Origin: an uncultured virus (IMG/VR IMGVR_UViG_3300005264_001596)
Lineage: Duplodnaviria; Heunggongvirae; Uroviricota; Caudoviricetes
Direction: 5' to 3' (one strand)
Virus record (IMG/VR): IMGVR_UViG_3300005264_001596
Length of the DNA stretch: 64,000 nucleotides
Made by a program: the position numbers and the translations under genes
Shown: in pieces, positions 1 to 64,000 of the stretch
How the letters are laid out: each line of letters opens with the position of its first letter
Numbering within the stretch: position 1 is the first letter of the stretch
The notes under the pieces: generated by a model
What the model saw: only the letters and a program-made list of their open reading frames with translations
What the model was told of the DNA's origin: nothing
Database searches by the model: none

Positions 1-414
1 ATGGCATCATTATCTGAATGGATATTAAATTTATTTAAGAACGATGAATTAGAAGATACAATACCAGAAGGTTATTTTAAATTTAAAATAATAAAAACAA
101 CTGATGCAAAATATCTTGGAATTACATTTATTGCAGAAGAAATAACAAAAGAAACATTATTTGATGCATTGAATGAAGATTCTGAACAAGATATACAATT
201 ATTTAATGCAAAAATATCAGAACTTAGAACTAATACACAATTAACAGATGAAGAGGTATATTTAAAAGCGGAAACATGGGTTAGAAACAAAAAAGATAAT
301 AATATTTTCGATAATACTGAAATAGATAGAATATCCCAAAATGGTGATATTTTTAAAGTAATTATAGGAAATTATATTATGGTTATTAAACGTATTTTTG
401 TACAAACAAATTAA
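1..414 (+). CDS. hypothetical protein
   Basis: 137-aa ORF at the window edge; no motif recognised. Confidence 0.55.
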   Translation: MASLSEWILNLFKNDELEDTIPEGYFKFKIIKTTDAKYLGITFIAEEITKETLFDALNEDSEQDIQLFNAKISELRTNTQLTDEEVYLKAETWVRNKKDNNIFDNTEIDRISQNGDIFKVIIGNYIMVIKRIFVQTN

Positions 415-438
415 ATTAAATATAAGGAGGAATAAATA

Positions 439-1836
439 ATGGCTAAAATTACAGATCCAGATTTACTGAATCAGGGGACAGAAGTAGTAATCGATACATC
501 AGCTAAAACAATACAATTAGCGGTTGCAGGAAATTTAACAAATATTGGAACAGGAAATAATACAGGTGTTACATTACAATGTCTATATTCATTTTTAAAA
601 GAAGAATGGAAATCAGATGCTAATTTAATTAAATTTCCATTTCCTATGACTTCAATCACAAATGAACAATTTGAGGTTATTGACGGTTGGGATTTTGCTG
701 ATCAAAATACAAAAGATCTTGTTAGAGATGGTGGATGGGCACTTACTGAAAGTGGTGTAGTTCACGAAGAATATATGTGTGTTACAACTTTGGGTTCTTT
801 TGACAATAATACTGTCGATCAAGCGTATTATTTACAAGATCCAGCTGGAGCTCCAGTTGATATTGTATTACCAGGTGAAGTTAATCAAGCAATTAAAATA
901 TTTGGTGATGCAACACATGATGATTTTGATTATAAAGATATTGAAACAACTAATGTATTCCAGCTGTTCCTTCGTGAACAAGGAAAAACTTATGCATTCG
1001 GTGATTTATTCGTAGATCAATCAGTATCTTCGTTAACTTATAAGAAATATGCAATGCCTTTATCTAATGCTCCAGATCTTAAAATATCTGAAACTGATGA
1101 AAATATTGGTACAAATACTCCTTATACAGGAATGTCAATTACTTGGGGTTCTCAATCATTTGATATTGGTGGATCAAGTAGAGATTTTTCAGTTGTTATT
1201 GATGCTAATAATGCAACAGCTGAAGAAGTATATGAATTTGTACAATATGAATTACGTCAAGTTGGTGATATTGATGCTGGTGCAGGAGATGAACGTGGAG
1301 ATATATCTGAGGAATTATTAGTATTTGTAGGTTCAACTCTTAAAACTAAATTGACTTCTTCTGGTGGTGTATATATTAATAATTTCCAAGCTATTGATAC
1401 CAACAGATTAGTTTTTGTAGATGATACAGGTGTTGAAAGAACTTACCCATATGTTGCTTCTGGTAAAATATCATTTAATGATAATCTTCAAAATGATGCT
1501 TCTGCTAATTATTGGATGTTCTTTACAAATGATGATGCTGCTACAGTACCAGCAGGTAATAACTTTAATACTTCTGGTGCAATTATTGTTAAAGATAATT
1601 CTAATACAGATATTTCAGGAAGTGTATCAGGTCAAACAGAAAAATCATTTGATTTTGATTATGATGGAAATATTCAAAGAGGTGCAGGTTCTGCAGGTAA
1701 AGATGCACCAGTTACAATTATTGCATCAGGACTTGGAACTGCTCAATATGTAAAAGCAACTGGAACTATAATAAGATCAAATGCGAATAACTTTTCATTA
1801 GTATCTGCACTTGAAAGAAACTACGCTAATGATTAA
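439..1836 (+). CDS. putative virion (tail-associated) structural protein
   Basis: AAGGAGG RBS; AACA late-type motif at 405; acidic, G/T/D/N-rich beta-type composition; terminator follows. Confidence 0.6.
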   Translation: MAKITDPDLLNQGTEVVIDTSAKTIQLAVAGNLTNIGTGNNTGVTLQCLYSFLKEEWKSDANLIKFPFPMTSITNEQFEVIDGWDFADQNTKDLVRDGGWALTESGVVHEEYMCVTTLGSFDNNTVDQAYYLQDPAGAPVDIVLPGEVNQAIKIFGDATHDDFDYKDIETTNVFQLFLREQGKTYAFGDLFVDQSVSSLTYKKYAMPLSNAPDLKISETDENIGTNTPYTGMSITWGSQSFDIGGSSRDFSVVIDANNATAEEVYEFVQYELRQVGDIDAGAGDERGDISEELLVFVGSTLKTKLTSSGGVYINNFQAIDTNRLVFVDDTGVERTYPYVASGKISFNDNLQNDASANYWMFFTNDDAATVPAGNNFNTSGAIIVKDNSNTDISGSVSGQTEKSFDFDYDGNIQRGAGSAGKDAPVTIIASGLGTAQYVKATGTIIRSNANNFSLVSALERNYAND

Positions 1837-1844
1837 TAGAAATT

Positions 1845-1870
1845 ATAGTAGTCAACTTTTTGACTACTAT
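1845..1870 (+). terminator. intrinsic terminator
   Basis: ATAGTAGTCAA/TTGACTACTAT stem followed by a T-rich tract. Confidence 0.8.
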
Positions 1871-1897
1871 TTTCTTTTGCTGTAAGGAGGGTTAAAT

Positions 1898-4615
1898 ATG
1901 TCTAATCAAACAATATCCACAAGTATGACTATGGAGGAGTGTATATCTTTAGGTCTACTCAGTGGTGAAAATATAACAATAAATGGTGGGGCGGTGCTTA
2001 CTTGCACAGAAACCCCATCTGTATTAATAGGTTCTGTAACTATTAACTATGGAGAGTTACACATTGATGGACAGAATATAACAAACGGAAATGTGGTTAA
2101 CTTTGTTGGTGAAGGTGGACTGATAAATGGTTCAAATGACCAAACTATAATTGTTAATGGACAGGGTAAATTAAATATTACAGGTGCCTGGTTTGATATA
2201 GGCATAACTGATGGAACTGATAATCAAGTAATTGACTTATCAACTGCTACAGGAGTTGGATATTGGAATAAAGATGGTGTTGACTTCTGTGTTGACGTTA
2301 TTCCTATGATACAAATCGAAACAGGTAGAAGAATTGATTTTGATAATTATACTGGCACTATCCCTAGTGTTGGTGATTGGATATATAAAACTTCTGATAA
2401 GGGAGTCATGGGAAAAATAAAAGAGGTTGGAACTGATTATTTAATAGTTTGGTCACTAACAGGAACTTTATTAGATAATGACCCCATTCACTGTCAAAAA
2501 GTAGTAGATAATTTTGGTCCAGATATGCAAATATCATGGACTGCTTTAGTTAACAATGTTAATGGTGATATCAAAGCCGATGGTGTTTATATGGAATTTG
2601 GTAATGCTAGAAGTAACGGTAATAATTATATATCAGACTTTGGTAATGGTTTAGGCGGTTTAGTATTCCATCACGCTTTTAAATCAACTGATTTAACATT
2701 AGGTAGTAATACAGGAAGTGGCTTTGGCGGGTTCAAACCTCCAAGTGGATGTAAAATTAGAGTACCTAATGTTATAATTAACACTTCTAGTTTAGTTGGC
2801 GAAGGTGGAAGTGGTACTCCTTATGCTGATGGTGATGCTTTTGGTTGTGGCACAAACGATAACGAAACGGAATTGTTTGCTATCGAATGTTCAGCTGGTG
2901 GTGATATATTCATGAGTACTTGTAATTGGGGAAACGCTTACTCAGCTGACTCTGGTGCAAGTAAATATGAAGTTGAATATGTAGGATTTACTGTGGGTTT
3001 TGGAGTTAGTGTTTGTGGTAGTAAATCATTAATTAGACATGCTGTAGTCTGCCAAGCACCTGAAGTCAACGCCGCAGGAGTGAATATTTTTGGGAACGTA
3101 TTAGACACGGTTAATGGAGCAGACGTTAGTTTTAGTATGACTATAAATGCAAGATTAAGTGTTTCAGGTGTTTTTGGTGCTTCAACATCATTTAACGTAT
3201 CTATTAGTAATTGTATTTATTCAATGGCAGGAGCTGGTACAACACAAAAAGTAGGAGGTAAGGGCTACTCCTTTATTACAGTTACAAATGGAAATGTTGA
3301 TAATTGTTTATATTTTGGAGCAGAACCAGACTCTGTAATGGGAAACGCTGTGTCAATTGCCACAAGTAAAGATATATCTATTTCAAATATGAAATTAAGT
3401 GCAACTCAAAATTATATTAGCCAAACAAGAGATTTAGATTTATTTAGATTAAATAACTCAAATAATATTAAAATAGTAGGAATCGATCAAATAGGTGGTG
3501 GTTCACCTGGTGGTAACTTTATTGCTATGACAGATGCCGCTGACATAAAAATTAGAGCAATTGGTATGATTGATGATAGAATTGACTTAGGCTCTCACGG
3601 TAAAGCTGGTGTTGAAGTGTCTGGATTAGGTTCTAACACTGATATTGCTAGATGTTGGTTCGATAAGTCAACAACTGTAGTAGAGGAGTTTATAACCGTC
3701 ATAGTTACAGCTAAAAATACAATGGTGCAAAACTGTGCTAGTAAATATTTAGCAGAGGTTCAAATATCAGGTACAGATACTAAATTTAAAGGTATTAGTG
3801 GTGGTGGTGGTGCAGTAAGTTCAGCAACAGGTTGGGAAGATGCTTTAGTAGGCTCATATGGTAGAAGTATACATGACGCCTTTGAGAGTGATACAGCAGG
3901 TGCATTAGCTTGTGTTATGATTACACCAAGTACAGATATTAATGACACTAATATAATAGCTGGTAATCCATTGTTTTATAAAGATGGTGACTTAGATATG
4001 GTTAGTGGCGATATAATAGAATTTGAACAAGGATACTTTATGAAAGGTCACACAGGTTTCACAGGTGGCTATACAGCGGCTACAGGTTCAGCTTCAAGAG
4101 GTGCTAATGAGTGGTCAAAAGTAATACTTGAGTTTCAATATATGTTTAAAGGTGGTTCATGGAATGGTAGCTGGTTAGACGTTAGAACACCATCGAATTT
4201 AACAGGGATATCTGGCGATATTGCTGGTGGTATTAAGTTTAAATTTAGATTTACTGCAACAGGAACACAAAATAGTATGTCTATGTTGTTAATAGATACC
4301 ACTACTTCGTTAACTGCTCAAAGGGAAAATTTTTATCCTATTGACCAAGTTGAATCACATTTGACAATTACAGGATTAAAAGAAGGTACTGAAGTTAGAG
4401 TGTATCGTGCTAGTGATGGCGTGGAAATCATGGGTGTCGAAAATAGTGGTACAACTTTTACTGGAACTTATTCATATATAGAAGATTTTAATGTTACTAT
4501 TAGAATTGCAAGTTTGGAATACGTAATGATTTCCATGAATGAAATTACATTAACTGCGAATGATATAACTATTCCAGTACAACAACAAAAAGATAGATGG
4601 TATCTTAATAATTAG
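1898..4615 (+). CDS. putative tail spike / receptor-binding protein with right-handed beta-helix-like region
   Basis: 905 aa, G/S/N/T-rich, with repeated V/I-x-I-x-N-C patterns (e.g. VSISNC, GNVDNC, TMVQNC); short C-terminal beta module (LTITGLKEGTEVRVY). Confidence 0.55.
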   Translation: MSNQTISTSMTMEECISLGLLSGENITINGGAVLTCTETPSVLIGSVTINYGELHIDGQNITNGNVVNFVGEGGLINGSNDQTIIVNGQGKLNITGAWFDIGITDGTDNQVIDLSTATGVGYWNKDGVDFCVDVIPMIQIETGRRIDFDNYTGTIPSVGDWIYKTSDKGVMGKIKEVGTDYLIVWSLTGTLLDNDPIHCQKVVDNFGPDMQISWTALVNNVNGDIKADGVYMEFGNARSNGNNYISDFGNGLGGLVFHHAFKSTDLTLGSNTGSGFGGFKPPSGCKIRVPNVIINTSSLVGEGGSGTPYADGDAFGCGTNDNETELFAIECSAGGDIFMSTCNWGNAYSADSGASKYEVEYVGFTVGFGVSVCGSKSLIRHAVVCQAPEVNAAGVNIFGNVLDTVNGADVSFSMTINARLSVSGVFGASTSFNVSISNCIYSMAGAGTTQKVGGKGYSFITVTNGNVDNCLYFGAEPDSVMGNAVSIATSKDISISNMKLSATQNYISQTRDLDLFRLNNSNNIKIVGIDQIGGGSPGGNFIAMTDAADIKIRAIGMIDDRIDLGSHGKAGVEVSGLGSNTDIARCWFDKSTTVVEEFITVIVTAKNTMVQNCASKYLAEVQISGTDTKFKGISGGGGAVSSATGWEDALVGSYGRSIHDAFESDTAGALACVMITPSTDINDTNIIAGNPLFYKDGDLDMVSGDIIEFEQGYFMKGHTGFTGGYTAATGSASRGANEWSKVILEFQYMFKGGSWNGSWLDVRTPSNLTGISGDIAGGIKFKFRFTATGTQNSMSMLLIDTTTSLTAQRENFYPIDQVESHLTITGLKEGTEVRVYRASDGVEIMGVENSGTTFTGTYSYIEDFNVTIRIASLEYVMISMNEITLTANDITIPVQQQKDRWYLNN

Positions 4616-4627
4616 ACGGAGGTTATA

Positions 4628-5029
4628 ATGAAATTAGCAATGAAAATAATTAATCTTAAAATTTTTCAAGATAAAATTACAGAATACCTTGAAGATAATC
4701 ATATTAAAATTGCAAATGAAAAAGACCCATATCAGAAATTGGTATACGGAGAATTGATTAAAGTATTAAATAAAGTTTATCTTGATTATGATATTATAAT
4801 GATAAAAGAAAGAGACAATTTATTAGAAAAAACAATGAATTCATCAGATGGAATAATACATTTAATTAATATAGGAACTTTTTATGAATATCTTAAAAAT
4901 AAAATTAATAAATATTTAGATAAAAGTAAAATAGAAAAAAATCCATATCAAAAATGGTCATATGATGAAGTAGTTAAATTATTAAATGTTTTAATATCAG
5001 ATTATGATAATTTAATATTACATCAATAA
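4628..5029 (+). CDS. hypothetical protein with internal two-fold repeat
   Basis: EKDPYQKLVYGELIKVLN..LDYD versus EKNPYQKWSYDEVVKLLN..SDYD. Confidence 0.65.
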   Translation: MKLAMKIINLKIFQDKITEYLEDNHIKIANEKDPYQKLVYGELIKVLNKVYLDYDIIMIKERDNLLEKTMNSSDGIIHLINIGTFYEYLKNKINKYLDKSKIEKNPYQKWSYDEVVKLLNVLISDYDNLILHQ

Positions 5030-5051
5030 TATTAGAAAGGAGAAGGGTTAA

Positions 5052-5549
5052 ATGTCTTTTACAATAGATGGATTACAAAAACTTTTTTTATGTGATCTTG
5101 GTACAATTGAAATAAATGTTAAAGATTTATATTCTATATGGAAACGATGGTTATTAGAATCTGATAATGCTAAATATCCCCATGCTTTCGAAGTTGTTGG
5201 TGGTGATCCAACTATTGGAAATAATATTATAACACCATATTTCTTTTTAGCCAATGGATGGAAAATTCGACCGCAAGAAGCAAATCATAATCTTAATGTA
5301 GATGGTATACTACTTGTAAAGGGTGGTGGTGATGTATTTGTAGATACCTTAGGAATTTATAGAGTTGCTATTAATGCAATTGTACCTATATATACTGAAA
5401 CTGTATTAGTTGGAGGAGGAGGAGTTTCTAATATTAATAAACAGGACATTAGAGATGCAATGTTACTCAAACCAACAAATCAATTAACACCTGCTATAGG
5501 CTCATTAGATAATGCAATAAATCGTATTGATAAAAACACACAAACGTAA
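5052..5549 (+). CDS. putative structural protein, similar to the N-terminal domain of 439-1836
   Basis: DLYSIWKRW...YP..F...FFLANGW resembles CLYSFLKEEW...FPFPM...FEVIDGW. Confidence 0.55.
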   Translation: MSFTIDGLQKLFLCDLGTIEINVKDLYSIWKRWLLESDNAKYPHAFEVVGGDPTIGNNIITPYFFLANGWKIRPQEANHNLNVDGILLVKGGGDVFVDTLGIYRVAINAIVPIYTETVLVGGGGVSNINKQDIRDAMLLKPTNQLTPAIGSLDNAINRIDKNTQT

Positions 5550-5566
5550 AATAGGAGGATACACTT

Positions 5567-6739
5567 ATGAGTGAACAAAAATTAAAAGACATATTAATTA
5601 ATAGAAATTATTTAAATAAAGATGAAACAAATTCTTATCCAAAAGTTAAAAAAGCGATAGATGATATTTTAGCTGATTATACTAATTTATTTCATGATGT
5701 TGTAGTAGTAAAAAGAGATTCTGCAAATTATTTAAAAAAAATTAAAACTCCAATTAAACCTGTCAATAATAAAGTTTTTCAAGTACCTAGTCCTAAAACA
5801 TATTGGAAATTAGGTGATAAGGCAGAAGATATACTTAAATTAGAACTTGGCTTACAAATGTTAGGTTTTTTGCATAAATATATTGATGGTTATTATGGTA
5901 CAGCAACTAAACAAGCTGTTATTAATTTTCAGAAAAAATTTAAATTACATGTTGACGGTTATGCTGGTAATAATACAATAAATAAAATAAATGAAGTTCT
6001 TAGAATAATCGGACCTCAATATAAAACAACTGAAATTGATGGAAGTTTAATTCATATATATGAAACAACTTCAAATCAAATACCTGATATTGAATTAGGT
6101 GACAGAAATAAATTTGAACAATTATCACGTATGAAAAGTACATCTAATAAATATAAAAATCATAAGATTGTTTTAAAAGCAAATTTAGGATTTTTTGGTG
6201 GAAATAATAATGAAAATGTTGGAACTTTTTTAGATGAAGGTGAATTTATTAGTTTACCAGATTCTAATTTTATTGATATTGTTTATAATAAGAATGGAAC
6301 TTTTAAAAATGATAAATATACAACATCTGAAATATCTGATATGAAAAATACAACTAATTGGGTTGTTAGTGGTTCATATTTATTAGTGAAAGATGGAAAA
6401 CAAGTAATAGAAAATGTAGGAGAATTCCCACATTATAAATATAAACATCCACGCACTATGTATGGATTTAAACCAGATGGTACAATGGTTATAGTTGTTG
6501 TTAATGGTAGAAAGAAAAACGAATCAGTTGGATTTACAGCTAAGCAACAATCAAAATTAATGTATGATTTAGGTTGCGAATTAGCTTGGAATGCAGATGG
6601 TGGCGGTTCTAGCACTTTTATATTAGGATTTGATATTGTTAATAATGGTATAAAAGAATCAGTTGAATTATTAATAAATGAACCAACTGACGGACAAGAA
6701 CGTTATATCGGTTCTGCAATGTTTATATATGAAAAATAA
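5567..6739 (+). CDS. peptidoglycan-binding domain plus phosphodiester glycosidase (NAGPA/DUF2233-like) cell-wall enzyme
   Basis: PG_binding_1 pattern (LGD..EDI..L...L..LG...IDGYYG..T..AV..FQ....L.VDG.AG..T); glycosidase motifs HPRT..G, VVVNGR, AWNADGGGSST. Confidence 0.8.
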   Translation: MSEQKLKDILINRNYLNKDETNSYPKVKKAIDDILADYTNLFHDVVVVKRDSANYLKKIKTPIKPVNNKVFQVPSPKTYWKLGDKAEDILKLELGLQMLGFLHKYIDGYYGTATKQAVINFQKKFKLHVDGYAGNNTINKINEVLRIIGPQYKTTEIDGSLIHIYETTSNQIPDIELGDRNKFEQLSRMKSTSNKYKNHKIVLKANLGFFGGNNNENVGTFLDEGEFISLPDSNFIDIVYNKNGTFKNDKYTTSEISDMKNTTNWVVSGSYLLVKDGKQVIENVGEFPHYKYKHPRTMYGFKPDGTMVIVVVNGRKKNESVGFTAKQQSKLMYDLGCELAWNADGGGSSTFILGFDIVNNGIKESVELLINEPTDGQERYIGSAMFIYEK

Positions 6740-6878
6740 TACTAAATACAGAGATGTTGTTGAATATTTTAGAACTCAATATTATAGAAAATTTTTAGAT
6801 AATGATAAATTAAAATCATTATTAAAAAATAATTCTATAACTGAAGAAGAGTATGATTATATAATCAAACCAAAATAA
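6729..6878 (+). CDS. XkdX-like small protein
   Basis: 49 aa from ATG 6729, ending ITEEEYDYII, a pattern typical of XkdX-family proteins near tail/lysis genes. Confidence 0.55.
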   Translation: MKNNTKYRDVVEYFRTQYYRKFLDNDKLKSLLKNNSITEEEYDYIIKPK

Positions 6879-6882
6879 TAAT

Positions 6883-6911
6883 TATAAAGAGTGATTTTTT
6901 CACTCTTTATA
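6883..6911 (+). terminator. intrinsic terminator
   Basis: TATAAAGAGTGA/TCACTCTTTATA inverted repeat. Confidence 0.7.
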
Positions 6912-6928
6912 TAATTTCTTTTATAATA

Positions 6929-6943
6929 TAAGTATATATTATA
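6929..6943 (+). promoter_or_regulatory. putative early (virion-RNAP) promoter motif TAAGTATATATTATA
   Basis: The same motif recurs upstream of gene starts at 8866, 18187, 24433, 29921, 35166, 41025, 55138, 59878 and 63060. Confidence 0.7.
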
Positions 6944-6981
6944 AAATCGATAATAATATTAGAATAAAAAAGGAGGATACA

Positions 6982-7443
6982 ATGAATGCAATAGAATCAA
7001 ATAAAGTTATAATAGAGTTATTTAAAGATTATATGGAAACATTTGATCTAGAAAATAATGAAGGAGTAAAAATAAATTTTAAAACAAAAGGTGTAATAAA
7101 ATCTATGCATAACGATAAACATGTTATTCATAAGGATTTAGATGTATCAATAATTGTTATTAAAGATGAGGTTTTACCTTATAGAGTTTTATTTTTAGCT
7201 GATACTAAAATTATAAAACACATATATGGTAAAACTAATATCATAGATAATGCATTAACATTTGAAATTAATAAAAGTATGAAATTAATTGGTTATGATA
7301 ATGCATTTGAAGACGCAATTAAAATTGATGAAATATTTATTAATCCAAATAGTTCATCAATTAATATCCAATCTGTAGATATTATTAAATCAGATGATGG
7401 TTTTTTAACGGATTATCAATTATATGAAAGATATATTATCTAA
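6982..7443 (+). CDS. hypothetical protein
   Basis: AAGGAGG RBS; 153-aa ORF. Confidence 0.65.
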   Translation: MNAIESNKVIIELFKDYMETFDLENNEGVKINFKTKGVIKSMHNDKHVIHKDLDVSIIVIKDEVLPYRVLFLADTKIIKHIYGKTNIIDNALTFEINKSMKLIGYDNAFEDAIKIDEIFINPNSSSINIQSVDIIKSDDGFLTDYQLYERYII

Positions 7444-7491
7444 AAATATATTAAGACATATTAAAAAGATATGAAGGAGGAATCATATTAT

Positions 7492-8223
7492 ATGTCAAAA
7501 AAAATAAATAAAACACGGTCATTATTTTTATTCACGGATGGATCATCAAAACGAATTTCTGGTATAAATCATATAGCATCTAGCTATATTATAATTGATC
7601 CAAATCATAAAGATCCTATAATTTATCAAGGTTCTAGTTATGAAAGTAATTCCAAATCTTTAAATGATCAAAGTGAGATGGAAGCTGTGTTTCAGGGGTT
7701 AGAACGAATAGATACACTAAGAAGATTGAAGAAAATTAAATTAGTTAAACATCAAGTGCGAGTGTATGTTATCACTGATGCAGATTATGTACGAAAAACA
7801 TTTACTCAATACGTATATGGCTTTATTAAAAGAGGTTCCCTTGATGGAGAATGGAAAACTTCTGCTGGAAAAGTTATTGCACATCAAAAATTAGTAAAAC
7901 ATATATTCTTCAATTATGTAAATAATAAAAAGAATTATAATATTAAATTCTTTCATATTAATTCACATATTAAACCATCAAAACTTCAATCAACACATAT
8001 TAAATTTAATAAAAAAAATAAATGTAATATATCATTAGAGAAATTTAAAGTATTAATAAAATACAATGAGCAATGTGATAAATTAGCAGGTAAAACGATG
8101 AATGATGGAATTAATATGAATGTCTTAGAATTTGCTAATAATCAATTAACTATTGATAAACAAGTTAAATCAGTACACATTAATAATATTCATTATAGGA
8201 ATCAACCTAATATTAATAAATAA
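7492..8223 (+). CDS. rnhA: ribonuclease HI
   Basis: FTDGS, EMEA, TDADY, HINSH and NEQCDKLA motifs; start moved to the ATG after AAGGAGG. Confidence 0.85.
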   Translation: MSKKINKTRSLFLFTDGSSKRISGINHIASSYIIIDPNHKDPIIYQGSSYESNSKSLNDQSEMEAVFQGLERIDTLRRLKKIKLVKHQVRVYVITDADYVRKTFTQYVYGFIKRGSLDGEWKTSAGKVIAHQKLVKHIFFNYVNNKKNYNIKFFHINSHIKPSKLQSTHIKFNKKNKCNISLEKFKVLIKYNEQCDKLAGKTMNDGINMNVLEFANNQLTIDKQVKSVHINNIHYRNQPNINK

Positions 8224-8224
8224 T

Positions 8225-8248
8225 ATGAAGAGACTTTGGTCTCTTCAT
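8225..8248 (+). terminator. intrinsic terminator
   Basis: ATGAAGAGAC/GTCTCTTCAT stem. Confidence 0.7.
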
Positions 8249-8327
8249 TTATTTCGTTTAATTAAATAAATTATTATAATATCAAGAACAAAAGTATATA
8301 TGAATTATAATAAAGGAGGAGATTAAA

Positions 8328-8864
8328 ATGAAATTTTCTAAAAAAAGATTAAGAAAATATGAAAAATCTGAAGTTGAAAAATTAATTTCTAAATTTACAG
8401 ATGATATTTGGCTCTATATTAATGCTCATAATATGAATAATAAACAAATATATAATTATGCATTATCATTGTATAAAGAAAATCTTTTAATTGAAGACCC
8501 TAGTTTTAATTCTATGTCAGGTTATATGAAATTTAAAAACCATAAAAATTATTCTGATACAAATCTTAAATATGATAATAAAAAATCATTAGTACAGAAT
8601 ATACAAAAGAATAGAAAAAATGTTAGAAAACAAGAAGTATTAGAAGAGATTATGGATACTGATGTAATTTTAATGTCAGCTTTAAATGGTTCATTAACTG
8701 AAAGAGTAATCAATGATAAAATCTTTAGAAAAGAATTAAAAAGTTTTTGTAAATTAGAAAAGAAAAAAGAACCAATTGTATTAAAAAGTAATTTAACAAA
8801 GTACATGAATAAAAATAACAATATGGATATTTTTGATGATTTGTTAGATACTCGTGGCTATTAA
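8328..8864 (+). CDS. hypothetical basic protein
   Basis: AAGGAGG RBS; AACA-N6-TA at 8287. Confidence 0.65.
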   Translation: MKFSKKRLRKYEKSEVEKLISKFTDDIWLYINAHNMNNKQIYNYALSLYKENLLIEDPSFNSMSGYMKFKNHKNYSDTNLKYDNKKSLVQNIQKNRKNVRKQEVLEEIMDTDVILMSALNGSLTERVINDKIFRKELKSFCKLEKKKEPIVLKSNLTKYMNKNNNMDIFDDLLDTRGY

Positions 8865-8910
8865 ATAAGGATATATTATAGCATTGAATAAAATAGAGGA
8901 GGAATAAATA

Positions 8911-10808
8911 ATGGGAAAGTTCGATGATTTCGGTGATGATAAATCACGGATTGATAACACATTTAGTACTAAATTATTAAAGAAAATTAGAAAAGTTATT
9001 GAGTCAGACAAAAGTGGTATCAAGAAGTATCAAAAGGTAGAAAAAATTCTTACGGAAAATAATTTTCATATTATTCACATGAGATAGATGAAAATCATAT
9101 TGTTGTTGTTCAAGACAGACATCGATTAATGGATCTAGATGATTTTGAATCTAATAAAAAAGAAATACGTAAAATATTGAAAAAATTATCAGCTGATTAT
9201 ATTCTATTTGATATAGGATTTACTAAGAGAACCTATAAAAATTGGGCTACAGATCATAAAGGAAATCCAATTATTATAGACCATGGTTATATTGAACCTA
9301 TAACAGAAGATACAAGTTTTAAATGTAGAAATTTAGTTTTAAAAAATCATAAAAACAATAAGGTTAAACAATGCAATGGTAATTTATCATATAATAAAGA
9401 TTTTACAAAAGTAAAATGTGATAAATGCGGAGAAGTTTTCAACAATGATGTACTCTTTAGAGTTCGTTTGGATGAAATAAAAGCTATGGAAAAAGCTAAT
9501 GGATATGATAACACTTCTGGATTTACTAAATCAGAATGGTTAGACATGGTTGAACGTTCAGATAAAATTCAAAAAGAACGTAAACAACAAGAGAGAGATG
9601 CATTCATTGAAAATTATTATAAAGAAAAAGAGAAAAAAACAGAAAAGGAGAATACTAAAATGAGTAGAAGAGAAGCAAGACGTAAAAATAAGCAAAAAGG
9701 TAAAGACCGTAGTGAATCTACTGAAATACTCGATTTATTAGCAGATAAATATCAAAAAGAAAATGAAGATTTTAACGATGGTGAATTATCTGATTATGAA
9801 GAAGAAAATTTATTAGGAATAGAATTTAGTGAAGAAGAATTTTTAAATGATGATGATATAGATTTAGAAAATATGGCATCTGAACATTCTGACATTATAG
9901 GTAATCAAGTAACGTTCATTCCTGATGAAGAATCTGAATTAGAATATGATTCACATGAAATGCCAATTACAGGTAAAAAAGAATTTGAAGTACCAAATTC
10001 AAATCCATTAGATATGCTTGGTGGTGATTATGCTGGTGATGAATTAGAAGAAGAAGAAGAATCATTAGAAGACTTAATTCAATATATTATCAAAGATACT
10101 GTAGCACAAACTAAAGATGAACTTACTGAGAAGTTTAATAAAATGATGGATGATAAACTTTCAAACATTACAGAATTATTAAGCAACATTACAAACTCAA
10201 AACAATCAAATGATTTTGATGAATTAGATTCTAATAATGAATTTGAAGATATAAATATAAAATTAACAGATATTGAAGATGTTATTAGAGAATATTTTAC
10301 TCAAGAAAAAGTTACACCTGATGTAACTACTGAAGTAGTTAAATTAGACATCATTGATACAAAAATTAATACGTTAACAAAATTAATGAAAGAATCTAAT
10401 TTAGATGAAAATACAATTAATATTTATAATAAAATGATTAAGTTTTTAGATAAACCTAAAGATATCATGTTAATATTAGACAGATTAATTGATTCATTTG
10501 ATAGTAAATTATTGTATCTTAATTTAAAAGATACTGAATTTATGTCAATATATTTAACTATAGATGGAAAAACTGATGTAGAATTACCAATAGAAGTTAT
10601 TAGAAAAGCAGTATCAACAGTTGAAGTAGCTGATGACAATTTAATTCATATTAGTTCAATAACTGCAGTTGATGTAGATGAAGAAGGAAAATTAATTAAT
10701 AGTAGTTCGAGATTAATTCATAGTGATTTCTTTTTAGATAGCAATGAAAATAAAATTATCAGTATTAACAAAGATACAAGTGAGATTATCGAACAAGATG
10801 AAGAGTAA
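8911..10808 (+). pseudogene. protein-kinase-like / Zn-finger / acidic-tail protein, disrupted near 9060-9087
   Basis: RBS-led ORF 8911-9087 stops. Another frame continues (SHEIDENHIVVVQD...DIGF....KNW....IIIDHGY) into ORF 9129-10808, which has Cys pairs (CRN..QCNG..CDKC) and a D/E-rich tail. No Gly-loop or VAIK lysine is visible. Confidence 0.55.
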
Positions 10809-10906
10809 ATTTGGATTTACTCTTTAACTAATTATTAGTAGATTACATACTTAATTGTATTTAATTTAAATAACGTTATTTTTATTAAAATGAGGAGGTA
10901 ACTAAA

Positions 10907-11806
10907 ATGTTACAGATGAAAAAGAAGCAAAGAAAGAGTTTAGACAAAATCGCAAAACATGTAGAAGTAATTTCAATTAATGATGTTGATGCAAAGAATA
11001 TCGTGGTGACTGAACAAGGCAAAACAATTATGGATACAATAAAACCTGGAGTTGAGGTTGAAGCATTATTTAGAGAACTTAATGATTTAGGAGACTCAGA
11101 TTTAAAGAAAAAGAAAAGAAAAGAAAAGAAGGAAAAGTTATTAAAGAAAATTGAAAAGAAATACAATAAACAATTAAATTCTTCTATTGAAGTTATGGTA
11201 TTATTATATACTATGGCTAAGAAATTTGAAGATGGTTCAATTGTGGTATTAAATACAAATGATCTTGAAGGATTTGAAGAAATTTGGGTTCCTATCTTTA
11301 CTTCATTTGCACAGAAGACATTAGGTTTCAAATTAAATGATGTTCTTGTGGTTGCTGATGAAATTAAAATGTATGATGGAAAGAAAAAGAAACTTGGTAA
11401 ATTTGCTAAAAAACAAGTTGAAGAAGTTACTTCAGACTTATCATCTAAATTCATTAAGAAAACATTTAAGAAATATTCTATCTTACTTGGTATTACTGGT
11501 ATGCAACAATTAGAAGCAATTTCTATCGCTTCTACTGGTAGAGTTACTATTAAGAAAGATGCTTCAGAAAAACTTAAGAGAAAGTTCTTAGTTTCAATTC
11601 TTAATAAAGCTAATGAAAATGATAAAGCTGTTAGAAAATTAATAAAAAATTCGCTTAAAGAAGGAAGAGTTAAAACTGACTCTGGCAAAACTATTAAGAC
11701 ATTCAAAAAGTTTATTAATAAAGCTGACAAAGAATCATTAATTAAACTTATTGTTGATCTTTATATTACACAGTATATCAAAAAAGATGATGACGATAAA
11801 AAATAA
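10907..11806 (+). CDS. hypothetical very Lys-rich protein (possible nucleic-acid binding)
   Basis: GAGGAGG RBS; long K/R tracts; terminator at 11814-11834. Confidence 0.65.
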   Translation: MLQMKKKQRKSLDKIAKHVEVISINDVDAKNIVVTEQGKTIMDTIKPGVEVEALFRELNDLGDSDLKKKKRKEKKEKLLKKIEKKYNKQLNSSIEVMVLLYTMAKKFEDGSIVVLNTNDLEGFEEIWVPIFTSFAQKTLGFKLNDVLVVADEIKMYDGKKKKLGKFAKKQVEEVTSDLSSKFIKKTFKKYSILLGITGMQQLEAISIASTGRVTIKKDASEKLKRKFLVSILNKANENDKAVRKLIKNSLKEGRVKTDSGKTIKTFKKFINKADKESLIKLIVDLYITQYIKKDDDDKK

Positions 11807-11868
11807 TATTTAGAGAGCTGGATTTTCCAGCTCTTTTATTTTTTGATAAATAAAGGAGGTTATGTATT

Positions 11869-12633
11869 ATGTCATTATATGAAAAAGATAAATACTTAGC
11901 CAATATAGATTATTTAATTTCATCAAAGATCCGAGAATATGATATGAGAGAAGCTGGTTTTAATTTAATTAAAGAATATAATCTTTTATCTGATAAAAAA
12001 ATAAAATATTTATCATCATTAGATAAGAAACAACGAACAATTCAAATTGGAATTTATATGAGAGATGACCAAAAATTTAATAAAGATTTAACATCATCAT
12101 TTAAAAAAGCTAGAAAGATATTCTTTGAAATGAATAACATTGAAGATAACGAAGTTCTTTCTATTAAAAAAGATGCAGTATTCCTTATCAATAAGACTGC
12201 AATTACTACTGTTATAGGAAAGTATATTGAGTTTAGAAACAAAAATACATATACCTCTTATCATTATATTAATGGGTATGAATTTTACTATAATAAAGAT
12301 ATTATAGATGTAAAAGGAATTTCAGATAGTACTGTTAAAAAACATTCTGAAGGATTTCTTATATTTCTAAATAGAATAATGAAGTTAATTGAAGATAATG
12401 ATAGTTATAGAACTTTTGATTATTTAAAAAAATTTGTTAGAGATTATAAACAATTTAATTTAAATACACAATACTATAAAGAATTTAATAATAAATCATT
12501 ATTTGCTATAAATAAACCAAATAGTAAATGTATTTTCTATTCTGATACTTTAAATAAAGCTGATATAAAATATACTAATATCGGATATAACTATAGTAAT
12601 TATATTCTTTATTTTATACAAAATTTTATGTGA
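11869..12633 (+). CDS. divergent family-B DNA polymerase-like palm fragment
   Basis: IREYDMREAG (motif A-like) and LSIKKDAVF (motif C-like) in only 254 aa. Confidence 0.45.
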   Translation: MSLYEKDKYLANIDYLISSKIREYDMREAGFNLIKEYNLLSDKKIKYLSSLDKKQRTIQIGIYMRDDQKFNKDLTSSFKKARKIFFEMNNIEDNEVLSIKKDAVFLINKTAITTVIGKYIEFRNKNTYTSYHYINGYEFYYNKDIIDVKGISDSTVKKHSEGFLIFLNRIMKLIEDNDSYRTFDYLKKFVRDYKQFNLNTQYYKEFNNKSLFAINKPNSKCIFYSDTLNKADIKYTNIGYNYSNYILYFIQNFM

Positions 12634-12644
12634 TACAAAGAAAT

Positions 12645-12666
12645 GAGTAGGGTATTAACCCTACTC
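12645..12666. terminator. bidirectional terminator between convergent genes
   Basis: GAGTAGGGT/ACCCTACTC stem. Confidence 0.75.
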
Positions 12667-12674
12667 TTATTTTT

Positions 12675-13118
12675 TTATTCTTGTCTATATATTTTAGTCA
12701 CATCAATTTTATTTATATAATTATTAAATTCAGATATAATTTGATCTGCTAAATATTTATTAAATATAATATATTTGTTAAATATATCCTGTGTTGTTGG
12801 ACTTAATGTATAAAATACTTGCTCTGATGAATTTTCTATAATAGATTGAATAAATTCATTATCGATTATTAAATCACTTTTTCCTTTTTGACCTATTACT
12901 TTATTAATATAGTTCTTTGTTGAAACTGAAATAATAGCATCTATTATTGCTTTAGATGTTTGAAACTCTGCTAAATCATATTTATTTTTTTCACTTGTTT
13001 TCATATTATGAATTGATTTTTTTAAATCCTTATTCTCTTTTGACATTTTTTTCATAATATTATATAAAACCATACCTAATACAAAAAATAATGCAGATGT
13101 AAGTTGATAAGTTTCCAT
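12675..13118 (-). CDS. hypothetical membrane-anchored protein
   Basis: Start at 13118 after AGGAGG; N-terminal TM segment (LTSALFFVLGMVLY). Confidence 0.6.
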   Translation of the reverse strand: METYQLTSALFFVLGMVLYNIMKKMSKENKDLKKSIHNMKTSEKNKYDLAEFQTSKAIIDAIISVSTKNYINKVIGQKGKSDLIIDNEFIQSIIENSSEQVFYTLSPTTQDIFNKYIIFNKYLADQIISEFNNYINKIDVTKIYRQE

Positions 13119-13128
13119 TTGTAACCTC

Positions 13129-13803
13129 CTAATAAAATTTATTGTTATACTTTGAAATACTATTGATATGTTTGAATGTTTGTAATAATCCATTATCTGT
13201 AGATTCATTTTCTCTAGATAATTCTACATATTTTACCATTGTATGAATATTTTCATCTCTGATACCCTTATAGAATGTAGATAAAAAATTATTAATTTTA
13301 CCAAATGATTGCTTAAGATTAATAAATATATTTCCATCATGAAATGCTTGATGTGCAGTTTTAGATAACATTACTATTTGTATATTATTAAGTTCATGTT
13401 GTTCTAATACAATATCAGCTACAATGAAAGTTGTTAATGGATATCCTTCTTCTAATAGATGATTAACCACAATTGATGTAATATCCCATAAAGTAAATAA
13501 AGGACCATGATGCATTTCTATATCTGCCATAGTATCATCTATTTTAGAATAGAATGTACAATGGTCTAAACCATTTTCTTTTAAATGTGATATATAGTTT
13601 TTATATCTTAGATCTTGTCTAATAGTTTTTAAACAACCTTTAATAAATTTACTAAAATCTTCAAATGATATTAATTCATCTTTTGTTTTATAAAATGAAA
13701 GTTCATCATCTGTGTATAACGCTTTAATTTTTGGTCTATCATTTGAATTTGTTCTTACATCAAATCCTTTTTTATCTATTTTTTTAAATGATATTCCACC
13801 CAT
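13129..13803 (-). CDS. HNH-like (treble-clef) nuclease-domain protein
   Basis: IEMHHGP...VMLSKTAHQAFH. Confidence 0.5.
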   Translation of the reverse strand: MGGISFKKIDKKGFDVRTNSNDRPKIKALYTDDELSFYKTKDELISFEDFSKFIKGCLKTIRQDLRYKNYISHLKENGLDHCTFYSKIDDTMADIEMHHGPLFTLWDITSIVVNHLLEEGYPLTTFIVADIVLEQHELNNIQIVMLSKTAHQAFHDGNIFINLKQSFGKINNFLSTFYKGIRDENIHTMVKYVELSRENESTDNGLLQTFKHINSISKYNNKFY

Positions 13804-13893
13804 ATCACCAACTCCTTTTTTATTATTAATATTTGTCAGACATTATTATATATACGTACATATTTATATATTAATGTTGGGAGGTAAAAATAT

Positions 13894-16101
13894 ATGAGTG
13901 AAGTTATAGATCCAATCATTGATGATTTAAAATCTATTATTGAAGGATTGGTAGTAAAAAAACAACATGTTGCAATTCAGAATGAAACAATATTATCAAA
14001 ATTAAATTTTGATTATTATTACTTAGCATATTTTGATGTTGATACATTTGAATCATATGCTAAATTTGATATTGATATTTTAGAAAATATGGGATATTCG
14101 GAAGATGAAATAATCACATATAGAGAATCAAAATATAATATACCAGTAATTGATAGGGAAGCTATAATGCAATTACAAGCACAGAAGAATCTTGATACAT
14201 TTGAAGAAACTAATAATTATTATAGATCTTTAATAGGTTTACCTGATATGGATGATTTTGATTTATATATTAAAAATGTAGAAAATGTTAGTTCAACAAC
14301 ACCAGTACATGAGTTATCTGCATCGGAAATATACATTGCTAATGTAGCAGGTGCTATAGATATTTTAAAAAATGAATATCCTGATAAAAAATATCTTAAT
14401 TTTCTCGGATTTAATAAATTAGATTTATTTAATATTAGAAATGCAACAAGATGGGATATTTTAAAAACTGGTACTGCTAAAAATAATGAATATATAAAAT
14501 TATTTAAAAAGAATTATAGATTATCAAGAGATTTTGTTATTGATAGTTTTTATGATGCATCACGTTCAGTTGGAGAATATGAAAATTTTATAGGTTTTAT
14601 GATTTTAGTAAATGCTTTTAATATGTGTATGGCTGAATTCCATGATATAATGATTAATAAAAAATATTCTGATGATTTACTATTACATTTAAATTTACAA
14701 TCTTATAATTATTTTGATGAATTTAAAGGATTTCCTTTAAACTATAAAAAGAGAATATCAGATAATATAGTTAATTTAATTAGAAATAAAGGATCTGATG
14801 ATATTTATAAAATTATCGCATCTGATATATTTGGTTTATATGATTTAGATATTTTTAAAGTAAAAATTGTTAAAGAACATAAAAGAGATACTTTAGGTAA
14901 CCCTGTATTTCCTGTTATAAATCAATTATCTGATTATGAAGATAAATTTAATTTATTCTTTTTAAAGATAAATTCAGATAAAGATATATCAGTAATTAGT
15001 GATGTTAGGGATATTACTAATACAATTACTTATGAAGAATTAACAAATTCTGATCCATATTGGGGAAGAACTACAGAGGAAGAAGATGAAATTAAAACTG
15101 TCCTATATACAAAAAATAAAAATATCTTTAATAGTAAATATATAAAAATAAATAATGCATATGATTTATCTGCATTAAATTTTGAAATGTCATATGTATT
15201 AAATTTCTTATTTTCTATAAAAGATAAAATTGATGATATAGAAATATATGTAGGTGATACATTAAATAATCAGAAAATATTTAATGTATTAATTTTATTA
15301 TTTGCAACATTATCAAGATATGCTGATATACCTGGAAATATTATAACTGACGTTGAAAGTATATCAACTATAAAAAGATTCAATGTAGAATATTCAGAGC
15401 AAGATTTACAAGATTTATATACAAAATATAGAAATCATAATCTAGATATATCTAAAGTAAAATTAAATAGATTTGATGATAATGAAAATGTAATACAAAG
15501 TGATATAGTAAATGCTTTTTACGAAAATAAAGAACTATATGATTACTTAATAGAAACTATGAATAATAGTGATGATTTAGATACCGTATTATTATGCTCA
15601 AGTGTATTAGATTTATTTTTTACATCAAAACAAATGTCTAATATATTTAAAAAATTTGATAATACTGTAGCTACAACTTATATGGATTATTTACATTCAG
15701 AAGCACCAGAACTTGAAGCATTTCTTGTATCATATGCAGATGAATATTTAATGGATCTTATTACGAATTTATGGTCAATTTTAGAAAATTCTATAGATTC
15801 TCAAAATAGATTAAAAAATACATTTTTAAATATGCCTTCAGGTTCTACAAATATAATATTTAATTATTTATTAAAGACACTAAATGTATTTAAAGATAGG
15901 TTTATAACAATTGCAAATATCACATCAACATATAAATTTGATGAGGATAATATAAAAATAGTGGATAATTTTTCAATATATTTAGAATCTGTATATAATG
16001 AAACTGATTACACTGATGTTAATTTATCAGTTAATGTTGTATCATTTGAAAATAATGTTACATCAATATATGATGAAATAATAATAGAAACAATAACATA
16101 A
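13894..16101 (+). CDS. putative virion structural (baseplate-type) protein
   Basis: 735 aa; LIRNKGS..I..I....FG pattern resembles baseplate wedge proteins; late-type upstream context. Confidence 0.45.
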   Translation: MSEVIDPIIDDLKSIIEGLVVKKQHVAIQNETILSKLNFDYYYLAYFDVDTFESYAKFDIDILENMGYSEDEIITYRESKYNIPVIDREAIMQLQAQKNLDTFEETNNYYRSLIGLPDMDDFDLYIKNVENVSSTTPVHELSASEIYIANVAGAIDILKNEYPDKKYLNFLGFNKLDLFNIRNATRWDILKTGTAKNNEYIKLFKKNYRLSRDFVIDSFYDASRSVGEYENFIGFMILVNAFNMCMAEFHDIMINKKYSDDLLLHLNLQSYNYFDEFKGFPLNYKKRISDNIVNLIRNKGSDDIYKIIASDIFGLYDLDIFKVKIVKEHKRDTLGNPVFPVINQLSDYEDKFNLFFLKINSDKDISVISDVRDITNTITYEELTNSDPYWGRTTEEEDEIKTVLYTKNKNIFNSKYIKINNAYDLSALNFEMSYVLNFLFSIKDKIDDIEIYVGDTLNNQKIFNVLILLFATLSRYADIPGNIITDVESISTIKRFNVEYSEQDLQDLYTKYRNHNLDISKVKLNRFDDNENVIQSDIVNAFYENKELYDYLIETMNNSDDLDTVLLCSSVLDLFFTSKQMSNIFKKFDNTVATTYMDYLHSEAPELEAFLVSYADEYLMDLITNLWSILENSIDSQNRLKNTFLNMPSGSTNIIFNYLLKTLNVFKDRFITIANITSTYKFDEDNIKIVDNFSIYLESVYNETDYTDVNLSVNVVSFENNVTSIYDEIIIETIT

Positions 16102-16117
16102 AGGAGGATAACAAAAT

Positions 16118-16936
16118 ATGAAAAATGAAAAAATGGGAATTGTAGATATAGTTGCTACAATTGATGGAAAAATATTAAGTCAAAATAATTCAAATAACAA
16201 GGTAAAAGGTTTAATTAAAAGTAAAGTTTTTAATTCTAATGGTAATCAGATATTTGAAGGATTAAACGAGAATAAATTATTATTACAAGGTGGTAATTTA
16301 TTTTTAGAGAAAATGACAGGAGTTCGCTCATTATTTAATCCACAAACATTAAATAATATAATAGGAATAAATGATACTGTTCCAGATGTATCTAATCTTT
16401 CTGCGGAAAAATTTATGGGATTTGTTATTGGATTATCAAATAACTCAGGATATTATGGAGATAAGCCTGTTGTAAATGAAGCAGATAGAAATTTATTTAC
16501 ATTATTACCTTTTAGAATTACTGATAGTGCATTAAATAGTCCAGATAAAGATCCATATTTACTTTATTTAGATAATAGTGGTACTGATGGAAAACATTAT
16601 TATTATGGAAAAAGATTTGAATCAGGTCCAGACATTAAAGTTGTTTATGAGGACGGTTCAGAAGTTCCAAACGACGTTGTTGAACCATCTCAAAAAATTC
16701 TTAAATATATTGAATGGACTATTAAAATAGATACAATGGATTTAGAAGAATACTTTACAATAAATCCAGATTCATTAGGACGAAGAGTATCTTCAATAGG
16801 TCTTATATCAGGATTTCCATCAGGTCAATATGAAATACATCATGCACAATTAACAACTAAAGCAAATATTGATCAATTGCCTTTAGCTGAAACTGGTTCA
16901 ACTGCATTACTTAGATATAGAGTTTATATAGTGTAA
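16118..16936 (+). CDS. putative virion structural protein
   Basis: Same operon as 13894; ENKLLLQG...YYGKRF...LRYRVY tail/baseplate-like pattern. Confidence 0.45.
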   Translation: MKNEKMGIVDIVATIDGKILSQNNSNNKVKGLIKSKVFNSNGNQIFEGLNENKLLLQGGNLFLEKMTGVRSLFNPQTLNNIIGINDTVPDVSNLSAEKFMGFVIGLSNNSGYYGDKPVVNEADRNLFTLLPFRITDSALNSPDKDPYLLYLDNSGTDGKHYYYGKRFESGPDIKVVYEDGSEVPNDVVEPSQKILKYIEWTIKIDTMDLEEYFTINPDSLGRRVSSIGLISGFPSGQYEIHHAQLTTKANIDQLPLAETGSTALLRYRVYIV

Positions 16937-16945
16937 GGACGTGAT

Positions 16946-18154
16946 TTGATGAAAGAGATAAAACGAAATTCTGATTTACTTAAGCTTATTAGATTAGATC
17001 CACACGAATTAACTATAAGTTTAATTAAAGAATTAATAACAAGTAAATTAGTAAACGGAGAAGTGGTTGAACCTAAATATAATTTATCTGATTTTTTCTT
17101 ATTAAAGAAAAATGATTGTTGTAATAATACAAAAGATGTTATAACCTCTATAGGAATTTTAATAATGAATAAATGGTTTATTGAACCTTATCTATCTGAC
17201 TTAATAAAATATCAAAATAAAAGATTTGATAAGAAAATGTTTAAAATATTGGATAATATTGTATCATCCAATTTTCTTAACGGTAAATTAGAGTTTGAAG
17301 CTTATGAATATCATCTTAATGCCTCACAAACACAAGGTCAATTAGGTGAAATTGTATCACCATCATATTCAACAGGAACTCTAACATTACCACCAAAATC
17401 AGCAAAATTAAAAAAAGACCTTATTAAAGAAAATAAGAAAGCTTTAGATAATGGTAATGTAACGGTTTCTAATATGATTAGAGATAAAGTTATTGATTCT
17501 GTGAAAGAAGAATTAAAAGACGATCCAGGATTAGATAATTATACGTCTGGATCTAAAGCATCTTTCAATAGCACTTATGCTGTAATGAACATTATGCAAG
17601 GTGCAGTTGAAAAATCTGACGGTGATGGTTATAAAATTATAACTAATTCTTATGATGAAGGAATTAAAAAGGAAGATTATGTTGCATTAGCAAACTCTGC
17701 AGTTACTGGAATCAAATCTAGAGCTTTAGATGTTGCTGTTGGTGGAACTATACAAAGAAAAATTATGTCAATGACACAAGAATCAGTATTTGCAGGTGAG
17801 AATACTGATTGTGGAACAGAAAAAACAATTAGCATTGTATTAAGAAAACCTTCTGATTATTTATATCGAAATATAAAGGTTGGAGATAAAGTAGTAAATT
17901 TAACTCCAGATATTATAAAAAAATATGAAGGAAAAACTGTTAATATGTATTCTCCAATATTTTGTAAATCACCAGAACCTACATTTTGTGAAAAATGTAC
18001 TGGTAGACATCCAGCTATAATGGATATTAAAAAAATTGGATTATTAGCTCAAGGTGCAGGTTCTGCATTACTAAATTCTAATTTAAAAGCTTTTCACGAT
18101 TCATCAGTTGTAACAAATAAAATTGATCCTAAAAAATTATTATTAGATGAGTAG
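16946..18154 (+). CDS. rpoC: RNA polymerase beta' subunit, C-terminal part (probably virion RNAP)
   Basis: SGSKAS (SGARG), ITNSYDEG (SNFREGL), bridge helix A...GIKSRALDVAVGG, DCGT, YSPIFC...FCEKCTG; lies in a structural operon. Confidence 0.85.
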   Translation: MMKEIKRNSDLLKLIRLDPHELTISLIKELITSKLVNGEVVEPKYNLSDFFLLKKNDCCNNTKDVITSIGILIMNKWFIEPYLSDLIKYQNKRFDKKMFKILDNIVSSNFLNGKLEFEAYEYHLNASQTQGQLGEIVSPSYSTGTLTLPPKSAKLKKDLIKENKKALDNGNVTVSNMIRDKVIDSVKEELKDDPGLDNYTSGSKASFNSTYAVMNIMQGAVEKSDGDGYKIITNSYDEGIKKEDYVALANSAVTGIKSRALDVAVGGTIQRKIMSMTQESVFAGENTDCGTEKTISIVLRKPSDYLYRNIKVGDKVVNLTPDIIKKYEGKTVNMYSPIFCKSPEPTFCEKCTGRHPAIMDIKKIGLLAQGAGSALLNSNLKAFHDSSVVTNKIDPKKLLLDE

Positions 18155-18167
18155 AAATACTCATCTA
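18144..18167 (+). terminator. intrinsic terminator overlapping the rpoC stop codon
   Basis: TAGATGAGTA/TACTCATCTA stem followed by a T-run. Confidence 0.75.
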
Positions 18168-18238
18168 GTTTTTTTCTATATTATTATAAGTATATATAAT
18201 AATATTGATATAATAAGATAGAAATAGGAGGAAATAAA

Positions 18239-18313
18239 ATGAAATTTAAATATTATCAAAATGTATATGTAAAAGGACAATATAATAGAAAAGAGGGGGT
18301 CCAATATGTTTAA
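18239..18313 (+). CDS. 24-aa small ORF
   Basis: Early motif at 18187, AGGAGG RBS, MKFKYYQNVYVKGQYNRKEGVQYV; overlaps the next start. Confidence 0.45.
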   Translation: MKFKYYQNVYVKGQYNRKEGVQYV

Positions 18314-19004
18314 AAAATTAAAAATAAAAAAGCTAATATCTAATAACAATCAAATTAATAAAGAAGATTACAGTAGCATTATCAATAATAAATATCTTGA
18401 TGAATTTATTAAACGATATAATTTCAGAGTTATTTATATGGATTCAAATTATGATAAATTACCTATTGATGTATTTATCGGTAATAAAGATGATAGTCAT
18501 AAAAAAATGTTTGAGAATGTTTATAATGAAGAAACATTTAATGAATATCTTTTTAATCCTATTTTTACTAAACGTATTTATCAGGATGAATATATTCAAG
18601 AAATTATACATTCACTTAGTTCTAATAAATTTGTAATACGTTTATCACCTCAAATGTTAAATCAAACATTTATTGAATTATATGAAAATGATAAAATTAA
18701 TAAATTATACAGTAATACCAATAATATTACAATAGTTATTGCTTTTATTATAACTATAATATTATTAATAAATTATATGAAAGAACAGATTACGGAATAT
18801 GAAATAAAAGGAATGAAGAATAATGCTAATTTAGAATTATATTTAAAAGATTTTAAAAATTATATTATTTCACAATTACGTTATATTTTTAAAAATGATG
18901 AATTTCCACATGATGTATCCTATAAAGAAATAGAAGATTATACTATTGATTTATCTGATTATTTATTTACAAATAAAATTATTGATTTAAGTAATGAAAT
19001 ATAA
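18306..19004 (+). CDS. hypothetical protein with one hydrophobic segment
   Basis: GAGGGG RBS; IVIAFIITIILLI. Confidence 0.6.
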   Translation: MFKKLKIKKLISNNNQINKEDYSSIINNKYLDEFIKRYNFRVIYMDSNYDKLPIDVFIGNKDDSHKKMFENVYNEETFNEYLFNPIFTKRIYQDEYIQEIIHSLSSNKFVIRLSPQMLNQTFIELYENDKINKLYSNTNNITIVIAFIITIILLINYMKEQITEYEIKGMKNNANLELYLKDFKNYIISQLRYIFKNDEFPHDVSYKEIEDYTIDLSDYLFTNKIIDLSNEI

Positions 19005-19028
19005 TTTAAGAAATGGAGTGTATAAAAA

Positions 19029-20576
19029 ATGTATAAAGTATCTAAAATGAAAGACAACAGTTTTTTAGAATCAATTGTAAAAGATTTTAAATTAGACAAT
19101 GAGTTTTCAACTCCTAGAATTAAATCTGTTAAATTAAAAAAAATAAATATTGATGAGCATGCTGAAAAATTAAAAGAAAAATATATAGGTTTTGATGTAG
19201 ATTCTTTGGATATAAAAAATATTGATAATGAGAAAGGTTTGTATTCTACTAAATTTGGTATTAGTGGTTTTGGGAAAAGAAAAAATAAAAGTATTTCAGC
19301 ATATACCTGTTTATGTGGTAATTTAACAGGTGAAATACATCAAGGTGAAATTTGTGATATATGTGAATCAAAAGTTACAAATAATTCTGATTTACGAAAA
19401 ACAGGAGTAATAAAATTAAATGAAGCTATTATATCACCTGCTTGTTTTTCTGACTTTGAAGGTCTTATTGGTAAAACTGAGTTTGCTAAAATAATTAAAT
19501 TTGATGATGTATATAATGTGAATGGTCAGTTAGTACAGAAAGATAAAAAAAATCCATTTCATGGAATAGGTTTAACAAATTTTATTGATAACTATGAAGA
19601 GGTTATAGAATATTATTTAAAAAAGAAAAAGAATAGAAAAGAATATTATTATATAATTAAAGATAATGAAGATGCATTATTTACAAACTCTATTTTAGTT
19701 TATTCCTATTTGTTAAGACCTAATATTGAAAGTAGAGAATCTGATACAATAAATCATAGTAGACGATTATTTAAATCAAATAAAAATTATGAGACTATAT
19801 TAAAATCAATAAAAGAATTAGAAACTATTAGTAATATTTATGGTATGAGAAAAATTCATGAAGTTTTATTATTAGATATTCAAAAAGCTTATAATGAAAT
19901 ATATGATTATTTAGTTAAAGAATGGAAAGGTAAAAAAGGATTATTCAGAGGTCAAATGACATCTACACAATTAGATTATACTGCTAGAATGGTTATAACA
20001 CCTGATAATACTCTTAGTGTTGATGAAGTTAGTATGCCATATATAGTATTATTAAAATTCTTTGATTTACAAATATTATCTATACTACAACAAACAGATA
20101 ATATTTCATTAGCAGAAGCCCAAGATATATTATTTAAAGCTAGTATAAATTATGATAATAGAATTAAATTAATAATTGATCATATTATAGAAAACTCAGA
20201 ATATCACCCTAGAGTATTAGTCAATAGACCACCTTCACTTAATCCTGAATCTATACGTCTATGTAAGATTATACCTAAAGGTGACATAGAAGATTTAACA
20301 ATGGGCATACCTACAGCTACACTTTCAGGGTTTGCTGGAGATTATGATGGAGATTCATTACTTGCAATAATGATTCATTTTAAATCATTGATGGATGCAT
20401 TTAAAATATTAGATCCTTCACATCAATTAATCAGTAGAGTTACTGGAATGTATTCACATGATTATTTATTTATTAAAGATATGGCTGTTGGATTAACTAT
20501 GTTTTATGAAAATTCAAAAGGTATTGAATATTATAAAAATCATATGGATGAAATTGTTGATGATGAAATGTATTAA
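19029..20576 (+). CDS. rpoC: RNA polymerase beta' subunit, N-terminal part with catalytic motif (probably non-virion RNAP)
   Basis: Zn finger CLCG...CDIC, GKKGLFRG, DYTARMVITP, VNRPPSL, catalytic AGDYDGD. Confidence 0.9.
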   Translation: MYKVSKMKDNSFLESIVKDFKLDNEFSTPRIKSVKLKKINIDEHAEKLKEKYIGFDVDSLDIKNIDNEKGLYSTKFGISGFGKRKNKSISAYTCLCGNLTGEIHQGEICDICESKVTNNSDLRKTGVIKLNEAIISPACFSDFEGLIGKTEFAKIIKFDDVYNVNGQLVQKDKKNPFHGIGLTNFIDNYEEVIEYYLKKKKNRKEYYYIIKDNEDALFTNSILVYSYLLRPNIESRESDTINHSRRLFKSNKNYETILKSIKELETISNIYGMRKIHEVLLLDIQKAYNEIYDYLVKEWKGKKGLFRGQMTSTQLDYTARMVITPDNTLSVDEVSMPYIVLLKFFDLQILSILQQTDNISLAEAQDILFKASINYDNRIKLIIDHIIENSEYHPRVLVNRPPSLNPESIRLCKIIPKGDIEDLTMGIPTATLSGFAGDYDGDSLLAIMIHFKSLMDAFKILDPSHQLISRVTGMYSHDYLFIKDMAVGLTMFYENSKGIEYYKNHMDEIVDDEMY

Positions 20577-20627
20577 AGATAGCTTAGGCTATCTTTTTTT
20601 TATTTATGTATTATAAGGGAGAAAAAA

Positions 20628-20957
20628 ATGATAATAATAATAATACTTTATATTTTAATTATTGGATTAATAATAGATTATATAATTTACAAGTATATAA
20701 CTAAAAAATATTTAGATGAAATTGAATATGAATTAAGAGAAGTATATTTTCACTTAAAGGCATTGAGTGAATTAAATGATTCTTACGGTGATGAATTAAC
20801 AAAATTAAATGAAAAGAATAATTTAGAGATTGGTTCCTATTTTGAAAATAATAGGTCTTTTACACACATATTACCAAAACAAAAAACATTTAAAATGCTA
20901 ATTACAAATAATATGTTAAATGTTTTAACTGATATTAGTATGAAATTAAGAGAATAA
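20628..20957 (+). CDS. hypothetical membrane protein
   Basis: Highly hydrophobic N-terminus. Confidence 0.55.
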   Translation: MIIIIILYILIIGLIIDYIIYKYITKKYLDEIEYELREVYFHLKALSELNDSYGDELTKLNEKNNLEIGSYFENNRSFTHILPKQKTFKMLITNNMLNVLTDISMKLRE

Positions 20958-20992
20958 CTATAAACAATTAATAAATATAGGAGGCAAGTACA

Positions 20993-22207
20993 ATGGATAA
21001 AACATATTTATATATGCCATCAGTTAATCATCTGCTTGGTAATGCAATTCAAAATATGACAGATCATTTTTTAAGTAATTTTCCAAAAAATTATTTTAAT
21101 GATATTAGAGTTACAACAAAGTTACCATTTGCAGAAGTACGAGATTTTAAAAAATCTATAACTGCTAGAGAAAAACCATTTTTAGTAGTACATCCAATAG
21201 TAGATTTAAATGAAGAGTCAGATTTATTTCCATACTCCATTGATCAATGGTCAAACCCTACACATATCGAAAATGGATTTGCTATAAATTTAAATAATAT
21301 GTACGGATTTATAAAAGCTAATACATTTAATGCATATGTTAAAGTTAGACGAATGAAATTAAGAATTGAGTTTCATATCTTTTTAGATGATAAATCGTCA
21401 CAATATAGTTTACAGAACTATTTATTAGGTCAGATTAAACATGGTTTACCTTATACAATAGAAAAATATATGATGAATAATATACCAAATAATGTACTTT
21501 CTACAATTACTAAATTAGAGGGTGAAGAATGGACTGGTAAGATATCAGATAATATATTTTCTATAATAAAAGATAATTCTACTATATCTATGACTAAAGT
21601 TTTAAGAGGTGGCAGTGGTTTAGAGGAAATCTTTACAGTAAACAAAGAATCTATGACAGTTAGATACGATCAATCACCTCAACTTGAAAATAAACAAGTT
21701 GGTAAATTGAATTATAATTATAGTGTTGTTGAAACTGTTGATATTGAATTTAGCGGAATAAACAGATTTATGTTATTTCCTAAAATTGATGCTAATATTG
21801 TTATTCCACCAGAAAATAGTGAAAATGATATGACTTTAGTTTATACATCTATTTATGATGGAGCTATTCCAGATACTAGAAATGGAAAGAAAATTTATTT
21901 ACAATTTAAATTCACATTGCTCGGACCTGATGATAATAAATTAAAACTTTTAGAACTTATTGATAGTTATAAATTATCAAATTTATATAATACAATAACT
22001 GAATTTGAAACAGAAGGAAATTCATTAGACTTTCTTGAGATTGTTATTATTAAAAAAGGTGAAGATGAAATACCAAGTACATTTAATAATTCAATTGTTA
22101 CAATTGATAGTGAATATATTACAGATTTAGCAACTTATGAATTCTTTATGTATGTAGATTATGATTTCATTAATACTTATATTGGAAATAAAACTAAATT
22201 ATATTAA
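20993..22207 (+). CDS. putative virion structural protein
   Basis: AACA motif at 20963 and AGGAGG RBS; 404 aa. Confidence 0.5.
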   Translation: MDKTYLYMPSVNHLLGNAIQNMTDHFLSNFPKNYFNDIRVTTKLPFAEVRDFKKSITAREKPFLVVHPIVDLNEESDLFPYSIDQWSNPTHIENGFAINLNNMYGFIKANTFNAYVKVRRMKLRIEFHIFLDDKSSQYSLQNYLLGQIKHGLPYTIEKYMMNNIPNNVLSTITKLEGEEWTGKISDNIFSIIKDNSTISMTKVLRGGSGLEEIFTVNKESMTVRYDQSPQLENKQVGKLNYNYSVVETVDIEFSGINRFMLFPKIDANIVIPPENSENDMTLVYTSIYDGAIPDTRNGKKIYLQFKFTLLGPDDNKLKLLELIDSYKLSNLYNTITEFETEGNSLDFLEIVIIKKGEDEIPSTFNNSIVTIDSEYITDLATYEFFMYVDYDFINTYIGNKTKLY

Positions 22208-22213
22208 ACGAAT

Positions 22214-22246
22214 AATAATAGTAGAGGGATTTCCTCTACTATTATT
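22214..22246. terminator. bidirectional terminator
   Basis: AATAATAGTAGAGG/CCTCTACTATTATT inverted repeat between convergent genes. Confidence 0.8.
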
Positions 22247-22250
22247 TTTT

Positions 22251-22563
22251 TTATTTTATTAAATTTGATTCATCATAAATTACTTTATGAATACTACTTT
22301 GAGTTAAAACTTCATTTGATGTTGGAACATCTTGTAAAATATTAAACTCAATTAATTTATCTTCAATTATATATAATAATCTAACAACATCTATCATTTT
22401 TAATAATTCTTTTTCAGATTCTGTAAAAACTTCTGAAGTTTCTACAAACTCAAAAAATAATTTAGATATATATACATAAGCTGATTCTCTACCCTCTACA
22501 GATAACCCCAACTGTTAAAAAAATCATAATTACCAATAAACTTACTAGTGCTTGTAATGACAT
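22251..22563 (-). CDS. small membrane protein, apparently frameshifted at a G4 run (~22506-22509)
   Basis: RBS-led MSLQALVSLLVIMIFLTVG(VICRG*) joins GLSVEGRESAY... if one G is removed. Confidence 0.45.
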
Positions 22564-22576
22564 AATATTCCTCCTT

Positions 22577-22939
22577 TTACTCTCTAAATTCCTCAGATTC
22601 ATTATTGACTGAAGTTTCATAACTATTATCGTATGATGTTTCTGAATTAGTTACATCATTTAAAATATCATTTGCAATTTTACTTACATTTTTATTTAAT
22701 ATAGATACTGCAAATTTTGTACCATAAAAATAAGTAATAACAATTAACAATAATCTTGCGTAATTTACGAACACCATTTTAATTAATTCTATAATATCTG
22801 TATCTGAAAATGATTTTGTAAAATAAGCATGAAAAATCATAAATAAAATTAAGCTTGTGATAATAGTAGTGATAGACATAATTGATATAAATGCAACATC
22901 TTTAGCAGTTACACCATCTTTGTCATTTAAAAAATTCAT
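22577..22939 (-). CDS. holin-like membrane protein
   Basis: Two TM segments and a charged C-terminus; AACA-N6-TA upstream. Confidence 0.45.
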   Translation of the reverse strand: MNFLNDKDGVTAKDVAFISIMSITTIITSLILFMIFHAYFTKSFSDTDIIELIKMVFVNYARLLLIVITYFYGTKFAVSILNKNVSKIANDILNDVTNSETSYDNSYETSVNNESEEFRE

Positions 22940-23014
22940 TAGTCAACCCTCCTTTCATATATAATAATGTTAGATATACCAGTACTATCATTTAACAATA
23001 TTATATAATAAAAA

Positions 23015-23479
23015 ATGGAGGTGGTCGCATTGAATCCAATAAGTGCAAATAGTAATATAGATACAATATTTGAGTTTATCAATAAATTTTCAGATACTTT
23101 AGGATTGCCAATTACACTATTAATTATTTTTTTAATATTAACTGTAATTTATGTTATGCCAAAAATAGTTTCATATGGATTTAATATAAAAACAAAACAG
23201 TCACAAGTATTAGAAGATGTAGTTGTATATATTGCTAAAAGTAGTGAAACTTATGATACTTTATCTAAATCAGCTGATAGATTAAATAATGAGTTAGTTC
23301 AAATGTCAAAAGAGGTAAATGAAGCTCATAGTAATAATGAAATTTATTTAAAAAATTTAACAAATTATGTAAATGAATTAAAGCAATTGATAAACGATGG
23401 TAATGAAAAAACATCTAATCTATCATCTAGATTAGATGGAGCATTAGATATTCTTAAAAATAATGGGAGGGGGAACTAA
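23015..23479 (+). CDS. membrane-anchored coiled-coil protein (holin/lysis-associated?)
   Basis: TM segment LGLPITLLIIFLILTVIYV followed by a heptad-rich region. Confidence 0.5.
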   Translation: MEVVALNPISANSNIDTIFEFINKFSDTLGLPITLLIIFLILTVIYVMPKIVSYGFNIKTKQSQVLEDVVVYIAKSSETYDTLSKSADRLNNELVQMSKEVNEAHSNNEIYLKNLTNYVNELKQLINDGNEKTSNLSSRLDGALDILKNNGRGN

Positions 23480-23482
23480 ATA

Positions 23483-23746
23483 ATGAAAACTATATTATTA
23501 GTTACTCCGCTGATATCACAAATTAATGAATTAAATTATTCTGAATCTATGTTCATAGAATTACTTTCTTTGGTATTATCATTAATAATAGTGATAATAT
23601 TTATAATGACATTTATTACACTACGAGCCATTTTTAGAAAAATTGATGAAGACATACTTTTAAATAAGCATAATTTTGAAAAACAATTTAGAATTATTGA
23701 ATCTAATTATGGGACAATAAAAGAAAATATAGAGAAAAGGAAATGA
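23483..23746 (+). CDS. small membrane protein
   Basis: Single long TM segment. Confidence 0.55.
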   Translation: MKTILLVTPLISQINELNYSESMFIELLSLVLSLIIVIIFIMTFITLRAIFRKIDEDILLNKHNFEKQFRIIESNYGTIKENIEKRK

Positions 23747-23750
23747 TTAT

Positions 23751-24377
23751 ATGAATCACGTACAAACAACATTAATTGTAGCATTAATTATATTATATTT
23801 ATTATCGATAACAATGTCATATATTTATTATGTATCTTCAGATACTAATAGATATCGATTTAGATATTGGGGAATTGTATCATGGTTAAATATAATGCAA
23901 TTATTAATATACTCATATTGTGTATTAAGCGGAAATCAAGAAGTAAGTGTAATTAGATATTTATTATTTACATTAATTAACGTGTACTTATTAGAAATTT
24001 TTATGTATACATTTAAACATCGATCAAAAGAAATGGTCATACGTTTTATTTATATAATAATTTTATTATTATATTGGATATTAAATAATAATATTTTTAT
24101 ATTATTTGGAAATGCTGTTATATTAGCACATGTTAGTATGGTATACGGACCAGAATTAACAAAAAAACATTTTATGGTTACATTTTGGTTATATTCTATA
24201 TACATAATTATACCCAAAGCAATATATTTATATTTTCCAGATTTTAAATATAATTATTTAACAGAACTAATAACAGTATTTTTATATTCCTCACATTTAA
24301 CATATGGTATATATAAAATATATAAATCAGAAAATATTGAAGATGATTTTTTTAAAAACTTATTAAATAAAGCATAA
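23751..24377 (+). CDS. polytopic (about 7-TM) membrane protein
   Basis: Multiple hydrophobic segments; terminator at 24375-24395. Confidence 0.6.
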   Translation: MNHVQTTLIVALIILYLLSITMSYIYYVSSDTNRYRFRYWGIVSWLNIMQLLIYSYCVLSGNQEVSVIRYLLFTLINVYLLEIFMYTFKHRSKEMVIRFIYIIILLLYWILNNNIFILFGNAVILAHVSMVYGPELTKKHFMVTFWLYSIYIIIPKAIYLYFPDFKYNYLTELITVFLYSSHLTYGIYKIYKSENIEDDFFKNLLNKA

Positions 24378-24553
24378 AGGGATAATATCCCTTTATTTTC
24401 TTTCGAAAAATTATCTATATTGTGACATATTTTAAGTATATATTATAACTATGTAAGAAGTAGTAACATACATAAAATAATTGTTGGCTAGTGCCAACCC
24501 TTTTTTGGTGTATGTCAATAAAATAGAATAAAATAAAGAAAGGAGTTAACAAA

Positions 24554-26266
24554 TTGAAAAAATTTAATTTAGAAATAATGAAATATGCATCACAGAAAAA
24601 TAATTCTGAAAAGAATTTTTACTCTAAGATTGTAAATAGTAATATTACTGAAGCAATCTCAAGAAAGTCTATAAATCATCAAGATAGTGTACATTTATAT
24701 AATAAAATTGATGAATTGTATGACACCATTACACCAATGAAAAATATAATTCAAAATTTTGATTTGTATGAATCAGTTATTTGGAAATATTTTAATACTT
24801 TATTTCCAATAATAACAGTATTGAATATTACAAATGAAGATAATATGCCATTTGTAAGTACTGATGCTGTTGGTATAATAGTTGAAACAAAGAAAGATAT
24901 ATATTTATTAAATATACCATTCAATAAATGGCATAAGCTTATATTATCAAATAATAAAATTATATACACTACTACGTTGGAAATTGTTATTCATTCGTTA
25001 CAAAAATTTATAAAGAAAGATATACTATCTATAACACCATTCAAAATTATTAGAAAAGAAATAGAGATAGAATCTCAAACTAATAATATTTTGGAAACTG
25101 TAAAAGAATCAATAAAGAAACGACGAGTTGCAAAAGAAATTGCTATTCAAGTTTTCACAAAGTATAGTAATACTAATTCAAAAATCTTTAAGAAAATTAA
25201 AGATTGGAAACGCCTGAATCTATTCAAGATGAACTATGATTATTCACTTGGATATTCAGATAAAGTTCTAGGAGATAAACTCACACTTGGTTATGAAACC
25301 ACAAAAAGTGAGGTATCTGAAGAGAAGGATATTTTTAAATATCTCCTAGAACAAAAAGAAATACTTATTCATCGACCTTATCAAAAGTTTATTACACCTA
25401 AGGTTATTGAACAAGCTGCTAATGATCCTAACGTCATTAGTATAAAACAGTCTTTATACAGAGTTTCTAAAGATAGTAAAATTATCAAAGCTCTTATTAA
25501 AGCTGCAAAAAATGGAAAGGATGTTTTCTTAGTAATTGAACCAAGAGCAAGGTTCGATGAAGAGAATAATATCAAAGTGATAGAAACTCTTAGAAAATAT
25601 GGAGTTTCAGTTATACCAGGTATCATTAAATATAAAACTCATGCTAAGTTGTTGCAAATAACTAGTATAAAAAAAGGAAAGATATCAATATTAACAAATA
25701 TTTCAACTGGTAATTTTAATGAGAATACTGCAAAAACATATGAGGACTTTGACTTATTTACTAATTGTAATTTAGTCGGTCAAGAAGTTGCAAAGCTATT
25801 TGCTAGAATTGCTGGTATGAATATATCTTTTCAAGAGAATTATATAATTTCATCTCCAAATTCACAAAATAAAATTATTAATCTTATTAATAATTCTTCT
25901 AAGAAAATTGTTATCAAAGTAAATCATATTGGTGATAAAGAGATTATTTTAGCATTAGAAAATGCTAAGAAACGTGGAGTTGAAGTAATATTAATAGTTA
26001 GAACAACTAATGATATGGGTGATGGTATAATGGTGGTTGGTGATTATCTTGAACATAGTCGAATTTTCGTATTTGATGATATAATATATCTAGGTTCATC
26101 AGATTTACTATATCGAAATACACGAAGAAGATTTGAAGTAATTGTTGAGGTAAAAGAAGAAATAAATAAAAATAGAATAAAAGATTTATTAGCAATATAT
26201 CAAAATAATAAAAAATTTGATATACAAAAAAGAGTAAGTGATTATTACTTACAAAAAATAAAATAG
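24554..26266 (+). CDS. ppk1: polyphosphate kinase 1 (compact and divergent)
   Basis: LIHRPY, IKQSLYR, ARFDEENNI, KTHAK (phospho-His motif), STGNFN..TA..YED, KVN, LEHSRIF, SSDL..RN..RR.E; TTG start after AAGGAG. Confidence 0.9.
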   Translation: MKKFNLEIMKYASQKNNSEKNFYSKIVNSNITEAISRKSINHQDSVHLYNKIDELYDTITPMKNIIQNFDLYESVIWKYFNTLFPIITVLNITNEDNMPFVSTDAVGIIVETKKDIYLLNIPFNKWHKLILSNNKIIYTTTLEIVIHSLQKFIKKDILSITPFKIIRKEIEIESQTNNILETVKESIKKRRVAKEIAIQVFTKYSNTNSKIFKKIKDWKRLNLFKMNYDYSLGYSDKVLGDKLTLGYETTKSEVSEEKDIFKYLLEQKEILIHRPYQKFITPKVIEQAANDPNVISIKQSLYRVSKDSKIIKALIKAAKNGKDVFLVIEPRARFDEENNIKVIETLRKYGVSVIPGIIKYKTHAKLLQITSIKKGKISILTNISTGNFNENTAKTYEDFDLFTNCNLVGQEVAKLFARIAGMNISFQENYIISSPNSQNKIINLINNSSKKIVIKVNHIGDKEIILALENAKKRGVEVILIVRTTNDMGDGIMVVGDYLEHSRIFVFDDIIYLGSSDLLYRNTRRRFEVIVEVKEEINKNRIKDLLAIYQNNKKFDIQKRVSDYYLQKIK

Positions 26267-26498
26267 AATAAAAAAAGGAGAACATAATATGGATAATGAA
26301 TCTGTAGGCGGATAACAAGAGAAGGATATATCCTTCTCTTCTCTTTATTTTTTTTTTGATAAAATTACAGATATAATTCTGCCCTATTGGCAGAACTACA
26401 TCTTTATTTAATAGGAGTTTAAATGAAAAAAATAAGCAATAAAAAAGAGTTAAAACGGCATAATAATTTGTATTGTATACCATTTAATAAATGTTAAA

Positions 26499-28841
26499 CT
26501 ATCTTGTTCTAAAACGTGATGTTTTGTTTCTTGCTCCAGATAATAGAACTCGTTTTGATAATGTCTGAGATGCAGCTTCAAAATCTATAGTTTTAAGTTT
26601 TGATATTTCAGTACCAGTTCGAGAGTCTATAATTTTTTGTATTGATATAGTTTCCATTGGAAATTCTTTATTCTCTATAATTAAAGAATCTTGAAGATCT
26701 TCAACTATACTTGTTTTATTATATGGTGTTAATTCAGGATATGATGAAATTAAATTTTCAAAATATGTTCTATAACGATTATTTAAAAGATTTTTATAAA
26801 TAATATAATATCTTTCAAAATCTATATTAGCAGTATATATTTGAATTTTATTTGCATCTCTAGGAACTTCTACCTTATGAGTATTAAAAGTTTTTATATT
26901 ATTTATTAGTTTACCATTAGAAAATACCAAATAATATTTTGGTGAATATGGCGGATAATCAACAGGTAAATCAATTATATTATAACCTACTTGGTCAAAA
27001 CCTATAGCAGGTTCTTCTTTTGGTATATCAATTATACCTATATTACTTAATTTTCTATAATTAGTATCTAATAATAAATAACTTCCATTCTCTTGATAAG
27101 ATCTCATACTTACAACAGAACCAATTAAGTTTGAACCATGATAATTACGATTCTTTTTAACTGCTATAAGTGGATCAGTAAGTCCTATTTTATTTTGAAA
27201 TAAAAATAATTCTTGTCTATCAGTTAATGTATTATAATCGTCTATATCAAAATAAGGAAAATTTGTATTTACTTTTATTCTTGCTTTATAATTATTATTT
27301 GCAACTACATAAAATGGTTTTGTATTATCTTTAAACCCATTTATAATGATCTCAATGTAACCATCCATGATCTGATATAAATTTAAGATTTTGCATTCAT
27401 ACATTTTTTCATTCACGTAATTAAACACCTTTAGATTAGGTGAAACATCAACTGATGTTGTTTTAATTGTAAATATTAATTCTTCATTTGTAGGTTCATC
27501 ATTATATGTTAGTAAATTATCGAAAACTTCAAACTGTCTATTGAATGGTTGCTTATTAATAATAAGCAAATCTATAGTATCATTAGCTGTAAAATTAGAC
27601 TCTAACCAATACAAATAAATTGTATCATCTTTCTCATATATATAATCACCTAGATTAAATACCCCTTTAATAAATGGTGGAGTTAAATCTTTTATTTTCA
27701 TTGTCATATATCTACAATTTCCAGAAAATGTTTCTATATCTAATCCAGTATCAGAATTATCAGATTTTAATGGTAATGTGGTATGGTCAATATTTATTAA
27801 ATTATGACCATATAAACTATCCATTTTATTTTGTAGAAAATCTATATCATATTCATATAAAGAAAATATTAAATCTTGCATTTCTGAGTTACTCATATCA
27901 CTAAGATGCTTTGGATTAGTTACAGCTTGAATATAATTATATAATGGATAACCATTTGTTATCATATTAGTTGTATCTGGAAAATCTCGTTTATATAATT
28001 TATCACGAGTTCCTAATTCTCTATTATCAAATCCAAATATTAAAATAACATCATCTAATGATATACCTGTTGTTGCATCAATATATCCTATTTCAACTAA
28101 TTTACTATTAATATTTGTGAATGACGTTGTTAAATTTATATAATGGCAACCATATGCATTTTCTAAATATTCATTAGTACATATACAGTAATTAGTACCA
28201 TTTAATTCTTGTATATTATTAATAAATTCAGTTGAAATTAAATTTTTAAAATACATTATAAAAGTATCATTTGCATTATATGTGAAAGTAATATTATCAC
28301 CGTCATCAACATCAGGTATTAATTTTATAGGAACTCCTGATTGAATAAATAATAATTTATTAAATAATTTTTTAGCTATTGTGTTTGTAACAACTTCTCC
28401 AGTACCATAAGATTTATAAAGTAATAAACCTCTATCAATAGAATATATTTTAAAATTACTAATGGTAGGTTGATCAATTAACCCTGTTATAGTTAAATCA
28501 AAAGAATAATAACTTTCCATTTTAATAGTAATTGTTTTTGGATCTATAAATTTATCATTGTTTAAAAACATGAATCCTCTAAATCCATCTGTTGAATTCA
28601 TAAATTCATCTAATGTTGTTTCCGTTCCTTTAATTACAGACTCTAATATAGTTGGAACTAAATCATTATTAAAATGCATATTCACAGTCCAAGTACCTGC
28701 ATTATAAGTTTCTGTATATGAATGTGTAATTTCTGTAATACCATTAAATGGAAAAAAACTTAATGGAAACCTTTTTTGGATTTCCATTAAGTCAGAACGG
28801 TTAACTAGGTTAGATAATTGATTTTGCTTTATAACAGCCAT
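26499..28841 (-). CDS. putative virion structural protein
   Basis: 780 aa, N/Y/I-rich; VFSNGKLI-type beta motifs; AGGAGG RBS. Confidence 0.5.
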   Translation of the reverse strand: MAVIKQNQLSNLVNRSDLMEIQKRFPLSFFPFNGITEITHSYTETYNAGTWTVNMHFNNDLVPTILESVIKGTETTLDEFMNSTDGFRGFMFLNNDKFIDPKTITIKMESYYSFDLTITGLIDQPTISNFKIYSIDRGLLLYKSYGTGEVVTNTIAKKLFNKLLFIQSGVPIKLIPDVDDGDNITFTYNANDTFIMYFKNLISTEFINNIQELNGTNYCICTNEYLENAYGCHYINLTTSFTNINSKLVEIGYIDATTGISLDDVILIFGFDNRELGTRDKLYKRDFPDTTNMITNGYPLYNYIQAVTNPKHLSDMSNSEMQDLIFSLYEYDIDFLQNKMDSLYGHNLINIDHTTLPLKSDNSDTGLDIETFSGNCRYMTMKIKDLTPPFIKGVFNLGDYIYEKDDTIYLYWLESNFTANDTIDLLIINKQPFNRQFEVFDNLLTYNDEPTNEELIFTIKTTSVDVSPNLKVFNYVNEKMYECKILNLYQIMDGYIEIIINGFKDNTKPFYVVANNNYKARIKVNTNFPYFDIDDYNTLTDRQELFLFQNKIGLTDPLIAVKKNRNYHGSNLIGSVVSMRSYQENGSYLLLDTNYRKLSNIGIIDIPKEEPAIGFDQVGYNIIDLPVDYPPYSPKYYLVFSNGKLINNIKTFNTHKVEVPRDANKIQIYTANIDFERYYIIYKNLLNNRYRTYFENLISSYPELTPYNKTSIVEDLQDSLIIENKEFPMETISIQKIIDSRTGTEISKLKTIDFEAASQTLSKRVLLSGARNKTSRFRTR

Positions 28842-28866
28842 ATTATATACCTCCTAGTTATATAAA

Positions 28867-29823
28867 TTATATACTTTTTATTATTGATGTAAGTTGTCCC
28901 ATCAATCTATTAGTTGCACGACTATTCATCATTGGTTCAATATTATTACTTCTAAATAAATCCATTCGTCCTACACCTTTAAAATATACTAATGCAATAA
29001 CCATAAATAAAAAAGGTGGGTACTCTACAGCAAATCCAGAGATTTGTGCATATTTAGCATACCAACTAGAAACAAAGTTTTTCATTTCTAATCTAGAACC
29101 ATATTCTTTTGCAAATACAACTTTGATACCTGATAAAAATGATTCTAAATTATTATACCATTCTAATGAAAATTGATCATCAATTTCATTTAAATATACA
29201 GTATTAATTGAATTCATAAAATCATAATTTTTTAATAAACTTACTGTTTTCATTTCTTCTTCTTTTCTCTCATCTAATGATAATTGAGAAAGAATATAAA
29301 ATTTAGCAGAAAGATATTTTAAAGCATCCATTTTATTTTTATCAACTTTATTAATTTGGTTAAATACTTGACTCATCATATTTGCATATAGTCCTACTAA
29401 TGATTCATTCTTAAATAATAATTCAAGTTTATTATCAGCAAATGCAAGAGCTGTAAAACATATTGAATAGAATAATTTAGCATCTAAATTAATAACCATT
29501 CCACTTTCGTCTATCTCTGACATTTTTGTGATATTAACTATTGCTATTCCATTTTTAGTTTTTATAAAAGGAACACCCAATGGTGGAAGATACTTTTCAT
29601 TATATATCACTTGTATTCGTCCTGTTTCAATTGCCTTTATTACATTAAACTTAGCATCATTTTTAAAAGATCTTCTTTTAATTTCTTCAATAGTAAAATG
29701 TAGTTTTTCAGCATTTAACTTAATAGTGCCATTACCTTTAGTTAATATTTTTTTATATTTTTCTTCGATATCTTCAGCAATACTATAAATGGAAGTATCT
29801 TTTATTGATTTAAATTCTTTCAT
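28867..29823 (-). CDS. hypothetical protein (possibly structural)
   Basis: Start moved to 29823 (GAGGAG RBS); AACA motif at 29857-29860 on the minus strand. Confidence 0.6.
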   Translation of the reverse strand: MKEFKSIKDTSIYSIAEDIEEKYKKILTKGNGTIKLNAEKLHFTIEEIKRRSFKNDAKFNVIKAIETGRIQVIYNEKYLPPLGVPFIKTKNGIAIVNITKMSEIDESGMVINLDAKLFYSICFTALAFADNKLELLFKNESLVGLYANMMSQVFNQINKVDKNKMDALKYLSAKFYILSQLSLDERKEEEMKTVSLLKNYDFMNSINTVYLNEIDDQFSLEWYNNLESFLSGIKVVFAKEYGSRLEMKNFVSSWYAKYAQISGFAVEYPPFLFMVIALVYFKGVGRMDLFRSNNIEPMMNSRATNRLMGQLTSIIKSI

Positions 29824-29967
29824 GTTATTTCTCCTCTCGTATACACATTTATTCATTGTTTTAATATAAAATTTCATGTAAGTAATTTTAAAATATTATA
29901 TATAACTTAACATTTTTTTATAAGTATATATTATAATTTAGAAAATAAAATAGAGGAGGTTAATATA

Positions 29968-30132
29968 ATGAAAGAAAAGGAATATAAAGTTACGGATACT
30001 GGTGAATTTGATGAAATGTATGTTGAATTTTTTGATTGTCCTAATTGTAAAATAATGAAATGTATTACTCCGTCATATGTATATTGTCCTTATTGTGGAG
30101 CAAAATTAGATTGGGGAGATAAAAATGAATAA
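29968..30132 (+). CDS. 54-aa zinc-ribbon protein (not in the ORF track)
   Basis: GAGGAGG RBS; CPNC...YCPYCGAKLDW. Confidence 0.75.
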   Translation: MKEKEYKVTDTGEFDEMYVEFFDCPNCKIMKCITPSYVYCPYCGAKLDWGDKNE

Positions 30133-31312
30133 AAATATATTTAATCCAGATAAATTATTATATGGTATTTTAACTATTGCTGATATTCATTTAAATACAA
30201 AAAGGCTCAAAGCAAAACAAATAAAAAAAGAATTACAAAAGAACTTTATTGATGTTGCATTAAGAGTTCATTATTTAAAGGGTATCGTTGTAGCTGGTGA
30301 TATATTTCATGATAATGAATTATACCTTAATGATGATAATGCAAAGGTTGCTGCATGGTTATTTCATAAATTATATGAAATAGGTAAAGAACGAGGTATT
30401 TGGGTAAGAGTAATAAAAGGAACTGAAAGTCATGATTACAGTCAATTAGATATGTTTACATATTATGAAGATATGTATGATTTTAAAATTTATAATACAG
30501 TTGCAGTTGAAAAGATTGATAATTTAAATATGTTATTTATGCCAGAGGAATATGTAAAGAATCAAGATAAATATTATGATAAATATTTAAATGTTAATGA
30601 CGATACTTATGATTTTATATTTTTACATGGACTCGTTCGAGAAATGGAATTTCTACAACAAGATAATGAAAATTTTTCTAAAAAAGCAGCAATATTCGAT
30701 GTTGGTGATTTATGTAAAATATCATCAGGTCCTATTCTTGCTGGACATATACACACTCACACAGTTTTTAAACATCAATTTTATTATGTTGGATCATTTT
30801 CAAGATTCAGTCACGGTGAAGAAGAGGATAAAGGAATATTATATACTGTAATGACATTAGATACAAAAAAATATATTGTACTTCATTATAAAAATGATAT
30901 GGCAAAAATATACAGCAAATTAGTTTTAAATTATGATGATATTGATGAAATGGAATTAGATAAATTAATATTAAAAATAAATAAATTTAAAGAAGATCAT
31001 AAAGTAAGTTCTTTAGATTTACGATTACATTATATTGATTCAGATAGTTCTCATGCAAAAATATCAGGTATTGTAAAATATTATTCTGATAATAAAGAAG
31101 TAAAAATTAAGACTAAAATATCTACATTAAAATCTGCTAAACGTGATAAAGAATATCAAAAACGTCGTGATGATAATATATATTTAATTGATAAAACTCT
31201 AAGCTTTTATGAAAAGATTCAAAAATATATAAAAAAGAAAAAAGGTAAAAACATTCCAATAGACAAAATAGAAAAATATTTTAAACCTGTTAGTAAGAAA
31301 GGTGTGAGGTGA
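30125..31312 (+). CDS. sbcD: SbcD/Mre11-like metallophosphoesterase nuclease
   Basis: IADIH, AGDIFH, GTESHD, LHG, GHIH, YVGS. Confidence 0.85.
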   Translation: MNKNIFNPDKLLYGILTIADIHLNTKRLKAKQIKKELQKNFIDVALRVHYLKGIVVAGDIFHDNELYLNDDNAKVAAWLFHKLYEIGKERGIWVRVIKGTESHDYSQLDMFTYYEDMYDFKIYNTVAVEKIDNLNMLFMPEEYVKNQDKYYDKYLNVNDDTYDFIFLHGLVREMEFLQQDNENFSKKAAIFDVGDLCKISSGPILAGHIHTHTVFKHQFYYVGSFSRFSHGEEEDKGILYTVMTLDTKKYIVLHYKNDMAKIYSKLVLNYDDIDEMELDKLILKINKFKEDHKVSSLDLRLHYIDSDSSHAKISGIVKYYSDNKEVKIKTKISTLKSAKRDKEYQKRRDDNIYLIDKTLSFYEKIQKYIKKKKGKNIPIDKIEKYFKPVSKKGVR

Positions 31313-31319
31313 GACATTA

Positions 31320-33056
31320 ATGTTTGATATTAGCGAAATAGATGAAGACTTAGATATTAAATCTCCTATAAAAGTAAGTAAAAAAATTGATAAAATACCG
31401 ATTTCAATAGATTTAACAGAATTAGATTTAATATGTGCTTATGTTCTTAATACAGAAACTGCTTATATAACATACGCTACATTAAGTAATATTAAAAATT
31501 TATTTGATTTAATTGATATGAGATTTTATGAAACACATGAACCTAAGATGGCTAGAGTACATTTCATCAAAGAAGCATTAAAATTACGAATAGACGAGAA
31601 AATAGGACATAGAAAAGTTGTACAAAGTATGATTTTGAATAGAGTTCCTGGAAAATATCGTCATATTATTGATAATGATATTATGCCTGACGCAAAGAAT
31701 ATGATGTTATCTAAAGAAGAAATACGAGCTATAAATACATCTATTGTAGATTTACTAATTAACGGATATGTATTAAGATATAAAAATGATATTTTACGTA
31801 TAATTGAAAAAATAGAATCTGGTAATTATGATTATTTAAAGAACGTTAATAATGAGTTTGAAGTAGTTTTAAATAATTTACAAAATGAAATAAGAAATTC
31901 AAAAGCATACATTCATGAAAATACTGTTTTAACTTTAGACAATATGGAAAATGTTGTTACAGCAGCAGCAGAACGTCTTAAATCATCAAAAAATAAACTT
32001 AATGTTGGTATACAATATTGGAATAGAATGTTATCAAATGGATATGAAGCTTCTAGAGTTTATATTTATGCAGCATTAACAGGTATTGGTAAATCAAATA
32101 TATTATTAAATTCATTAGTTCAAATTAGAAATAATAATATGTTTATTAAAACTAAAGATCCAACTAAAAAACCAACTATATTATTTATAACTCAAGAAAA
32201 TAACTTAGATGAAACGATTGAAAGATTATTTAATATTACAGTTTGTACTGATGATATTAGAGATTTTACAAAAACTGAAATTGTTCATAAATTAAAAACT
32301 GAGGGTGGCTTCAAAATTGAAGATGGTAAAATGAATATTAATGTTAGATATTATGGTAACAGAGAAATATCTACTGGAGATATTTACGGTATTATAGAAG
32401 ATATTGAAAAAACAGGATATGAAGTTGTATCATTAATCCATGATTATATTTATAGAATTAGAAGTATGGAAAATCATAATGAATTTAGACTTGAGCTTGG
32501 TGCAGTTACTAACGAATTTGGTAATATAGCTAAGTTTTATGGAATTCCAGTAATAACTGCTACTCAGTTAACTAGAAAAGCTTCTGAAATATTACAAGAG
32601 GCTATATCACAAGGTAAACTTGATGTTACACAAATGATTGCTGATAATCATGTAGCTGAAGCTTGGTTGATGGTAAATAATACTGATGCATTAATAGCAG
32701 TTCATAAAGAATTTGATTTAGAAGGACAATCTTATTATGTATTTAAAAGATTAAAAATGAGAGGAAGACCATTACCAAATGATATACCATATTTTGCTCA
32801 TCCAATTGAAAATAATGGAATTAATTTAAAAGAAGATATGAATGGTGAAATATTATCAAAAGATTCGATTATGGCTACGACAAATGATATGTCAAATGCA
32901 ATAAATAATAAAACAAATGCTATTAAAATGCCTGTTGTTGATAACAAACCATTTAATCTTGATAATCTTATTAATTCTGATGATGTATCTATAGGATTTA
33001 AATTTAAATTTAATGTTGATTATTATAAACGAAAAATGGAAAGAGTAAAAAAATAG
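31320..33056 (+). CDS. dnaB: DnaB-like replicative helicase
   Basis: Walker A AALTGIGKS, FITQEN, IHDY, ITATQLTR. Confidence 0.85.
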   Translation: MFDISEIDEDLDIKSPIKVSKKIDKIPISIDLTELDLICAYVLNTETAYITYATLSNIKNLFDLIDMRFYETHEPKMARVHFIKEALKLRIDEKIGHRKVVQSMILNRVPGKYRHIIDNDIMPDAKNMMLSKEEIRAINTSIVDLLINGYVLRYKNDILRIIEKIESGNYDYLKNVNNEFEVVLNNLQNEIRNSKAYIHENTVLTLDNMENVVTAAAERLKSSKNKLNVGIQYWNRMLSNGYEASRVYIYAALTGIGKSNILLNSLVQIRNNNMFIKTKDPTKKPTILFITQENNLDETIERLFNITVCTDDIRDFTKTEIVHKLKTEGGFKIEDGKMNINVRYYGNREISTGDIYGIIEDIEKTGYEVVSLIHDYIYRIRSMENHNEFRLELGAVTNEFGNIAKFYGIPVITATQLTRKASEILQEAISQGKLDVTQMIADNHVAEAWLMVNNTDALIAVHKEFDLEGQSYYVFKRLKMRGRPLPNDIPYFAHPIENNGINLKEDMNGEILSKDSIMATTNDMSNAINNKTNAIKMPVVDNKPFNLDNLINSDDVSIGFKFKFNVDYYKRKMERVKK

Positions 33057-33076
33057 ATGGAGTAAATCTCCATCTA
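33054..33076. terminator. bidirectional terminator containing both convergent stop codons
   Basis: TAGATGGAG/CTCCATCTA stem. Confidence 0.75.
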
Positions 33077-33463
33077 TACATTTTTAGCAGGATATCTATT
33101 AATTATTGATTGATTAAATTCTAATATTTTATATAAGGTAGTACTTTCTGGATTTAATAATTTAATGTTCTTTTTATTAAACGCTGCAAAATTTTTCATA
33201 TTATTTAAAATTAATATTATATGAAAAAATTCTTGATTACCATAAACATCTTGTGCTAATAATCTGGGTTTATATTTATATTTTATAAATTCATCATCAG
33301 TTAAATTAATATTAACAGTTTCTTTAAGTAAATCAGGTATATAATCTAAATATATTGGTTTTAAAATATCATTACTATAAGTAGAAATATTATGATATGA
33401 TATTCCATTATCTAATCCATCATTTATTAAATCTTTTAAATATAATTTATCTTGAAGTGCCAT
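33074..33463 (-). CDS. LysM-like baseplate wedge protein (T4 gp53-like)
   Basis: YKYKPRLLAQDVYGN....IILILN pattern. Confidence 0.6.
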   Translation of the reverse strand: MALQDKLYLKDLINDGLDNGISYHNISTYSNDILKPIYLDYIPDLLKETVNINLTDDEFIKYKYKPRLLAQDVYGNQEFFHIILILNNMKNFAAFNKKNIKLLNPESTTLYKILEFNQSIINRYPAKNV

Positions 33464-33479
33464 ATATTAAAACTCCTTT

Positions 33480-33881
33480 CTATAATAATATTATTTTTGA
33501 ATCAGTTAATATATTAGTCTTACTAGGTTTTATGATTAATACTTTAGTTCCTGGAAATATATTCTTCTCAGGTATTACAGTTATCATAGAACCATAATAA
33601 TCTTTAATTTTAAGACTTTTTTCAATTGGAATTAATAATTTTAATGTAATAGAATCTAATGTTGTAATATTACTTGTATATGGTTTATCACTATTTAGAA
33701 ATATATTACTATTTATTGATTTGTTTTCAATTTTGTTAAATGAAGCCATATCTATACTCACTACACATTCAGTTATTGATGAGTGTAAATTTGAATAATC
33801 GCTTTTAATTGTACCATAAAATATATCAGGTAATTCTGCTATATTTTCATATAAGTCTAACATATAAATATTCACCTCCAT
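33480..33881 (-). CDS. hypothetical protein
   Basis: 133-aa ORF; AACA-N6-TA at 33901-33904 on the minus strand. Confidence 0.55.
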   Translation of the reverse strand: MEVNIYMLDLYENIAELPDIFYGTIKSDYSNLHSSITECVVSIDMASFNKIENKSINSNIFLNSDKPYTSNITTLDSITLKLLIPIEKSLKIKDYYGSMITVIPEKNIFPGTKVLIIKPSKTNILTDSKIILL

Positions 33882-33933
33882 GATAATATATTTATTAAAT
33901 TGTTCGTCTATAATAAAAGAAAGGAATAAAATA

Positions 33934-35100
33934 GTGAAATTGAATAAAGGTCAAAAAGAAGCAATTGAAATTGCAAAAGATTGGTGGAATAATTCTAATA
34001 GAAATTTATTCGAATTTAGTGGTGCACCTGGAACTGGTAAAAGTACAGTTGCAAAATATTTAGTTAAAGAATTAAATATAAAAAGACCACTTTATATGGC
34101 TCTAACTGGTAGTGCTGTAAAAGAACTTAGAAATAAAGGTAACTTTGCTAAAACTATTCATTCGTCTATTTATAATTATGAAAAATCTTTTATTCGAGAT
34201 GAAAATAATAAATTAATAATAAAAAATGGTTATCCTTTAACTAGAATAAAACCCATGTTAAAAACTGTTATGGATATGAAACCAGATGCAATTATTGTAG
34301 ATGAATGTAGAATGGTTCCTGAAAATATTGTTAATGATTTAAAATCATTTAATATACCTATTATTGCAATGGGCGATATAGATCAACTTCCACCTGTCAT
34401 TGGTAATGCTGGATTTTTCAAAAACGGTGTAGATTATAAATTAACAGAATATATGAGACAAGCATTAGACTCTGGTATTATTAAAGTATCTAAATTTATA
34501 AATGAAGGTGGTATACTTAAACCAGGTATGGATTTTGGTTCTGATGTTGAAATTATTAAAAAATCAATTATTAAACCTAGTATGCTTACTATCGCTGATA
34601 TGAATATAACAACAAGTAATAAATATAGAAAACGAATTAACGATGTATACAGAGAATATAAAGGTTATAAACCAGATATGATATATAAAGATGAAATATT
34701 AATATGTAGAAAGAATTCATGGAATGATGTATTAGATGATGGAACACCTTTAGTTAATGGTACTTTAGGTTATGTAAATAACCATCCAAATTTAAGTGAA
34801 TCCAATATTGATAAAAATGAATTTATATTAGATTTTCAACCATTTTATGCTAATGATTATTTTGATCAATTAACTATTGATTATAAACATATTATTACAT
34901 CAGGTAAAATTACAGATAAATATAATTATAGTTTACAAAAATTTGAATTTGGTTATGCAATCACTGTTCATTTATCTCAAGGTTCTGAATATGATTCAAT
35001 ATTTTATATTGATGATAAGATAGGTAATCCTGAATTTATGAAAAAATTAAGATATACTGCTATGACTAGAGCAAAGAAAAAATTAGGAATAGCTTTATAA
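33934..35100 (+). CDS. Dda/RecD-like SF1B helicase
   Basis: GAPGTGKS, VDECRM, GDIDQLPPV, YAITVHLSQGSEY, YTAMTRA; GTG start after AAGGA. Confidence 0.9.
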   Translation: MKLNKGQKEAIEIAKDWWNNSNRNLFEFSGAPGTGKSTVAKYLVKELNIKRPLYMALTGSAVKELRNKGNFAKTIHSSIYNYEKSFIRDENNKLIIKNGYPLTRIKPMLKTVMDMKPDAIIVDECRMVPENIVNDLKSFNIPIIAMGDIDQLPPVIGNAGFFKNGVDYKLTEYMRQALDSGIIKVSKFINEGGILKPGMDFGSDVEIIKKSIIKPSMLTIADMNITTSNKYRKRINDVYREYKGYKPDMIYKDEILICRKNSWNDVLDDGTPLVNGTLGYVNNHPNLSESNIDKNEFILDFQPFYANDYFDQLTIDYKHIITSGKITDKYNYSLQKFEFGYAITVHLSQGSEYDSIFYIDDKIGNPEFMKKLRYTAMTRAKKKLGIAL

Positions 35101-35265
35101 ATAAATATTAATATAACAACATATTACTGAATACAACTACAATATAATTATTCACTTATAATAAATGGGTATATATAATATAAGTGATATGATGGTATTA
35201 TAGCTATTGTATTATCTAGATAGTATAATAAATATTAATGAGAAGAAGAAAGAGGAGGATTTAAA

Positions 35266-35766
35266 ATGGGAAAAAAGTTTTCAACAAAACAACTTAAAAA
35301 AGAGTTAAAGCAATTAAGAAAGAAAGAAGAAGCAATACAAAGTATGTTATATGCTGGTTGTTTACATTACAGTGTAAAAAATGGAAAATCTTATATTAAA
35401 GATATTCATGATGAAAATGGTACTAAATATGGTACATGCTCTAAATGTGGACAAAAAGTTATTGCTGATAATTCAATTATCAATGATCCTGAAGAACTAA
35501 AAGAAACTGCTGATATCCTTAAAGCAAGAATTAATTTATCAGTACTTAATTCAAGAAAAGGCATTAAGAGATATAGAATGTCTGCTAAAGCTGAAGAAAA
35601 ATTGTTACAATTAGCTAATAATATTGATAAGGTTATTAGCAATGAGATTGATACTATAGAGTCTTATGGTGATATTGATTATTATGATTACAAAGATAAA
35701 AAGAACAGAAAGAAAAAAGGTAAGAAAAAGAAAAAAGGTAAGAATTCAGTTAAGTCAATATTCTAA
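35266..35766 (+). CDS. basic Zn-binding protein
   Basis: CLH...CSKC and a poly-Lys tail; early motif at 35166; terminator at 35797-35827. Confidence 0.65.
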   Translation: MGKKFSTKQLKKELKQLRKKEEAIQSMLYAGCLHYSVKNGKSYIKDIHDENGTKYGTCSKCGQKVIADNSIINDPEELKETADILKARINLSVLNSRKGIKRYRMSAKAEEKLLQLANNIDKVISNEIDTIESYGDIDYYDYKDKKNRKKKGKKKKKGKNSVKSIF

Positions 35767-35852
35767 CAATTTTCTTAGAAAAAATTATTATAACAAAATA
35801 GTAGGTGATTATATTTCACCTACTATTATTTTTTTGAGAGGAGAATAAAAGA

Positions 35853-38800
35853 ATGCCAAAAAAGAAGAATAAAAGAGAATATAAAGCAAGTGATATTGTT
35901 GTTATTTATGAAGATCGAGAACGAGTTAGACAGAGTTCCCATGTTTATGGTAGACGTGGATTAGGTGGTATAAAACATTTATTCACAGAATCTTTTGATA
36001 ATGCTATTGATGAGCATATTGTTACTGGTACACCAATATATGTTAGATTTAATGAGATAACTAAAGAAATTACTGTATCAGATAATGGTGGAGGAATACC
36101 TCATGAAAAATTAAGAGAATTAGCAGAGGTAATGAACTCTAGTGGTAAATATAATAATACTACTAAAAATGGTTCTGCTTATGTAACATCAGTTGGTCAA
36201 AATGGTATGGGTATGAAAGTTATAAACTTTTTATCAGACCATATGACATTAAGTTCTAAACGTGATGGTAAAGAGTTAAGTGCTAATTATATTGATGGTA
36301 AATTTGTAAAAAGTACTACAAAAAAATGTCCAAAAAAAGAACATGGTACAACAATAACATTTAGACCATCAGATAAATATTTTGATAATAAAGTTAAGAA
36401 ACTTACAATAAAACATCTGACTGATTTAATAGAAAAAAGATTATACGTAACAGGACCACAATTAAAGGTCTATGTTAATCATGTAAAACCAAATGGAAAA
36501 GAATCTGCAAAAATATATTCAGGTTACTCATTAGAAAAATATGTAACAAAATTATCTAAAAATAAATCTGCAAAAATATTTAATCTACAACTTAAAGGTG
36601 CTTCTGATGATTCTAATTTTCAAAAAGGTGAAGTTGTTTTTCAAATGAATGAAAATGGTACTAAAGAAAATATTGAGGGATATGCAAATACTCTTTATAC
36701 TAAAGATGGTGGAACCCATATAAATTCTGTAAGAAATGCTATAACTGATTTCTTTAGAAAAGAAACTAATAATAGAATGTCCCAACTTGAGAGTAAGCAT
36801 ATTAATATTAAAGCTGATGATGTTAGAAGTCTCATTGTTGCAGTAATATCAGTTAGATTAGTATCTCCTGAGTTTAAAGGACAAACCAAAGATGAATTAG
36901 AATCTAATATAGAAAAAGATCTTACTTCTTTAATAATTAAAGAATTGAAAAAATCTTTAAATGATAAAGAAATAAATAATATATGTAACATGATTAAACT
37001 TAATGCTAGAGCTAGAATTGAATCAACTAAAATTATCAAAAGAGTTAAGAAAGCTGATAGCATTAGTAAATTTTCAAAGAATAATATATCTAATTATATT
37101 CGTATATCTAAAGGTAGTAAATCTAAATTCACTGAGATATTTTTAACTGAAGGATTATCAGCTGGAGCTTCAATGGATAAAGCACGAGATGCTGATAGTC
37201 AAGCAATATATCAAATTCAAGGAAAACCAGTTAACTTTTTAAAGAAAAAGAAAATTCAAATTGTAAATAATAAATTAGTTCAAGAATTAAGTAAAATTTA
37301 TGGTATAGAACCATTCAGTGAAGACTTACCAGTATTTGATAGAATTAATATAGCAACAGATGCTGATATTGATGGTGACCACATGGGTGCTTCTCTTATG
37401 GTATTACATTATATAGTATTTCCAGGAGTTATTAAAAATCATATTCTTTATAAAATAAAATTACCTTTATATAAAATTGATAAGAAAAATCCAATTTATT
37501 TAATTAATGATGATGAACTTTCACATTATATAGGAAAAGAATTTATGAAAAAGAATTTGTTATATTTTAATAAATCAAAATTTAGTAAATCTGCCACAAT
37601 TAAATTTATTAATTCAAATATAAATTATACAAATTTAATAGACAAAGTAGCTAAAAAACATGCATCAGTTCCAGAAGTAATAGAACTAATTGCTTTTTGT
37701 TTGCATAATTATAAAGAAGATATACCTAAATGGAAAAAGGAATTTAAACCTAGATATCCTTATATAAATATTACAAATACTAAAAGTGGTATAGAAGTTG
37801 ATGGTATTGATAGTGCAACAAAAAATTATCAAATTATATTAGTGAATAAGAAATTTAAAAAAGATATAGAGCATATTATAGAAGTTATTATTGATAATTA
37901 TAATAAGATATTCGGTTATAAGATTAATAAAGACGGTGAAGATATATCTTTATATAAAGTAAACAAAAAAATAGCTAATACAATTGGTTCAGGTAATAAG
38001 GTTCGATTTAAAGGGTTATTGTAATAGCTCTTGACTTTTTAATTGCGGGGAACTGCTAACTAGATTAGCGGGATGAATAATCCTCTTTATAGGTCTTAAC
38101 TACTAACTTATCATAGTGATATAGATAAGGGCAAGGAGTAATTTCCAAGGTATAGTAAAAATGTTAAGAATAAAGACAATCCGCAGCCAAGTTACTTATT
38201 ATAATAAGTAAAAGGTTCAACGACTATCCCTTTCGAGGGAGTACAGAACAAGCTAAGGTTCTGGAAATGGAAGACCTATCGTAAGATAGAAGATATAGTC
38301 TAGCCTACATTGAGAATTGTAGAAGTTCATAAGAGAACTGCATTAGTAGTTGCGTACTAATGTGAATATATGCGTGGGTTTGTAAAATTGCCCATGACTT
38401 TTTAATTGCGGGGAACTGCTAACTAGATTAGCGGGAATTATATTCCTCTTTATAAGTCTTAACTACTAAACTATCATAGTAATATAGATAGTGGCAAGGA
38501 GTAACTTCCAAGGTATAGTAAAAAGGTTAAGAATAAAGACAATCCGCAGCCAAGCTTCTTATATAGAAGAAGGTTCAACGACTATCCCTTTCGAGGGAGT
38601 ACAACTCAAGCTAATGGAGTTGGAAATAGAAGACCACTTAATTAAGTGAAGATATAGTCTAGTCTGCATTGAGAAATGTAGAAGTTCATAAGAGAACTGC
38701 ATAAAGATTTGCGTCCTATATGTGAATGAATACGGAGATGGAGTCTGTAGATTTCCATAATACATCAATATTAAGAGAAAATAGAACATCTATCAAAATA

Positions 38801-38926
38801 CGATTAATGGATATTGAAAAAGCTAGAAATAGTATTAATTTACTTCATGGAGATAGTTGTCCATTGAAACAAGAATTTTTCCTTGAAGCATTAAAGACTT
38901 TTGATATAACACAAATAGATACTTAA
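35853..38926 (+). CDS. gyrB: type IIA topoisomerase subunit B, spliced: join(35853..38016,38375..38379,38735..38926), 786 aa
   Basis: ESFDNAIDE, DNGGGIP, GQNGMG, FKGQTK, TEGLSA, TDADIDGDH; splicing restores RFKGLGEM. Confidence 0.92.
38017..38374 (+). mobile_element. group I intron 1 in gyrB (358 nt, no ORF, IA-like)
   Basis: P AATTGCGGGGAA, Q AATCCGCAGC, R GTTCAACGACTA, S AAGATATAGTCT; exon AAGGGT pairs with IGS GCTCTT with a U.G pair at the splice site; ends in G. Confidence 0.92.
38375..38379 (+). other. gyrB: 5-nt micro-exon of gyrB (TGGGT)
   Basis: Needed to give GGG T|TG GGT|GAG ATG = G L G E M; pairs with the intron 2 IGS GCCCA. Confidence 0.88.
38380..38734 (+). mobile_element. group I intron 2 in gyrB (355 nt, no ORF)
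   Basis: Same P/Q/R/S elements; P1 TGGGT:GCCCA; terminal G followed by GAG ATG. Confidence 0.92.
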
Positions 38927-38929
38927 AAT

Positions 38930-38957
38930 ATATGACCTAGAATATTCTAGGTCATAT
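38930..38957 (+). terminator. terminator after the last gyrB exon
   Basis: ATATGACCTAGA/TCTAGGTCATAT. Confidence 0.7.
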
Positions 38958-38987
38958 TTAACTTATAAAATTGAGAGGAGTTTAAAT

Positions 38988-39176
38988 ATGTATTATTATA
39001 ATATTAGTATAAAATGGGTAGTTGAAGATGTTATAGAAAAACATCCATATTTAACAGATTATGAGGCAGCAAGAGTATTGGATTATGTATTAGAAAATCA
39101 TGATGCAAATGTAGGAATAAACTGGAGCGTTATAAATATTGCAGTATTAATATTATATCCAAATAATAAAAAATAG
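38988..39176 (+). CDS. small hypothetical protein
   Basis: GAGGAG RBS; 62 aa. Confidence 0.65.
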   Translation: MYYYNISIKWVVEDVIEKHPYLTDYEAARVLDYVLENHDANVGINWSVINIAVLILYPNNKK

Positions 39177-39191
39177 AGGAGGTTATACATT

Positions 39192-39791
39192 ATGAAATTA
39201 GATGATAAAAGAAGTTTTATTATAAGTAATAAAACTGGTAAAATTATTTCTAAAAAGAAATTAAGAAATACTAAATACCTAAAAAGTCTTAAAAATGATG
39301 ATAGTTATAAAGTATTTGCACATTTATCTAATGGTGTATATAAAACAATAACAATTAAATCATTACTTAAATTAATGAGATTGCGTAGTATAACAATTGA
39401 AAGACATTTTCAAATGGAAGATTATGATGAAGACGGTGAATTTATATGGAATTCTGTAATTTATCAAAAAACAGAATATGATACTATAGAATCATTACTT
39501 AGTTTTTATATTAGTGATACAATAGAAGTAGATTTTTGGAAACAGATTCAAACTTATGATAATATAAATGTAGAATATTTAGATTTTAAGATTAAGTATG
39601 AGAATGGTAAAAAACAAAAAATATATCATATGGAATTTAATGAAGATATTTTTAAATCTGAAAAAGAACCGTTATGTCTTAAATATTTCGGACATTTAAA
39701 ACCATATTATGGAGATTTAGATTTAAAAGCACGAGACGAAATGGATACATCATGGAAAAAAGTAAAAATGATATTTTCTGATGGAAAATAA
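39192..39791 (+). CDS. hypothetical protein
   Basis: GAGGAGG RBS. Confidence 0.65.
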   Translation: MKLDDKRSFIISNKTGKIISKKKLRNTKYLKSLKNDDSYKVFAHLSNGVYKTITIKSLLKLMRLRSITIERHFQMEDYDEDGEFIWNSVIYQKTEYDTIESLLSFYISDTIEVDFWKQIQTYDNINVEYLDFKIKYENGKKQKIYHMEFNEDIFKSEKEPLCLKYFGHLKPYYGDLDLKARDEMDTSWKKVKMIFSDGK

Positions 39792-39799
39792 ATAGAGGA

Positions 39800-40408
39800 G
39801 TGTATAAAAAAATGAATGATAAAAAAATTAAAGATGGTGTTTTAGGCGAATCTGTATTAGATGATACATCAATAATAACAGAATCAACATGTATTTTAAC
39901 TAATACTAAATCAACACAGCCAATGGAAAAAATAGCTGACACTAATTTAGTAAAAATATATGGGCTATATCCTCATCCAGTAACATTTATTCAACCAAAC
40001 ATAAAAGAAATAAAATTATCATCTGGAGTAGATTTAAAACTTTTACCAAATACAATATTCGTTACTGAGGAAATAAATATTCATGATAATAATTTAGAAC
40101 CTATTTTTAGAATAGCTGGTGGTATTCATTCTATGAATGGTGAAATAATATTCAATATCTCTGTTTTAAATTCAAATTATGGTTATATCCTGATAGATCC
40201 TAATTATGATCAAAATGAAATTAATGAATATTTAAAATCTGAATTTAAATATTTAGATATAGAAAATAATATAGCTATGTTTAAAAAGAAAAGAAATGAA
40301 AAAGGTGATGTTATTGATATAGATAAAAATAGTTATATGATTATATCACAACATAAAATTGCTTTATTTGGATATGTATTAAATACACCTAAAATTACAA
40401 TTATATAA
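39800..40408 (+). CDS. hypothetical protein
   Basis: GAGGAG RBS (true start may be ATG 39812); terminator at 40413-40434. Confidence 0.6.
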   Translation: MYKKMNDKKIKDGVLGESVLDDTSIITESTCILTNTKSTQPMEKIADTNLVKIYGLYPHPVTFIQPNIKEIKLSSGVDLKLLPNTIFVTEEINIHDNNLEPIFRIAGGIHSMNGEIIFNISVLNSNYGYILIDPNYDQNEINEYLKSEFKYLDIENNIAMFKKKRNEKGDVIDIDKNSYMIISQHKIALFGYVLNTPKITII

Positions 40409-40464
40409 TAATATAGCGGATATAATTCCGCTATTTTTTTTAACTTAAATAAGGAGCTTATATT

Positions 40465-40992
40465 ATGAAAAAATATAAAATTGGATTTCCAGTATTAATT
40501 AAAAATAAAATAGTTGATGATGCAATCATTGAAGTTTTAGATGATAGTAATATAATTACTTCAATTATTAGTGAAAAAAATAAAAGTATTTATAAAGAAG
40601 GACTTGATACAATTGTTGGAATGAATGCTTATAATTGTTTTATTCCTATTGAACCAACAGATGATATGCCTAATTGTTTAACTATTGGATACATAGAAAT
40701 AACTGATAGTGTGTATGGTTATGATTATAATGTAGCTAAAGTTAAAAATCTTAATAAACCATTAATTAAAATTACAGAGTTATCTGATGGTGATGTTTTT
40801 ATTGATGAAAAACGTTATTTCATTGGAGATTTATCAATAAATAAAATAGGTAATATTTTAGATATTTTTAAAGATATTACAAATGTTTCTGGTAAATCAT
40901 TAATCTCAAATTATGATAATATTAAAATTAAAAATATTGTTAACTCCAATACTAAATATTATAGAAAAATAATATTAAATAATCCTTTATAA
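40465..40992 (+). CDS. hypothetical protein
   Basis: AAGGAG RBS. Confidence 0.6.
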   Translation: MKKYKIGFPVLIKNKIVDDAIIEVLDDSNIITSIISEKNKSIYKEGLDTIVGMNAYNCFIPIEPTDDMPNCLTIGYIEITDSVYGYDYNVAKVKNLNKPLIKITELSDGDVFIDEKRYFIGDLSINKIGNILDIFKDITNVSGKSLISNYDNIKIKNIVNSNTKYYRKIILNNPL

Positions 40993-41075
40993 TTTTATGT
41001 AATGTATTAAACATATAAATGATTGAAGTATATATTATAAAATTAGAAGAATATATAGGAAGGGGATATAATATT

Positions 41076-43502
41076 TTGGCAAAGAAAATAAAAAAATCAT
41101 TAGTTAAAAAGAAACAAGAGGGATTTGTATTTAGATTTAAGCCACGTATTAATGGCAAAATAGAAAATATTGAGGTAGTATCAATTGAAAACTTTAATGA
41201 AGAATCTATGAGTAGATATGGTACAAATGTTTTATCATATCGAATGTTACCAGATTTAAGAGATGGGATAAAACCTATAAATCGAAGATTATTATATACA
41301 TCATATTTTGTAGCTTATAATAGAAGAGTAAAATCAAATGCTGTAATAGGTGAATTATTAGCAAAATGGCATCCACATGGTGACCAAGCAGCATACAGTT
41401 CAATGGTAAACATGTCACAAGAATGGAGAGGAATGCCTCTAATATATGGGAAAGGAAACTTTGGTTCAATTAAAAATCCTAAGTCTCATGCCGCAATGAG
41501 ATATACTGAAGTATTATTATCAGATTTTTCTAAAGATTGTTTCTTTGGAGATTTCCTTGAAAAAAATGATACTACTATAGTTGATTTCATTCCAAACTTT
41601 GATGATAATGCATTAGAGCCATTTTATCTTCCAGCTAGATATCCGAACTTTTTAACTAATTGGAATACTGGTATTGCAATAGGGTTTAGTCATACAAGTG
41701 CAGGATTTACATTTAAAGATGCATTAGAAACAACTATTAAACTTATTAAGGAAGGTCCTAATGCAGAGGTTAATATAAATATATCTGATCCTCAAGGTTG
41801 CGATATACTTGCAGAACGAGGAATGAAAAATAAGTTTTTTGATGCACCAAATTATTCTGTAAGAGTACGAGCATTATATAAAGTTAAAGAAGTAGGTAAT
41901 GGTAAACATTCATTAGTTATAACTGCATTACCTTATGAAACTTCATCAAAAGCTGTAGATGATCAAATAGGAAAATTAATAGATAATAAACTTATTAATT
42001 ACGTTGATGACAGTCAAGCTATAATAAAAAACTTTAAAGATTTAGAATACTCAATCTATTTAAATAAAGGATATGATCCTCATACATGTATGGAAGATTT
42101 ATATAAGAGGACAAATCTAGAAAAAACATTTTCATCTAAATTATTATATATTAATTCAGATTTAAATTCTTTAGATTTAAGAAATTATGTAACTCATAGA
42201 AATGCATTAAATGCTTGGATTGATTATAGACGGGAACAAGTTCAAAGAAGAACAAAACTTAAAAGAGCTAAGTTATCAAAAGAAATTCATATTAGAGAAG
42301 GATTACTTAAAATAATTAATATGAATAAAGTTGAAGAATTTATTAAGATAGTTAAAACCAATAAAAATAAAGAATCTCAACTTAAACTAATTAAGAAATT
42401 TAAATTATCTGATTTACAAGCTGAATATTTAGTTAATATTAGAATTGGTTTATTATCTATAGACCATAGAGATAAATATATTAAAGAAATTAAAGAAATG
42501 CAAGCAGAAATTAAAATTTTGATTGATATTATTCATTCTTCTAAAAAGATTGATAAGATTATAATATCTGAATTAGAATATGGTATTAAAAAATATGCAA
42601 AAGATGAAAAAATATCTAAGATTCATATGCTTGGTGGAGCAATAGAAAAAACTTCTTCTACATCAGTTGAGTTTACTAGAAACCACATGTTGAAGTACCT
42701 ACCAGATGACAATATTAAAACATTGAACGATGATCATCCATTCTTTAAATCAATTGTACCAAATACTTTTATTTTAGTATATGGAAGAAATGGTAAATTT
42801 ATTAATATTGATTTAACTAAACTTAAGATATCAAAAAACAATTCAGTAGGTTACGAGATATCCTCATTAGGTTTAAATTCTGAGGCTATTGGTATTGTAC
42901 CTGATAATAGTAATGGTAGTATTATTATGATTACTAGAAATGGTATTATACAAAGAAGCGATATTGATTCATATAAATCATCTAAAACAGGTTCTGCTAT
43001 TAAGTTAAATGATGATGATGAACTTGTTGGTGCAACTTTTGTATCAAAGAAAGATGCTGTAATAATTTATACAAATTTAGGAAATGCATTAATGCTTAAA
43101 ACTAAAGATATAACTAAAACTAATAGAAATACAAAAGGTGTATCTGGAATTAAATTAAAGAAAGATGAATATTGTGTTGGTATTAGTAGCATATTATATG
43201 GTGATTCACAAATTGTAACTATAACCGATAGAGGATATGCTAAAAGATTTGATATAATTACTTTACCTAAATCAATTAGAGGTAAAAAAGGATTTGGTAT
43301 AATGTCTCCTGATGAAGTAGGTAATCTTGTTAGTGTTATTAGCGTAAATAAAGATGATAAACTTAAATTATATACATCATTTAATAATGAGGACATTGAG
43401 ATACGAACTTCAGAAATTCCAAAAAAGACAAGAATATCAAAAGGTAAGAAAATTGTAAAAATGCCTAAGCATATTAAAATAATTGATGCAGAAGTATTTT
43501 AA
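41076..43502 (+). CDS. gyrA: type IIA topoisomerase subunit A
   Basis: LPDLRDGIKP, HPHGD, GNFGS, catalytic AAMRYTE, beta-pinwheel CTD; TTG start after GGAAGGGG, downstream of the early motif at 41025. Confidence 0.92.
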   Translation: MAKKIKKSLVKKKQEGFVFRFKPRINGKIENIEVVSIENFNEESMSRYGTNVLSYRMLPDLRDGIKPINRRLLYTSYFVAYNRRVKSNAVIGELLAKWHPHGDQAAYSSMVNMSQEWRGMPLIYGKGNFGSIKNPKSHAAMRYTEVLLSDFSKDCFFGDFLEKNDTTIVDFIPNFDDNALEPFYLPARYPNFLTNWNTGIAIGFSHTSAGFTFKDALETTIKLIKEGPNAEVNINISDPQGCDILAERGMKNKFFDAPNYSVRVRALYKVKEVGNGKHSLVITALPYETSSKAVDDQIGKLIDNKLINYVDDSQAIIKNFKDLEYSIYLNKGYDPHTCMEDLYKRTNLEKTFSSKLLYINSDLNSLDLRNYVTHRNALNAWIDYRREQVQRRTKLKRAKLSKEIHIREGLLKIINMNKVEEFIKIVKTNKNKESQLKLIKKFKLSDLQAEYLVNIRIGLLSIDHRDKYIKEIKEMQAEIKILIDIIHSSKKIDKIIISELEYGIKKYAKDEKISKIHMLGGAIEKTSSTSVEFTRNHMLKYLPDDNIKTLNDDHPFFKSIVPNTFILVYGRNGKFINIDLTKLKISKNNSVGYEISSLGLNSEAIGIVPDNSNGSIIMITRNGIIQRSDIDSYKSSKTGSAIKLNDDDELVGATFVSKKDAVIIYTNLGNALMLKTKDITKTNRNTKGVSGIKLKKDEYCVGISSILYGDSQIVTITDRGYAKRFDIITLPKSIRGKKGFGIMSPDEVGNLVSVISVNKDDKLKLYTSFNNEDIEIRTSEIPKKTRISKGKKIVKMPKHIKIIDAEVF

Positions 43503-43561
43503 TTAATATAAGTTAAGGATAAAACCTTAACTTATTTTTTTTATAATAATAAGGAGGTAAT

Positions 43562-44485
43562 ATGAAAAATCGAAGAAATAATCATAACAACTTAAATAGA
43601 TATCCTAATCCAGTATCAAATAAAAAATCTATTAATAAGATTGATTTACTTTATATAAATAATATAAAAGATATTTTAAAAAATGGTAGTGATGATTTTG
43701 ATGATAAAGTTAGACCTGTATATAGTGATGGAACACCTGCACATACAAAATTTATAACACAAAATTTTGAAAAATATGACATATCTAAAGGTGAATTCCC
43801 AATAACAAATTTAAGACCTATTGCATGGAAGTCTGCTATTAAAGAAATTTTATGGATTTATCAAGATCAATCTAATGATTTAAATTTACTTAAAGATAAA
43901 TATAATATTAATTGGTGGGACGAATGGGAAGTCGAAAATACTGATACTATTGGATTAAGATATGGTGCAACAGTTAAAAAATATGATTTGATGAATAAAC
44001 TTCTTGAAGATATTAAAAATTCACCATATGGTAGAAGACATATTATGAATTTATGGCAGAATGAGGATTTAGATAATAATGAAGGATTAAATCCTTGTGC
44101 ATTTATGACAATGTGGAGTGTTAGAAAATCAAAAGAAGGCATAAAATATTTAGATATGACATTAACACAGCGTTCTAATGATTATTTAGTTTCTGGACAT
44201 ATAAATAAAATACAATATGTTGCATTGATGATGATGGTTGCCAAACATCTTAATTTAGAAGTTGGTATTTTTGCTCACTATACACATAACCTTCATATAT
44301 ATGATAGACATTTTAAACAAGCAACTGAAATAATGACAAGATTTAAATATAATCTTTGTTTAGACCAACCAAGGCTTATATTATTTACAGATAAAACTAA
44401 TTTTTATGATTTTACAATTGATGATTTTATGATTAGAAAGTATAATCCAATTAAACCTCAATTAAAATTTGATTTGGGAATTTAG
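43562..44485 (+). CDS. thyA: thymidylate synthase
   Basis: KSAIKEILW, WWDEW, YGRRH, catalytic LNPC, QRSND, IN..QY, NLHIYDRH. Confidence 0.93.
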   Translation: MKNRRNNHNNLNRYPNPVSNKKSINKIDLLYINNIKDILKNGSDDFDDKVRPVYSDGTPAHTKFITQNFEKYDISKGEFPITNLRPIAWKSAIKEILWIYQDQSNDLNLLKDKYNINWWDEWEVENTDTIGLRYGATVKKYDLMNKLLEDIKNSPYGRRHIMNLWQNEDLDNNEGLNPCAFMTMWSVRKSKEGIKYLDMTLTQRSNDYLVSGHINKIQYVALMMMVAKHLNLEVGIFAHYTHNLHIYDRHFKQATEIMTRFKYNLCLDQPRLILFTDKTNFYDFTIDDFMIRKYNPIKPQLKFDLGI

Positions 44486-45016
44486 GTGAATACTATGGAG
44501 ATAAATTTAATAGCGGCTGCAGATTTGCAGAATGGTATAGGAAAAGATGGTAAATTATTATATCATATAAAAGAAGATTTACAATATTTCAAAAAACAAA
44601 CACTTAATAATATTGTCATAATGGGAAGAAAAACTTTAGAGTCCCTTCCAAATGGTAGAGCTTTAAATAATCGTATTAATATTGTAATTACAAGAGATAA
44701 AGATTTTAAATGTAGTACTGCTATAGTTGTTAATAGTATTGAAGAAAGTATAAAAGCTATTAATTTTTTTGATGATGTTAATAGTGATTTAAAAGCATTC
44801 GTAATTGGCGGTGCATCTATATATAAACAATTTATGCAATATGCAGATAATATTTATTTAACTAAAATATATGATGTAAAACAAGCAGATTCACACTTTC
44901 CAGAAATGCTTAATACAGATTGGAAGTTATTAGAATATAATAAACAGACAACACATGAAGAATTAGATTATGCTTTTTTAATATATACAAGACAAACAAA
45001 TATCCTGCTTAAATAG
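44486..45016 (+). CDS. folA: dihydrofolate reductase
   Basis: GIGKDGKL, EDL.YFK..T, IMGRKT, L.NR.NIV, FVIGGASIY, ADSHFP. Confidence 0.93.
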   Translation: MNTMEINLIAAADLQNGIGKDGKLLYHIKEDLQYFKKQTLNNIVIMGRKTLESLPNGRALNNRINIVITRDKDFKCSTAIVVNSIEESIKAINFFDDVNSDLKAFVIGGASIYKQFMQYADNIYLTKIYDVKQADSHFPEMLNTDWKLLEYNKQTTHEELDYAFLIYTRQTNILLK

Positions 45017-45024
45017 CAGGATAT
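45000..45024. terminator. bidirectional terminator
   Basis: ATATCCTGCT/AGCAGGATAT. Confidence 0.75.
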
Positions 45025-45030
45025 ATTTTT

Positions 45031-46218
45031 TTATAATTCATCATAATTCTTTAATTGTTTATCGATTTTTTCCCATTTATTCTTAATAAATAACTCTCTT
45101 ATATCAAGTAAACCACCAGTAAATTTTAACATAGCTTCTCTAAGTCGCACATTACCAGCACCACCATCATGAGTATCTTTCTCTATAATATTTTCTAAAT
45201 AAGATAAATCTCTTTCAAGTAATGCAACAGTTTCTTTACTATAAGTAGAACCATTTATTTTTAATTCAGTTTTAATATAATCTGCAGTACTTCTCATTCT
45301 AGCAACATTTTCAGGATGAGGATCGAATAATTGTTTTATCATATGGGCATAAGTTGTAGCTCTATCATATTCTTTATTTCGTTGACCTGCACCATAATTT
45401 TTAAAGAAATATTCATCATATTTTCTTAAAGCTTCATGTACATACATACTATAACCAAACATTGCAGCAAAACCATCTGCAAATTTTTCTTCTCTATAAG
45501 TATCTAATTGTTTTATTGTACCCATTAAAAAAGTTATACTATAATAAATCACCAGTATTGAAAAATCCGTTAATTTTGCTATTTTTGATGCAAATTTTTT
45601 AAATACACTTTCATCTGATTTATCTTTAGAAGCTTCTTCACGTTCTTTACGATATGTTTCTATTGCATCATCTGACATTGCAATTGTTATCAAAAATTTC
45701 ATTAGTGAAGGCATATAGTTAACTATTTTTGCAGGTAATGTATGTCTTCTATTTAAGTTATGACCCATTTCATGTAATAATACAGCAACTAATTCTTTTT
45801 CATTTAATAATGTAAAATCTACCAAACTTAAAAATATTATTACATTTACTTTAGCTTTTGGATTAAATGATATAGCATATTTTCCTTTATATACTTTTAA
45901 TTTCTTTCCATATATAAGGCTTGTAGATTGTACTGATAATGTTGCAACTGAAGCTAAAGCATCTTTACCATCAATAATTTCAATATACATTTGATTTAAT
46001 CCAAATAATTTGGCAAATGTTTTTTCCACCTTTTTAATTTTTTCAGTATAAAATTTAAAATGTTTTGTGTTTTTAACATCTGGCATATTTTCTAATGTAA
46101 ATCCTTGTTTAGCTGAATAATCAATCATTTCTTTAAAGTATGATTCAATTTCAATTAAAAGTGGATTTCCACCATAGTACACTTCATTCAATAATTGATT
46201 TAATTTTGAACTTTCCAT
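45031..46218 (-). CDS. zincin (M48-like) metallopeptidase, probably virion-associated
   Basis: LLHEMGH, EEKFADGFA, HP....R; N-terminus ends in LLNE like the head-protein leaders. Confidence 0.7.
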   Translation of the reverse strand: MESSKLNQLLNEVYYGGNPLLIEIESYFKEMIDYSAKQGFTLENMPDVKNTKHFKFYTEKIKKVEKTFAKLFGLNQMYIEIIDGKDALASVATLSVQSTSLIYGKKLKVYKGKYAISFNPKAKVNVIIFLSLVDFTLLNEKELVAVLLHEMGHNLNRRHTLPAKIVNYMPSLMKFLITIAMSDDAIETYRKEREEASKDKSDESVFKKFASKIAKLTDFSILVIYYSITFLMGTIKQLDTYREEKFADGFAAMFGYSMYVHEALRKYDEYFFKNYGAGQRNKEYDRATTYAHMIKQLFDPHPENVARMRSTADYIKTELKINGSTYSKETVALLERDLSYLENIIEKDTHDGGAGNVRLREAMLKFTGGLLDIRELFIKNKWEKIDKQLKNYDEL

Positions 46219-46249
46219 ATTTTACATCTCCTTTATATTATTATTTATA

Positions 46250-46270
46250 TGTTTATTGAAACAATAGATA
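46250..46270. promoter_or_regulatory. divergent late-type AACA promoter motifs
   Basis: AACA-N6-TA on the minus strand (46250-46253) and AACA-N5-TA on the plus strand (46260-46263). Confidence 0.5.
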
Positions 46271-46293
46271 AATAAAAAGGAGGGTAAATTATA

Positions 46294-47430
46294 ATGTACA
46301 ACTATGCATATAGAGATAGTATATATACTATCATAGAAGAAAAAATGAAAGATAAAAAAACTGAAAAAGAACTATTAAAGATTATTAAAAGATATATGGA
46401 TATGAATGCCAGTATACTTAATAGTGTAGATTTTTCAAGAAAACTTCTTTTTTCTAATTCTATTAAATTATCTATTAGTAAGTTATTTGGTAACATAGAT
46501 AAAAAATTTGTAAAGAAAGCAGCAGATAAAAGTTCGTATATTGATAAAAGTTGGTTTGTTACAACGAATCCAACGTATGTAATTTTAACATCAGTTATAA
46601 TATATTATCTACTCAATAAAGGTGAAGATCTTAAAATAAGAATGGTATTATATTTTTTAACAATGCCAATATTTTCTTCTACAATGTCACAATTTTTTAA
46701 AACAGGAGTTAATAAAGAAATAATGGATTATACTATTGCTAATCTTACACAAAAGAATTATATAAAGACAGAAGGTAGTATAATAAAAATGTTAGGTAAA
46801 ACTGCTGAAGTTACATTAGTAGCTTATAGGGATGATTTAAAAGAAATAAAGGATAAAGAATCTTACTTAATATTTATATCTGGATTAGAAACTAGAATAA
46901 GTAAAAATATTAAAAATATAGCTAAAAAATATTATGAGAACTATGAAAAAGGTAATTATCTAAATACTGATACTGATAATTTAGATGAAGAGAATTATAG
47001 AATAATATCATCAGATACTTTAAGAGTTTCTACATTGGCAACAAAAACAAGTATGAATTTATCTACAATTGGTTTTGATTCTCGAATTGTTAAACAAGCT
47101 AAAAATCTTTCACGAGATGTAAATATAAATAAATTATATGGATTTCTTGATAGTATTGTTGTTGATCATAAAGAGGATTTACGTGAGTTTATTATAAGAC
47201 TTATTGAAATTTTGTATATAAAGGGGTATACTGTTGATGATGCTAAATCACCTGTATTTCTTAAAGTAGGCATAGAGGCTTATAGAAGTAATAGTGATGA
47301 TAAAACTATTTTATTCATAAAAGATATGCTTGAGGAATGGGTAAATATAAAATCTTCAACAAAACATAATTATAAAAGATCTATATATTATACGTTTATA
47401 CTAACTATTCAGCAAGATGCTAAAGGGTGA
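46294..47430 (+). CDS. hypothetical protein (possibly structural)
   Basis: AAGGAGG RBS; 378 aa. Confidence 0.6.
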   Translation: MYNYAYRDSIYTIIEEKMKDKKTEKELLKIIKRYMDMNASILNSVDFSRKLLFSNSIKLSISKLFGNIDKKFVKKAADKSSYIDKSWFVTTNPTYVILTSVIIYYLLNKGEDLKIRMVLYFLTMPIFSSTMSQFFKTGVNKEIMDYTIANLTQKNYIKTEGSIIKMLGKTAEVTLVAYRDDLKEIKDKESYLIFISGLETRISKNIKNIAKKYYENYEKGNYLNTDTDNLDEENYRIISSDTLRVSTLATKTSMNLSTIGFDSRIVKQAKNLSRDVNINKLYGFLDSIVVDHKEDLREFIIRLIEILYIKGYTVDDAKSPVFLKVGIEAYRSNSDDKTILFIKDMLEEWVNIKSSTKHNYKRSIYYTFILTIQQDAKG

Positions 47431-47435
47431 TAATT

Positions 47436-48614
47436 ATGAATAACTTAGAGAAGTTATTAGAAAATACTAAAGAAAAAGAACAAAGAGATATTATGATTGA
47501 CAGATTATTAGAAGCAAATACAAATAATGAAAAAATGTATCCATATTATATATTTTTAACTCATAGTGGAACTGCGTTAGCTAATGGTATTAAAAAAATA
47601 ACAAAAGTGCCATATTCTCATGCAAGTATAACATTTGATTTATCACTTAAAAATATGTATAGTTTTGGAAGAAAAAATCCAAATAATCCATTCATTGGTA
47701 CATTCGTAAAAGAAAATATTCGAACAGGTCTATATAAAAATGTAGAATCAGTTGCTAAATATTCTGTATATGTTGGATTTGTACCAAAAGATGTATTAGA
47801 TAAAATGGAAGATAGAGTTAATGATTTTATAGAAGGTGTTAAGAATGGTAAAAAATTTAAATATAATTTCTTAGGATTATTTACTAATCTTTTAAAGATT
47901 GAAACAGAACGTGATGGTTATTATTTCTGTAGTGAATTTGTTGCTGAAATTATTAAATCTGCAACTGATAACGAAATTGTATCTAAACATAGAAGTATGG
48001 TTAAACCTTATGAATTTGCTAAAAATTCAAAATTGTTATTTTTAACAAAGGGCATACTAAAAAATTATAATGAAAAGAAAACTGCAATAAAATTAAAAAA
48101 CATTACAAAAAAGAATAATGTAATATTAAATGAAACTTATTTTAAGGAGATGTATATAATGAGTAACTTGGAAAAATTATTAGAAAGCACTAAAGAAGAA
48201 CAAAGAGATTCTAGTTTAGATTATTTAAACGAATCTAATACAATAATAAATGAAGCATTTGATGGAAGAAGACGTAGAGATGCAGCAGAATCATTTACTG
48301 ATGAAGATAGAGAAAAAATGATTTCTACTTATACAAGTATTAAAAATAGTTCTGCTAGTATACTTAAAAAGTATCCTGAAATAGAGGAAAAATTTGATTT
48401 ATATGATGAAAAAGAAGCTGGCTTAGAAGCTTTTAAAAATGGTGAAGCTGGATGTATTAAGATAGGTAAAATATCTTCAAGTGATGTAGATTTATCTAAA
48501 TATATAAATGATTTAAAATTTGAAAAATCTGTTTTTAAAGTTTATGTCCCTGATAATTCAAATGAACTTAGTTTATATATGATTGGTAAAGCCCTTAATA
48601 GAAATAGAAAATAA
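47436..48614 (+). CDS. leader-bearing protein: permuted papain-like (NlpC/P60, YiiX-type) domain fused in frame to a second leader plus cargo unit
   Basis: MNNLEKLLE leader; PYSHAS, YNFLGL, YYFCSEFV; internal RBS and leader at 48144-48260. Confidence 0.7.
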   Translation: MNNLEKLLENTKEKEQRDIMIDRLLEANTNNEKMYPYYIFLTHSGTALANGIKKITKVPYSHASITFDLSLKNMYSFGRKNPNNPFIGTFVKENIRTGLYKNVESVAKYSVYVGFVPKDVLDKMEDRVNDFIEGVKNGKKFKYNFLGLFTNLLKIETERDGYYFCSEFVAEIIKSATDNEIVSKHRSMVKPYEFAKNSKLLFLTKGILKNYNEKKTAIKLKNITKKNNVILNETYFKEMYIMSNLEKLLESTKEEQRDSSLDYLNESNTIINEAFDGRRRRDAAESFTDEDREKMISTYTSIKNSSASILKKYPEIEEKFDLYDEKEAGLEAFKNGEAGCIKIGKISSSDVDLSKYINDLKFEKSVFKVYVPDNSNELSLYMIGKALNRNRK

Positions 48615-48628
48615 AGGAGTTATATATA

Positions 48629-49192
48629 ATGAATAACTTAGAGAAGTTATTAGAAAGTACTAAAGAAGAACAAAGAGATTCTAGTTTAGATTATTTAAAC
48701 GAATCTAATACAATAATAAATGAAGCATTTTTTAAATCTAAACTTACAGAAGAGCAATTACTTGAAATTGCTAAAGAAATTTCAATTAAATTTGAAAAAC
48801 TAATTAATATAATCAAAATAAGATTCAATAAAGGTATTAAAAAATTTGATTTCTATACAAAAAATAATCTTTATAAATGGATTAGTTTAAAAGAAAGTAA
48901 TAAAGATTATGGATCAGATGTTCAGACTCGCCATATTCTTTCTATTGATACACCTAAAGCAATTAACTTAATTATCAAAGAAGGATTTGATAAAGATGAC
49001 GCATATGATGAATACTTAGATAGAGATTCAAAATTATTTAAATTTATTAAATCAATTATACCAGAAGATACTGAAATGAATTTAACTCTTGATTGTGATG
49101 GAGAATCTACTAATGATATGATATATTGGATTAATAATACAAATTATTATCAAATATTTAATAATTATAAAAAGAATATGATAAAAAAATAA
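48629..49192 (+). CDS. leader-bearing putative internal head protein
   Basis: MNNLEKLLESTKEEQRDSSLDYLNESNTIINEA followed by a unique body. Confidence 0.7.
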   Translation: MNNLEKLLESTKEEQRDSSLDYLNESNTIINEAFFKSKLTEEQLLEIAKEISIKFEKLINIIKIRFNKGIKKFDFYTKNNLYKWISLKESNKDYGSDVQTRHILSIDTPKAINLIIKEGFDKDDAYDEYLDRDSKLFKFIKSIIPEDTEMNLTLDCDGESTNDMIYWINNTNYYQIFNNYKKNMIKK

Positions 49193-49206
49193 AGGATGTG
49201 TATAAT

Positions 49207-50124
49207 ATGAATAATTTAAATAAATTATTAGAATCTGTTTCTAATACTGAAGAACACATAGAAACAACATATTTAACTGAACATGCATTTGTGATGAGTT
49301 TTTCAGATTTACAACTTGAAGCTGTAGATTTTAAAAAATTAAAAAATACATTTGTTGATTGGTTAAATAAATTATTTTTAAAATTAAGAGAGTTTACAGA
49401 TTATATGTTCTCTGCAATGATAGCAAATATTAAATCGAAAACAATGATTTTAAATACATTAGCAAAGAGTGGTATTGATTTTGATAAAAAATTTAATAAA
49501 CTTTTAACTGTTAAATTTCATGTGAATTCTACTATACTGAAAAAAATTTTAGTAATGTGGGATACTAAATATATTTACAATATTATAGATAGTAACAAGA
49601 CTTTTGATTTTTATGATATAATACAAAAAATATTACTTGATAAATATTTGATAAATATAGATAATGAAAGTATTGAATCTTTACGAGTTTCGCATTTATC
49701 AATTGGAGTGTTACTAACTAAATTTAAATTAGATGGTGTTGATGCAATTAATTTTAAATTATTTAAAGAATTTTTACAAGTTACTGAAAATATAATGAAA
49801 AATTATAAACCTTTAAAATTAAAGAAAGAAATAATGGTTGCTCATAAAGAAGCTGATAAGAAAGCTAGAGCAAATGTAGAATCTGATGAAGAATTATCTA
49901 TATTAAGACGTAGAAGTCTATTATTTGTTAGAGTAAATCATGAATTAATAATGTTTCAGAAGAATATGATTTCTACATTCTTAGATAGTATTATACACAT
50001 GATTATTAAATATACTAAAGAAACAGATCAAAAAATTGTAAATCCTGAGAAAATCTTTGGCTCAAAAAAGAAAAAAGATAAAGATATTGAGGATACTTTA
50101 CAAACTACATTATTATTAACTTAA
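49207..50124 (+). CDS. leader-bearing putative internal head protein
   Basis: MNNLNKLLES...LTE...QLEA. Confidence 0.65.
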   Translation: MNNLNKLLESVSNTEEHIETTYLTEHAFVMSFSDLQLEAVDFKKLKNTFVDWLNKLFLKLREFTDYMFSAMIANIKSKTMILNTLAKSGIDFDKKFNKLLTVKFHVNSTILKKILVMWDTKYIYNIIDSNKTFDFYDIIQKILLDKYLINIDNESIESLRVSHLSIGVLLTKFKLDGVDAINFKLFKEFLQVTENIMKNYKPLKLKKEIMVAHKEADKKARANVESDEELSILRRRSLLFVRVNHELIMFQKNMISTFLDSIIHMIIKYTKETDQKIVNPEKIFGSKKKKDKDIEDTLQTTLLLT

Positions 50125-50140
50125 GAAGGAGATGTATATT

Positions 50141-51142
50141 ATGAATAACTTAGAGAAGTTATTAGAAAGTACTAAAGAAAAAGAACAAAGAGATTCTAGT
50201 TTAGATTATTTAAATGAATCTGTAATAGTTATGTATGGTTCAGAAATAAATGAGTATGGTTCTTTATTAGAAGCTGCTGATGGTAATACAGAAAAGAAAA
50301 AGAATTTATTAAAAAGAATGATTGATACAATCATTAAATGGATTAAAAGTGTTATCAGAAAACTTGCTGAAAAATTAGGTCTTTTTGATAAAATTCGTAA
50401 AGAAAATAGTAAACTTAAAGGAAAAATTGATGATTTAAAAAATGTGGAAAAAGAAAAGAAAAATCTTGAGAAAAAACTTAAAGAATCTAAAGAAAAAATA
50501 AAAAAAGTTAAAACCAATAAAGATGGTTATAAAGAAGAAGTAAGTATTTTAGACCAAGAAATACGTAAGTTAGAAGAAAAACTTAAATCTATTGAAAATC
50601 GCAAGTTAGTCTTTCGTGTACGCCTTATATGTTTAAGAACTACACTTGATACGATTCCAGAAAATAGAACTGTATCAATTGAAATACTGAGTAAATGTTT
50701 AAAAGAAACAGAAAAAATTGGAGATATTTATTTTAATGCTAAAGATCAAGTAATTAAAGATGATAAACCTTTATATGAAGGAAAATTTCCTGATAATTAT
50801 ATAATCACTACATTAAAGTGTGTTATAAATCAAAATCAAACATCTGACATTAAAACAATTATTGATAAATATGATATTGCGAATAAAAGATTTAAAGGCA
50901 TTGCTTCTAATTTAGGTAAAGAACTTGATGATACTCAAAGAGAGGTTTCTTATATTTCTAAAGAAATAAATACTATTGAAGATCCTAAAGAATTAGAAAT
51001 TGAACAAAAATACCTTAATTTCTTTCAACGAAAGAATAACATTTTACTTAAAATGATAACTTTTATTTCTAATTATATTGGTTCTGGAGCTAGTCCTTCT
51101 ATTACTGTATTTCAATATAATGAAGAAGATGATGATAATTAA
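50141..51142 (+). CDS. leader-bearing coiled-coil putative internal head protein
   Basis: Leader, then LLEA, an amphipathic helix (LLKRMIDTIIKWIKSVIRKL) and a long coiled coil; terminator at 51150-51171. Confidence 0.7.
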   Translation: MNNLEKLLESTKEKEQRDSSLDYLNESVIVMYGSEINEYGSLLEAADGNTEKKKNLLKRMIDTIIKWIKSVIRKLAEKLGLFDKIRKENSKLKGKIDDLKNVEKEKKNLEKKLKESKEKIKKVKTNKDGYKEEVSILDQEIRKLEEKLKSIENRKLVFRVRLICLRTTLDTIPENRTVSIEILSKCLKETEKIGDIYFNAKDQVIKDDKPLYEGKFPDNYIITTLKCVINQNQTSDIKTIIDKYDIANKRFKGIASNLGKELDDTQREVSYISKEINTIEDPKELEIEQKYLNFFQRKNNILLKMITFISNYIGSGASPSITVFQYNEEDDDN

Positions 51143-51213
51143 ACTAGATACAGAGGGATAATTCCCTCTGTTCTTTTTTTGTAATTAAACATAATTTAAA
51201 TAAGGAGGTTTAT

Positions 51214-51975
51214 ATGACATTTGAAGAAAAAAAACAAGAATTTATAGAATATTTGATTGGAGTTATTGAAACTCTTGAAGGAGGTAAAAATAAAAAGAAT
51301 GCAACTCATTTGAGAGAAAAATTTGAATCAATGAATGAACAAAAATTTATTAATTATTTTAGAAAATTCTTTAAAGATGAAGATATGAATTTAACCCTTA
51401 ATGTTGAACCAGGTGAAGATAATTTATGTATGAAAGATATAATAAAAGCTGCTAAAAAGGCAGATGTTGAATTATTTGATAATATTGCATTACCATATTT
51501 ATCTAAAGATGCTAATAATCCTATAATAACACAAAATAAAATTATGACTGGATACATTAATGGTCGACGTCTACAACAAAGGGTTAGAAAGAAAAACTCT
51601 ACATCTATATCAATTTCTAAGAGAGATCCTAGATATAATCAGGTAACAGGTGAAGATAAGATTGGTCGTATTACAGATTGGGAAACAAGAGCTTTAGAAG
51701 TGCAAGGTGCTAAAAGTGCATTAAAAGAATTCTTTGGTCCACGTTCAGATGATTCTGTATCAAAAGAACAAATGTATCAAAGTATAATTGAAAAAGGTAC
51801 AGTTAGTTTGAAAGATTTAGATATAAGTAAATTTAATAAACAGTCATTAATTACAGCAAATGATTTTTTTATTGCTGCTATGGTTGGTAATGATTTACTT
51901 ACTAGAGAATATTTATTACCAAGAACTTTAAAATATGGTAAAAAGGATGCAACTGGATTGAAACGTGGTAAGTAA
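51214..51975 (+). CDS. rpoB: RNA polymerase beta subunit, short C-terminal fragment (probably virion RNAP)
   Basis: GYINGRRLQQRVRKK, NQVTG, GRITDWETRAL, ALKEFFGPRSDD...MY..I align with the RpoB C-terminus; AACA motif at 51188. Confidence 0.8.
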   Translation: MTFEEKKQEFIEYLIGVIETLEGGKNKKNATHLREKFESMNEQKFINYFRKFFKDEDMNLTLNVEPGEDNLCMKDIIKAAKKADVELFDNIALPYLSKDANNPIITQNKIMTGYINGRRLQQRVRKKNSTSISISKRDPRYNQVTGEDKIGRITDWETRALEVQGAKSALKEFFGPRSDDSVSKEQMYQSIIEKGTVSLKDLDISKFNKQSLITANDFFIAAMVGNDLLTREYLLPRTLKYGKKDATGLKRGK

Positions 51976-51993
51976 AAGAAGGAGATGTATATA

Positions 51994-52752
51994 ATGAATA
52001 ACTTAGAGAAGTTATTAGAAAGTACTAAAGAAGAACAAAGAGATTCTAGTTTAGATTATTTAAACGAATCTGCAATGATTTTAAATAATACTGAAAATAT
52101 TTTACAAGAATCAACAAAATATATTGTTAAAACACTTGGTAAAATTGAAAAAACATTAAATAAACAAGAAGCTAAATTAAAGTTAATTGATAAAAATGCA
52201 AAATATGATATTAAAAAACCTATGATTGGATATGCATTAATTTCTGAAACAAAAGGTGATATCATAACAGCATCTCAATCAGGAAAATTATTAACTACGT
52301 ATCTTAATGTGATTAAACCTAGTAAAATGGAAAATGCAATAAGACTAATTTTAAATACTTACAGCAAAAATGGTATTTATTTAGATTATATGGAACTTAA
52401 TGGTCATCCTGATAGTATTATATACTCAACACCTAATAAAAATTTAGTTGAAATGAGGAATGTTAGTTATAAAGAAATATCTGAAAGAATTGCAACTGCT
52501 AAAAAATCCATACAAGCTATTGCTAAAATGGATAATGAAACTGACAAAATAAAAGCAGATTTCTTAAAATGGTATGAAGAAGAAAAAGCTAAATTAAAAA
52601 CTATAGATAAGATAAATCATAAAATCAAAAAGAATAATTTTAATCCTGGTGTATTTATAGTATCTAAAACTATAACATCATTAATTAGTTTATATGTAAG
52701 AGATACTGATAAAATGATAAAAAATATTACTAAATTAGAGAAAGGAAAATAA
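51994..52752 (+). CDS. leader-bearing putative internal head protein
   Basis: Identical 78-nt leader, then ILQES and a unique body. Confidence 0.7.
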   Translation: MNNLEKLLESTKEEQRDSSLDYLNESAMILNNTENILQESTKYIVKTLGKIEKTLNKQEAKLKLIDKNAKYDIKKPMIGYALISETKGDIITASQSGKLLTTYLNVIKPSKMENAIRLILNTYSKNGIYLDYMELNGHPDSIIYSTPNKNLVEMRNVSYKEISERIATAKKSIQAIAKMDNETDKIKADFLKWYEEEKAKLKTIDKINHKIKKNNFNPGVFIVSKTITSLISLYVRDTDKMIKNITKLEKGK

Positions 52753-52755
52753 ATT

Positions 52756-52887
52756 ATGAATGATTATGAAAAAGCTAGAAAAGAACAAGAAGAAAAAATT
52801 AAAAATATGATTGAAAGTGGTAGTCAAATGCTTAATGAAGTAGCTGTAGGAGAAACTTTTTCAAATTCAAGAAAAGTTGAGAAATAA
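52756..52887 (+). CDS. 43-aa small protein (not in the ORF track)
   Basis: AAGGA RBS; MNDYEKARKEQEEKIKNMIESGSQMLNEVAV...; contains MIE/LNE motifs. Confidence 0.5.
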   Translation: MNDYEKARKEQEEKIKNMIESGSQMLNEVAVGETFSNSRKVEK

Positions 52888-52917
52888 CAATAATTAAATA
52901 TAAGGAGGAAATATAAT

Positions 52918-53736
52918 ATGAACAATTTAACAAATTTATTAGAAAATATTCAAGATAATAATATTCAAGATAATAATGGTGATTTAAATTATTTATTTGA
53001 ATCTAGGGTAGAAATGGAATTATCAGAAGAATTATTATTATCAGAAGCTGGAGGTTTAAATCTTAATTATAAAACTGATAAACTTTTAGAACAATGGTCA
53101 GTATTTATGAATGATGCAATGACCAAAGTTTTTAAAACTAGAGATATGCAGATTAAAGCCCTTAATAAATTAACTGCAACTCGTAATGTATATAATGCTG
53201 ATAAAGTAGTATCTTTATATCCTGATGTATTAGCAACAGATATGAATAAATTATTTGATATTAAAAAAATGATTAAAATTATAGAATCTGATTTTAATCC
53301 AGATTTGAATTATCGAAATAATGAAAAAGTATTTATTAAAAAATGGTTAAATGATTTGGGTAGTGGAATTATGCAATGGAATTATCTTTGGGTTATATTA
53401 TTGTCAGCCAGTGGAATTGGTTCAATAATTTCTATATTTAGTTCAATTAAATCAATCCTTGCTAGATTACCAAAAACAAAAATTAAAAGTAAAGATGTTA
53501 CTGAAAAAGAACTTAAAAAATATATTGAAGATATGAAGAAAGAAATTAATGGTATTAAAAATCTTTATGATACATTTAAAAAAGCTGGATCTGAGATAAA
53601 TAAAATTGAAGATAAAAAAACCAGAGCATATGCATACTGGGTATTTAAATCAGCTATATTTAGAGCAGATAGTATAATTGAAATGAAATATCAACATATT
53701 GTTACTATTTATAAACAAAAAATGAAGAAAAAATAA
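52918..53736 (+). CDS. leader-bearing putative internal head protein
   Basis: MNNLTNLLEN...LNYLFES...LLSEA; one hydrophobic segment; terminator at 53744-53767. Confidence 0.65.
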   Translation: MNNLTNLLENIQDNNIQDNNGDLNYLFESRVEMELSEELLLSEAGGLNLNYKTDKLLEQWSVFMNDAMTKVFKTRDMQIKALNKLTATRNVYNADKVVSLYPDVLATDMNKLFDIKKMIKIIESDFNPDLNYRNNEKVFIKKWLNDLGSGIMQWNYLWVILLSASGIGSIISIFSSIKSILARLPKTKIKSKDVTEKELKKYIEDMKKEINGIKNLYDTFKKAGSEINKIEDKKTRAYAYWVFKSAIFRADSIIEMKYQHIVTIYKQKMKKK

Positions 53737-53772
53737 TTTTAATAATAGAGGGATAATACCCTCTATTTTTTT

Positions 53773-54492
53773 TTGAAATTTAGATTAACTAGAACTCAAA
53801 GAAAAATTAGATTTGCATTATTGTTAATATGTACTGCATACCTTATAACAATAGGTGTAAAAAATATAACACATGAAAAACATGAAGTGATTAATAATGA
53901 TATCGTATATGCGATTGAAAATATATCAGTTCAAGAATCAGTAGAACCAAAAACATTTATTGCAAATTTAAAAGAAACAAATTTATTAAAAAGACAATAT
54001 GAAATCATGAAACCTTTAATTGAAACAATCAGCGAATATAATAAATTAAATAAGTATATCTCAAAGTATAAAGGTAATGATTTTACTGTTGATGATTATT
54101 TAATGGTTAAAGAAGTATCAAATTATTATGGCGTTCCAATTGAAATATCATTAGCAATCATAGAAGTTGAAAGTAATTTTTATTCAGCTGCTGCTAATCC
54201 AGATTCTTCTGCTGGTGGATATTATCAAGTACTTTCTTCTACTGGTAAATGGTTATATGAAAAAGTATTACCTGAAGAAATACGAACTAAGTATGGTGCT
54301 TGGTCTGATGATATGAGATTTAATAAAGAAATAAGTATTTATCTTGGAAACTCATATTTAGCTTTTAATTATAAAGGTGACTGGAGTAGAAGTATTCGAA
54401 GATATTATGGAAGTATTCATGAAGAAAATAACAATATTTATCTAAATAAAGTAATAAATAAAACTAATAATATTTTAAAAGAAGTATATTAA
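53773..54492 (+). CDS. membrane-anchored lytic transglycosylase (SLT family)
   Basis: N-terminal TM; AIIEVESNF (catalytic Glu), SAGGYYQV, IYLGNSYL. Confidence 0.8.
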   Translation: MKFRLTRTQRKIRFALLLICTAYLITIGVKNITHEKHEVINNDIVYAIENISVQESVEPKTFIANLKETNLLKRQYEIMKPLIETISEYNKLNKYISKYKGNDFTVDDYLMVKEVSNYYGVPIEISLAIIEVESNFYSAAANPDSSAGGYYQVLSSTGKWLYEKVLPEEIRTKYGAWSDDMRFNKEISIYLGNSYLAFNYKGDWSRSIRRYYGSIHEENNNIYLNKVINKTNNILKEVY

Positions 54493-54583
54493 AAAAGAAA
54501 ATAATGCATTTTCTTTTTTTTTATTCACACATAACATTATAATATAATAAAAGTATAAAAAATAAGAAAGGAGAATTTAATAA

Positions 54584-55096
54584 ATGCTTTGTTTAGATTT
54601 TAATAGAGAATGTAGAAAATGTAATATTTGTGAACACTTTAGATCAACTGATGCAAATCAAAGCAATAAAAAAGAAATAGATTTATATATTAATGAGATA
54701 AGTTTAAGTTATATGGATTTTGATACTATAAGATTATTAAAAAAGATATTAGATTATTCAGTAACACTAAAAATTAATAAAATCCCTGTGGATATTATTA
54801 AAGAATATGCAATAAAAATGAATTGGAATCATGTTTCAATGTTCCAATATATTGATGAAAATATAATTACTGATTATGGACATTTAATAGAAGAAAATAG
54901 AATTGATTTAAATTTTAAAGAATTTAATATTATTAAATTTATGGAAAGACTAGAATTTGATGATTTTAAAAAGTTTTTAATTGAAAATAAATTATCAAAT
55001 AAATGTATATGTTTAAATCAGTTAATTAAATTAACACCAAATATATATTTAGAAAAATATTATGATTTAATAATAGATATTATTAAAGATTTATAA
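54584..55096 (+). CDS. hypothetical protein, Cys-rich N-terminus
   Basis: C....RECRKCNIC. Confidence 0.6.
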   Translation: MLCLDFNRECRKCNICEHFRSTDANQSNKKEIDLYINEISLSYMDFDTIRLLKKILDYSVTLKINKIPVDIIKEYAIKMNWNHVSMFQYIDENIITDYGHLIEENRIDLNFKEFNIIKFMERLEFDDFKKFLIENKLSNKCICLNQLIKLTPNIYLEKYYDLIIDIIKDL

Positions 55097-55263
55097 TGGC
55101 TTACATAAGCCATTATTTTTCTGTCATATAAAGTTTTTGGTTATATATTATATAAATGAAAATAAATATTACTATCAACATTTTTTAGTAATACAACTTA
55201 ATTTTAAGGAGGACATAAATATGTCAGTAAATGATACAATAGAAAACATGGTGGATTTATCGA

Positions 55264-56349
55264 ATGAAAGATTTAATGACTAATACATTAGTATTAGGAT
55301 TAGGTCAAGCAGGCGGTAATGTAACAAGTCTTGCATATGAAAGAAATATTTTAACAGCAGCAATTAATACATCACAAAAAGATCTATATGAAACAAATGC
55401 TCATATCAAAATTCATATGAGTGATATTGATGGTTCAGGTAAAGATAGAGATTTTTCGTTCGAGATGTTTAAAGAAAATTATCAATCTCTTTTACAACCA
55501 ATATTTGATTTAATTGATTCCAATGATATTAATAATATTGCAATTGTTGCATCTGGAACAGGTGGAACAGGTTCAGGAATCTTTGCACCAGTATTAGCAT
55601 TTTTAAATAATAAATATGGTGATAAACTTATTTATGGCGTAGCCATTTTAGGTTCAATTAAAGAAGATTACTTAGCTCAGTCAAATGCAAAAGAATTTTT
55701 AAAAGAAGTTGACGAAAAACTCAGTGTTCCTTATATGATTTTCGATAATGACTCTGTAGAAGGTAATGTTCATGAGGTTTACAAAACAATTAATAATGAT
55801 ATCATCAATAAAATATGTGTTATTGATGGTTACATGTATGATGCATCTGATATAGCTAATATCGATAATAGTGACAAAACTAGATTGTATAAATCTGGAA
55901 GATTTTTAATATCTACAATTGATAATATAAGTACATCTTTAACTAATGATATTGATGCTGAAGATAATATCATTTCATCTATAAGAAAAAGTCATCAAAC
56001 TGATATTGGTGAATTTGTAGACACATATGGAATTTATATTAATTCAAATGATTTAAATAAATTTGATTATAATTTTGTAAAATTACAAAATGAATTTGGT
56101 CAATCAGTAACGATGTTTAAACACATTCAATTGTATAATGGTAAATCTCCAGAAATTGCTGTTATTATGACAGGACTAGAATCTCCAGTTGATAGATTTA
56201 ATCTTATTGATAGAAGAATGTCTGAATATGAATCAAAAGAACGAAGAGCATTACCAAATTCAAATAAAATGAGTATTCCATTTGGTGAAAGAGTTGCAGT
56301 TGAAAAAATTAATGATGATGATGATTTGCTTGGATTATTTACAAGATAA
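55264..56349 (+). CDS. tubulin/FtsZ-family GTPase (TubZ/PhuZ-like)
   Basis: GLGQAGGN, AINTS..D, GSGKD, SGTGGTGSG signature, FDN, IDNSD. Confidence 0.9.
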   Translation: MKDLMTNTLVLGLGQAGGNVTSLAYERNILTAAINTSQKDLYETNAHIKIHMSDIDGSGKDRDFSFEMFKENYQSLLQPIFDLIDSNDINNIAIVASGTGGTGSGIFAPVLAFLNNKYGDKLIYGVAILGSIKEDYLAQSNAKEFLKEVDEKLSVPYMIFDNDSVEGNVHEVYKTINNDIINKICVIDGYMYDASDIANIDNSDKTRLYKSGRFLISTIDNISTSLTNDIDAEDNIISSIRKSHQTDIGEFVDTYGIYINSNDLNKFDYNFVKLQNEFGQSVTMFKHIQLYNGKSPEIAVIMTGLESPVDRFNLIDRRMSEYESKERRALPNSNKMSIPFGERVAVEKINDDDDLLGLFTR

Positions 56350-56366
56350 AATAGGAGGTATAAATT

Positions 56367-57338
56367 ATGAATGGTGGATTTATATTAAAATTTAAAAAGA
56401 ATGATGATAATTATAAGGTAGATTTTAATAATTCTAAATCAAAAGATTTAAGAGAAACATTTAAATCTCCTAAAAAAGCTTCTAAACTATCAGAAGTTCG
56501 AGTAAAAGAGTTAGTTGTAAAATCTTTCTCTGCATTATTACAAGATATAGAAAGAGGATCAGGATATGATTATTTTGATACTCTTTTTAATAATATTGCA
56601 TTTGCTAAAATATTTATTGATATTATTGATAAGTACAAGAATAATAAAAGAATAGAGCGAATGATGTCAAGGATAATAGATTTATTATCTAAATATTATA
56701 ATAAAGAAGATGAAGATACAGAATTAGAGAAAGTACATTATATAAATAATAGATATAAGCATTTCTTAGAAAACGAAACTTGGAATAGAAACCAAAATAT
56801 GGCTTTTCTAATAAAAGATAATGATATAAGATTTCAGTTAATTATTAAATCATATAATGTAAGAAACGCAGTTTATTTATATACTAGAATAGCAAATGAT
56901 GTTAAGAAAAAACCTAAAGATGCTTGGCAAATATTAATTGATATGATGGAGGATTTTGATGAAGGTAAAATAATTGGTGAAATTTTATCTACAAGAAAAA
57001 GATTAACTCCAAAGTTAACAGAATATGTTTATCAAATGGTTGATGAAGCTGGACAAGATGTTTTATATGATGCTTTAGTTTATTTTGCTAAAAGAGAAAA
57101 GAATACATTAGCTATGGATATAAATAAGACAAGACACAAGACCATGTTATTAACATATCTTGAAAATAATAATATGAGAATTAAAAAGATAAAATCATAT
57201 ATGAAAGAAATAATAAGAGACGATATTACATTAGTAGATACATTCGATCATATTCTTAAAAATGAAGAGTTGTTTAAAGGTGAAAGAATATATAGATTCT
57301 CTAATATTGAAAATAAAAATATGATTAACTTACAATAA
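56367..57338 (+). CDS. hypothetical protein
   Basis: AGGAGG RBS; same operon as the tubulin. Confidence 0.65.
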   Translation: MNGGFILKFKKNDDNYKVDFNNSKSKDLRETFKSPKKASKLSEVRVKELVVKSFSALLQDIERGSGYDYFDTLFNNIAFAKIFIDIIDKYKNNKRIERMMSRIIDLLSKYYNKEDEDTELEKVHYINNRYKHFLENETWNRNQNMAFLIKDNDIRFQLIIKSYNVRNAVYLYTRIANDVKKKPKDAWQILIDMMEDFDEGKIIGEILSTRKRLTPKLTEYVYQMVDEAGQDVLYDALVYFAKREKNTLAMDINKTRHKTMLLTYLENNNMRIKKIKSYMKEIIRDDITLVDTFDHILKNEELFKGERIYRFSNIENKNMINLQ

Positions 57339-57349
57339 AAAAAGAGGAG

Positions 57350-58183
57350 ATGAGTACTATGATAGAAAATTTTATAGATTTAGATTTAACAATTCCAACG
57401 ACTAAACCGAATATATTTAAAATACATCAAACAGAAAAAGGTAAAACTTTTGGTATAATTGATAATGAAATGTTATTCGGTATACCAATCGATAATAGTG
57501 TTAGAAACTCCAGTATACTTAATATGAAAGGTAAAGTTAAAAGTATTGCTAATGGTGATAAAACTCGTAATATTGTTACAATAGTTGATGATAATGATGA
57601 TGAAGATGATACATTTGATATTTATTCATTTTATAATTATTGTGATCTAGGTATTATAACTGAAGCACATATTATTTCTGGATTTAGCATTAAAGGATTT
57701 TCTGATATTGATAGAAAAAGAATTGGTATGTATTTAGTTCCTGATTATTCATCAGGAAATAAGGAGTTATTATTAAAGATTATTATTAAAAAATATAGTG
57801 GTGAATTAACTACCATAATTTATGATTTAATAAATGACCAAATTAAGAATGATACTATTAGCATTAAAATGAAAAATAAAGATTTACTTAATTCGTATCA
57901 AGATATGCTTAATACTTTAGATTTTGCTGATAAACTCACTGATGAAACAATTCATTATTATTTTGATAAGAATAAATATGATAGAATTATATTTAATTTA
58001 AATGTCAGATTATCAAAAGAAGAATATGATGTTTTATATACAAAAACAGTGGAATTTAATAATTTATATAATCCTTATATATTTAAAAGAATAGGATTAA
58101 AAAATATAATTAATAAATCAGGTGAAACAACTGAATTTTATGATGCATTTATGAAATCATTAAATTCATATAAAAATAAATAA
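57350..58183 (+). CDS. hypothetical protein
   Basis: GAGGAG RBS. Confidence 0.65.
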   Translation: MSTMIENFIDLDLTIPTTKPNIFKIHQTEKGKTFGIIDNEMLFGIPIDNSVRNSSILNMKGKVKSIANGDKTRNIVTIVDDNDDEDDTFDIYSFYNYCDLGIITEAHIISGFSIKGFSDIDRKRIGMYLVPDYSSGNKELLLKIIIKKYSGELTTIIYDLINDQIKNDTISIKMKNKDLLNSYQDMLNTLDFADKLTDETIHYYFDKNKYDRIIFNLNVRLSKEEYDVLYTKTVEFNNLYNPYIFKRIGLKNIINKSGETTEFYDAFMKSLNSYKNK

Positions 58184-58226
58184 GGGTCAAACCTTATTTT
58201 TTGTTAAGACATGGGAGGTCTACAAT

Positions 58227-59477
58227 ATGGCAGCTAAAAAAGGTCCAAACTTTTTAGATGAATTAGAAAAAACAGTTAAAAAATATCAATATCTTTCAGA
58301 AGATAAAGATATTATGTTAACAACTGGATTATTAACTTTAGATTATGGAAATGGTAAAAGAATTAAAGTATATGATGATGATAATAATATTATTGATGAA
58401 TATGATGAACTTGGAGTTGCTATGGGTAGCGTAAATGGATTTACAGGAGAATCTTCTACAGGTAAATCTGCACTTGCTTATATATGTGCTGGTTCAATTA
58501 TGGCAACATATGACCAATCTGATGTACATATAATTGATGTTGAAGATTCATTTGATAAAGAACGTTTTAAAAATCTTACAAACTTATCAGCATCTACATT
58601 AAAGAAACGTATGAATATTCTTAAAACTGATGTCGTTGAAGAAATGGCAGATTATATTGTTAAATTAGTTAAAGAAAAACTTACAAGAGTTACTGAATTA
58701 ACTATAGATTCAGGTAAACGCAATATGTTCAATGAGCCTATACAATTTCTTACACCAACTGTTATAATTATTGACTCTTGGAGTAAACTTACAACTAGAA
58801 GTCAATTAGTAAAAGCTTTTGATGAAAGTTCTAAACAGGAATATGAAAATAATATGCAAGGTGCAACAAGAGCTAAAACCCTTAATGCTATTATTAAATT
58901 AATGTCTAAATTAGCAACTATTGCCAATGTTACATTTCTTGTAGTTCATCATACAACAGATGTTATTCAAGCGGGTTTTATATCTAAGGCTGCTCAGAAT
59001 ATGCATATGGGTGGAGGTAAACATATAACAGGAGGAAAACAATCCATATATTTATCAAATAATTTAATAGAAACTGGTAATATGGGTAAACTAATTGCAA
59101 ATGGTAGTAGAAGTCCAAATTATGGAGTTGATGGTTTTTTAGTAGGTATGAAAGTTGCTAAGAGTAGAACTAATTCTACAGGTAAAATTCTTGAAGCAGT
59201 ATTTGATTATAGACTAGGTGGATTTAATAGATTGCTTACATTATTCCACTATGCTGCTAAGAATGAGATCATTCAAGGTGGAGGACAAAAATATTATTTT
59301 GAAAGTTATCCTGAGGTTACATTCTCTAAAAAGAATTTTGAAAAAGTGGCAAGAAAAAATCCTAAGTTAGTAAGTGTTTTATTCGATGAATGTAAAAATA
59401 GTCTTTCATCACTTCTATCCAATACATCAAATTTTGACATAGATGATGAAATTGATATTATGGATGCATTATATTAA
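58227..59477 (+). CDS. recA: RecA/UvsX-like recombinase
   Basis: TTGLLTLD, Walker A GESSTGKS, IDVE, Walker B IIIDSW, GGK, KSR; terminator at 59484-59511. Confidence 0.85.
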   Translation: MAAKKGPNFLDELEKTVKKYQYLSEDKDIMLTTGLLTLDYGNGKRIKVYDDDNNIIDEYDELGVAMGSVNGFTGESSTGKSALAYICAGSIMATYDQSDVHIIDVEDSFDKERFKNLTNLSASTLKKRMNILKTDVVEEMADYIVKLVKEKLTRVTELTIDSGKRNMFNEPIQFLTPTVIIIDSWSKLTTRSQLVKAFDESSKQEYENNMQGATRAKTLNAIIKLMSKLATIANVTFLVVHHTTDVIQAGFISKAAQNMHMGGGKHITGGKQSIYLSNNLIETGNMGKLIANGSRSPNYGVDGFLVGMKVAKSRTNSTGKILEAVFDYRLGGFNRLLTLFHYAAKNEIIQGGGQKYYFESYPEVTFSKKNFEKVARKNPKLVSVLFDECKNSLSSLLSNTSNFDIDDEIDIMDALY

Positions 59478-59535
59478 ATTAATTAGATGTAGTCATTTTT
59501 GACTACATCTATTTATTTCAAAAGGAGTCTAAAAT

Positions 59536-59880
59536 ATGAAAGTAAATGTCACAACGACAAATGAAGAATTTATAAATAAATGTATTACTATAATTAAAAA
59601 GAATATTAATAGCACTGTAACAATGAATAGTTTTAAAGAATTTATATTTAATGCTTCATTATTCGATGATAAATTTTATATAGTTGTATTTAAAGATAAT
59701 ACAGTTACTATAATGGATACCAATTTAAATGGATATGGTTATATTACATTTACACATCCAAAAATTTATGAAGATATAAAAGATCGTATGTTTCCTGAAG
59801 ATACTTTTATTGATTTACAAAAAGATAATGTTGCCAAAACATTTAATCATTATTCTAGTTTAATTGATAATCTTCTTTAA
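59536..59880 (+). CDS. hypothetical protein
   Basis: AAGGAG RBS. Confidence 0.6.
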   Translation: MKVNVTTTNEEFINKCITIIKKNINSTVTMNSFKEFIFNASLFDDKFYIVVFKDNTVTIMDTNLNGYGYITFTHPKIYEDIKDRMFPEDTFIDLQKDNVAKTFNHYSSLIDNLL

Positions 59881-59926
59881 GCATATATTATAAGTATGAA
59901 TAATAAAATAGAAGGAGAGTATAAAA

Positions 59927-62403
59927 ATGAGCAATAATTTGAAAAAAGAGTTTAAAAAGATTAATAAGAAGTATGATGATTTAGATAAAGCCCATGCATC
60001 TGGTCTAATGACAATGGCAGCACATATTTCAGCAAATAGACTTATGATGTTTTTCTCTAATTTAACCCAATATAATCAAATTGACAATCCAGAACCACCA
60101 TTATTAACAACTGGATATGAAAATCCATTAGCACTATATAGTAAATTATCATATAACCAAATTGAAAATAAGGTTATAGTTGTAGGGAAAATAATAAAAA
60201 ATAAATACAATTATACACTTATTACTTATGATAAGAAAAAAGATTTGTATGATATTGTTGAAAGACATGAAGCAGAAGATCTTGGTGAAAGTTATGGTTT
60301 TAAAATAAATAATGAAACTATAGACTCTTATAATATCGGAAATACAATAAAGAAAGATACAGTATTATGGAAATCAAGTGGTTATGATGATTATATGAAT
60401 TATGGCTATGGAAAGAATTTAAACACTATGTATTCTATAAATTTAAATAATCTTGAAGATGCTATAACTACAACTGATGATATTGGTTTAGATACTAATA
60501 AAGTTAAAACTATTGAAGTTATTATTTCTGATAATACTGGTCCATTAAATTTATATGGAGATAATAAACAATTTAAAGTATTTCCTGAAGTTGGAGAAAC
60601 TGTTAATGATTGTATATTATGTGCAACTAGACTTAGAAATGAAAAATCAGATTTATTTAATTTCACAAATGATAAATTAAGAAAGTTAATTTCAGGTGAT
60701 ACAACATATGTTACTCATGGTAATTATAAAGTTATTGATATTGATATTCTTACAAATAATCCTATTGATGATTTACCTAATACAAAATCATATCAACAAA
60801 TAAAACGAGTGTATTCAGAAATTATAGAATATCGAAAAAAGATTCATAAAGAATTAGATATAATTATAAACTCTGGCTCAGATTATACAAGTAGATTATC
60901 ATTTCTTTATAAAAGAATAAATGATTTATTAGATGATAGAATTAAAATAGAAGTTAATAATAAAATATTCTCAAAATTTATTATTAATTTTACCGTGATG
61001 CATAAAGATACACCTAAATTAGGAAGTAAGATAGTGGGTAGATCTGGAAATAAAGGAATCATTGGTACCATTAGAAATAAAAAAGAAGCATCATATTATA
61101 TTGATGAAAAAGGTGAAGAACAAAAAGTTCAAATAATTTTAGATGGATTAGGTATATTAGCAAGACTTGCATTAATGCAAAGTTATGAAGTTGAAGTTAA
61201 TTGGATGGTTGGTCAAGCATTAGATCGAGTATGGGATGATAGAAAAAAATTTATGAAAACTTGTTTTGATTTATTAAATATACTTAATCCTTCAGAAGCT
61301 GAAGCATTAGAAAATGATTATATGAATTTAGATAAATCAGGTAAAAAATATATTTATAAATCTATTCAGGAACATGGATTACCTATATTTGTTAAACCGT
61401 CTGAAGGCATTGGAGATAAACGATATGAAGAATTAATTGATTATGTGAAACCTAAGAAATATAAAATTTATAAATATGATACAAATGGAAAGAAAATTTA
61501 TTATAAAAGACCAATGATAGTTGGAAAACAGTATGTAATGATTTTAAAACATACTCCATTATCTAAATTTAGTGTCAGAAGTAGAGGTGCAGTGAATCCA
61601 CGTTCAGGAACACCTACTAGAAGTAATGCTTTTCTTAAAAATAGAGCTTTATATTCTGATACCTCATCTCGACTTGGTGAATTTTTGCCAACGACTTTTT
61701 AATTGCGGGGAACTGCTAACTAGATTAGCGGGATGAATAATCCTCTCTACTTTAGGATACAGATACTAAACTATCATAGTAATATAGATAGTGGCGAAGG
61801 GTAACTCCTTAGGTATAGTAAAAATTCTGTATATAGAGACAATCCGCATCCAAGCTTCTCAAAGAGAAGAAGGTTCAACGACTATCCCTTTCGGGGGAGT
61901 ACAGAACAAGCTAAGGTTCTGGAAAAGGAAGACCTATCATAAGATAGAAGATATAGTCTATTCTGCATCGAGAGATGTAGCAGTTCATAAGAGAACGATA
62001 TAAAGAGTTGCGTCTTTATATGAATATAAAGGAAATGGAACTTGGAATTTTACTAATAAATAATCAACCAAAAGCTGTTAAATTCTTAATGAGTATTTAT
62101 GCAAATTCAACAGAGAGCCGAAGACGTTTTGCTCATTGGTTATATGATAATCCTTTTTCAAGTGGTACAAATTATTCTGAAAAAGGTTTTAGAAATAAAC
62201 CAGTTGATATTATGAATAATCAAATGAATTCAATAGGATTAAATTTAAATATGGTTTATGAAAGTCCTAAATCATATGCTAAACGAATTAACAAAAATGG
62301 TGATAATATGGAAGATGCTATTAATAATGATTTAAATAAAGTTAAAAATATTAATGAACTATCATTTTTATTAAAAAGAGAAATTAATAAATCAGGCAAA
62401 TAG
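59927..62403 (+). CDS. rpoB: RNA polymerase beta subunit, C-terminal half (probably non-virion RNAP), spliced: join(59927..61678,62032..62403), 707 aa
   Basis: SANRLMMF..N..Q, TGYE, YGKN, NLEDA, GSKIVGRSGNKGII, GKQYVMILKH; splicing restores RLGEME. Confidence 0.9.
61679..62031 (+). mobile_element. group I intron 3 in the RNAP beta gene (353 nt, no functional ORF)
   Basis: Same core as the gyrB introns; P1 TTGGT:GCCAA with a U.G pair; terminal G before GAA ATG GAA. Confidence 0.92.
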
Positions 62404-62440
62404 CCTGATTTGTTTTTCCTTATATAGGAGGTGTTAATTT

Positions 62441-63061
62441 ATGAACAGAGGAATGTCTTTTAATTTTAAATCTAAAGATAATTATATAAATGACTCTATA
62501 TCTTTATCAATAATTGCATCAATTGATAATAAATATTCAAATAAAAAACTTATTAAAAAATTAGATAAATATATATTAGATGTTTTTAATAATTTGACAT
62601 TTAATGAATATTCTCTATTTCTGATTTTCGTTGGAATAAATGAATCAGCCCCTTTATTAATTAAAGCATTAAATAAACTCAGAGATGATAAATATGAGAA
62701 TATGATAATAATAGCAGTATCATCTAAATATAATGAGACTAAAAAATTTTCAAAAAAGATTAGAAAAGAATTAGAATATTATTTAGATTATGTAGATGAA
62801 TATATAAGTATAAAAAAAGAATATTCCGATTATATGCAACAAAGAGAAGAATATTCAGATTTAGCATATAATTTATTACCGAGTATTATTGATTCATTTA
62901 TTTCTAAAACAGGTGTACTCAAATTTTTAATTAAAAATACATCACATAGTATAAACATATGGGATGGTACAAAAAATACACTTTTAAATCCAAATGAATT
63001 TAAAAAATGTGTAATTGAAGATAAAACTCATAAAACAAGATTCTTAGACTTACGTAAATAA
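62441..63061 (+). CDS. hypothetical protein
   Basis: AGGAGG RBS; follows the terminator at 62389-62411. Confidence 0.6.
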   Translation: MNRGMSFNFKSKDNYINDSISLSIIASIDNKYSNKKLIKKLDKYILDVFNNLTFNEYSLFLIFVGINESAPLLIKALNKLRDDKYENMIIIAVSSKYNETKKFSKKIRKELEYYLDYVDEYISIKKEYSDYMQQREEYSDLAYNLLPSIIDSFISKTGVLKFLIKNTSHSINIWDGTKNTLLNPNEFKKCVIEDKTHKTRFLDLRK

Positions 63062-63096
63062 AGTATATATTATTATAATAGAAAGGAGAAGATGAT

Positions 63097-64000
63097 ATGA
63101 AAAAAATAAAATATTTAAAAGAAGTTTATGATAATAATCAATTATTACGATGCTCATTAATCATTAGAGATAAGAAACATTATAAGTTCATAAATAAATT
63201 TATTTATGAAAAAGATTTAAGTGAAAATGAAATAAAATTAGCTGGTCTTATTATTGAGATATGTAAAACGATATATGATAGTAATAGTAATATTGCTGTA
63301 CCAATTAATGATTTTCACTATGATAAATTACTTGAGAAATATAAAAAATATCATAATGAACCATTTGGAAGACCAACAAGTTCTGAAACTTATGATTTCC
63401 CAAAATTAGCTGGCACATTAGATAAATGTTATTATTTTGATAATTGGATGGATAAAGTAAGTAAATTAAATATATTTCCAATTGAATTATCTGATAAAAA
63501 AGATGGCAATTCAATAGCAGTTACTTTAGTTAGACATGGCAATAAAATGAAAGTTGAAAAAGCAACAACTAGAGGTAATAAAGAAGAAGGGGTTAATGTA
63601 ACTAAAATATTTAAAGGTTATGAATTTGATAATATGAAATTTGACCGAATTGGGTTACAGTTTGAATTTATGATTGATAAGAAGAGTAAAGAAGAATTTG
63701 AATTAATGAAAGGTAAAACATATAAAACTTTAAGAAGTTGCTCTAGTGCATTATTAACATCTATGCAATATGCAAAATCATATGAAGAACTTAAAGAATT
63801 ACAAAAATTTATGAAATTAAGTTTATTAAATTATGATTATGAGGATAATTCTGATTATGAGTCAGTTGTATTACAAAAAATAACAAAATCAATACCTTCT
63901 ATAAATAGATTAAATAAAGATATAATTTATATTGATTCTGATTTTACTAAGAAAAATGCATTGAAAAAAGTATTCTTCAATAGGATAGAAAAATATATTA
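63097..64000 (+). CDS. ligA: NAD-dependent DNA ligase (runs off the window end)
   Basis: Manual translation from ATG 63097: IND..YD.L, LAGTLDK, SDKKDGNS (KxDG), ATTRGN...G.NVT. Confidence 0.88.
   Translation, partial: MKKIKYLKEVYDNNQLLRCSLIIRDKKHYKFINKFIYEKDLSENEIKLAGLIIEICKTIYDSNSNIAVPINDFHYDKLLEKYKKYHNEPFGRPTSSETYDFPKLAGTLDKCYYFDNWMDKVSKLNIFPIELSDKKDGNSIAVTLVRHGNKMKVEKATTRGNKEEGVNVTKIFKGYEFDNMKFDRIGLQFEFMIDKKSKEEFELMKGKTYKTLRSCSSALLTSMQYAKSYEELKELQKFMKLSLLNYDYEDNSDYESVVLQKITKSIPSINRLNKDIIYIDSDFTKKNALKKVFFNRIEKYI

Follow-up and report, generated by a model that had tools for sequence, protein, structure and literature searches.

The current analysis describes an unusually compact arrangement of two group I introns within the gene for a topoisomerase B subunit on a 64-kb stretch of viral DNA, hereafter the window, which belongs to a contig of about 80.5 kb. 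The phage from which it derives is uncultured, of the giant type, and comes from marine sediment; its jumbo-phage markers within the window comprise four split RNA-polymerase pieces and a PhuZ-like tubulin. The interrupted gene is followed by its likely partner, and the elements relevant to the present discussion are these:

35853..38016, plus strand: exon 1 of the gyrB-like gene (type IIA topoisomerase B subunit), assigned from the ORF list, Pfam and 48 % identity to the closest homologue, P0002
38011..38016, plus strand: 5' strand of P1 of intron 1, AAGGGT, with U38016 as the 5' splice-site U
38017..38374, plus strand: group I intron 1 (RF00028), 358 nt, lacking an ORF, ending ..ATGCG with G38374 as last base
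38027..38032, plus strand: internal guide sequence of intron 1, GCTCTT, forming 6/6 pairs with 38011-38016
38375..38379, plus strand: micro-exon TGGGT, 5 nt, read from the sequence and from an 82-nt Logan contig over 38341-38422
38380..38734, plus strand: group I intron 2 (RF00028), 355 nt, lacking an ORF, ending ..ATACG with G38734 as last base
38390..38396, plus strand: internal guide sequence of intron 2, in which GCCCA at 38390-38394 pairs with the micro-exon
38735..38926, plus strand: exon 3, the last 63 codons (EMESVD...QIDT) and the stop codon at 38924-38926, corresponding to the C-terminal GyrB domain
41019..43502, plus strand: gyrA-like partner gene (Pfam DNA_topoisoIV, 1.8e-86, and DNA_gyraseA_C)

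Exon 1 encodes HATPase_c (1.4e-10), DNA_gyraseB (6.5e-28) and Toprim (2.2e-6) domains, while exon 3 matches DNA_gyraseB_C over profile positions 14-61 of 63 with an E value of 0.0054, which taken alone lies below the curated cut-off. Including this sub-cut-off match, the Pfam domain order is that of GyrB/ParE proteins, namely GHKL ATPase, transducer (DNA_gyraseB), Toprim and C-terminal GyrB. In the sequence itself, exon 1 ends ..AAA GGG T at 38016 and exon 3 opens with GAG ATG at 38735. The micro-exon, together with T38016, supplies the Leu and Gly codons of the motif KGLGEM, and the three exon pieces sum exactly to the expected codons with no bases duplicated. When both introns are removed in silico and TGGGT is kept, the outcome is a 786-aa protein containing ..RFKGLGEMESVD..., in which the motif reads ..RFKGLGEM... 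Without splicing, the gyrB-like ORF ends ..RFKGLL at a stop codon located at 38022-38024. The original prediction had listed the products of five splice forms, and all were reproduced upon recomputation: unspliced RNA, like RNA from which only intron 2 has been removed, yields KGLL followed by a stop; removal of intron 1 alone yields KGLGL and a stop; joining exon 1 directly to exon 3, with the micro-exon skipped, yields ..RFKG and a stop. Its assertion that only double splicing with retention of the micro-exon rebuilds KGLGEM is likewise borne out in silico, and the same product regains the C-terminal GyrB domain as well.

Among the 41 homologues found in a search of 5.8 billion proteins, a single relative exceeded 30 % identity. 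This closest homologue (796 aa) is encoded by an unbroken ORF and carries PF00986, so that the empty site is known at the protein level. It aligns to the 786-aa product with 48 % identity (375 identities over 789 columns, 8 gaps); the ..FKGLGEM.. region is ungapped, exon 3 is colinear with the homologue's C-terminus and the alignment extends to the last residue. The GyrB of phage AR9 is also unbroken and reads RFKGLGEA. Searches of IMG/VR found no relatives of the gyrB-like protein, either with the protein itself or with a two-protein alignment, the patterns of the latter being of low complexity.

Both introns belong to Rfam family RF00028. The match to intron 1 spans 37999-38322 (55.0 bits, E 3.2e-11) and that to intron 2 spans 38349-38681 (67.0 bits, E 8.1e-15), each covering model positions 1-253 of 253 and exceeding the gathering score of 50. 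These were the only Rfam matches in the 64-kb window, with no other family found even at E<=1. The covariance search with the group I model had been proposed in the original prediction, and its result agrees with the claim of two complete group I cores separated by nothing but TGGGT. The terminal G characteristic of group I introns is present in both (G38374 and G38734), as are the splice-site wobbles of P1 (U38016.G38027 and U38379.G38390). Rfam placed P1 of intron 2 on the wrong hairpin; as read from the sequence, each intron has its own P1 (AAGGGT:GCTCTT and TGGGT:GCCCA), just as had been described. The only ORFs overlapping the introns encode 52 aa (plus strand) and 76 aa (minus strand), and no homing endonuclease of the HNH, GIY-YIG or LAGLIDADG type was found among the 55 ORFs of the window compared with PHROGs or the 43 compared with Pfam. 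Introns of subgroup IA, the phage T4 td and Twort type, are distinguished by two additional helices, P7.1 and P7.2, that separate P7 from the 3' strand of P3. In the present introns, two hairpins sit between P7 and the P3 3' strand (alignment columns 218-231 and 235-255), the second of which contains three double changes, and in the structure model the introns lack P2, with P1 abutting P3. The anatomy of two separate introns in one gene with a tiny exon between them, one predicted to be retained, is confirmed.

In the precursor fold, the P1 pairs of intron 1 have probabilities of 0.71-0.85 and those of the intron 2 guide 0.97-1.0. In keeping with the original claim, the same five nucleotides serve intron 1 as its 3' exon and intron 2 as the core of its P1 substrate. 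Furthermore, U38395 and G38396 of the second guide can pair with G38374 and C38373, the final two bases of intron 1, although G38396 doubles as the first base of P3 in the structure model of 108 pairs. Since the introns lie only five bases apart, both must leave and the tiny exon must stay for the full enzyme to be made. A twintron, or composite intron removed as one unit, was considered as well and rejected, since removal of the whole block yields ..RFKG and a stop codon; for this reason we regard the locus as two introns.

Aligned to one another, the introns are 85 % identical, with 53 substitutions among 353 ungapped columns plus 7 gap columns. Blocks of the catalytic core are identical over runs of 42, 34 and 29 nt, and the 60 differing columns out of 360 are divided between unpaired (34) and paired (26) positions. 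A global RNAalifold fold did not have group I topology; the model accordingly keeps its local hairpins, with P3, P4 and P7 imposed by hand. For the 3' domain, two hairpins and a long-range helix were both considered, and the long-range helix was provisionally used because all changes then fall in loops. In the resulting 108-pair model, all 216 of 216 cells are standard pairs, no pair is broken, 12 pairs are changed on both sides and 4 on one side. The full pairing is partly circular, as the model was built from the same two introns, so the informative part is confined to the double changes and the slid controls: slid alignments gave at most one double change, and none of 500 shuffles reached the observed values. 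Between the two copies, P3, P4 and P7 show a single wobble change and, being nearly invariant, draw their support exclusively from the Rfam consensus. The P5 extension (~125 nt) did not fit the textbook group I topology, with two small hairpins located between P4 and the assigned P5. Divergence is also very uneven, affecting 10 of 14 columns in P8 versus 12 of 122 in the P5 extension; the P1 loop with its guide (7 of 16 columns) and the final 7 nt (3 of 7) also count among the stretches that differ most. Given the absence of broken pairs and the 12 double-sided changes, both copies look like maintained ribozymes under this model. At the same time, the P3, P4 and P7 elements common to both copies and the 34 inter-intron pairs in the minimum-energy precursor fold make it plausible that a hybrid ribozyme could form and skip the micro-exon, which would yield KG followed by a stop; such hybrids have been reported for comparable tandem introns (PMC10136302).

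Several other explanations of the locus deserve consideration. A tandem of similar introns in metagenomic DNA could be created by an assembler duplicating one intron or merging two strain variants that each carry one, and the region is indeed repetitive: the Logan contigs of one run break in the shared intron blocks, and none of those listed spans the whole stretch. However, when contigs of two DNA runs were compared with the region, an 82-nt contig from a separate assembly (depth 25) covered 38341-38422 with 0 differences, joining 34 nt of intron 1-specific tail, TGGGT and 43 nt of intron 2-specific head, although its run may be the window's own source sample. Flanking contigs of depth 34 extend 36 nt into intron 1 and 139 nt out of intron 2, and among the joints listed none skips exactly one intron. 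A single contig joins 38086 to 38464 through 17 foreign letters, which does not resemble the loss of one intron and is taken as a different member of the intron family. The run from a second study contains only a small share of the region's words; it includes a 151-nt contig that is exact over 37883-38033, across the border of exon 1 and intron 1, with the micro-exon outside its coverage. With differences at 60 of 360 columns, the two introns are not one repeat that was collapsed or expanded, and the linkage of intron 1 tail, TGGGT and intron 2 head on a separate contig rules out the assembly duplication that had been named as grounds for abandoning the prediction. An artefact of assembly is thus exceedingly improbable. 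It is also highly unlikely that the gene is dead or split, whereby a decaying intron or one-unit splicing would leave a truncated B subunit of 721-723 aa, perhaps accompanied by a separate C-terminal peptide. Precedents for division exist, as the large topoisomerase subunit of T4 is split into gp39 and gp60, and that of phiR1-37 is annotated as g311 and g314 with an HNH gene in between. An in-frame ATG at 38726, 9 nt before exon 3, could open a 66-aa ORF (38726-38926), and hybrid folding between the copies is possible. Conversely, neither copy has a broken pair among the 108 modelled, 12 pairs are compensated, and both introns score above the Rfam cut-off; the exons remain intact and in frame, with conservation reaching the last residue. 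A split version would also lack the Leu-Gly of the motif, and on reading the sequence no Shine-Dalgarno-like element was seen at a usable distance before 38726.

A more substantive alternative, which sharpens the splicing-order idea of the original prediction, accepts both introns and proposes that their removal is ordered or gated, such that intron 2 must go first, or strongly prefers to, thereby building a sequence of steps or a quality control into topoisomerase expression. The rationale is that the guide of intron 2 continues beyond the micro-exon onto the two bases that end intron 1. By nearest-neighbour energies, calculated for short duplexes only, this guide forms 7 bp (-10.9 kcal/mol) in the precursor versus 5 bp (-7.1) once intron 1 has been lost, after which the GGGU of exon 1 would become a near-equal decoy (-6.2) whose use would skip the micro-exon; in the precursor ensemble, the two extra pairs have probabilities of 0.98-1.0. 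Yet these two pairs comprise a terminal G.U and one that employs the G38396 needed for P3, and a 5-bp P1 is in the normal range for group I introns. No sign was seen of a signal modulating either ribozyme, and a 1-nt micro-exon in placozoans showed intermediates of both orders (PMC5436844). We therefore consider it doubtful that an imposed order explains the locus, and similarly doubtful that productive expression would depend upon a 3'-to-5' order of intron removal acting as a proofreading rule, possibly one general to phage micro-exon pairs. The suggestion of the original prediction that the pair acts as an AND-type control of topoisomerase expression found no support: neither an element resembling a riboswitch nor a further Rfam family was found in the window, and any two-intron gene needs both of its introns removed. 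A selfish double insertion into a conserved motif is the simpler reading.

The best explanation, to which we assign a probability of roughly 80 %, is that related, endonuclease-free group I introns invaded the KGLGEM codons and that both are excised while TGGGT stays behind, without constituting a regulatory device. According to this scenario, two related introns would have entered the conserved codons at neighbouring sites five bases apart, each after GGGT, and each would be a complete ribozyme whose guide recognizes the bases just upstream (AAGGGU for intron 1 and UGGGU for intron 2). From their sequences we infer that the introns self-splice and that the two reactions are independent of one another; among the sequencing runs listed for 37800-38900, none is recorded as RNA. 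The 786-aa protein would arise only if the introns are excised independently and TGGGT remains in the message, every other splice outcome meeting a stop within two codons of KG, and selection would keep both copies working. The pair would then be the trace of a mobile family of introns, one that is abundant in that sediment community, and its second site may have been colonized through guide-directed ectopic insertion, such as reverse splicing. We favour this route because no exon bases are duplicated and GGGU is common to the sites. The uneven divergence is equally compatible with separate arrival of two family members and with a local copy. Summed contig depth is 54-485 over the introns versus about 34 over the exons. 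Within IMG/VR, an exact 25-mer of the intron matched 0 loci. The closest intron relative there (L043, 72-78 % identity) has four introns in 2.4 kb and was set aside as a second instance, its adjacent exon measuring tens of bases with no micro-exon.

Although the locus does not represent a new kind of system, it has implications in several areas. Gene callers end this topoisomerase at 723 aa, losing its C-terminal domain, and since a five-base exon is invisible to protein alignment, genes of this kind are wrongly annotated as truncated in phages that have not been cultured. For RNA biology, the pair provides a naturally occurring, compact substrate for tests (about 720 nt), which bears upon how near-identical ribozymes five bases apart escape hybrid formation and exon skipping, and upon whether a guide reaching into its neighbour's tail sets the order of splicing. 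With respect to intron evolution, related ORF-less introns at two GGGT sites with no duplicated exon bases are the pattern expected from guide-directed ectopic insertion.

When compared with known systems, one of the closest parallels is orf142 of Staphylococcus phage Twort, in which, from the work of Landthaler and Shub, introns 2 and 3 are described as highly similar and separated by a 23-nt exon (PMC10136302). In both cases a single protein-coding gene of a phage carries two similar group I introns, and the same question of exon inclusion versus skipping is raised. In the present case, the gene encodes a topoisomerase B subunit, splicing is predicted and the exon is 5 nt rather than 23 nt, so it lies wholly inside P1 of intron 2. 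By blastn, the introns match those of Twort-like and K-like Staphylococcus phages at about 76 % (181 Staphylococcus records). Jug phages are reported to carry 2513 group I introns in 136 of 139 genomes (PMC12880540), and they too are large phages with an essential replication gene broken by small group I introns. In contrast, the present window contains only two, and the portion of the Jug account available mentions neither micro-exons nor a topoisomerase target. In the literature searched, in which subscription journals were thinly covered, no phage micro-exon between group I introns was found.

Outside of phages, the placozoan mitochondrial cox1 gene has two group IB introns separated by a micro-exon of one base, an arrangement for which RNA-seq showed both intermediates and which has been explained by insertion of the second intron beside the first (PMC5436844). 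The two cases share a micro-exon at or below codon scale that is flanked by two independent group I introns and rebuilds a conserved residue, but the placozoan introns are unrelated, organellar and documented by RNA-seq, whereas those described here are related, phage-borne and known from DNA. Fungal mitochondria harbour tandem, or "side-by-side", twintrons that sometimes have a pseudo-exon or mini-exon in between, and mini-exons of <4 codons are reported to be regular in mitochondrial genes (PMC12308204, PMC6279837, PMC10352661); several of the fungal complexes splice as one unit, which would lead to a stop codon here. The tandem introns of Coxiella burnetii 23S rRNA enclose a 34-nt exon and an engineered Tetrahymena tandem a 24-nt exon (PMC10136302), which makes them 5-7 times longer than TGGGT. 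Identical Tetrahymena copies gave both skipping and inclusion, and differing P1, P10 and P9 recognition elements suppressed the skipping (PMC10136302). Similarly, the P1 loop plus guide and the 3' end are among the most diverged parts of the present pair, which has the same P3, P4 and P7 in both copies. Tiny exons between group I introns have thus been published before, and rather than a new control device, the topoisomerase gene described here is a particularly close-set instance of behaviour already known for these introns.

The gyrB-like gene carries two group I introns separated by a micro-exon of only five bases:

35853: start of the gyrB-like ORF (Pfam HATPase_c, DNA_gyraseB, Toprim)
T38016: end of exon 1, from the sequence
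38017-38374: intron 1, 358 nt
38375-38379: micro-exon TGGGT
38380-38734: intron 2, 355 nt
38735: start of exon 3 (GAG ATG), with its stop at 38924-38926
41019-43502: gyrA-like gene (Pfam), downstream of the gyrB-like gene

A U precedes each intron and a G terminates each, and the borders are unique, since shifting either border pair by one base would introduce a stop or leave the intron without its terminal G. Re-computation of these borders together with RF00028 matches to both introns confirms the tandem arrangement around a 5-nt micro-exon described in the original prediction. Unspliced, the ORF terminates at 38024 as ..RFKGLL*. Among the five splice forms computed, a long product arises only when both introns are removed and the five bases are kept; this product would be 786 aa and read ..RFKGLGEMESVD.., while the remaining four forms terminate at KGLL*, KGLL*, KGLGL* and KG*. 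An in-frame ATG 9 nt upstream of exon 3, still within intron 2, also opens a 66-aa ORF spanning exon 3 (38726-38926, +), for which no ribosome-binding site was seen at a usable distance.

That double splicing with retention of the micro-exon would rebuild GyrB is well supported in silico. A homology search gave 41 proteins; leaving aside the window's own entry, the closest is P0002, an unbroken 796-aa homologue (48 % identity, 99 % coverage) that carries the C-terminal GyrB Pfam domain and reads ..QFKGLGEMNAVD..; all homologues ranking after it have at most 30 % identity. Aligned with P0002, the doubly spliced product shares 375 identities in 789 columns that include 8 gaps; the alignment is ungapped at the splice junction and extends to the last residue. 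Exon 3 alone matches Pfam DNA_gyraseB_C from profile position 14 of 63 with an E value of 0.0054, which is below the cut-off by itself; the unmatched start of the profile can accommodate the last residues of exon 1 together with Leu-Gly. Among cultured phages, the nearest relatives are those of Bacillus phages AR9 and PBS1 (30 %, covering 85 % of a 292-aa query), whose gene is uninterrupted and reads RFKGLGEA. In the jumbo phage phiR1-37 of Yersinia (L126, 595-4083), the annotation splits the topoisomerase II large subunit into two CDS, g311 and g314, on either side of the HNH endonuclease gene g313; a mobile element interrupts the same gene there, at a different site.

The window has a G+C content of 24.7 %, its protein cluster lies on a single contig of 80,543 bases, and its split RNA-polymerase and PhuZ-like tubulin matches place it in a jumbo-type phage:

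16946-18151, 19029-20573, 51214-51972 and 59927-61699: four split multisubunit RNA-polymerase ORFs, beta-type (PHROGs)
55264-56346: PhuZ-like tubulin (PHROGs)

Further PHROGs matches include UvsX, DnaB-like and Dda-like helicases, ThyA and DHFR. Amid this jumbo-phage-like gene set lies a polyphosphate-kinase-like ORF of 570 aa (24554-26263, +; Pfam PP_kinase_C_1 1.6e-53, PP_kinase_C 2.1e-21, PP_kinase middle domain 3.7e-9). Three ORFs of 199, 202 and 175 aa (39192-40989, +), none with a Pfam or PHROG family, separate the gyrB-like and gyrA-like genes.

The tandem also appears in sequencing data. Run X1, from marine sediment, contains 88 % of the sampled words and is possibly the window's own source, so its Logan contigs may not be independent. 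One 82-nt contig at depth 25 matches 38341-38422 without difference, joining 34 bases of the intron 1-specific tail, TGGGT and 43 bases of the intron 2-specific head. Long X1 contigs at depth 34 reach 36 bases into intron 1 on one side and include the final 139 bases of intron 2 on the other. In X2, a run from a second study, a 151-nt contig is identical over 37883-38033 and crosses the exon 1/intron 1 border, stopping short of the micro-exon. Among the contig joints listed, none removes exactly one intron. Over the introns (38022-38724), summed X1 contig depth is 54-485, compared with about 34 on the flanking exons, and parts of the introns are matched by many contigs whose flanks differ, which indicates that the intron family is abundant in the sediment community. 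Several variant intron pieces occur in X1 at a phage-like depth of 31-33, their loose ends leading into other flanks, and further copies perhaps reside elsewhere in the same phage genome.

RF00028 matches cover the whole model in both introns (55.0 and 67.0 bits; gathering score 50), and no other stretch of the 64 kb matched an Rfam family, even at E<=1. Guide 1 (GCUCUU, 38027-38032) base-pairs with the closing AAGGGU of exon 1, and guide 2 (GCCCA, 38390-38394) with the micro-exon, each P1 having a U.G wobble at the splice site. The ORF list holds no endonuclease gene in either intron, and no endonuclease family was found among 55 window ORFs searched with PHROGs or 43 with Pfam. Aligned over 360 columns, the introns differ at 60 (53 substitutions and 7 gap columns), an identity of 85 % over 353 ungapped columns, with 34 of the 60 in unpaired positions. 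RNAalifold provided P1, the P5-extension hairpins, P6, P7.1, P7.2, P8, P9 and the 3' domain of a 108-pair model, to which P3, P4 and P7 were added manually on the basis of the Rfam consensus, their sole support given that they are invariant between the introns. All 216 cells hold standard pairs with none broken, a figure that is partly circular as the model was built from the same two introns. This does not apply to the 12 pairs that changed on both sides yet remain paired (P1 1, P5 extension 3, P6a 2, P7.2 3, P8 3), which we read as a sign that selection probably keeps both folds; four further pairs have one-sided changes, each to or from wobble. Sliding partners by 1-3 columns yields 0-1 double changes, and none of 500 shuffles attains the observed values. 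P2 is absent from both introns in this model, and the extension of about 125 nt between the P4 strands does not match textbook topology.

Divergence along the aligned introns (38017-38734) is very uneven, ranging from 0 % in the core blocks and 12/122 columns in the P5 extension to 10/14 in P8, 11/20 in P6a and 7/21 in P7.2. Intron 2 has a P8 similar to the one in the IMG/VR relative in L043, and together these features hint at module exchange within the intron family. The P1 loop and guide (7/16 columns) and the last 7 nt (3/7) are also among the most diverged parts, which may reflect either adaptation against exon skipping or ordinary variation in the family. The introns are mutually closest among the relatives compared (85 % versus 72-78 % to IMG/VR loci), and X1 also contains pieces 90-99 % alike. 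A simple tandem DNA duplication is excluded: the three exon pieces sum exactly to the expected codons, whereas such an event would have left exon bases repeated or missing. Either one copy took the neighboring site or two family members came separately, and in both cases the new site was colonized without any endonuclease in sight. GGGT precedes both sites, and guide-directed insertion such as reverse splicing would be the obvious candidate.

The introns would probably be removed by two independent self-splicing reactions, with the five bases presumably serving as both the 3' exon of intron 1 and the substrate strand of the intron 2 P1. While intron 1 is present, guide 2 can gain G38374.U38395 and C38373-G38396 for a P1 of 7 bp (-10.9 kcal/mol), which falls to 5 bp (-7.1 kcal/mol) once intron 1 is gone. 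The GGGU ending exon 1 then becomes a near-equal decoy (-6.2 kcal/mol), and its use by guide 2 would skip the micro-exon. Ensemble folding of the 781-nt precursor makes both P1 helices probable (0.71-0.85 for that of intron 1; 0.97-1.0 for that of intron 2, with the two extra pairs included). These energies and probabilities provide a modest argument for intron 2 splicing first, but an obligatory order seems unlikely, because G38396 is also required for P3 and both intermediates occur around the 1-nt micro-exon of placozoan cox1, according to excerpts of PMC5436844. The original prediction's suggestion that the pair may act as an AND-type control on topoisomerase expression is not supported. 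It is conceivable that a hybrid ribozyme could excise all of 38017-38734, since the two introns share P3, P4 and P7 and the minimum-energy precursor fold has 34 inter-intron pairs; the exon-skipped product would be the 721-aa KG* form. Excerpts of PMC10136302 propose this mechanism for exon skipping between similar tandem introns, and describe its suppression by differing P1, P10 and P9 elements.

IMG/VR commonly contains dense intron arrays, and a core pattern matched at least 124 loci there. Very dense tandem arrays were encountered in two other uncultured viruses: L073 (contig ending 3300034096_001425; 126-3152) has six RF00028 hits within 3.1 kb, the ends of five lying 38-162 nt apart, and L043 (1-1685) has four within 2.4 kb. 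The literature searched, which omits most subscription journals, yielded no printed phage micro-exon this short and no printed phage gyrB interrupted by a group I intron. As excerpted, published sources describe jumbo phages as rich in group I introns (PMC12880540) and report tandem group I introns around a 23-nt exon in Twort orf142, with skipping, a 34-nt exon in Coxiella 23S rRNA and a 24-nt exon in an engineered Tetrahymena pair (PMC10136302). They also report tandem intron modules in fungal mitochondria (PMC12308204, PMC6279837), mini-exons of <4 codons, described as a regular feature of mitochondrial genes (PMC10352661), and, in placozoan cox1, micro-exons of as little as a single base flanked by two group IB introns (PMC5436844). 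The intron pair around the micro-exon of this virus belongs to this already known kind of tandem-intron arrangement.

What the first reader, a model, noticed from the sequence alone, without database searches (positions are those of the whole stretch)
38380..62031. One ORF-less intron family retargeted by its guide sequence; the same LG^EME site is hit in two unrelated genes
Seen: the three introns (358, 355 and 353 nt) share an identical stretch of about 40 nt starting GACTTTTTAATTGCGGGGAACTGC and very similar cores. Each has a different IGS matched to its own exon. Intron 2 sits at TGGGT^GAGATGGAG in gyrB and intron 3 at TTGGT^GAAATGGAA in rpoB, both encoding LG^EME. The paralogous beta fragment at 51214 has ITDWE at the equivalent position and has no intron. 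None encodes a homing endonuclease. Inference: recent intragenomic spread to ectopic look-alike sites, by reverse splicing or a trans-acting endonuclease, rather than classic allele-to-allele homing.
Basis: partly seen in the sequence, partly recalled or inferred. Interest (0 to 1): 0.82.

Follow-up and report, generated by a model that had tools for sequence, protein, structure and literature searches.

The report
Sibling self-splicing introns in jumbo phage
Three closely related self-splicing introns without genes of their own interrupt two unrelated essential genes of an uncultured giant phage, two of them at the same short DNA word, which is natural evidence that such introns can jump to look-alike sites.

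Summary
The window carries three ORF-less group I introns: I1 38017-38374, I2 38380-38734 and I3 61679-62031. They are 80-85% identical and share an identical 41-nt core. I1 and I2 lie in a GyrB-like gene, 5 nt apart. I3 lies in the C-terminal half of an RNA polymerase beta gene homologous to AR9 gp089. Each guide sequence pairs with its own 5' exon. After in-silico splicing, GGTGARATGGA (LG^EME) occurs exactly twice in the window, and both copies are occupied.

All three fold alike, with 26 of 99 pairs showing compensatory changes. They are each other's nearest relatives among 44 family loci found. The closest protein relatives found, and phage AR9, read through both sites without interruption.

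"Recent" spread is not supported. The copies differ by 15-20% and are mosaics of one another.

The mechanism stays open. Guide pairing alone does not predict occupancy: 1 of 25 and 1 of 92 perfect targets are filled. That favours DNA-level recognition or microhomology for I2/I3. I1 shares only GGGT^ with its neighbour's site.

AR9-like jumbo phages are already known to be full of such introns, and sibling introns in different genes also occur in AR9. This is therefore a new member of a known kind, with an unusually clean look-alike-site case and a 5-nt micro-exon.

The parts
35853..38016 (+). GyrB-like type IIA topoisomerase subunit B, exon 1; ends ...AAAGGGT
   Evidence: Pfam DNA_gyraseB at 6.5e-28, plus HATPase_c and Toprim. 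The frame was read.
38017..38374 (+). Intron I1: ORF-less group I intron, 358 nt
   Evidence: RF00028 at 55 bits. nhmmer against the family profile gives 391 bits. It follows U38016 and ends with G38374.
38027..38032 (+). I1 internal guide sequence GCTCTT; pairs with exon AAGGGT (two G.U pairs)
   Evidence: Read. It ranked second in the P1 heuristic.
38375..38379 (+). 5-nt micro-exon TGGGT between I1 and I2; completes Leu and Gly of KGLGEM
   Evidence: This is the only splice assignment that restores FKGLGEME. The motif is conserved in P0036, AR9 and MarsHill.
38380..38734 (+). Intron I2: ORF-less group I intron, 355 nt
   Evidence: RF00028 at 67 bits. nhmmer gives 388 bits.
38390..38394 (+). 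I2 internal guide sequence GCCCA; pairs with the micro-exon TGGGT
   Evidence: Read. It was the best P1 candidate.
38735..38926 (+). GyrB-like exon 3; begins GAGATGGAG
   Evidence: Weak Pfam match to DNA_gyraseB_C, E = 0.0054. The spliced product ends ...FKGLGEMESVDF....
59927..61678 (+). RNA polymerase beta, C-terminal-half subunit, exon 1; homologue of AR9 gp089 (non-virion polymerase); ends ...CTTGGT
   Evidence: Pfam RNA_pol_Rpb2_6 at 9e-08. tblastn to AR9/PBS1 gives 34% identity.
61679..62031 (+). Intron I3: ORF-less group I intron, 353 nt
   Evidence: RF00028 at 59.3 bits on a local scan. nhmmer gives 383 bits.
61687..61691 (+). I3 internal guide sequence GCCAA; pairs with exon TTGGT. 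The four T before it can pair with GAAA of the 3' exon (P10).
   Evidence: Read. It was the best P1 candidate.
62032..62403 (+). RNA polymerase beta exon 2; begins GAAATGGAA (EMELGILL...)
   Evidence: Translation. The relatives P0005 and P0006 continue ...GEQEITILLY and ...GEMETTILLY.
51214..51975 (+). Paralogous beta fragment with GRITDWE at the equivalent motif; no intron

Best explanation
What it is. The three elements are working self-splicing group I ribozymes of the IA type. They have extra hairpins between P7 and P3' and a branched P5 extension, and they carry no endonuclease gene. They belong to an intron family that is common in AR9-like jumbo phages. The family is marked by the 3' tail P9.0 - GTTCATAAGAGAAC hairpin - hairpin with a GCG-containing loop.

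How it works. Each intron recognises its 5' splice site by pairing a 5-6 nt guide with the last bases of its exon. Splicing restores GyrB ...FKG|LG|EME... and beta ...SRLG|EME....

How it got there. The copies arose by non-allelic (ectopic) copying within this phage lineage. They were not acquired by three independent homing events at old sites. After each move the guide sequence was matched to the new exon. The copies then kept exchanging modules by recombination.

Most likely route. For the I2/I3 pair I favour a DNA-level event. A nick or break near an 11-bp look-alike word (GGTGARATGGA) is repaired from the other locus through microhomology. The break may be promoted by an HNH endonuclease encoded by a sibling intron or a free-standing gene outside the window. 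I put this at about 0.45 among the routes. RNA-guided reverse splicing is the alternative, at about 0.3, and fits I1 better.

Shown: the anatomy, the family relationship, the guide/exon covariation, the site statistics, the mosaicism and the absence of the introns in relatives.

Inferred: splicing activity, the direction and order of the moves, and the route.
For: - Group I identity.
- Structure under selection: 97.3% of cells are paired. 26 of 99 pairs changed on both sides, against 9.5 +/- 2.5 in shuffles (0 of 500 shuffles reached the observed value) and 0-2 when the partners are slid.
- One family: pairwise identity is 85.0%, 81.4% and 80.3%. The 3' domain is 80-85% identical among the three and 61-72% to L001, L002 and L004. 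The three group together in a tree of 33 distinct 3' domains, as do the three copies of contig L019. The three of L031 fall in one clade that also holds three rows from other contigs.
- Guide covariation: read and recovered by the heuristic.
- Look-alike sites: 2 of 2 GGTGARATGGA words and 2 of 2 GEME peptides in the spliced window are occupied. Of the 647 other GGT sites on the + strand, only the beta site matches at least 7 of 9 bases of the gyrB 3' flank.
- Derived state: the beta relatives P0005 (61% identity) and P0006 (56%, with GEME) and the GyrB relative P0036 (48%, with LGEM) are single uninterrupted ORFs. AR9 gp089 and gp024 are uninterrupted.
- DNA-level exchange exists: the P5 hairpin is 26/26 identical between I2 and I3. 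The P5 3' extension is 46/48 between I1 and I2. P7.2-P8 is 44/46 between I1 and I3, against 29/47 to I2. A runs test gives 37 runs against 58.8 +/- 4.3, and 0 of 20000 shuffles were as low.
- Endonuclease-bearing siblings exist in the family: NUMOD4 + HNH_3 in L002. An ORF with an HNH-like motif (read by eye, not scanned) lies in the third intron of L031, beside two ORF-less siblings. AR9 g190 is annotated as an HNH endonuclease.
- Guide pairing alone does not explain occupancy.
Against: - No endonuclease or reverse transcriptase was found in about 65 window ORFs. The rest of the genome could not be examined.
- Grouping by genome could also come from concerted evolution of introns of separate origin, because the mosaicism shows that gene conversion occurs.
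- Support for the window clade is modest: ultrafast bootstrap 90, SH-aLRT 27.
- The beta GEME motif is a recurrent intron target. MarsHill has an unrelated compact intron at AGAAT^CGGTGAAATGG. Part of the coincidence may therefore reflect a general preference for this motif.
- I1's site shares only GGGT^ with I2's. It lies 5 nt from it, where a DNA recognition site would be split by the neighbouring intron.
- Microhomology of 3 nt on one side and 5-8 nt on the other is very short for break repair.
- Splicing was not tested.
Confidence: 0.7

Rival explanations
1. RNA-guided retargeting. A spliced intron RNA reverse-splices into another phage transcript at a site that pairs with its guide (P1, helped by P10). 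The product is reverse-transcribed and recombined into the genome. The guide then drifts to a perfect match.
For: - The only feature common to all three sites is NGGU^, exactly the part read by the guide.
- I1 lies 5 nt from I2 at a second GGGU^. This is hard to reach with a DNA enzyme whose site is split by the neighbouring intron.
- The introns are ORF-less, and no endonuclease is in the window.
- With I3's guide and its U-run, the gyrB site can form 4 of 5 P1 pairs and 4 of 4 P10 pairs (read).
- Siblings in L019 and L031 sit at dissimilar sites, each with a matching guide (boundaries are heuristic).
- Related Staphylococcus jumbo phages carry a retron-like reverse transcriptase (passages of preprint 10.1101/2020.12.14.422802).
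Against: - No reverse transcriptase was found in the window.
- 24 of 25 TGGGT, 91 of 92 TTGGT and 6 of 7 AAGGGT words on the + strand are empty. The one cross-hit site has a P1 mismatch but matches at +5 to +8, where no pairing is expected.
- The full pathway has no direct experimental support (Hausner et al. 2014, PMC3984707, passages read).
Confidence: 0.3
2. Independent acquisitions plus homogenisation. Each intron entered its site by ordinary allelic homing from other phages that already carried an intron there. The likeness of the three comes from later gene conversion between copies in one genome. The LG^EME match is a coincidence of two conserved motifs that attract introns.
For: - The mosaic pattern shows exchange between copies.
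- Introns in these phages sit at conserved motifs of essential genes (NADFDGD in L019).
- The beta GEME motif is hit independently in MarsHill.
- gyrB and polymerase genes are reported as common intron hosts in this phage group.
- Depth in run X1 suggests more family copies in the source sample.
Against: - 0 of 44 family loci lie in gyrB or at the beta GEME site.
- The closest relatives are uninterrupted at both sites.
- The same phase and an 11-nt identity across the junction, with 2 of 2 words occupied, are unlikely by chance: 1 of the 647 other GGT sites matches as well.
Confidence: 0.15
3. Local duplication. I1 and I2 arose by tandem duplication of one intron in gyrB, not by a separate insertion.
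For: They are adjacent, and they are the most similar pair at 85%.
Against: - Duplicating TGGGT plus the intron would leave three GGGT words and a 5-nt frameshift. Only two GGGT words are present, and the frame is intact.
- The first 16 nt differ (9 of 16 identical), and the guides differ.
Confidence: 0.05

Closest known systems
Group I introns of AR9/PBS1-like jumbo phages (Takahashivirus; MarsHill-like Staphylococcus phages)
   Same: - Same phage group by gene content: beta is 34% identical to AR9 gp089, and a UvsX-like gene lies upstream as in Internexus.
- Same ribozyme family signature in AR9 and Internexus introns.
- Many introns per genome: RF00028 gives 18 matches in AR9 and 21 in Internexus.
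- Multi-intron genes: AR9 terminase is a join of 5 pieces and the virion beta subunit a join of 6.
- gyrB and polymerase subunits are reported as intron hosts, with variable positions (preprint 10.1101/2020.12.14.422802, passages).
- AR9 also has siblings in different genes: terL intron 4 and virion-beta intron 2 are 81% identical, and both follow CCT^AA by my reading of the junctions.
   Different: - AR9 has no intron at either site.
- MarsHill's gyrB intron lies about 700 nt upstream of KGLGE. Its beta intron near GEME lies 4 nt upstream and is a compact, unrelated ribozyme.
- A 5-nt exon and an 11-nt shared target in two unrelated genes were not seen in those records. I could not read the AR9 genome paper.
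Staphylococcus phage Twort orf142 introns
   Same: One gene holds three group I introns. Two are highly similar IA2 introns that flank a short exon, and exon skipping occurs (Ueda et al. 2023, PMC10136302, passage read, citing Landthaler and Shub 1999, which I did not read).
   Different: The Twort middle exon is 23 nt; here it is 5 nt. Here a third sibling lies in an unrelated gene at a look-alike site. Splicing is untested here.
Ectopic spread of nuclear rDNA group I introns by reverse splicing
   Same: Related introns sit at different sites, each with matching guide pairing. This is the best circumstantial case for reverse splicing (Hausner et al. 2014, PMC3984707, passages; Bhattacharya et al. 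2005, PMC1299323, abstract in the listing).
   Different: Those hosts are rRNA genes of eukaryotes. Here the hosts are protein-coding genes of a phage, and the site likeness extends beyond the guide's reach.
Collaborative homing, and illegitimate break repair in T-even and cyanophages
   Same: An ORF-less intron is mobilised by an endonuclease encoded elsewhere. Ectopic integration is thought to need relaxed endonuclease specificity and illegitimate recombination (Hausner et al. 2014, passages; its reference 88, Parker et al., was seen there only as a truncated reference entry and was not read).
   Different: No endonuclease has been identified here, and the events would be between unrelated genes rather than alleles.

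Membership tests
Group I intron (Rfam RF00028) | Covariance-model score at or above the gathering score of 50 bits | tested here: met
   I1 scores 55 and I2 67. I3 scores 59.3 on a local scan. The whole-window scans missed I3.
Group I intron (Rfam RF00028) | U at the last exon position forms a wobble pair with a G of an internal guide sequence (P1), and a G ends the intron | tested here: met
   T38016/G38027, T38379/G38390 and T61678/G61687. The terminal G residues are 38374, 38734 and 62031.
Group I intron (Rfam RF00028) | Removing the intron restores a conserved open reading frame | tested here: met
   The spliced genes read FKGLGEME and SRLGEMELGILL. These match the motifs in P0036, P0005/P0006, AR9 and MarsHill.
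Group I intron (Rfam RF00028) | Conserved secondary structure maintained by compensatory changes | tested here: met
   26 of 99 pairs changed on both sides, and 0 of 500 shuffles reached this. The structure tested is the RNAalifold consensus, not a hand-drawn canonical fold.
Group I intron (Rfam RF00028) | Self-splicing with guanosine in vitro or in vivo | not testable with these tools
   No RNA run holds the stretch.
Subgroup IA (phage-type) group I introns | Extra hairpins (P7.1/P7.2) between P7 and the 3' strand of P3 | tested here: met
   The Rfam alignment places an insertion of about 40 nt there. It forms two hairpins, and the second shows 3 compensatory pairs (helices 13 and 14). The subgroup definition is recalled, not taken from a call.
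Mobile group I intron with its own homing endonuclease | An endonuclease ORF (HNH, GIY-YIG, LAGLIDADG or similar) inside the intron | tested here: not met
   The introns are 353-358 nt. The overlapping ORFs of 52, 70 and 76 aa have no Pfam match better than E = 0.044.
Collaborative homing (ORF-less intron plus free-standing endonuclease) | A free-standing endonuclease gene in the genome that cuts the intron insertion site | tested here: inconclusive
   No HNH, GIY-YIG or LAGLIDADG match in about 65 window ORFs. The ESM Atlas gave nothing for two ORFs next to gyrB. The rest of the genome is not held.
Reverse-splicing retrotransposition of a group I intron | Target sites share only the bases that pair with the guide, and a reverse transcriptase is available | tested here: inconclusive
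   All three sites share NGGT^. I2 and I3 also share +1 to +8. Perfect guide targets are mostly empty. No RVT family match in the window.

The most novel reading that the evidence does not exclude
The jumbo-phage intron family moves by RNA guidance. ORF-less group I introns reverse-splice into other phage transcripts at sites chosen by a mutable 5-6 nt guide (plus P10) and are copied back into DNA. The window would then record three such retargeting events, one of them 5 nt from the parent site. That would be the first natural system showing group I intron retrotransposition in protein-coding genes.
Probability: 0.2. Interest if true: 0.85.

Novelty: new member of a known kind. Interest (0 to 1): 0.5.

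Why it matters
How group I introns reach new, non-allelic sites is an acknowledged open question. Hausner et al. 2014 state that the reverse-splicing pathway has no direct experimental support and name mobility to ectopic sites as future work.

This locus offers a compact natural test set. It has three sibling ribozymes of about 355 nt, three known targets, two of them an 11-nt look-alike in unrelated genes, and a 5-nt exon between two siblings. All of these can be synthesised and tested for splicing, exon skipping, reverse splicing on cognate and swapped targets, and cleavage by sibling-encoded HNH enzymes.

It also shows that gene callers truncate GyrB and beta at such sites, and that a whole-window Rfam scan can miss a copy that scores above the gathering threshold.

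Tried and rejected
- Whole genome: none is held.
- Exact intron words of 41, 22 and 20 nt: no hit in viral contigs. The 20-mer gave no hit in metagenome contigs or genome contigs. The degenerate 3' signature gave no hit in genome contigs.
- The search for related loci with GyrB and beta exon 1 in viral contigs: none.
- Megablast of 20 kb of the window against phages: none.
- tblastn of the short downstream exons (123 and 63 aa) against phages: none. Continuity in relatives was therefore read from AR9 loci and from full-length proteins instead.
- blastn of I1+I2 against phages: only core pieces at 71-77% identity in the 40 records listed, and no record covers 80% of the query.
- RNA evidence: no RNA holder is listed for the stretch, so splicing could not be observed.
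- Read laying: no contig joins across I1 or I2, so no intron-less allele was seen. Contigs drop rare variants, so this shows nothing either way.
- ESM Atlas on the ORFs at 39192-39788 and 39800-40405, as possible free-standing endonucleases: no usable hit.
- The ORFs of the Internexus and L004 introns have no Pfam match, so I do not name them.
- The AR9 genome paper is not held. The Bastillevirinae intron paper has no passage on reverse splicing or transposition.
- Tandem duplication as the origin of I1/I2 is rejected on the junction sequences.
- One search printed nothing and one search printed only sequence lengths, because my motif patterns did not match those loci. One search was a coordinate slip, corrected.

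Full report
**Observation**

Shuffled sequence gave none. Reading the flanks gives three introns that each follow a U and end in G:
- I1, 38017-38374 (358 nt)
- I2, 38380-38734 (355 nt)
- I3, 61679-62031 (353 nt)

Rfam RF00028 scores I1 at 55 bits and I2 at 67 bits. I3 scores 59.3 bits when scanned locally. Both whole-window scans lost I3 to the filters. A profile built from the three finds no fourth copy in the window.

The three share a 41-nt identical block. Overall identity is 85.0% (I1-I2), 81.4% (I1-I3) and 80.3% (I2-I3). The stated start, 38380, is the start of I2, so I1 lies just outside the given range.

**Host genes**

The ORF at 35853 is a GyrB-like type IIA topoisomerase subunit (Pfam DNA_gyraseB at 6.5e-28, plus HATPase_c and Toprim). 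A GyrA-like gene follows.

Only one splice assignment restores the conserved FKGLGEM motif:
- Exon 1 ends ...AAAGGGT.
- A 5-nt exon, TGGGT (38375-38379), lies between I1 and I2.
- Exon 3 starts GAGATGGAG.

The ORF at 59927 is the C-terminal half of an RNA polymerase beta subunit. It matches Rpb2 domain 6 and is 34% identical to AR9 gp089, the non-virion polymerase subunit. Splicing gives ...SRLG|EMELGILL.

The paralogous beta fragment at 51214 reads GRITDWE and is uninterrupted.

The window belongs to an uncultured relative of AR9/PBS1-like jumbo phages. It has no megablast match in the phage collection. A UvsX-like gene lies upstream of beta, as in phage Internexus.

**Guides**

Read, and recovered by a pairing heuristic:

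| Intron | Guide | Pairs with |
|---|---|---|
| I1 | GCTCTT | AAGGGU |
| I2 | GCCCA | UGGGU |
| I3 | GCCAA | UUGGU |

The I2/I3 difference (C versus A) compensates for the exon difference (G versus U) at position -4. I3 can also form a 4-bp P10 (UUUU with GAAA). I2 has only 2 such pairs.

**Are they functional?**

On the RNAalifold consensus structure, 97.3% of cells are paired. 26 of 99 pairs changed on both sides while keeping the pair. Column shuffles gave 9.5 +/- 2.5, and 0 of 500 reached 26. Slid partners gave 0-2. Whole helices differ between copies yet still pair, so the 15-20% divergence is not decay.

One deviation: I3 has T for G at the first pair of P6 (CATCC for CAGCC).

The ORFs that overlap the introns have no credible family match.

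**Is the site match more than chance?**

I removed the three introns in silico and counted words:
- GGTGARATGGA occurs twice on the + strand and never on the - strand. Both copies are the occupied sites.
- The peptide GEME occurs twice in six frames. Both are the same two places.
- Of the 647 other GGT sites on the + strand, only the beta site matches at least 7 of 9 bases of the gyrB 3' flank.
- 14 other [GT]GGTGA[AG] words are empty.
- Perfect guide targets are mostly empty: 1 of 25 TGGGT, 1 of 92 TTGGT and 1 of 7 AAGGGT are occupied.

The association is therefore with the 11-nt word, not with guide pairing alone.

No exact intron word occurs in the three public collections. A degenerate pattern over the 3' tail found the wider family:
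- 40 loci in viral contigs
- one in metagenome contigs
- none in genome contigs

The Internexus beta intron and AR9 introns also carry the signature. Some members carry an HNH gene: L002 in nrdA has NUMOD4 + HNH_3, and AR9 g190 is annotated as an HNH homing endonuclease.

A local tblastn of the two spliced host proteins against all 44 loci hit only Internexus beta. That intron lies near residue 417, a different site.

In the 3' domain the window trio are 80-85% identical to each other and 61-72% to L001, L002 and L004. Over the full length they are at most 68% identical to ten AR9 introns.

In a tree of 33 distinct 3' domains the trio group together (ultrafast bootstrap 90, SH-aLRT 27). The three copies of contig L019 also group together (92/83). 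The three of L031 lie in one clade that also holds three rows from other contigs (95/92).

The nearest protein relatives are uninterrupted at both sites:
- Beta: P0005 (61% identity, RIGEQE) and P0006 (56%, RIGEMET)
- GyrB: P0036 (48%, FKGLGEMN)

AR9 gp089 (RIGNME) and gp024 (FKGLGEA) are also uninterrupted.

So I found no same-site intron of this family in distant phages.

**Results that cut the other way**

- The beta GEME motif is a recurrent target. MarsHill's homologous gene has a compact intron at AGAAT^CGGTGAAATGG, 4 nt upstream of the I3 position. The family profile does not detect it. MarsHill's gyrB intron lies about 700 nt upstream of KGLGE.
- I1's site (AAAGGGT^TGGGTGAG) shares only GGGT^ with I2's.
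- Siblings in L019 and L031 appear to sit at dissimilar sites (boundaries are heuristic).
- The copies are mosaics. The P5 hairpin is identical in I2 and I3 (26/26). The P5 3' extension is nearly identical in I1 and I2 (46/48). P7.2-P8 is nearly identical in I1 and I3 (44/46, against 29/47 to I2). A runs test gives 37 runs against 58.8 +/- 4.3, with 0 of 20000 shuffles as low. Part of this clustering comes from paired helix changes, but three different closest pairs cannot fit one tree.

Recombination between copies therefore happens. "Recent" spread is not supported, and grouping by genome could partly reflect concerted evolution.

**More copies?**

In run X1, which holds 90% of the sampled words and is probably the source sample, summed contig depth over the introns is 127-288, against 34.5 on the single-copy flank. 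At several variable positions 5 contigs carry the alternative base, and 4 contigs diverge after 38697.

Three copies at a depth of 34.5 would give about 100. This hints at further family members in the sample. Summed contig depth is not a copy number, and other organisms' contigs are included.

**Context in the literature and in annotated records**

AR9-like phages are dense with group I introns. RF00028 gives 18 matches in AR9, 21 in Internexus, and 10, 14 and 11 in three viral contigs. In AR9 the terminase gene is annotated as a join of 5 pieces and the virion beta subunit as a join of 6.

Passages of Korn et al. (preprint 10.1101/2020.12.14.422802) report introns in polymerase subunits, terminase and gyrase B of MarsHill-like phages. 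[quoted passage not shown]

AR9 itself has siblings in different genes. terL intron 4 and virion-beta intron 2 are 81% identical, and both follow CCT^AA by my reading of the junctions.

Twort orf142 has two highly similar introns around a 23-nt exon, with exon skipping (PMC10136302, passage).

Hausner et al. 2014 (PMC3984707, passages) state that reverse splicing as a mobility route has no direct experimental support. They propose relaxed endonuclease specificity with illegitimate recombination as the alternative.

I could not read the AR9 genome paper or the Twort paper. I therefore cannot say whether look-alike targeting was discussed there.

**Mechanism**

Shown:
- three structurally conserved sibling ribozymes
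- guide/exon covariation
- occupancy of the only two 11-nt look-alike words
- absence of the introns in the nearest relatives
- inter-copy recombination

Inferred: ectopic copying within the lineage.

For I2/I3 I favour a DNA-level event, that is, a break or nick near the shared word repaired through microhomology. The likeness reaches +8, and perfect guide targets are ignored. Against this, no endonuclease is in the window, and the microhomologies are short.

For I1 an RNA-guided event at the neighbouring GGGU^ is simpler.

Tandem duplication is excluded by the junctions: it would leave a third GGGT and a frameshift.

**Verdict**

The kind of element and its abundance in this phage group are known. 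The clean two-gene look-alike site and the 5-nt exon are the new points.

Interest 0.5.

Noticed in passing
window 38375-38379: A 5-nt exon (TGGGT) lies between two sibling group I introns. The whole exon is I2's P1 target. By my reading of the junction, joining I1's 5' splice site to I2's 3' splice site (exon skipping, as in Twort) would give AAA GGG TGA, a stop that removes the last 65 residues of GyrB.
   Followed up: partly
window 61679-62031: Two whole-window Rfam scans missed I3, although it scores 59.3 bits when scanned locally. Filter loss can hide a copy that scores above the gathering threshold. I3 also has T for G at the first P6 pair (CATCC for CAGCC).
   Followed up: yes
window 38015-38721, run X1: Summed contig depth over the introns is 127-288, against 34.5 on the flank. 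Up to 5 contigs carry alternative bases, and 4 contigs diverge after 38697. There may be more family members in the source sample.
   Followed up: partly
L050 (MarsHill, MW248466.1) about 2174-2365: A compact group I intron in the homologous non-virion beta gene sits at AGAAT^CGGTGAAATGG. That is 4 nt upstream of the window's I3 position in the same R-I/L-G-E-M-E motif. The window family profile does not detect it.
   Followed up: partly
L047 and L048 (AR9, KU878088.1): AR9 terminase intron 4 and virion-beta intron 2 are 81% identical. Both appear to follow CCT^AA, so they look like sibling introns in unrelated genes of a cultured phage. Most AR9 introns examined carry the same GTTCATAAGAGAAC hairpin.
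   Followed up: partly
L019, reverse strand as oriented, about 1900-3190 (253-kb viral contig): Three ORF-less siblings lie within about 1.3 kb of one gene. The third splits the NADFDGD motif (LNAD-F|DGDT), so the host is probably an RNA polymerase beta' subunit.
   Followed up: partly
L031, as oriented, about 2280-4005 (247-kb viral contig): Two ORF-less siblings and a third lie in one gene, separated by exons of roughly 40 and 75 nt. The third shares the 5' half of the second and carries an ORF with an HNH-like motif in P6; the motif was read by eye and not scanned.
   Followed up: partly
window 55264-56346: A tubulin/FtsZ-family protein (Pfam Tubulin at 2.1e-12, Tubulin_2 at 1.8e-08). It is possibly PhuZ-like, as in nucleus-forming jumbo phages.
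   Followed up: no
window 43562-45016 and 24554-26263: Thymidylate synthase and dihydrofolate reductase lie side by side, and a polyphosphate kinase lies further upstream. Passages of Korn et al. [quoted passage not shown]
   Followed up: no
protein P0020 (611 aa, 31% identical to beta exon 1): It ends ...RFGEFESLEIGGLCTVKCA. The gene call may be cut a few codons after the same motif, possibly by another intron.
   Followed up: no

Follow-up and report, generated by a model that had tools for sequence, protein, structure and literature searches.

A repeated N-terminal leader on seven neighbouring proteins of an AR9-related jumbo phage: a candidate capsid-targeting propeptide

Why should seven neighbouring phage genes with dissimilar products all begin with the same peptide? 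The genes, termed here U1 to U7 (47436-53736), lie in a window of 64 kb, the whole stretch of DNA analysed, which comes from a jumbo phage of 24% GC in a marine-sediment metagenome and is distantly related to Bacillus phage AR9. Their common start is a leader of 25-28 residues with the consensus MNNLEKLLESTKE(K)EQRDSSLDYLNE-S. The original prediction held that this leader is a recombining device for loading unrelated proteins into the capsid. Judged from the sequence, the leader is probably a propeptide resembling the capsid targeting sequence (CTS) of T4, cut by a Glu-specific head protease and spread by duplication and recombination.

A repeat search of the window identified one family, made up of seven direct copies of a 63-nt unit that start at 47418, 48141, 48611, 49189, 50123, 51976 and 52900 and show, in that order, 81, 83, 89, 68, 100, 95 and 67% identity to the reference copy. 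Allowing up to 3 mismatches, a 21-nt leader pattern matched seven times, against 0.18 expected and a maximum of 1 in 100 shuffles. A leader profile searched against 900 six-frame pieces of the window recovered the seven known copies (45.6-60.0 bits) and no eighth, the next-best piece having an E of 0.3; a 43-aa ORF between U6 and U7 (52756..52887, + strand) is absent from the profile matches at E up to 100 and is not a leader copy. As predicted, five copies are near-identical in DNA (U1 at 47436, U2 at 48159, U3 at 48629, U5 at 50141 and U6 at 51994), the near-identity beginning at the ribosome-binding site, and two are degenerate, with 67-68% DNA identity (U4 at 49207 and U7 at 52918). The lead-in AAGGAG(A/T)T(G/A)TATA(A/T)ATG, described as mostly present, is found at U2, U3, U5 and U6, is altered at U4 and U7 and is absent from U1. 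AGGAG is the general ribosome-binding site across the phage; the array-specific part is the spacer only.

Conservation starts 15 nt 5' of the ATG, within this spacer, and the near-identity of the five copies includes their rare codons. Both observations would fit an element whose main role is at the nucleic-acid level, namely a cassette for translation initiation or RNA-based regulation that equalises expression across the array, with the peptide incidental. We consider this extremely improbable. The conserved stretch covers the first 75-84 nt of the coding sequence and stops at a motif defined by codons, U1 retains the peptide without the upstream part, and Rfam matched no RNA family in the leader region. 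Despite their divergence in DNA, U4 and U7 preserve the pattern of amino acids and show synonymous substitutions (AAT/AAC swaps), which suggests that the leader is under selection as a peptide. The only residues invariant in all seven copies, U4 and U7 included, are M1, N3, L4, L7, L8, E9, L24 and E26. They mark the very start of the protein and a pair of Leu-x-Glu motifs (L7-L8-E9 and L24-x-E26). The leader is acidic (charge -2.5 to -5.5), helical and without signal-peptide features; in the AlphaFold2 model of U1, residues 2-29 form a single helix (pLDDT 77-83).

The bodies behind the leader were predicted to be unrelated, and this is borne out for 20 of the 21 pairs (z <=2.52); BLASTP among U1-U7 detected no similarity outside the leader. 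The remaining pair, U4 and U7, gives a weak collinear alignment of ~200 residues (Smith-Waterman z 4.0, a score reached by 0 of 200 shuffles), a weak hint of old paralogy. All seven genes are on the + strand. U1 (47436..48158; leader 47436-47513, ending LLE-A) has a YiiX-like permuted-papain cysteine hydrolase body and, a feature absent from the original prediction, lacks a stop codon, so that it reads through in frame into U2 (ORF 47427-48614). U2 (48159..48614), despite being in frame with U1, has its own AAGGAG and ATG; its leader (48159-48233) is followed by an NTIINEAF extension common to U3 and by a 117-aa body of unassigned kind and with no family match. U3 (48629..49192; leader 48629-48703) has a body of no recognised kind, and its matches among 5.8 billion proteins were itself and U6 only. 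In U4 (49207..50124) the degenerate leader (49207-49281; MNNLNKLLESVSNTEEHIETTYLTE-H) precedes a basic body of no recognised kind, for which tblastn gave no match among phage genomes. The basic, coiled-coil-like body of U5 (50141..51142; leader 50141-50218) matched coiled coils only, all below threshold, and a terminator-like hairpin lies 3' of the gene (51150..51171, +). U6 (51994..52752; leader 51994-52068) again has a basic body without recognised kind, and U7 (52918..53736; degenerate leader 52918-53001, ending LFE-S), for which database searches gave no matches, has a basic body that contains a single hydrophobic segment. A second terminator-like hairpin (53744..53767, +) closes the array. 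U2-U7 matched no PHROG or Pfam family. The bodies are mostly basic, the exceptions being U2 and U3 (pI 5.6 and 6.6).

The similarity, described as stopping abruptly after an xxE motif, does end abruptly. U3, U5 and U6 part right after GAA TCT (LNE-S), U1 parts earlier, after EQRD, and the U2/U3 junction lies after IINEAF, giving three distinct junctions; overall, leader similarity ceases at the second Leu-x-Glu motif or just past it. Of the xxE ends originally listed, LLE-A of U1 belongs to that protein's own domain family and LQE-S of U6 is downstream of the junction. DNA identity falls from near-identical to background within a few bases, at a breakpoint that varies by pair, and the leaders of U1, U3, U5 and U6 have in common the rare codons AAC, GAG and AAG (10, 14 and 14% of their synonyms). 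This sharing at the DNA level, rare codons included, together with the pair-specific junctions, points to recombination, as had been proposed, or to duplication.

The U4/U7 alignment might alternatively mark the seven genes as tandem paralogues of the ordinary sort, with bodies now too divergent to recognise. Only the N-terminus would then have been constrained, for example as a permanent helix for oligomerisation or docking. Giant-phage head proteins do form large paralogue families (SPN3US gp53 and gp54 have identical 15-residue N-termini and 34% overall identity, according to the accessible text of PMC5694885), and AR9 carries paralogue sets at the syntenic place. Such an origin nevertheless appears quite unlikely here. 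Abrupt, pair-specific loss of identity is not expected from uniform divergence of duplicates, the body lengths span 126 to 307 residues, the other 20 body pairs are unrelated, and the U1 body comes from a large family that occurs without this leader.

Repeat-mediated misassembly was considered and rejected. In the probable source run, contigs are interrupted at every leader copy; the unique pieces have an even depth of 32-40, the 60-nt shared leader piece has a depth of 88.5, and the piece 47434-48218 spans the U1-U2 junction with 0 differences. The array is thus not an assembly artefact, the order of the cargo segments being outside what the contigs show.

The papain-like hydrolase that had been recognised among the bodies is U1, as predicted structure and structural alignment agree. 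Its body matched no Pfam or NCBIfam model at the thresholds used. The AlphaFold2 model (pLDDT 92.1) has the same permuted papain fold, by VIA-align, as the YiiX / Peptidase_C92-like structure 3kw0 (Z 12.1, rmsd 3.0 A, 153 residues), 2if6 (Z 11.7) and the T6SS effector TseH (6v98, Z 9.1), at just 13-17% identity. Its conserved His precedes its conserved Cys in the sequence, as in YiiX / Peptidase_C92-like folds; C165 is invariant among 38 sequences and H62 is present in at least 90% of them.

An xxE[S/A] site was found 4-20 residues before the U1-like domain in 116 of 144 instances (those with at least 25 residues upstream, from 150 metagenomic homologues), with I, L, V or M at P3 in 89 of the 116. 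Random windows in the same proteins gave 19.8 +/- 3.8 (maximum 29 in 200 trials), and 61 of 84 instances had the site after similar upstream segments were dropped. The LLE-A of U1 aligns with this site, which, instead of being cleaved, might belong to the fold or be retained through common ancestry. The homologues often sit in giant multidomain proteins of 600-2,900 residues with Metallophos, transglutaminase-like, GNAT and NUDIX domains, and in four of these (I/L/M)xE(S/A) also occurs at boundaries away from the U1-like domain, such as those flanking NUDIX and GNAT domains.

If such sites are cut, the enzyme need not be a head protease. U1 is first in the array, has the papain fold with its conserved His and Cys, and carries the family site just upstream of its domain. 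Nearby, an M48/zincin-like metallopeptidase (45031..46218, - strand; Pfam Peptidase_M48 E 5.1e-9) is a candidate alternative processing enzyme; it corresponds to AR9 gp051, a conserved neighbour in the same arrangement in AR9, and zincin-like peptidases are proposed to process multidomain phage effectors in the accessible text of Iyer et al. (PMC5512222). Under either enzyme the leader would serve as a pro-sequence to hold effectors inactive, not as a capsid address, and cleavage might occur after delivery or in the cytoplasm. We judge this unlikely. The closest folds to U1 are amidase- or cell-wall-hydrolase-like (YiiX, TseH), not known Glu-specific endopeptidases, and the xxE sites at boundaries without a U1-like domain fit a general protease better than self-cleavage. 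Cutting after Glu is documented for the head proteases of T4, phiKZ, 201phi2-1 and SPN3US in the available portions of PMC5694885 and PMC9026906.

The leader proteins themselves have one to three [LIVMF]xE[SAG] sites within their first 45 residues in all seven cases; the corresponding density in 43 other window proteins is one per 355 aa. A further site follows within about 20 residues behind the leader in five of the seven (window frequency 0.058, P 1.2e-5), a count in which the sites of U2 and U3 are common by descent. Against this, Leu-x-Glu is a short motif, and the proteome is rich in Leu, Glu and Lys.

A capsid-targeting propeptide has its closest parallel in T4, where the CTS of IPI, IPII, IPIII and Alt is removed by the prohead protease gp21. 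Cleavage occurs after L/I-X-E, and in the 10-residue CTS targeting depends on positions 4 and 7, processing on 8 and 10 (PMC9026906, in the portion available). Portions of two T4 reviews (PMC3012670, PMC9026906) state that the CTS is all that the diverse internal proteins have in common, and that it may be an evolutionary means of loading varied proteins. Here, too, neighbouring genes encode diverse, mostly basic proteins whose sole common part is a short N-terminal peptide ending in L/I-x-Glu, and the peptide's invariant positions 4, 7, 8 and 9 parallel those important in T4, as far as the available text describes them. No sequence relationship to the T4 system was detected, U2-U7 lacking family matches. 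The leader has 25-28 residues and two L-x-E motifs against ~10 residues in T4, it occurs in seven tandem copies with the ribosome-binding spacer inside the repeat, and the phage belongs to an AR9/phiKZ-like group with split RNA polymerases. The capsid-loading idea stands in its sequence-testable parts, namely the Leu-x-Glu motifs, unrelated bodies, papain-fold U1, recombining junctions and synteny with an AR9 virion region. Its novelty does not, since the loading principle is already known from T4; what is new is the phage lineage and the tag.

From these features we infer targeting, cleavage, a location in the virion and ejection. The acidic leader would form the N-terminus of each newly made protein and dock it to the prohead core during assembly. 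Cleavage by a Glu-specific protease of head maturation, of the T4 gp21 or phiKZ gp175 kind, would follow after L-L-E9 and after L-x-E25/26/28, with most members perhaps cut once more 7-18 residues further along. Once mature, the proteins, mostly basic and including the YiiX-like cysteine hydrolase, would remain in the head with the DNA and probably be ejected into the host. The DNA cassette, bounded by the Shine-Dalgarno spacer and the codons of the cleavage site, would spread by duplication and recombination and so allow new bodies to be placed behind the leader.

Processing of the proposed kind occurs in phiKZ, 201phi2-1 and SPN3US, giant phages with a virion RNA polymerase, in which N-terminal propeptides of many internal head proteins are cut after Glu; the conserved N-termini of SPN3US gp53/gp54 are called "reminiscent" of T4 CTSs (PMC5694885, available text). 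The inner-body proteins of these phages, however, are full-length paralogues (pfam12699), whereas the bodies here are unrelated and gave no pfam12699 match in a Pfam scan. Their propeptides mostly exceed 100 residues, and the motifs published in the accessible part of PMC5694885 are A-X-E (SPN3US) and S-x-E (phiKZ), in contrast to Leu at P3 here.

Genome context also bears on where the proteins go. The gene adjoining the 5' end of the array (46294..47430, +; phrog_2921, E 1.6e-22), whose stop codon overlaps the U1 ribosome-binding site, is a homologue of AR9 gp052 and of phiR1-37 g205, annotated "phage structural protein", with tblastn matches in AR9, PBS1, Staphylococcus jumbo phages and phiR1-37. 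Relatives P0004 and P0005 have N-terminal extensions with LLE-S/LLE-A that the window copy lacks. A point against the capsid-targeting reading is that the gp052-like propeptides of the two closest relatives were found on no other database protein. The array encloses a leaderless gene for an RNA polymerase beta N-terminal fragment (51214..51975, +; phrog_3233, E 1.1e-30, with tblastn matches), homologous to the RNA polymerase part of AR9 gp077, an annotated virion RNA polymerase subunit that the AR9 annotation calls proteolysed. Downstream, an SLT-type lytic transglycosylase (53773..54492, +; Pfam SLT E 1e-7) matched PHROG transglycosylase and internal-virion-protein families; a hydrophobic segment is present at its N-terminus.

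In AR9, gp051-gp061 show the same order of topoisomerase II, M48 zincin (on the opposite strand) and gp052, after which comes a series of small, late-type genes with four annotated virion proteins among their products. Some of this context counts against a capsid-targeting propeptide. The syntenic AR9 genes are full-length paralogue sets without a leader; they have no similarity to U1-U7 (best E 0.11), and the leader is absent from cultured relatives. Among the genes recognised in the 64 kb window, none is for a head protease, major capsid protein, portal or scaffold, ~16.5 kb of the 80,543-bp contig being outside it. In AR9, a Peptidase_S77 match is near threshold (26.4 bits against a cut-off of 27).

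The leader could instead address proteins elsewhere in the cell, to a phage-made compartment, a membrane or a secretion route. A PhuZ-like tubulin is encoded at 55264-56349 (phrog "tubulin PhuZ"; Pfam Tubulin E 2.1e-12), protein sorting into a nucleus-like compartment takes place in related giant phages (PMC13282480, in the part available), and U7 has its hydrophobic segment. This destination is very unlikely, given that the leader lacks signal-peptide features, its invariant residues resemble a protease site, the neighbouring genes are virion-linked, and no named phage-nucleus shell family was matched among the scanned window ORFs.

The array also recalls the polyvalent proteins of phages and conjugative elements (Iyer et al. 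2017, PMC5512222). The large proteins that hold U1 homologues are of this multidomain effector kind, regarded as entering the particle and being delivered along with the DNA. The accessible text of the paper proposes zincin-like peptidases as the processors, and the (I/L/V)xE(S/A) punctuation seen here was not found in it. In the array most modules have a gene and a leader to themselves, and U1-U2 forms a small, in-frame, two-module version of the polyvalent arrangement.

The starts of seven plus-strand genes, U1 to U7, make up one repeat family of seven 63-nt copies in a repeat search of the window. The genes occupy 47436-53736, with starts at 47436 (U1), 48159 (U2), 48629 (U3), 49207 (U4), 50141 (U5), 51994 (U6) and 52918 (U7), and each opens with a common acidic leader ahead of its own body, or cargo. 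With the U5 copy as reference, identity from U1 to U7 is 81, 83, 89, 68, 100, 95 and 67%, and U4 and U7 are degenerate over their whole length. A 21-nt leader pattern with up to 3 mismatches gave 7 matches against 0.18 expected from shuffles, and a leader profile run on 900 six-frame pieces of the window found the seven copies only (45.6-60.0 bits; next best E 0.3). A 43-aa ORF at 52756-52887 was considered as an eighth leader and rejected, as it is not among the profile matches at E up to 100.

When aligned, the DNA of U2, U3, U5 and U6 shows identity that starts with the AAGGAG about 15 nt upstream of the ATG and extends as far as the GAA TCT codons. This phage generally uses AGGAG as its ribosome-binding site; the common part beyond it that is specific to the array is the spacer ATGTATATA. 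U1 lacks the upstream part of the repeat. The codons AAC, GAG and AAG, which in this phage make up 10, 14 and 14% of the respective synonymous codons, occur at positions 3, 5 and 6 of U1, U3, U5 and U6 alike. The DNA of the five close copies is common by descent. Similarity ends at points that depend on the pair compared (in U1 after EQRD, among U3, U5 and U6 right after LNE-S, between U2 and U3 after IINEAF), a picture suggestive of several recombination or duplication events, each with a junction of its own. Terminator-like hairpins lie downstream of U5 (51150-51171) and U7 (53744-53767); they bound the second half of the array, and their stems have nearly the same sequence (AGAGGGATAAT.CCCTCT).

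Residues M1, N3, L4, L7, L8, E9, L24 and E26 of the leader are invariant in all seven copies and fall at the extreme N-terminus and in two Leu-x-Glu motifs (L7-L8-E9 and L24-x-E26). The DNA of U4 and U7 has drifted while these residues were kept, partly through synonymous changes, which argues that selection acts on the leader peptide. That the repeat is instead an RNA or translation cassette, its conserved ribosome-binding spacer included, we regard as very improbable. The first motif reads LLE-S or LLE-N (the hyphen marks the putative joint) and the second LNE-S, LLE-A, LTE-H or LFE-S; at the level of the motif, therefore, all seven leaders end in the L/I-X-Glu signal of head proteases. Sites of the form [LIVMF]xE[SAG] are rare elsewhere in the window, with 45 in the 15,984 residues of 43 other proteins, and every unit has 1-3 of them in its first 45 residues. 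Five of the seven units carry a further such site within about 20 residues behind the leader; the frequency in the window is 0.058 (P 1.2e-5, less strong if U2 and U3 are counted once). The leader is acidic, with a charge of -2.5 to -5.5; five of the bodies are basic (pI 9.0-9.6), and those of U2 and U3 are not. A common N-terminal peptide of this sort might also be some other cellular address, which seems quite unlikely beside the Glu motifs. The best explanation is that the leader is probably a propeptide like the capsid targeting sequence (CTS) that internal proteins of T4 carry, with packaging and cleavage predicted; we hold this reading to be probable and no firmer.

Four other proteins of the window (13894-16101, 19029-20576, 39800-40408 and 5052-5549) have [LIVMF]xE[SAG] in their first 36 residues. 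The sites are IIE-G at 17 in a homologue of a 'virion structural protein' and FLE-S at 14 in an RNA polymerase (RNAP) beta-type subunit, the remaining ones being LGE-S at 17 with ITE-S at 28, and LLE-S at 36. These may be additional short propeptides.

A system of this kind is already known from T4. The T4 prohead protease gp21 is described as cleaving after L/I-X-E, and in IPIII the first 10 residues are enough for packaging, residues 4 and 7 serving in targeting and 8 and 10 in processing; the same review considers the CTS possibly an evolutionary device for loading varied proteins (PMC9026906). Head proteins of phiKZ, 201phi2-1 and SPN3US are, by a second account, also cleaved after Glu, and SPN3US gp53 and gp54 have identical N-termini (PMC5694885). 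In a comparison at the level of PHROG families, U1-U7 matched none of those of internal proteins. The array differs from the inner-body paralogue family of phiKZ and SPN3US (pfam12699) in that no unit gave a Pfam match at E up to 0.01 and the bodies are unlike one another. What is new here is the AR9-like lineage, the 25-28-residue leader with two sites, the fusion of U1 and U2 in frame, the tandem cassette with the ribosome-binding spacer as part of it, and a family-wide site preceding the papain-fold domain of a cargo.

The original prediction took the bodies to be unrelated and not full-length paralogs. This holds for 20 of the 21 pairs, so that one short N-terminal peptide is common to otherwise unrelated proteins: BLASTP among the bodies gave a best E of 0.011 (in a tiny set), apart from nine residues common to U2 and U3, and Smith-Waterman scores against 200 shuffles gave z of at most 2.52. 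It is less secure for U4 and U7, where z is 4.0 over a collinear alignment of about 200 residues, which BLASTP with composition correction did not detect; this is a hint of old paralogy for that pair alone. That the units at large are diverged paralogues with a constrained N-terminal helix appears unlikely, and we keep to the reading as a propeptide in front of varied cargo. For U2, U3, U4, U6 and U7, searches of PHROG, Pfam and NCBIfam yielded no family, and tblastn found no match to U1, U4 or U7 in 50,697 phage records. Against the syntenic 30 kb of AR9, a Bacillus phage distantly related to this one, the best tblastn E for U1-U7 was only 0.11. The ESM Atlas offered no usable lead for U7 and U6, with model pLDDT of 0.42 and 0.43.

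U1 reads into U2 without a stop, as one in-frame ORF at 47427-48614; no domain was recognised in its U2 part. Just upstream of U2's own AAGGAG and ATG (48140-48160), a run of four T contains a TAA that is out of frame by one base, and altering the length of this run by a single base would split U1 from U2. A contig from the probable source run spans 47434-48218 with zero differences from the window at a depth of about 40; the fusion is therefore not an assembly slip. Contigs of this run break at each leader copy, with unique pieces at depth 32-40 and the common 60-nt leader piece at 88.5, a pattern that fits real repeats in one genome. Repeat-mediated misassembly, which the original prediction had named as a danger to it, is thereby ruled out as the origin of the leader-cargo joints, the order of segments and genes lying beyond the reach of these contigs.

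The ORF 47427-48614 was used as a HMMER query against 1.84 billion representative sequences (E up to 0.001) and gave 1,690 matches, the best 150 of which all fall on the U1 body. Many of these 150 lie inside proteins of 600-2,900 residues, on contigs of up to 256 kb. A Pfam scan of 12 homologues found Metallophos in 5, GNAT in 3, transglutaminase-like domains in 2 and NUDIX in 1. An AlphaFold2 model of U1 built from 38 sequences has a pLDDT of 92.1, with the leader modelled as a helix at residues 2-29, and its body compares with 3kw0 at Z 12.1, 2if6 at Z 11.7 and TseH at Z 9.1. By this model the U1 body belongs, at the level of fold only, to the YiiX/Peptidase_C92-like permuted papain fold; Pfam and NCBIfam sequence models gave no match to it at the thresholds used. 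The body has the His-then-Cys order of the predicted catalytic pair, Cys165 being invariant and His62 present in at least 90% of the 38 sequences.

Among the best 150 of the 1,690 matches, 145 proteins contain 169 instances of the U1-like domain. For those instances with at least 25 residues upstream, xxE[S/A] occurs 4-20 residues before the domain in 116 of 144, against 19.8 +/- 3.8 in random windows of the same proteins; the matches are interrelated, and these counts are not independent events. Collapsing similar upstream segments leaves the motif in 61 of 84. P3 is I, L, V or M in 89 of the 116 sites, and U1's own LLE-A aligns with the family site. The motif could be structural instead. In a hand-read sample of four multidomain members (P0006, P0014, P0022 and P0026), (I/L/M)xE(S/A) sites are found between other domains too. 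They cluster between Metallophos, GNAT, NUDIX, transglutaminase-like and U1-like domains, as if marking cleavage joints in those proteins.

Homologues of U1 lie in proteins with several effector domains, the trait of polyvalent proteins (Iyer et al. 2017); the window's own in-frame ORF joins U1 to U2, which has no recognised domain. It is possible, and we put it forward only tentatively, that the leader cassette and, in uncultured jumbo phages, the giant 'polyvalent' multidomain proteins represent two states of one system with (I/L/V)-x-Glu-(Ser/Ala) joints. At these joints effector modules would be either linked in a chain or parcelled out to genes of their own, and a single Glu-specific head protease would decode the joints once loading is over. 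Recombination within the conserved DNA of joint and leader would shift modules between fused and split forms, of which the U1-U2 fusion might be a caught intermediate. If so, jumbo phages would possess a grammar, general and open to evolution, by which their injected proteins are put together as a set.

Should the leader be a capsid address, it would mark seven proteins as likely first-wave injected proteins of a never-cultured phage lineage and would extend T4's mode of loading varied cargo to the AR9/phiKZ-like branch, where the tag is a different one and longer. The broader I/L/V-x-Glu-Ser/Ala pattern provides a testable rule for effector cut sites in giant phages, based on the site before the papain-fold domain in most metagenomic relatives (among the best 150 of 1,690) and on other boundaries in the four multidomain proteins. 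Loading foreign proteins into a capsid by means of a short tag is of practical use, as the T4 CTS shows. The principle is not new.

The window has a GC content of 21-35%, about 24% over most of its length, and encodes several split RNAP beta-type subunits, a UvsX-like recombinase, topoisomerase II, a PhuZ-like tubulin (55264-56349), thymidylate synthase and DHFR (43562-45016). Among cultured phages the best relatives, with proteins 25-41% identical, are Bacillus phages AR9, PBS1 and Goe21, Staphylococcus jumbo phages and Yersinia phiR1-37. Phages of the AR9/PBS1 group have uracil DNA; given this, the thymidylate genes suggest that the present phage uses thymine. AR9 shares the gene order of topoisomerase II, M48 zincin (opposite strand) and gp052 homologue, and the phiR1-37 homologue of the gp052-like gene (46294-47430, plus strand, adjoining the array upstream) is annotated as a structural protein. 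Next at that place in AR9 come small sets of paralogues and the genes of four proteins annotated as virion components. AR9 gp054-056 (5759-7873 of the AR9 locus) are full-length paralogues all beginning MG(L/M)PS-x-IIN, and a second set (11613-12793), gp059, gp060 and an unannotated 91-aa ORF, has a common FKQPRQKMWGVF-like N-terminal block.

The array is interrupted by a gene (51214-51975) that resembles the RNAP portion of AR9 gp077, a protein which according to the AR9 record is proteolysed, the RNAP domain alone being found in virions. For the T4 prohead protease family (Peptidase_S77), AR9 yields a match close to the threshold (26.4 bits against a cut-off of 27). No gp21-type protease (Peptidase_S77 or gp175-like) was recognised among the ORFs scanned in these 64 kb of an 80.5-kb contig from a larger genome. 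Another protease, either the zincin or U1 itself with its predicted catalytic pair, might act on a leader with a pro-sequence role; we consider this rather unlikely and prefer the CTS-like propeptide with head-protease cleavage.

A search of 5.8 billion proteins with U3 (lengths 102-328) returned U3 and U6 only, both on one 80,543-bp contig, and by sequence comparison the window DNA is a singleton. The sequencing runs containing it are labelled marine sediment metagenome. For relatives with the same leader in IMG/VR, the exact degenerate DNA pattern gave 0 matches and a leader alignment 172 pattern stretches, 0 of them confirmed; the RNAP-fragment gene gave no close locus there. An alignment of the gp052-like gene matched 5 metagenome loci at 25-30% identity, 0 of 5 with a leader array behind, and had no match in IMG/VR or in species genomes. 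Its closest relatives are P0004 (59% identity, on a 107-kb contig) and P0005 (57%, on a 21-kb contig). Both are extended at the N-terminus by about 35-70 residues with many LLE-S, LLE-A, FLE-S and FLE-A motifs, a part missing from the window copy; one begins MNQELNWESLLES, loosely resembling the array leader. The extensions are common to no other protein among those of 136-2,000 residues searched.

Two further features of the window were observed. Tandem group I introns (37999-38322 and 38349-38681, plus strand; Rfam RF00028, 55 and 67 bits) lie directly downstream of the ORF for the topoisomerase II large subunit, and in the AR9 annotation, too, the gene for topoisomerase II is a join of three pieces. 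A polyphosphate kinase gene, an unusual auxiliary gene for a phage, is found at 24554-26266 on the plus strand (Pfam PP_kinase_C_1, E 1.6e-53).
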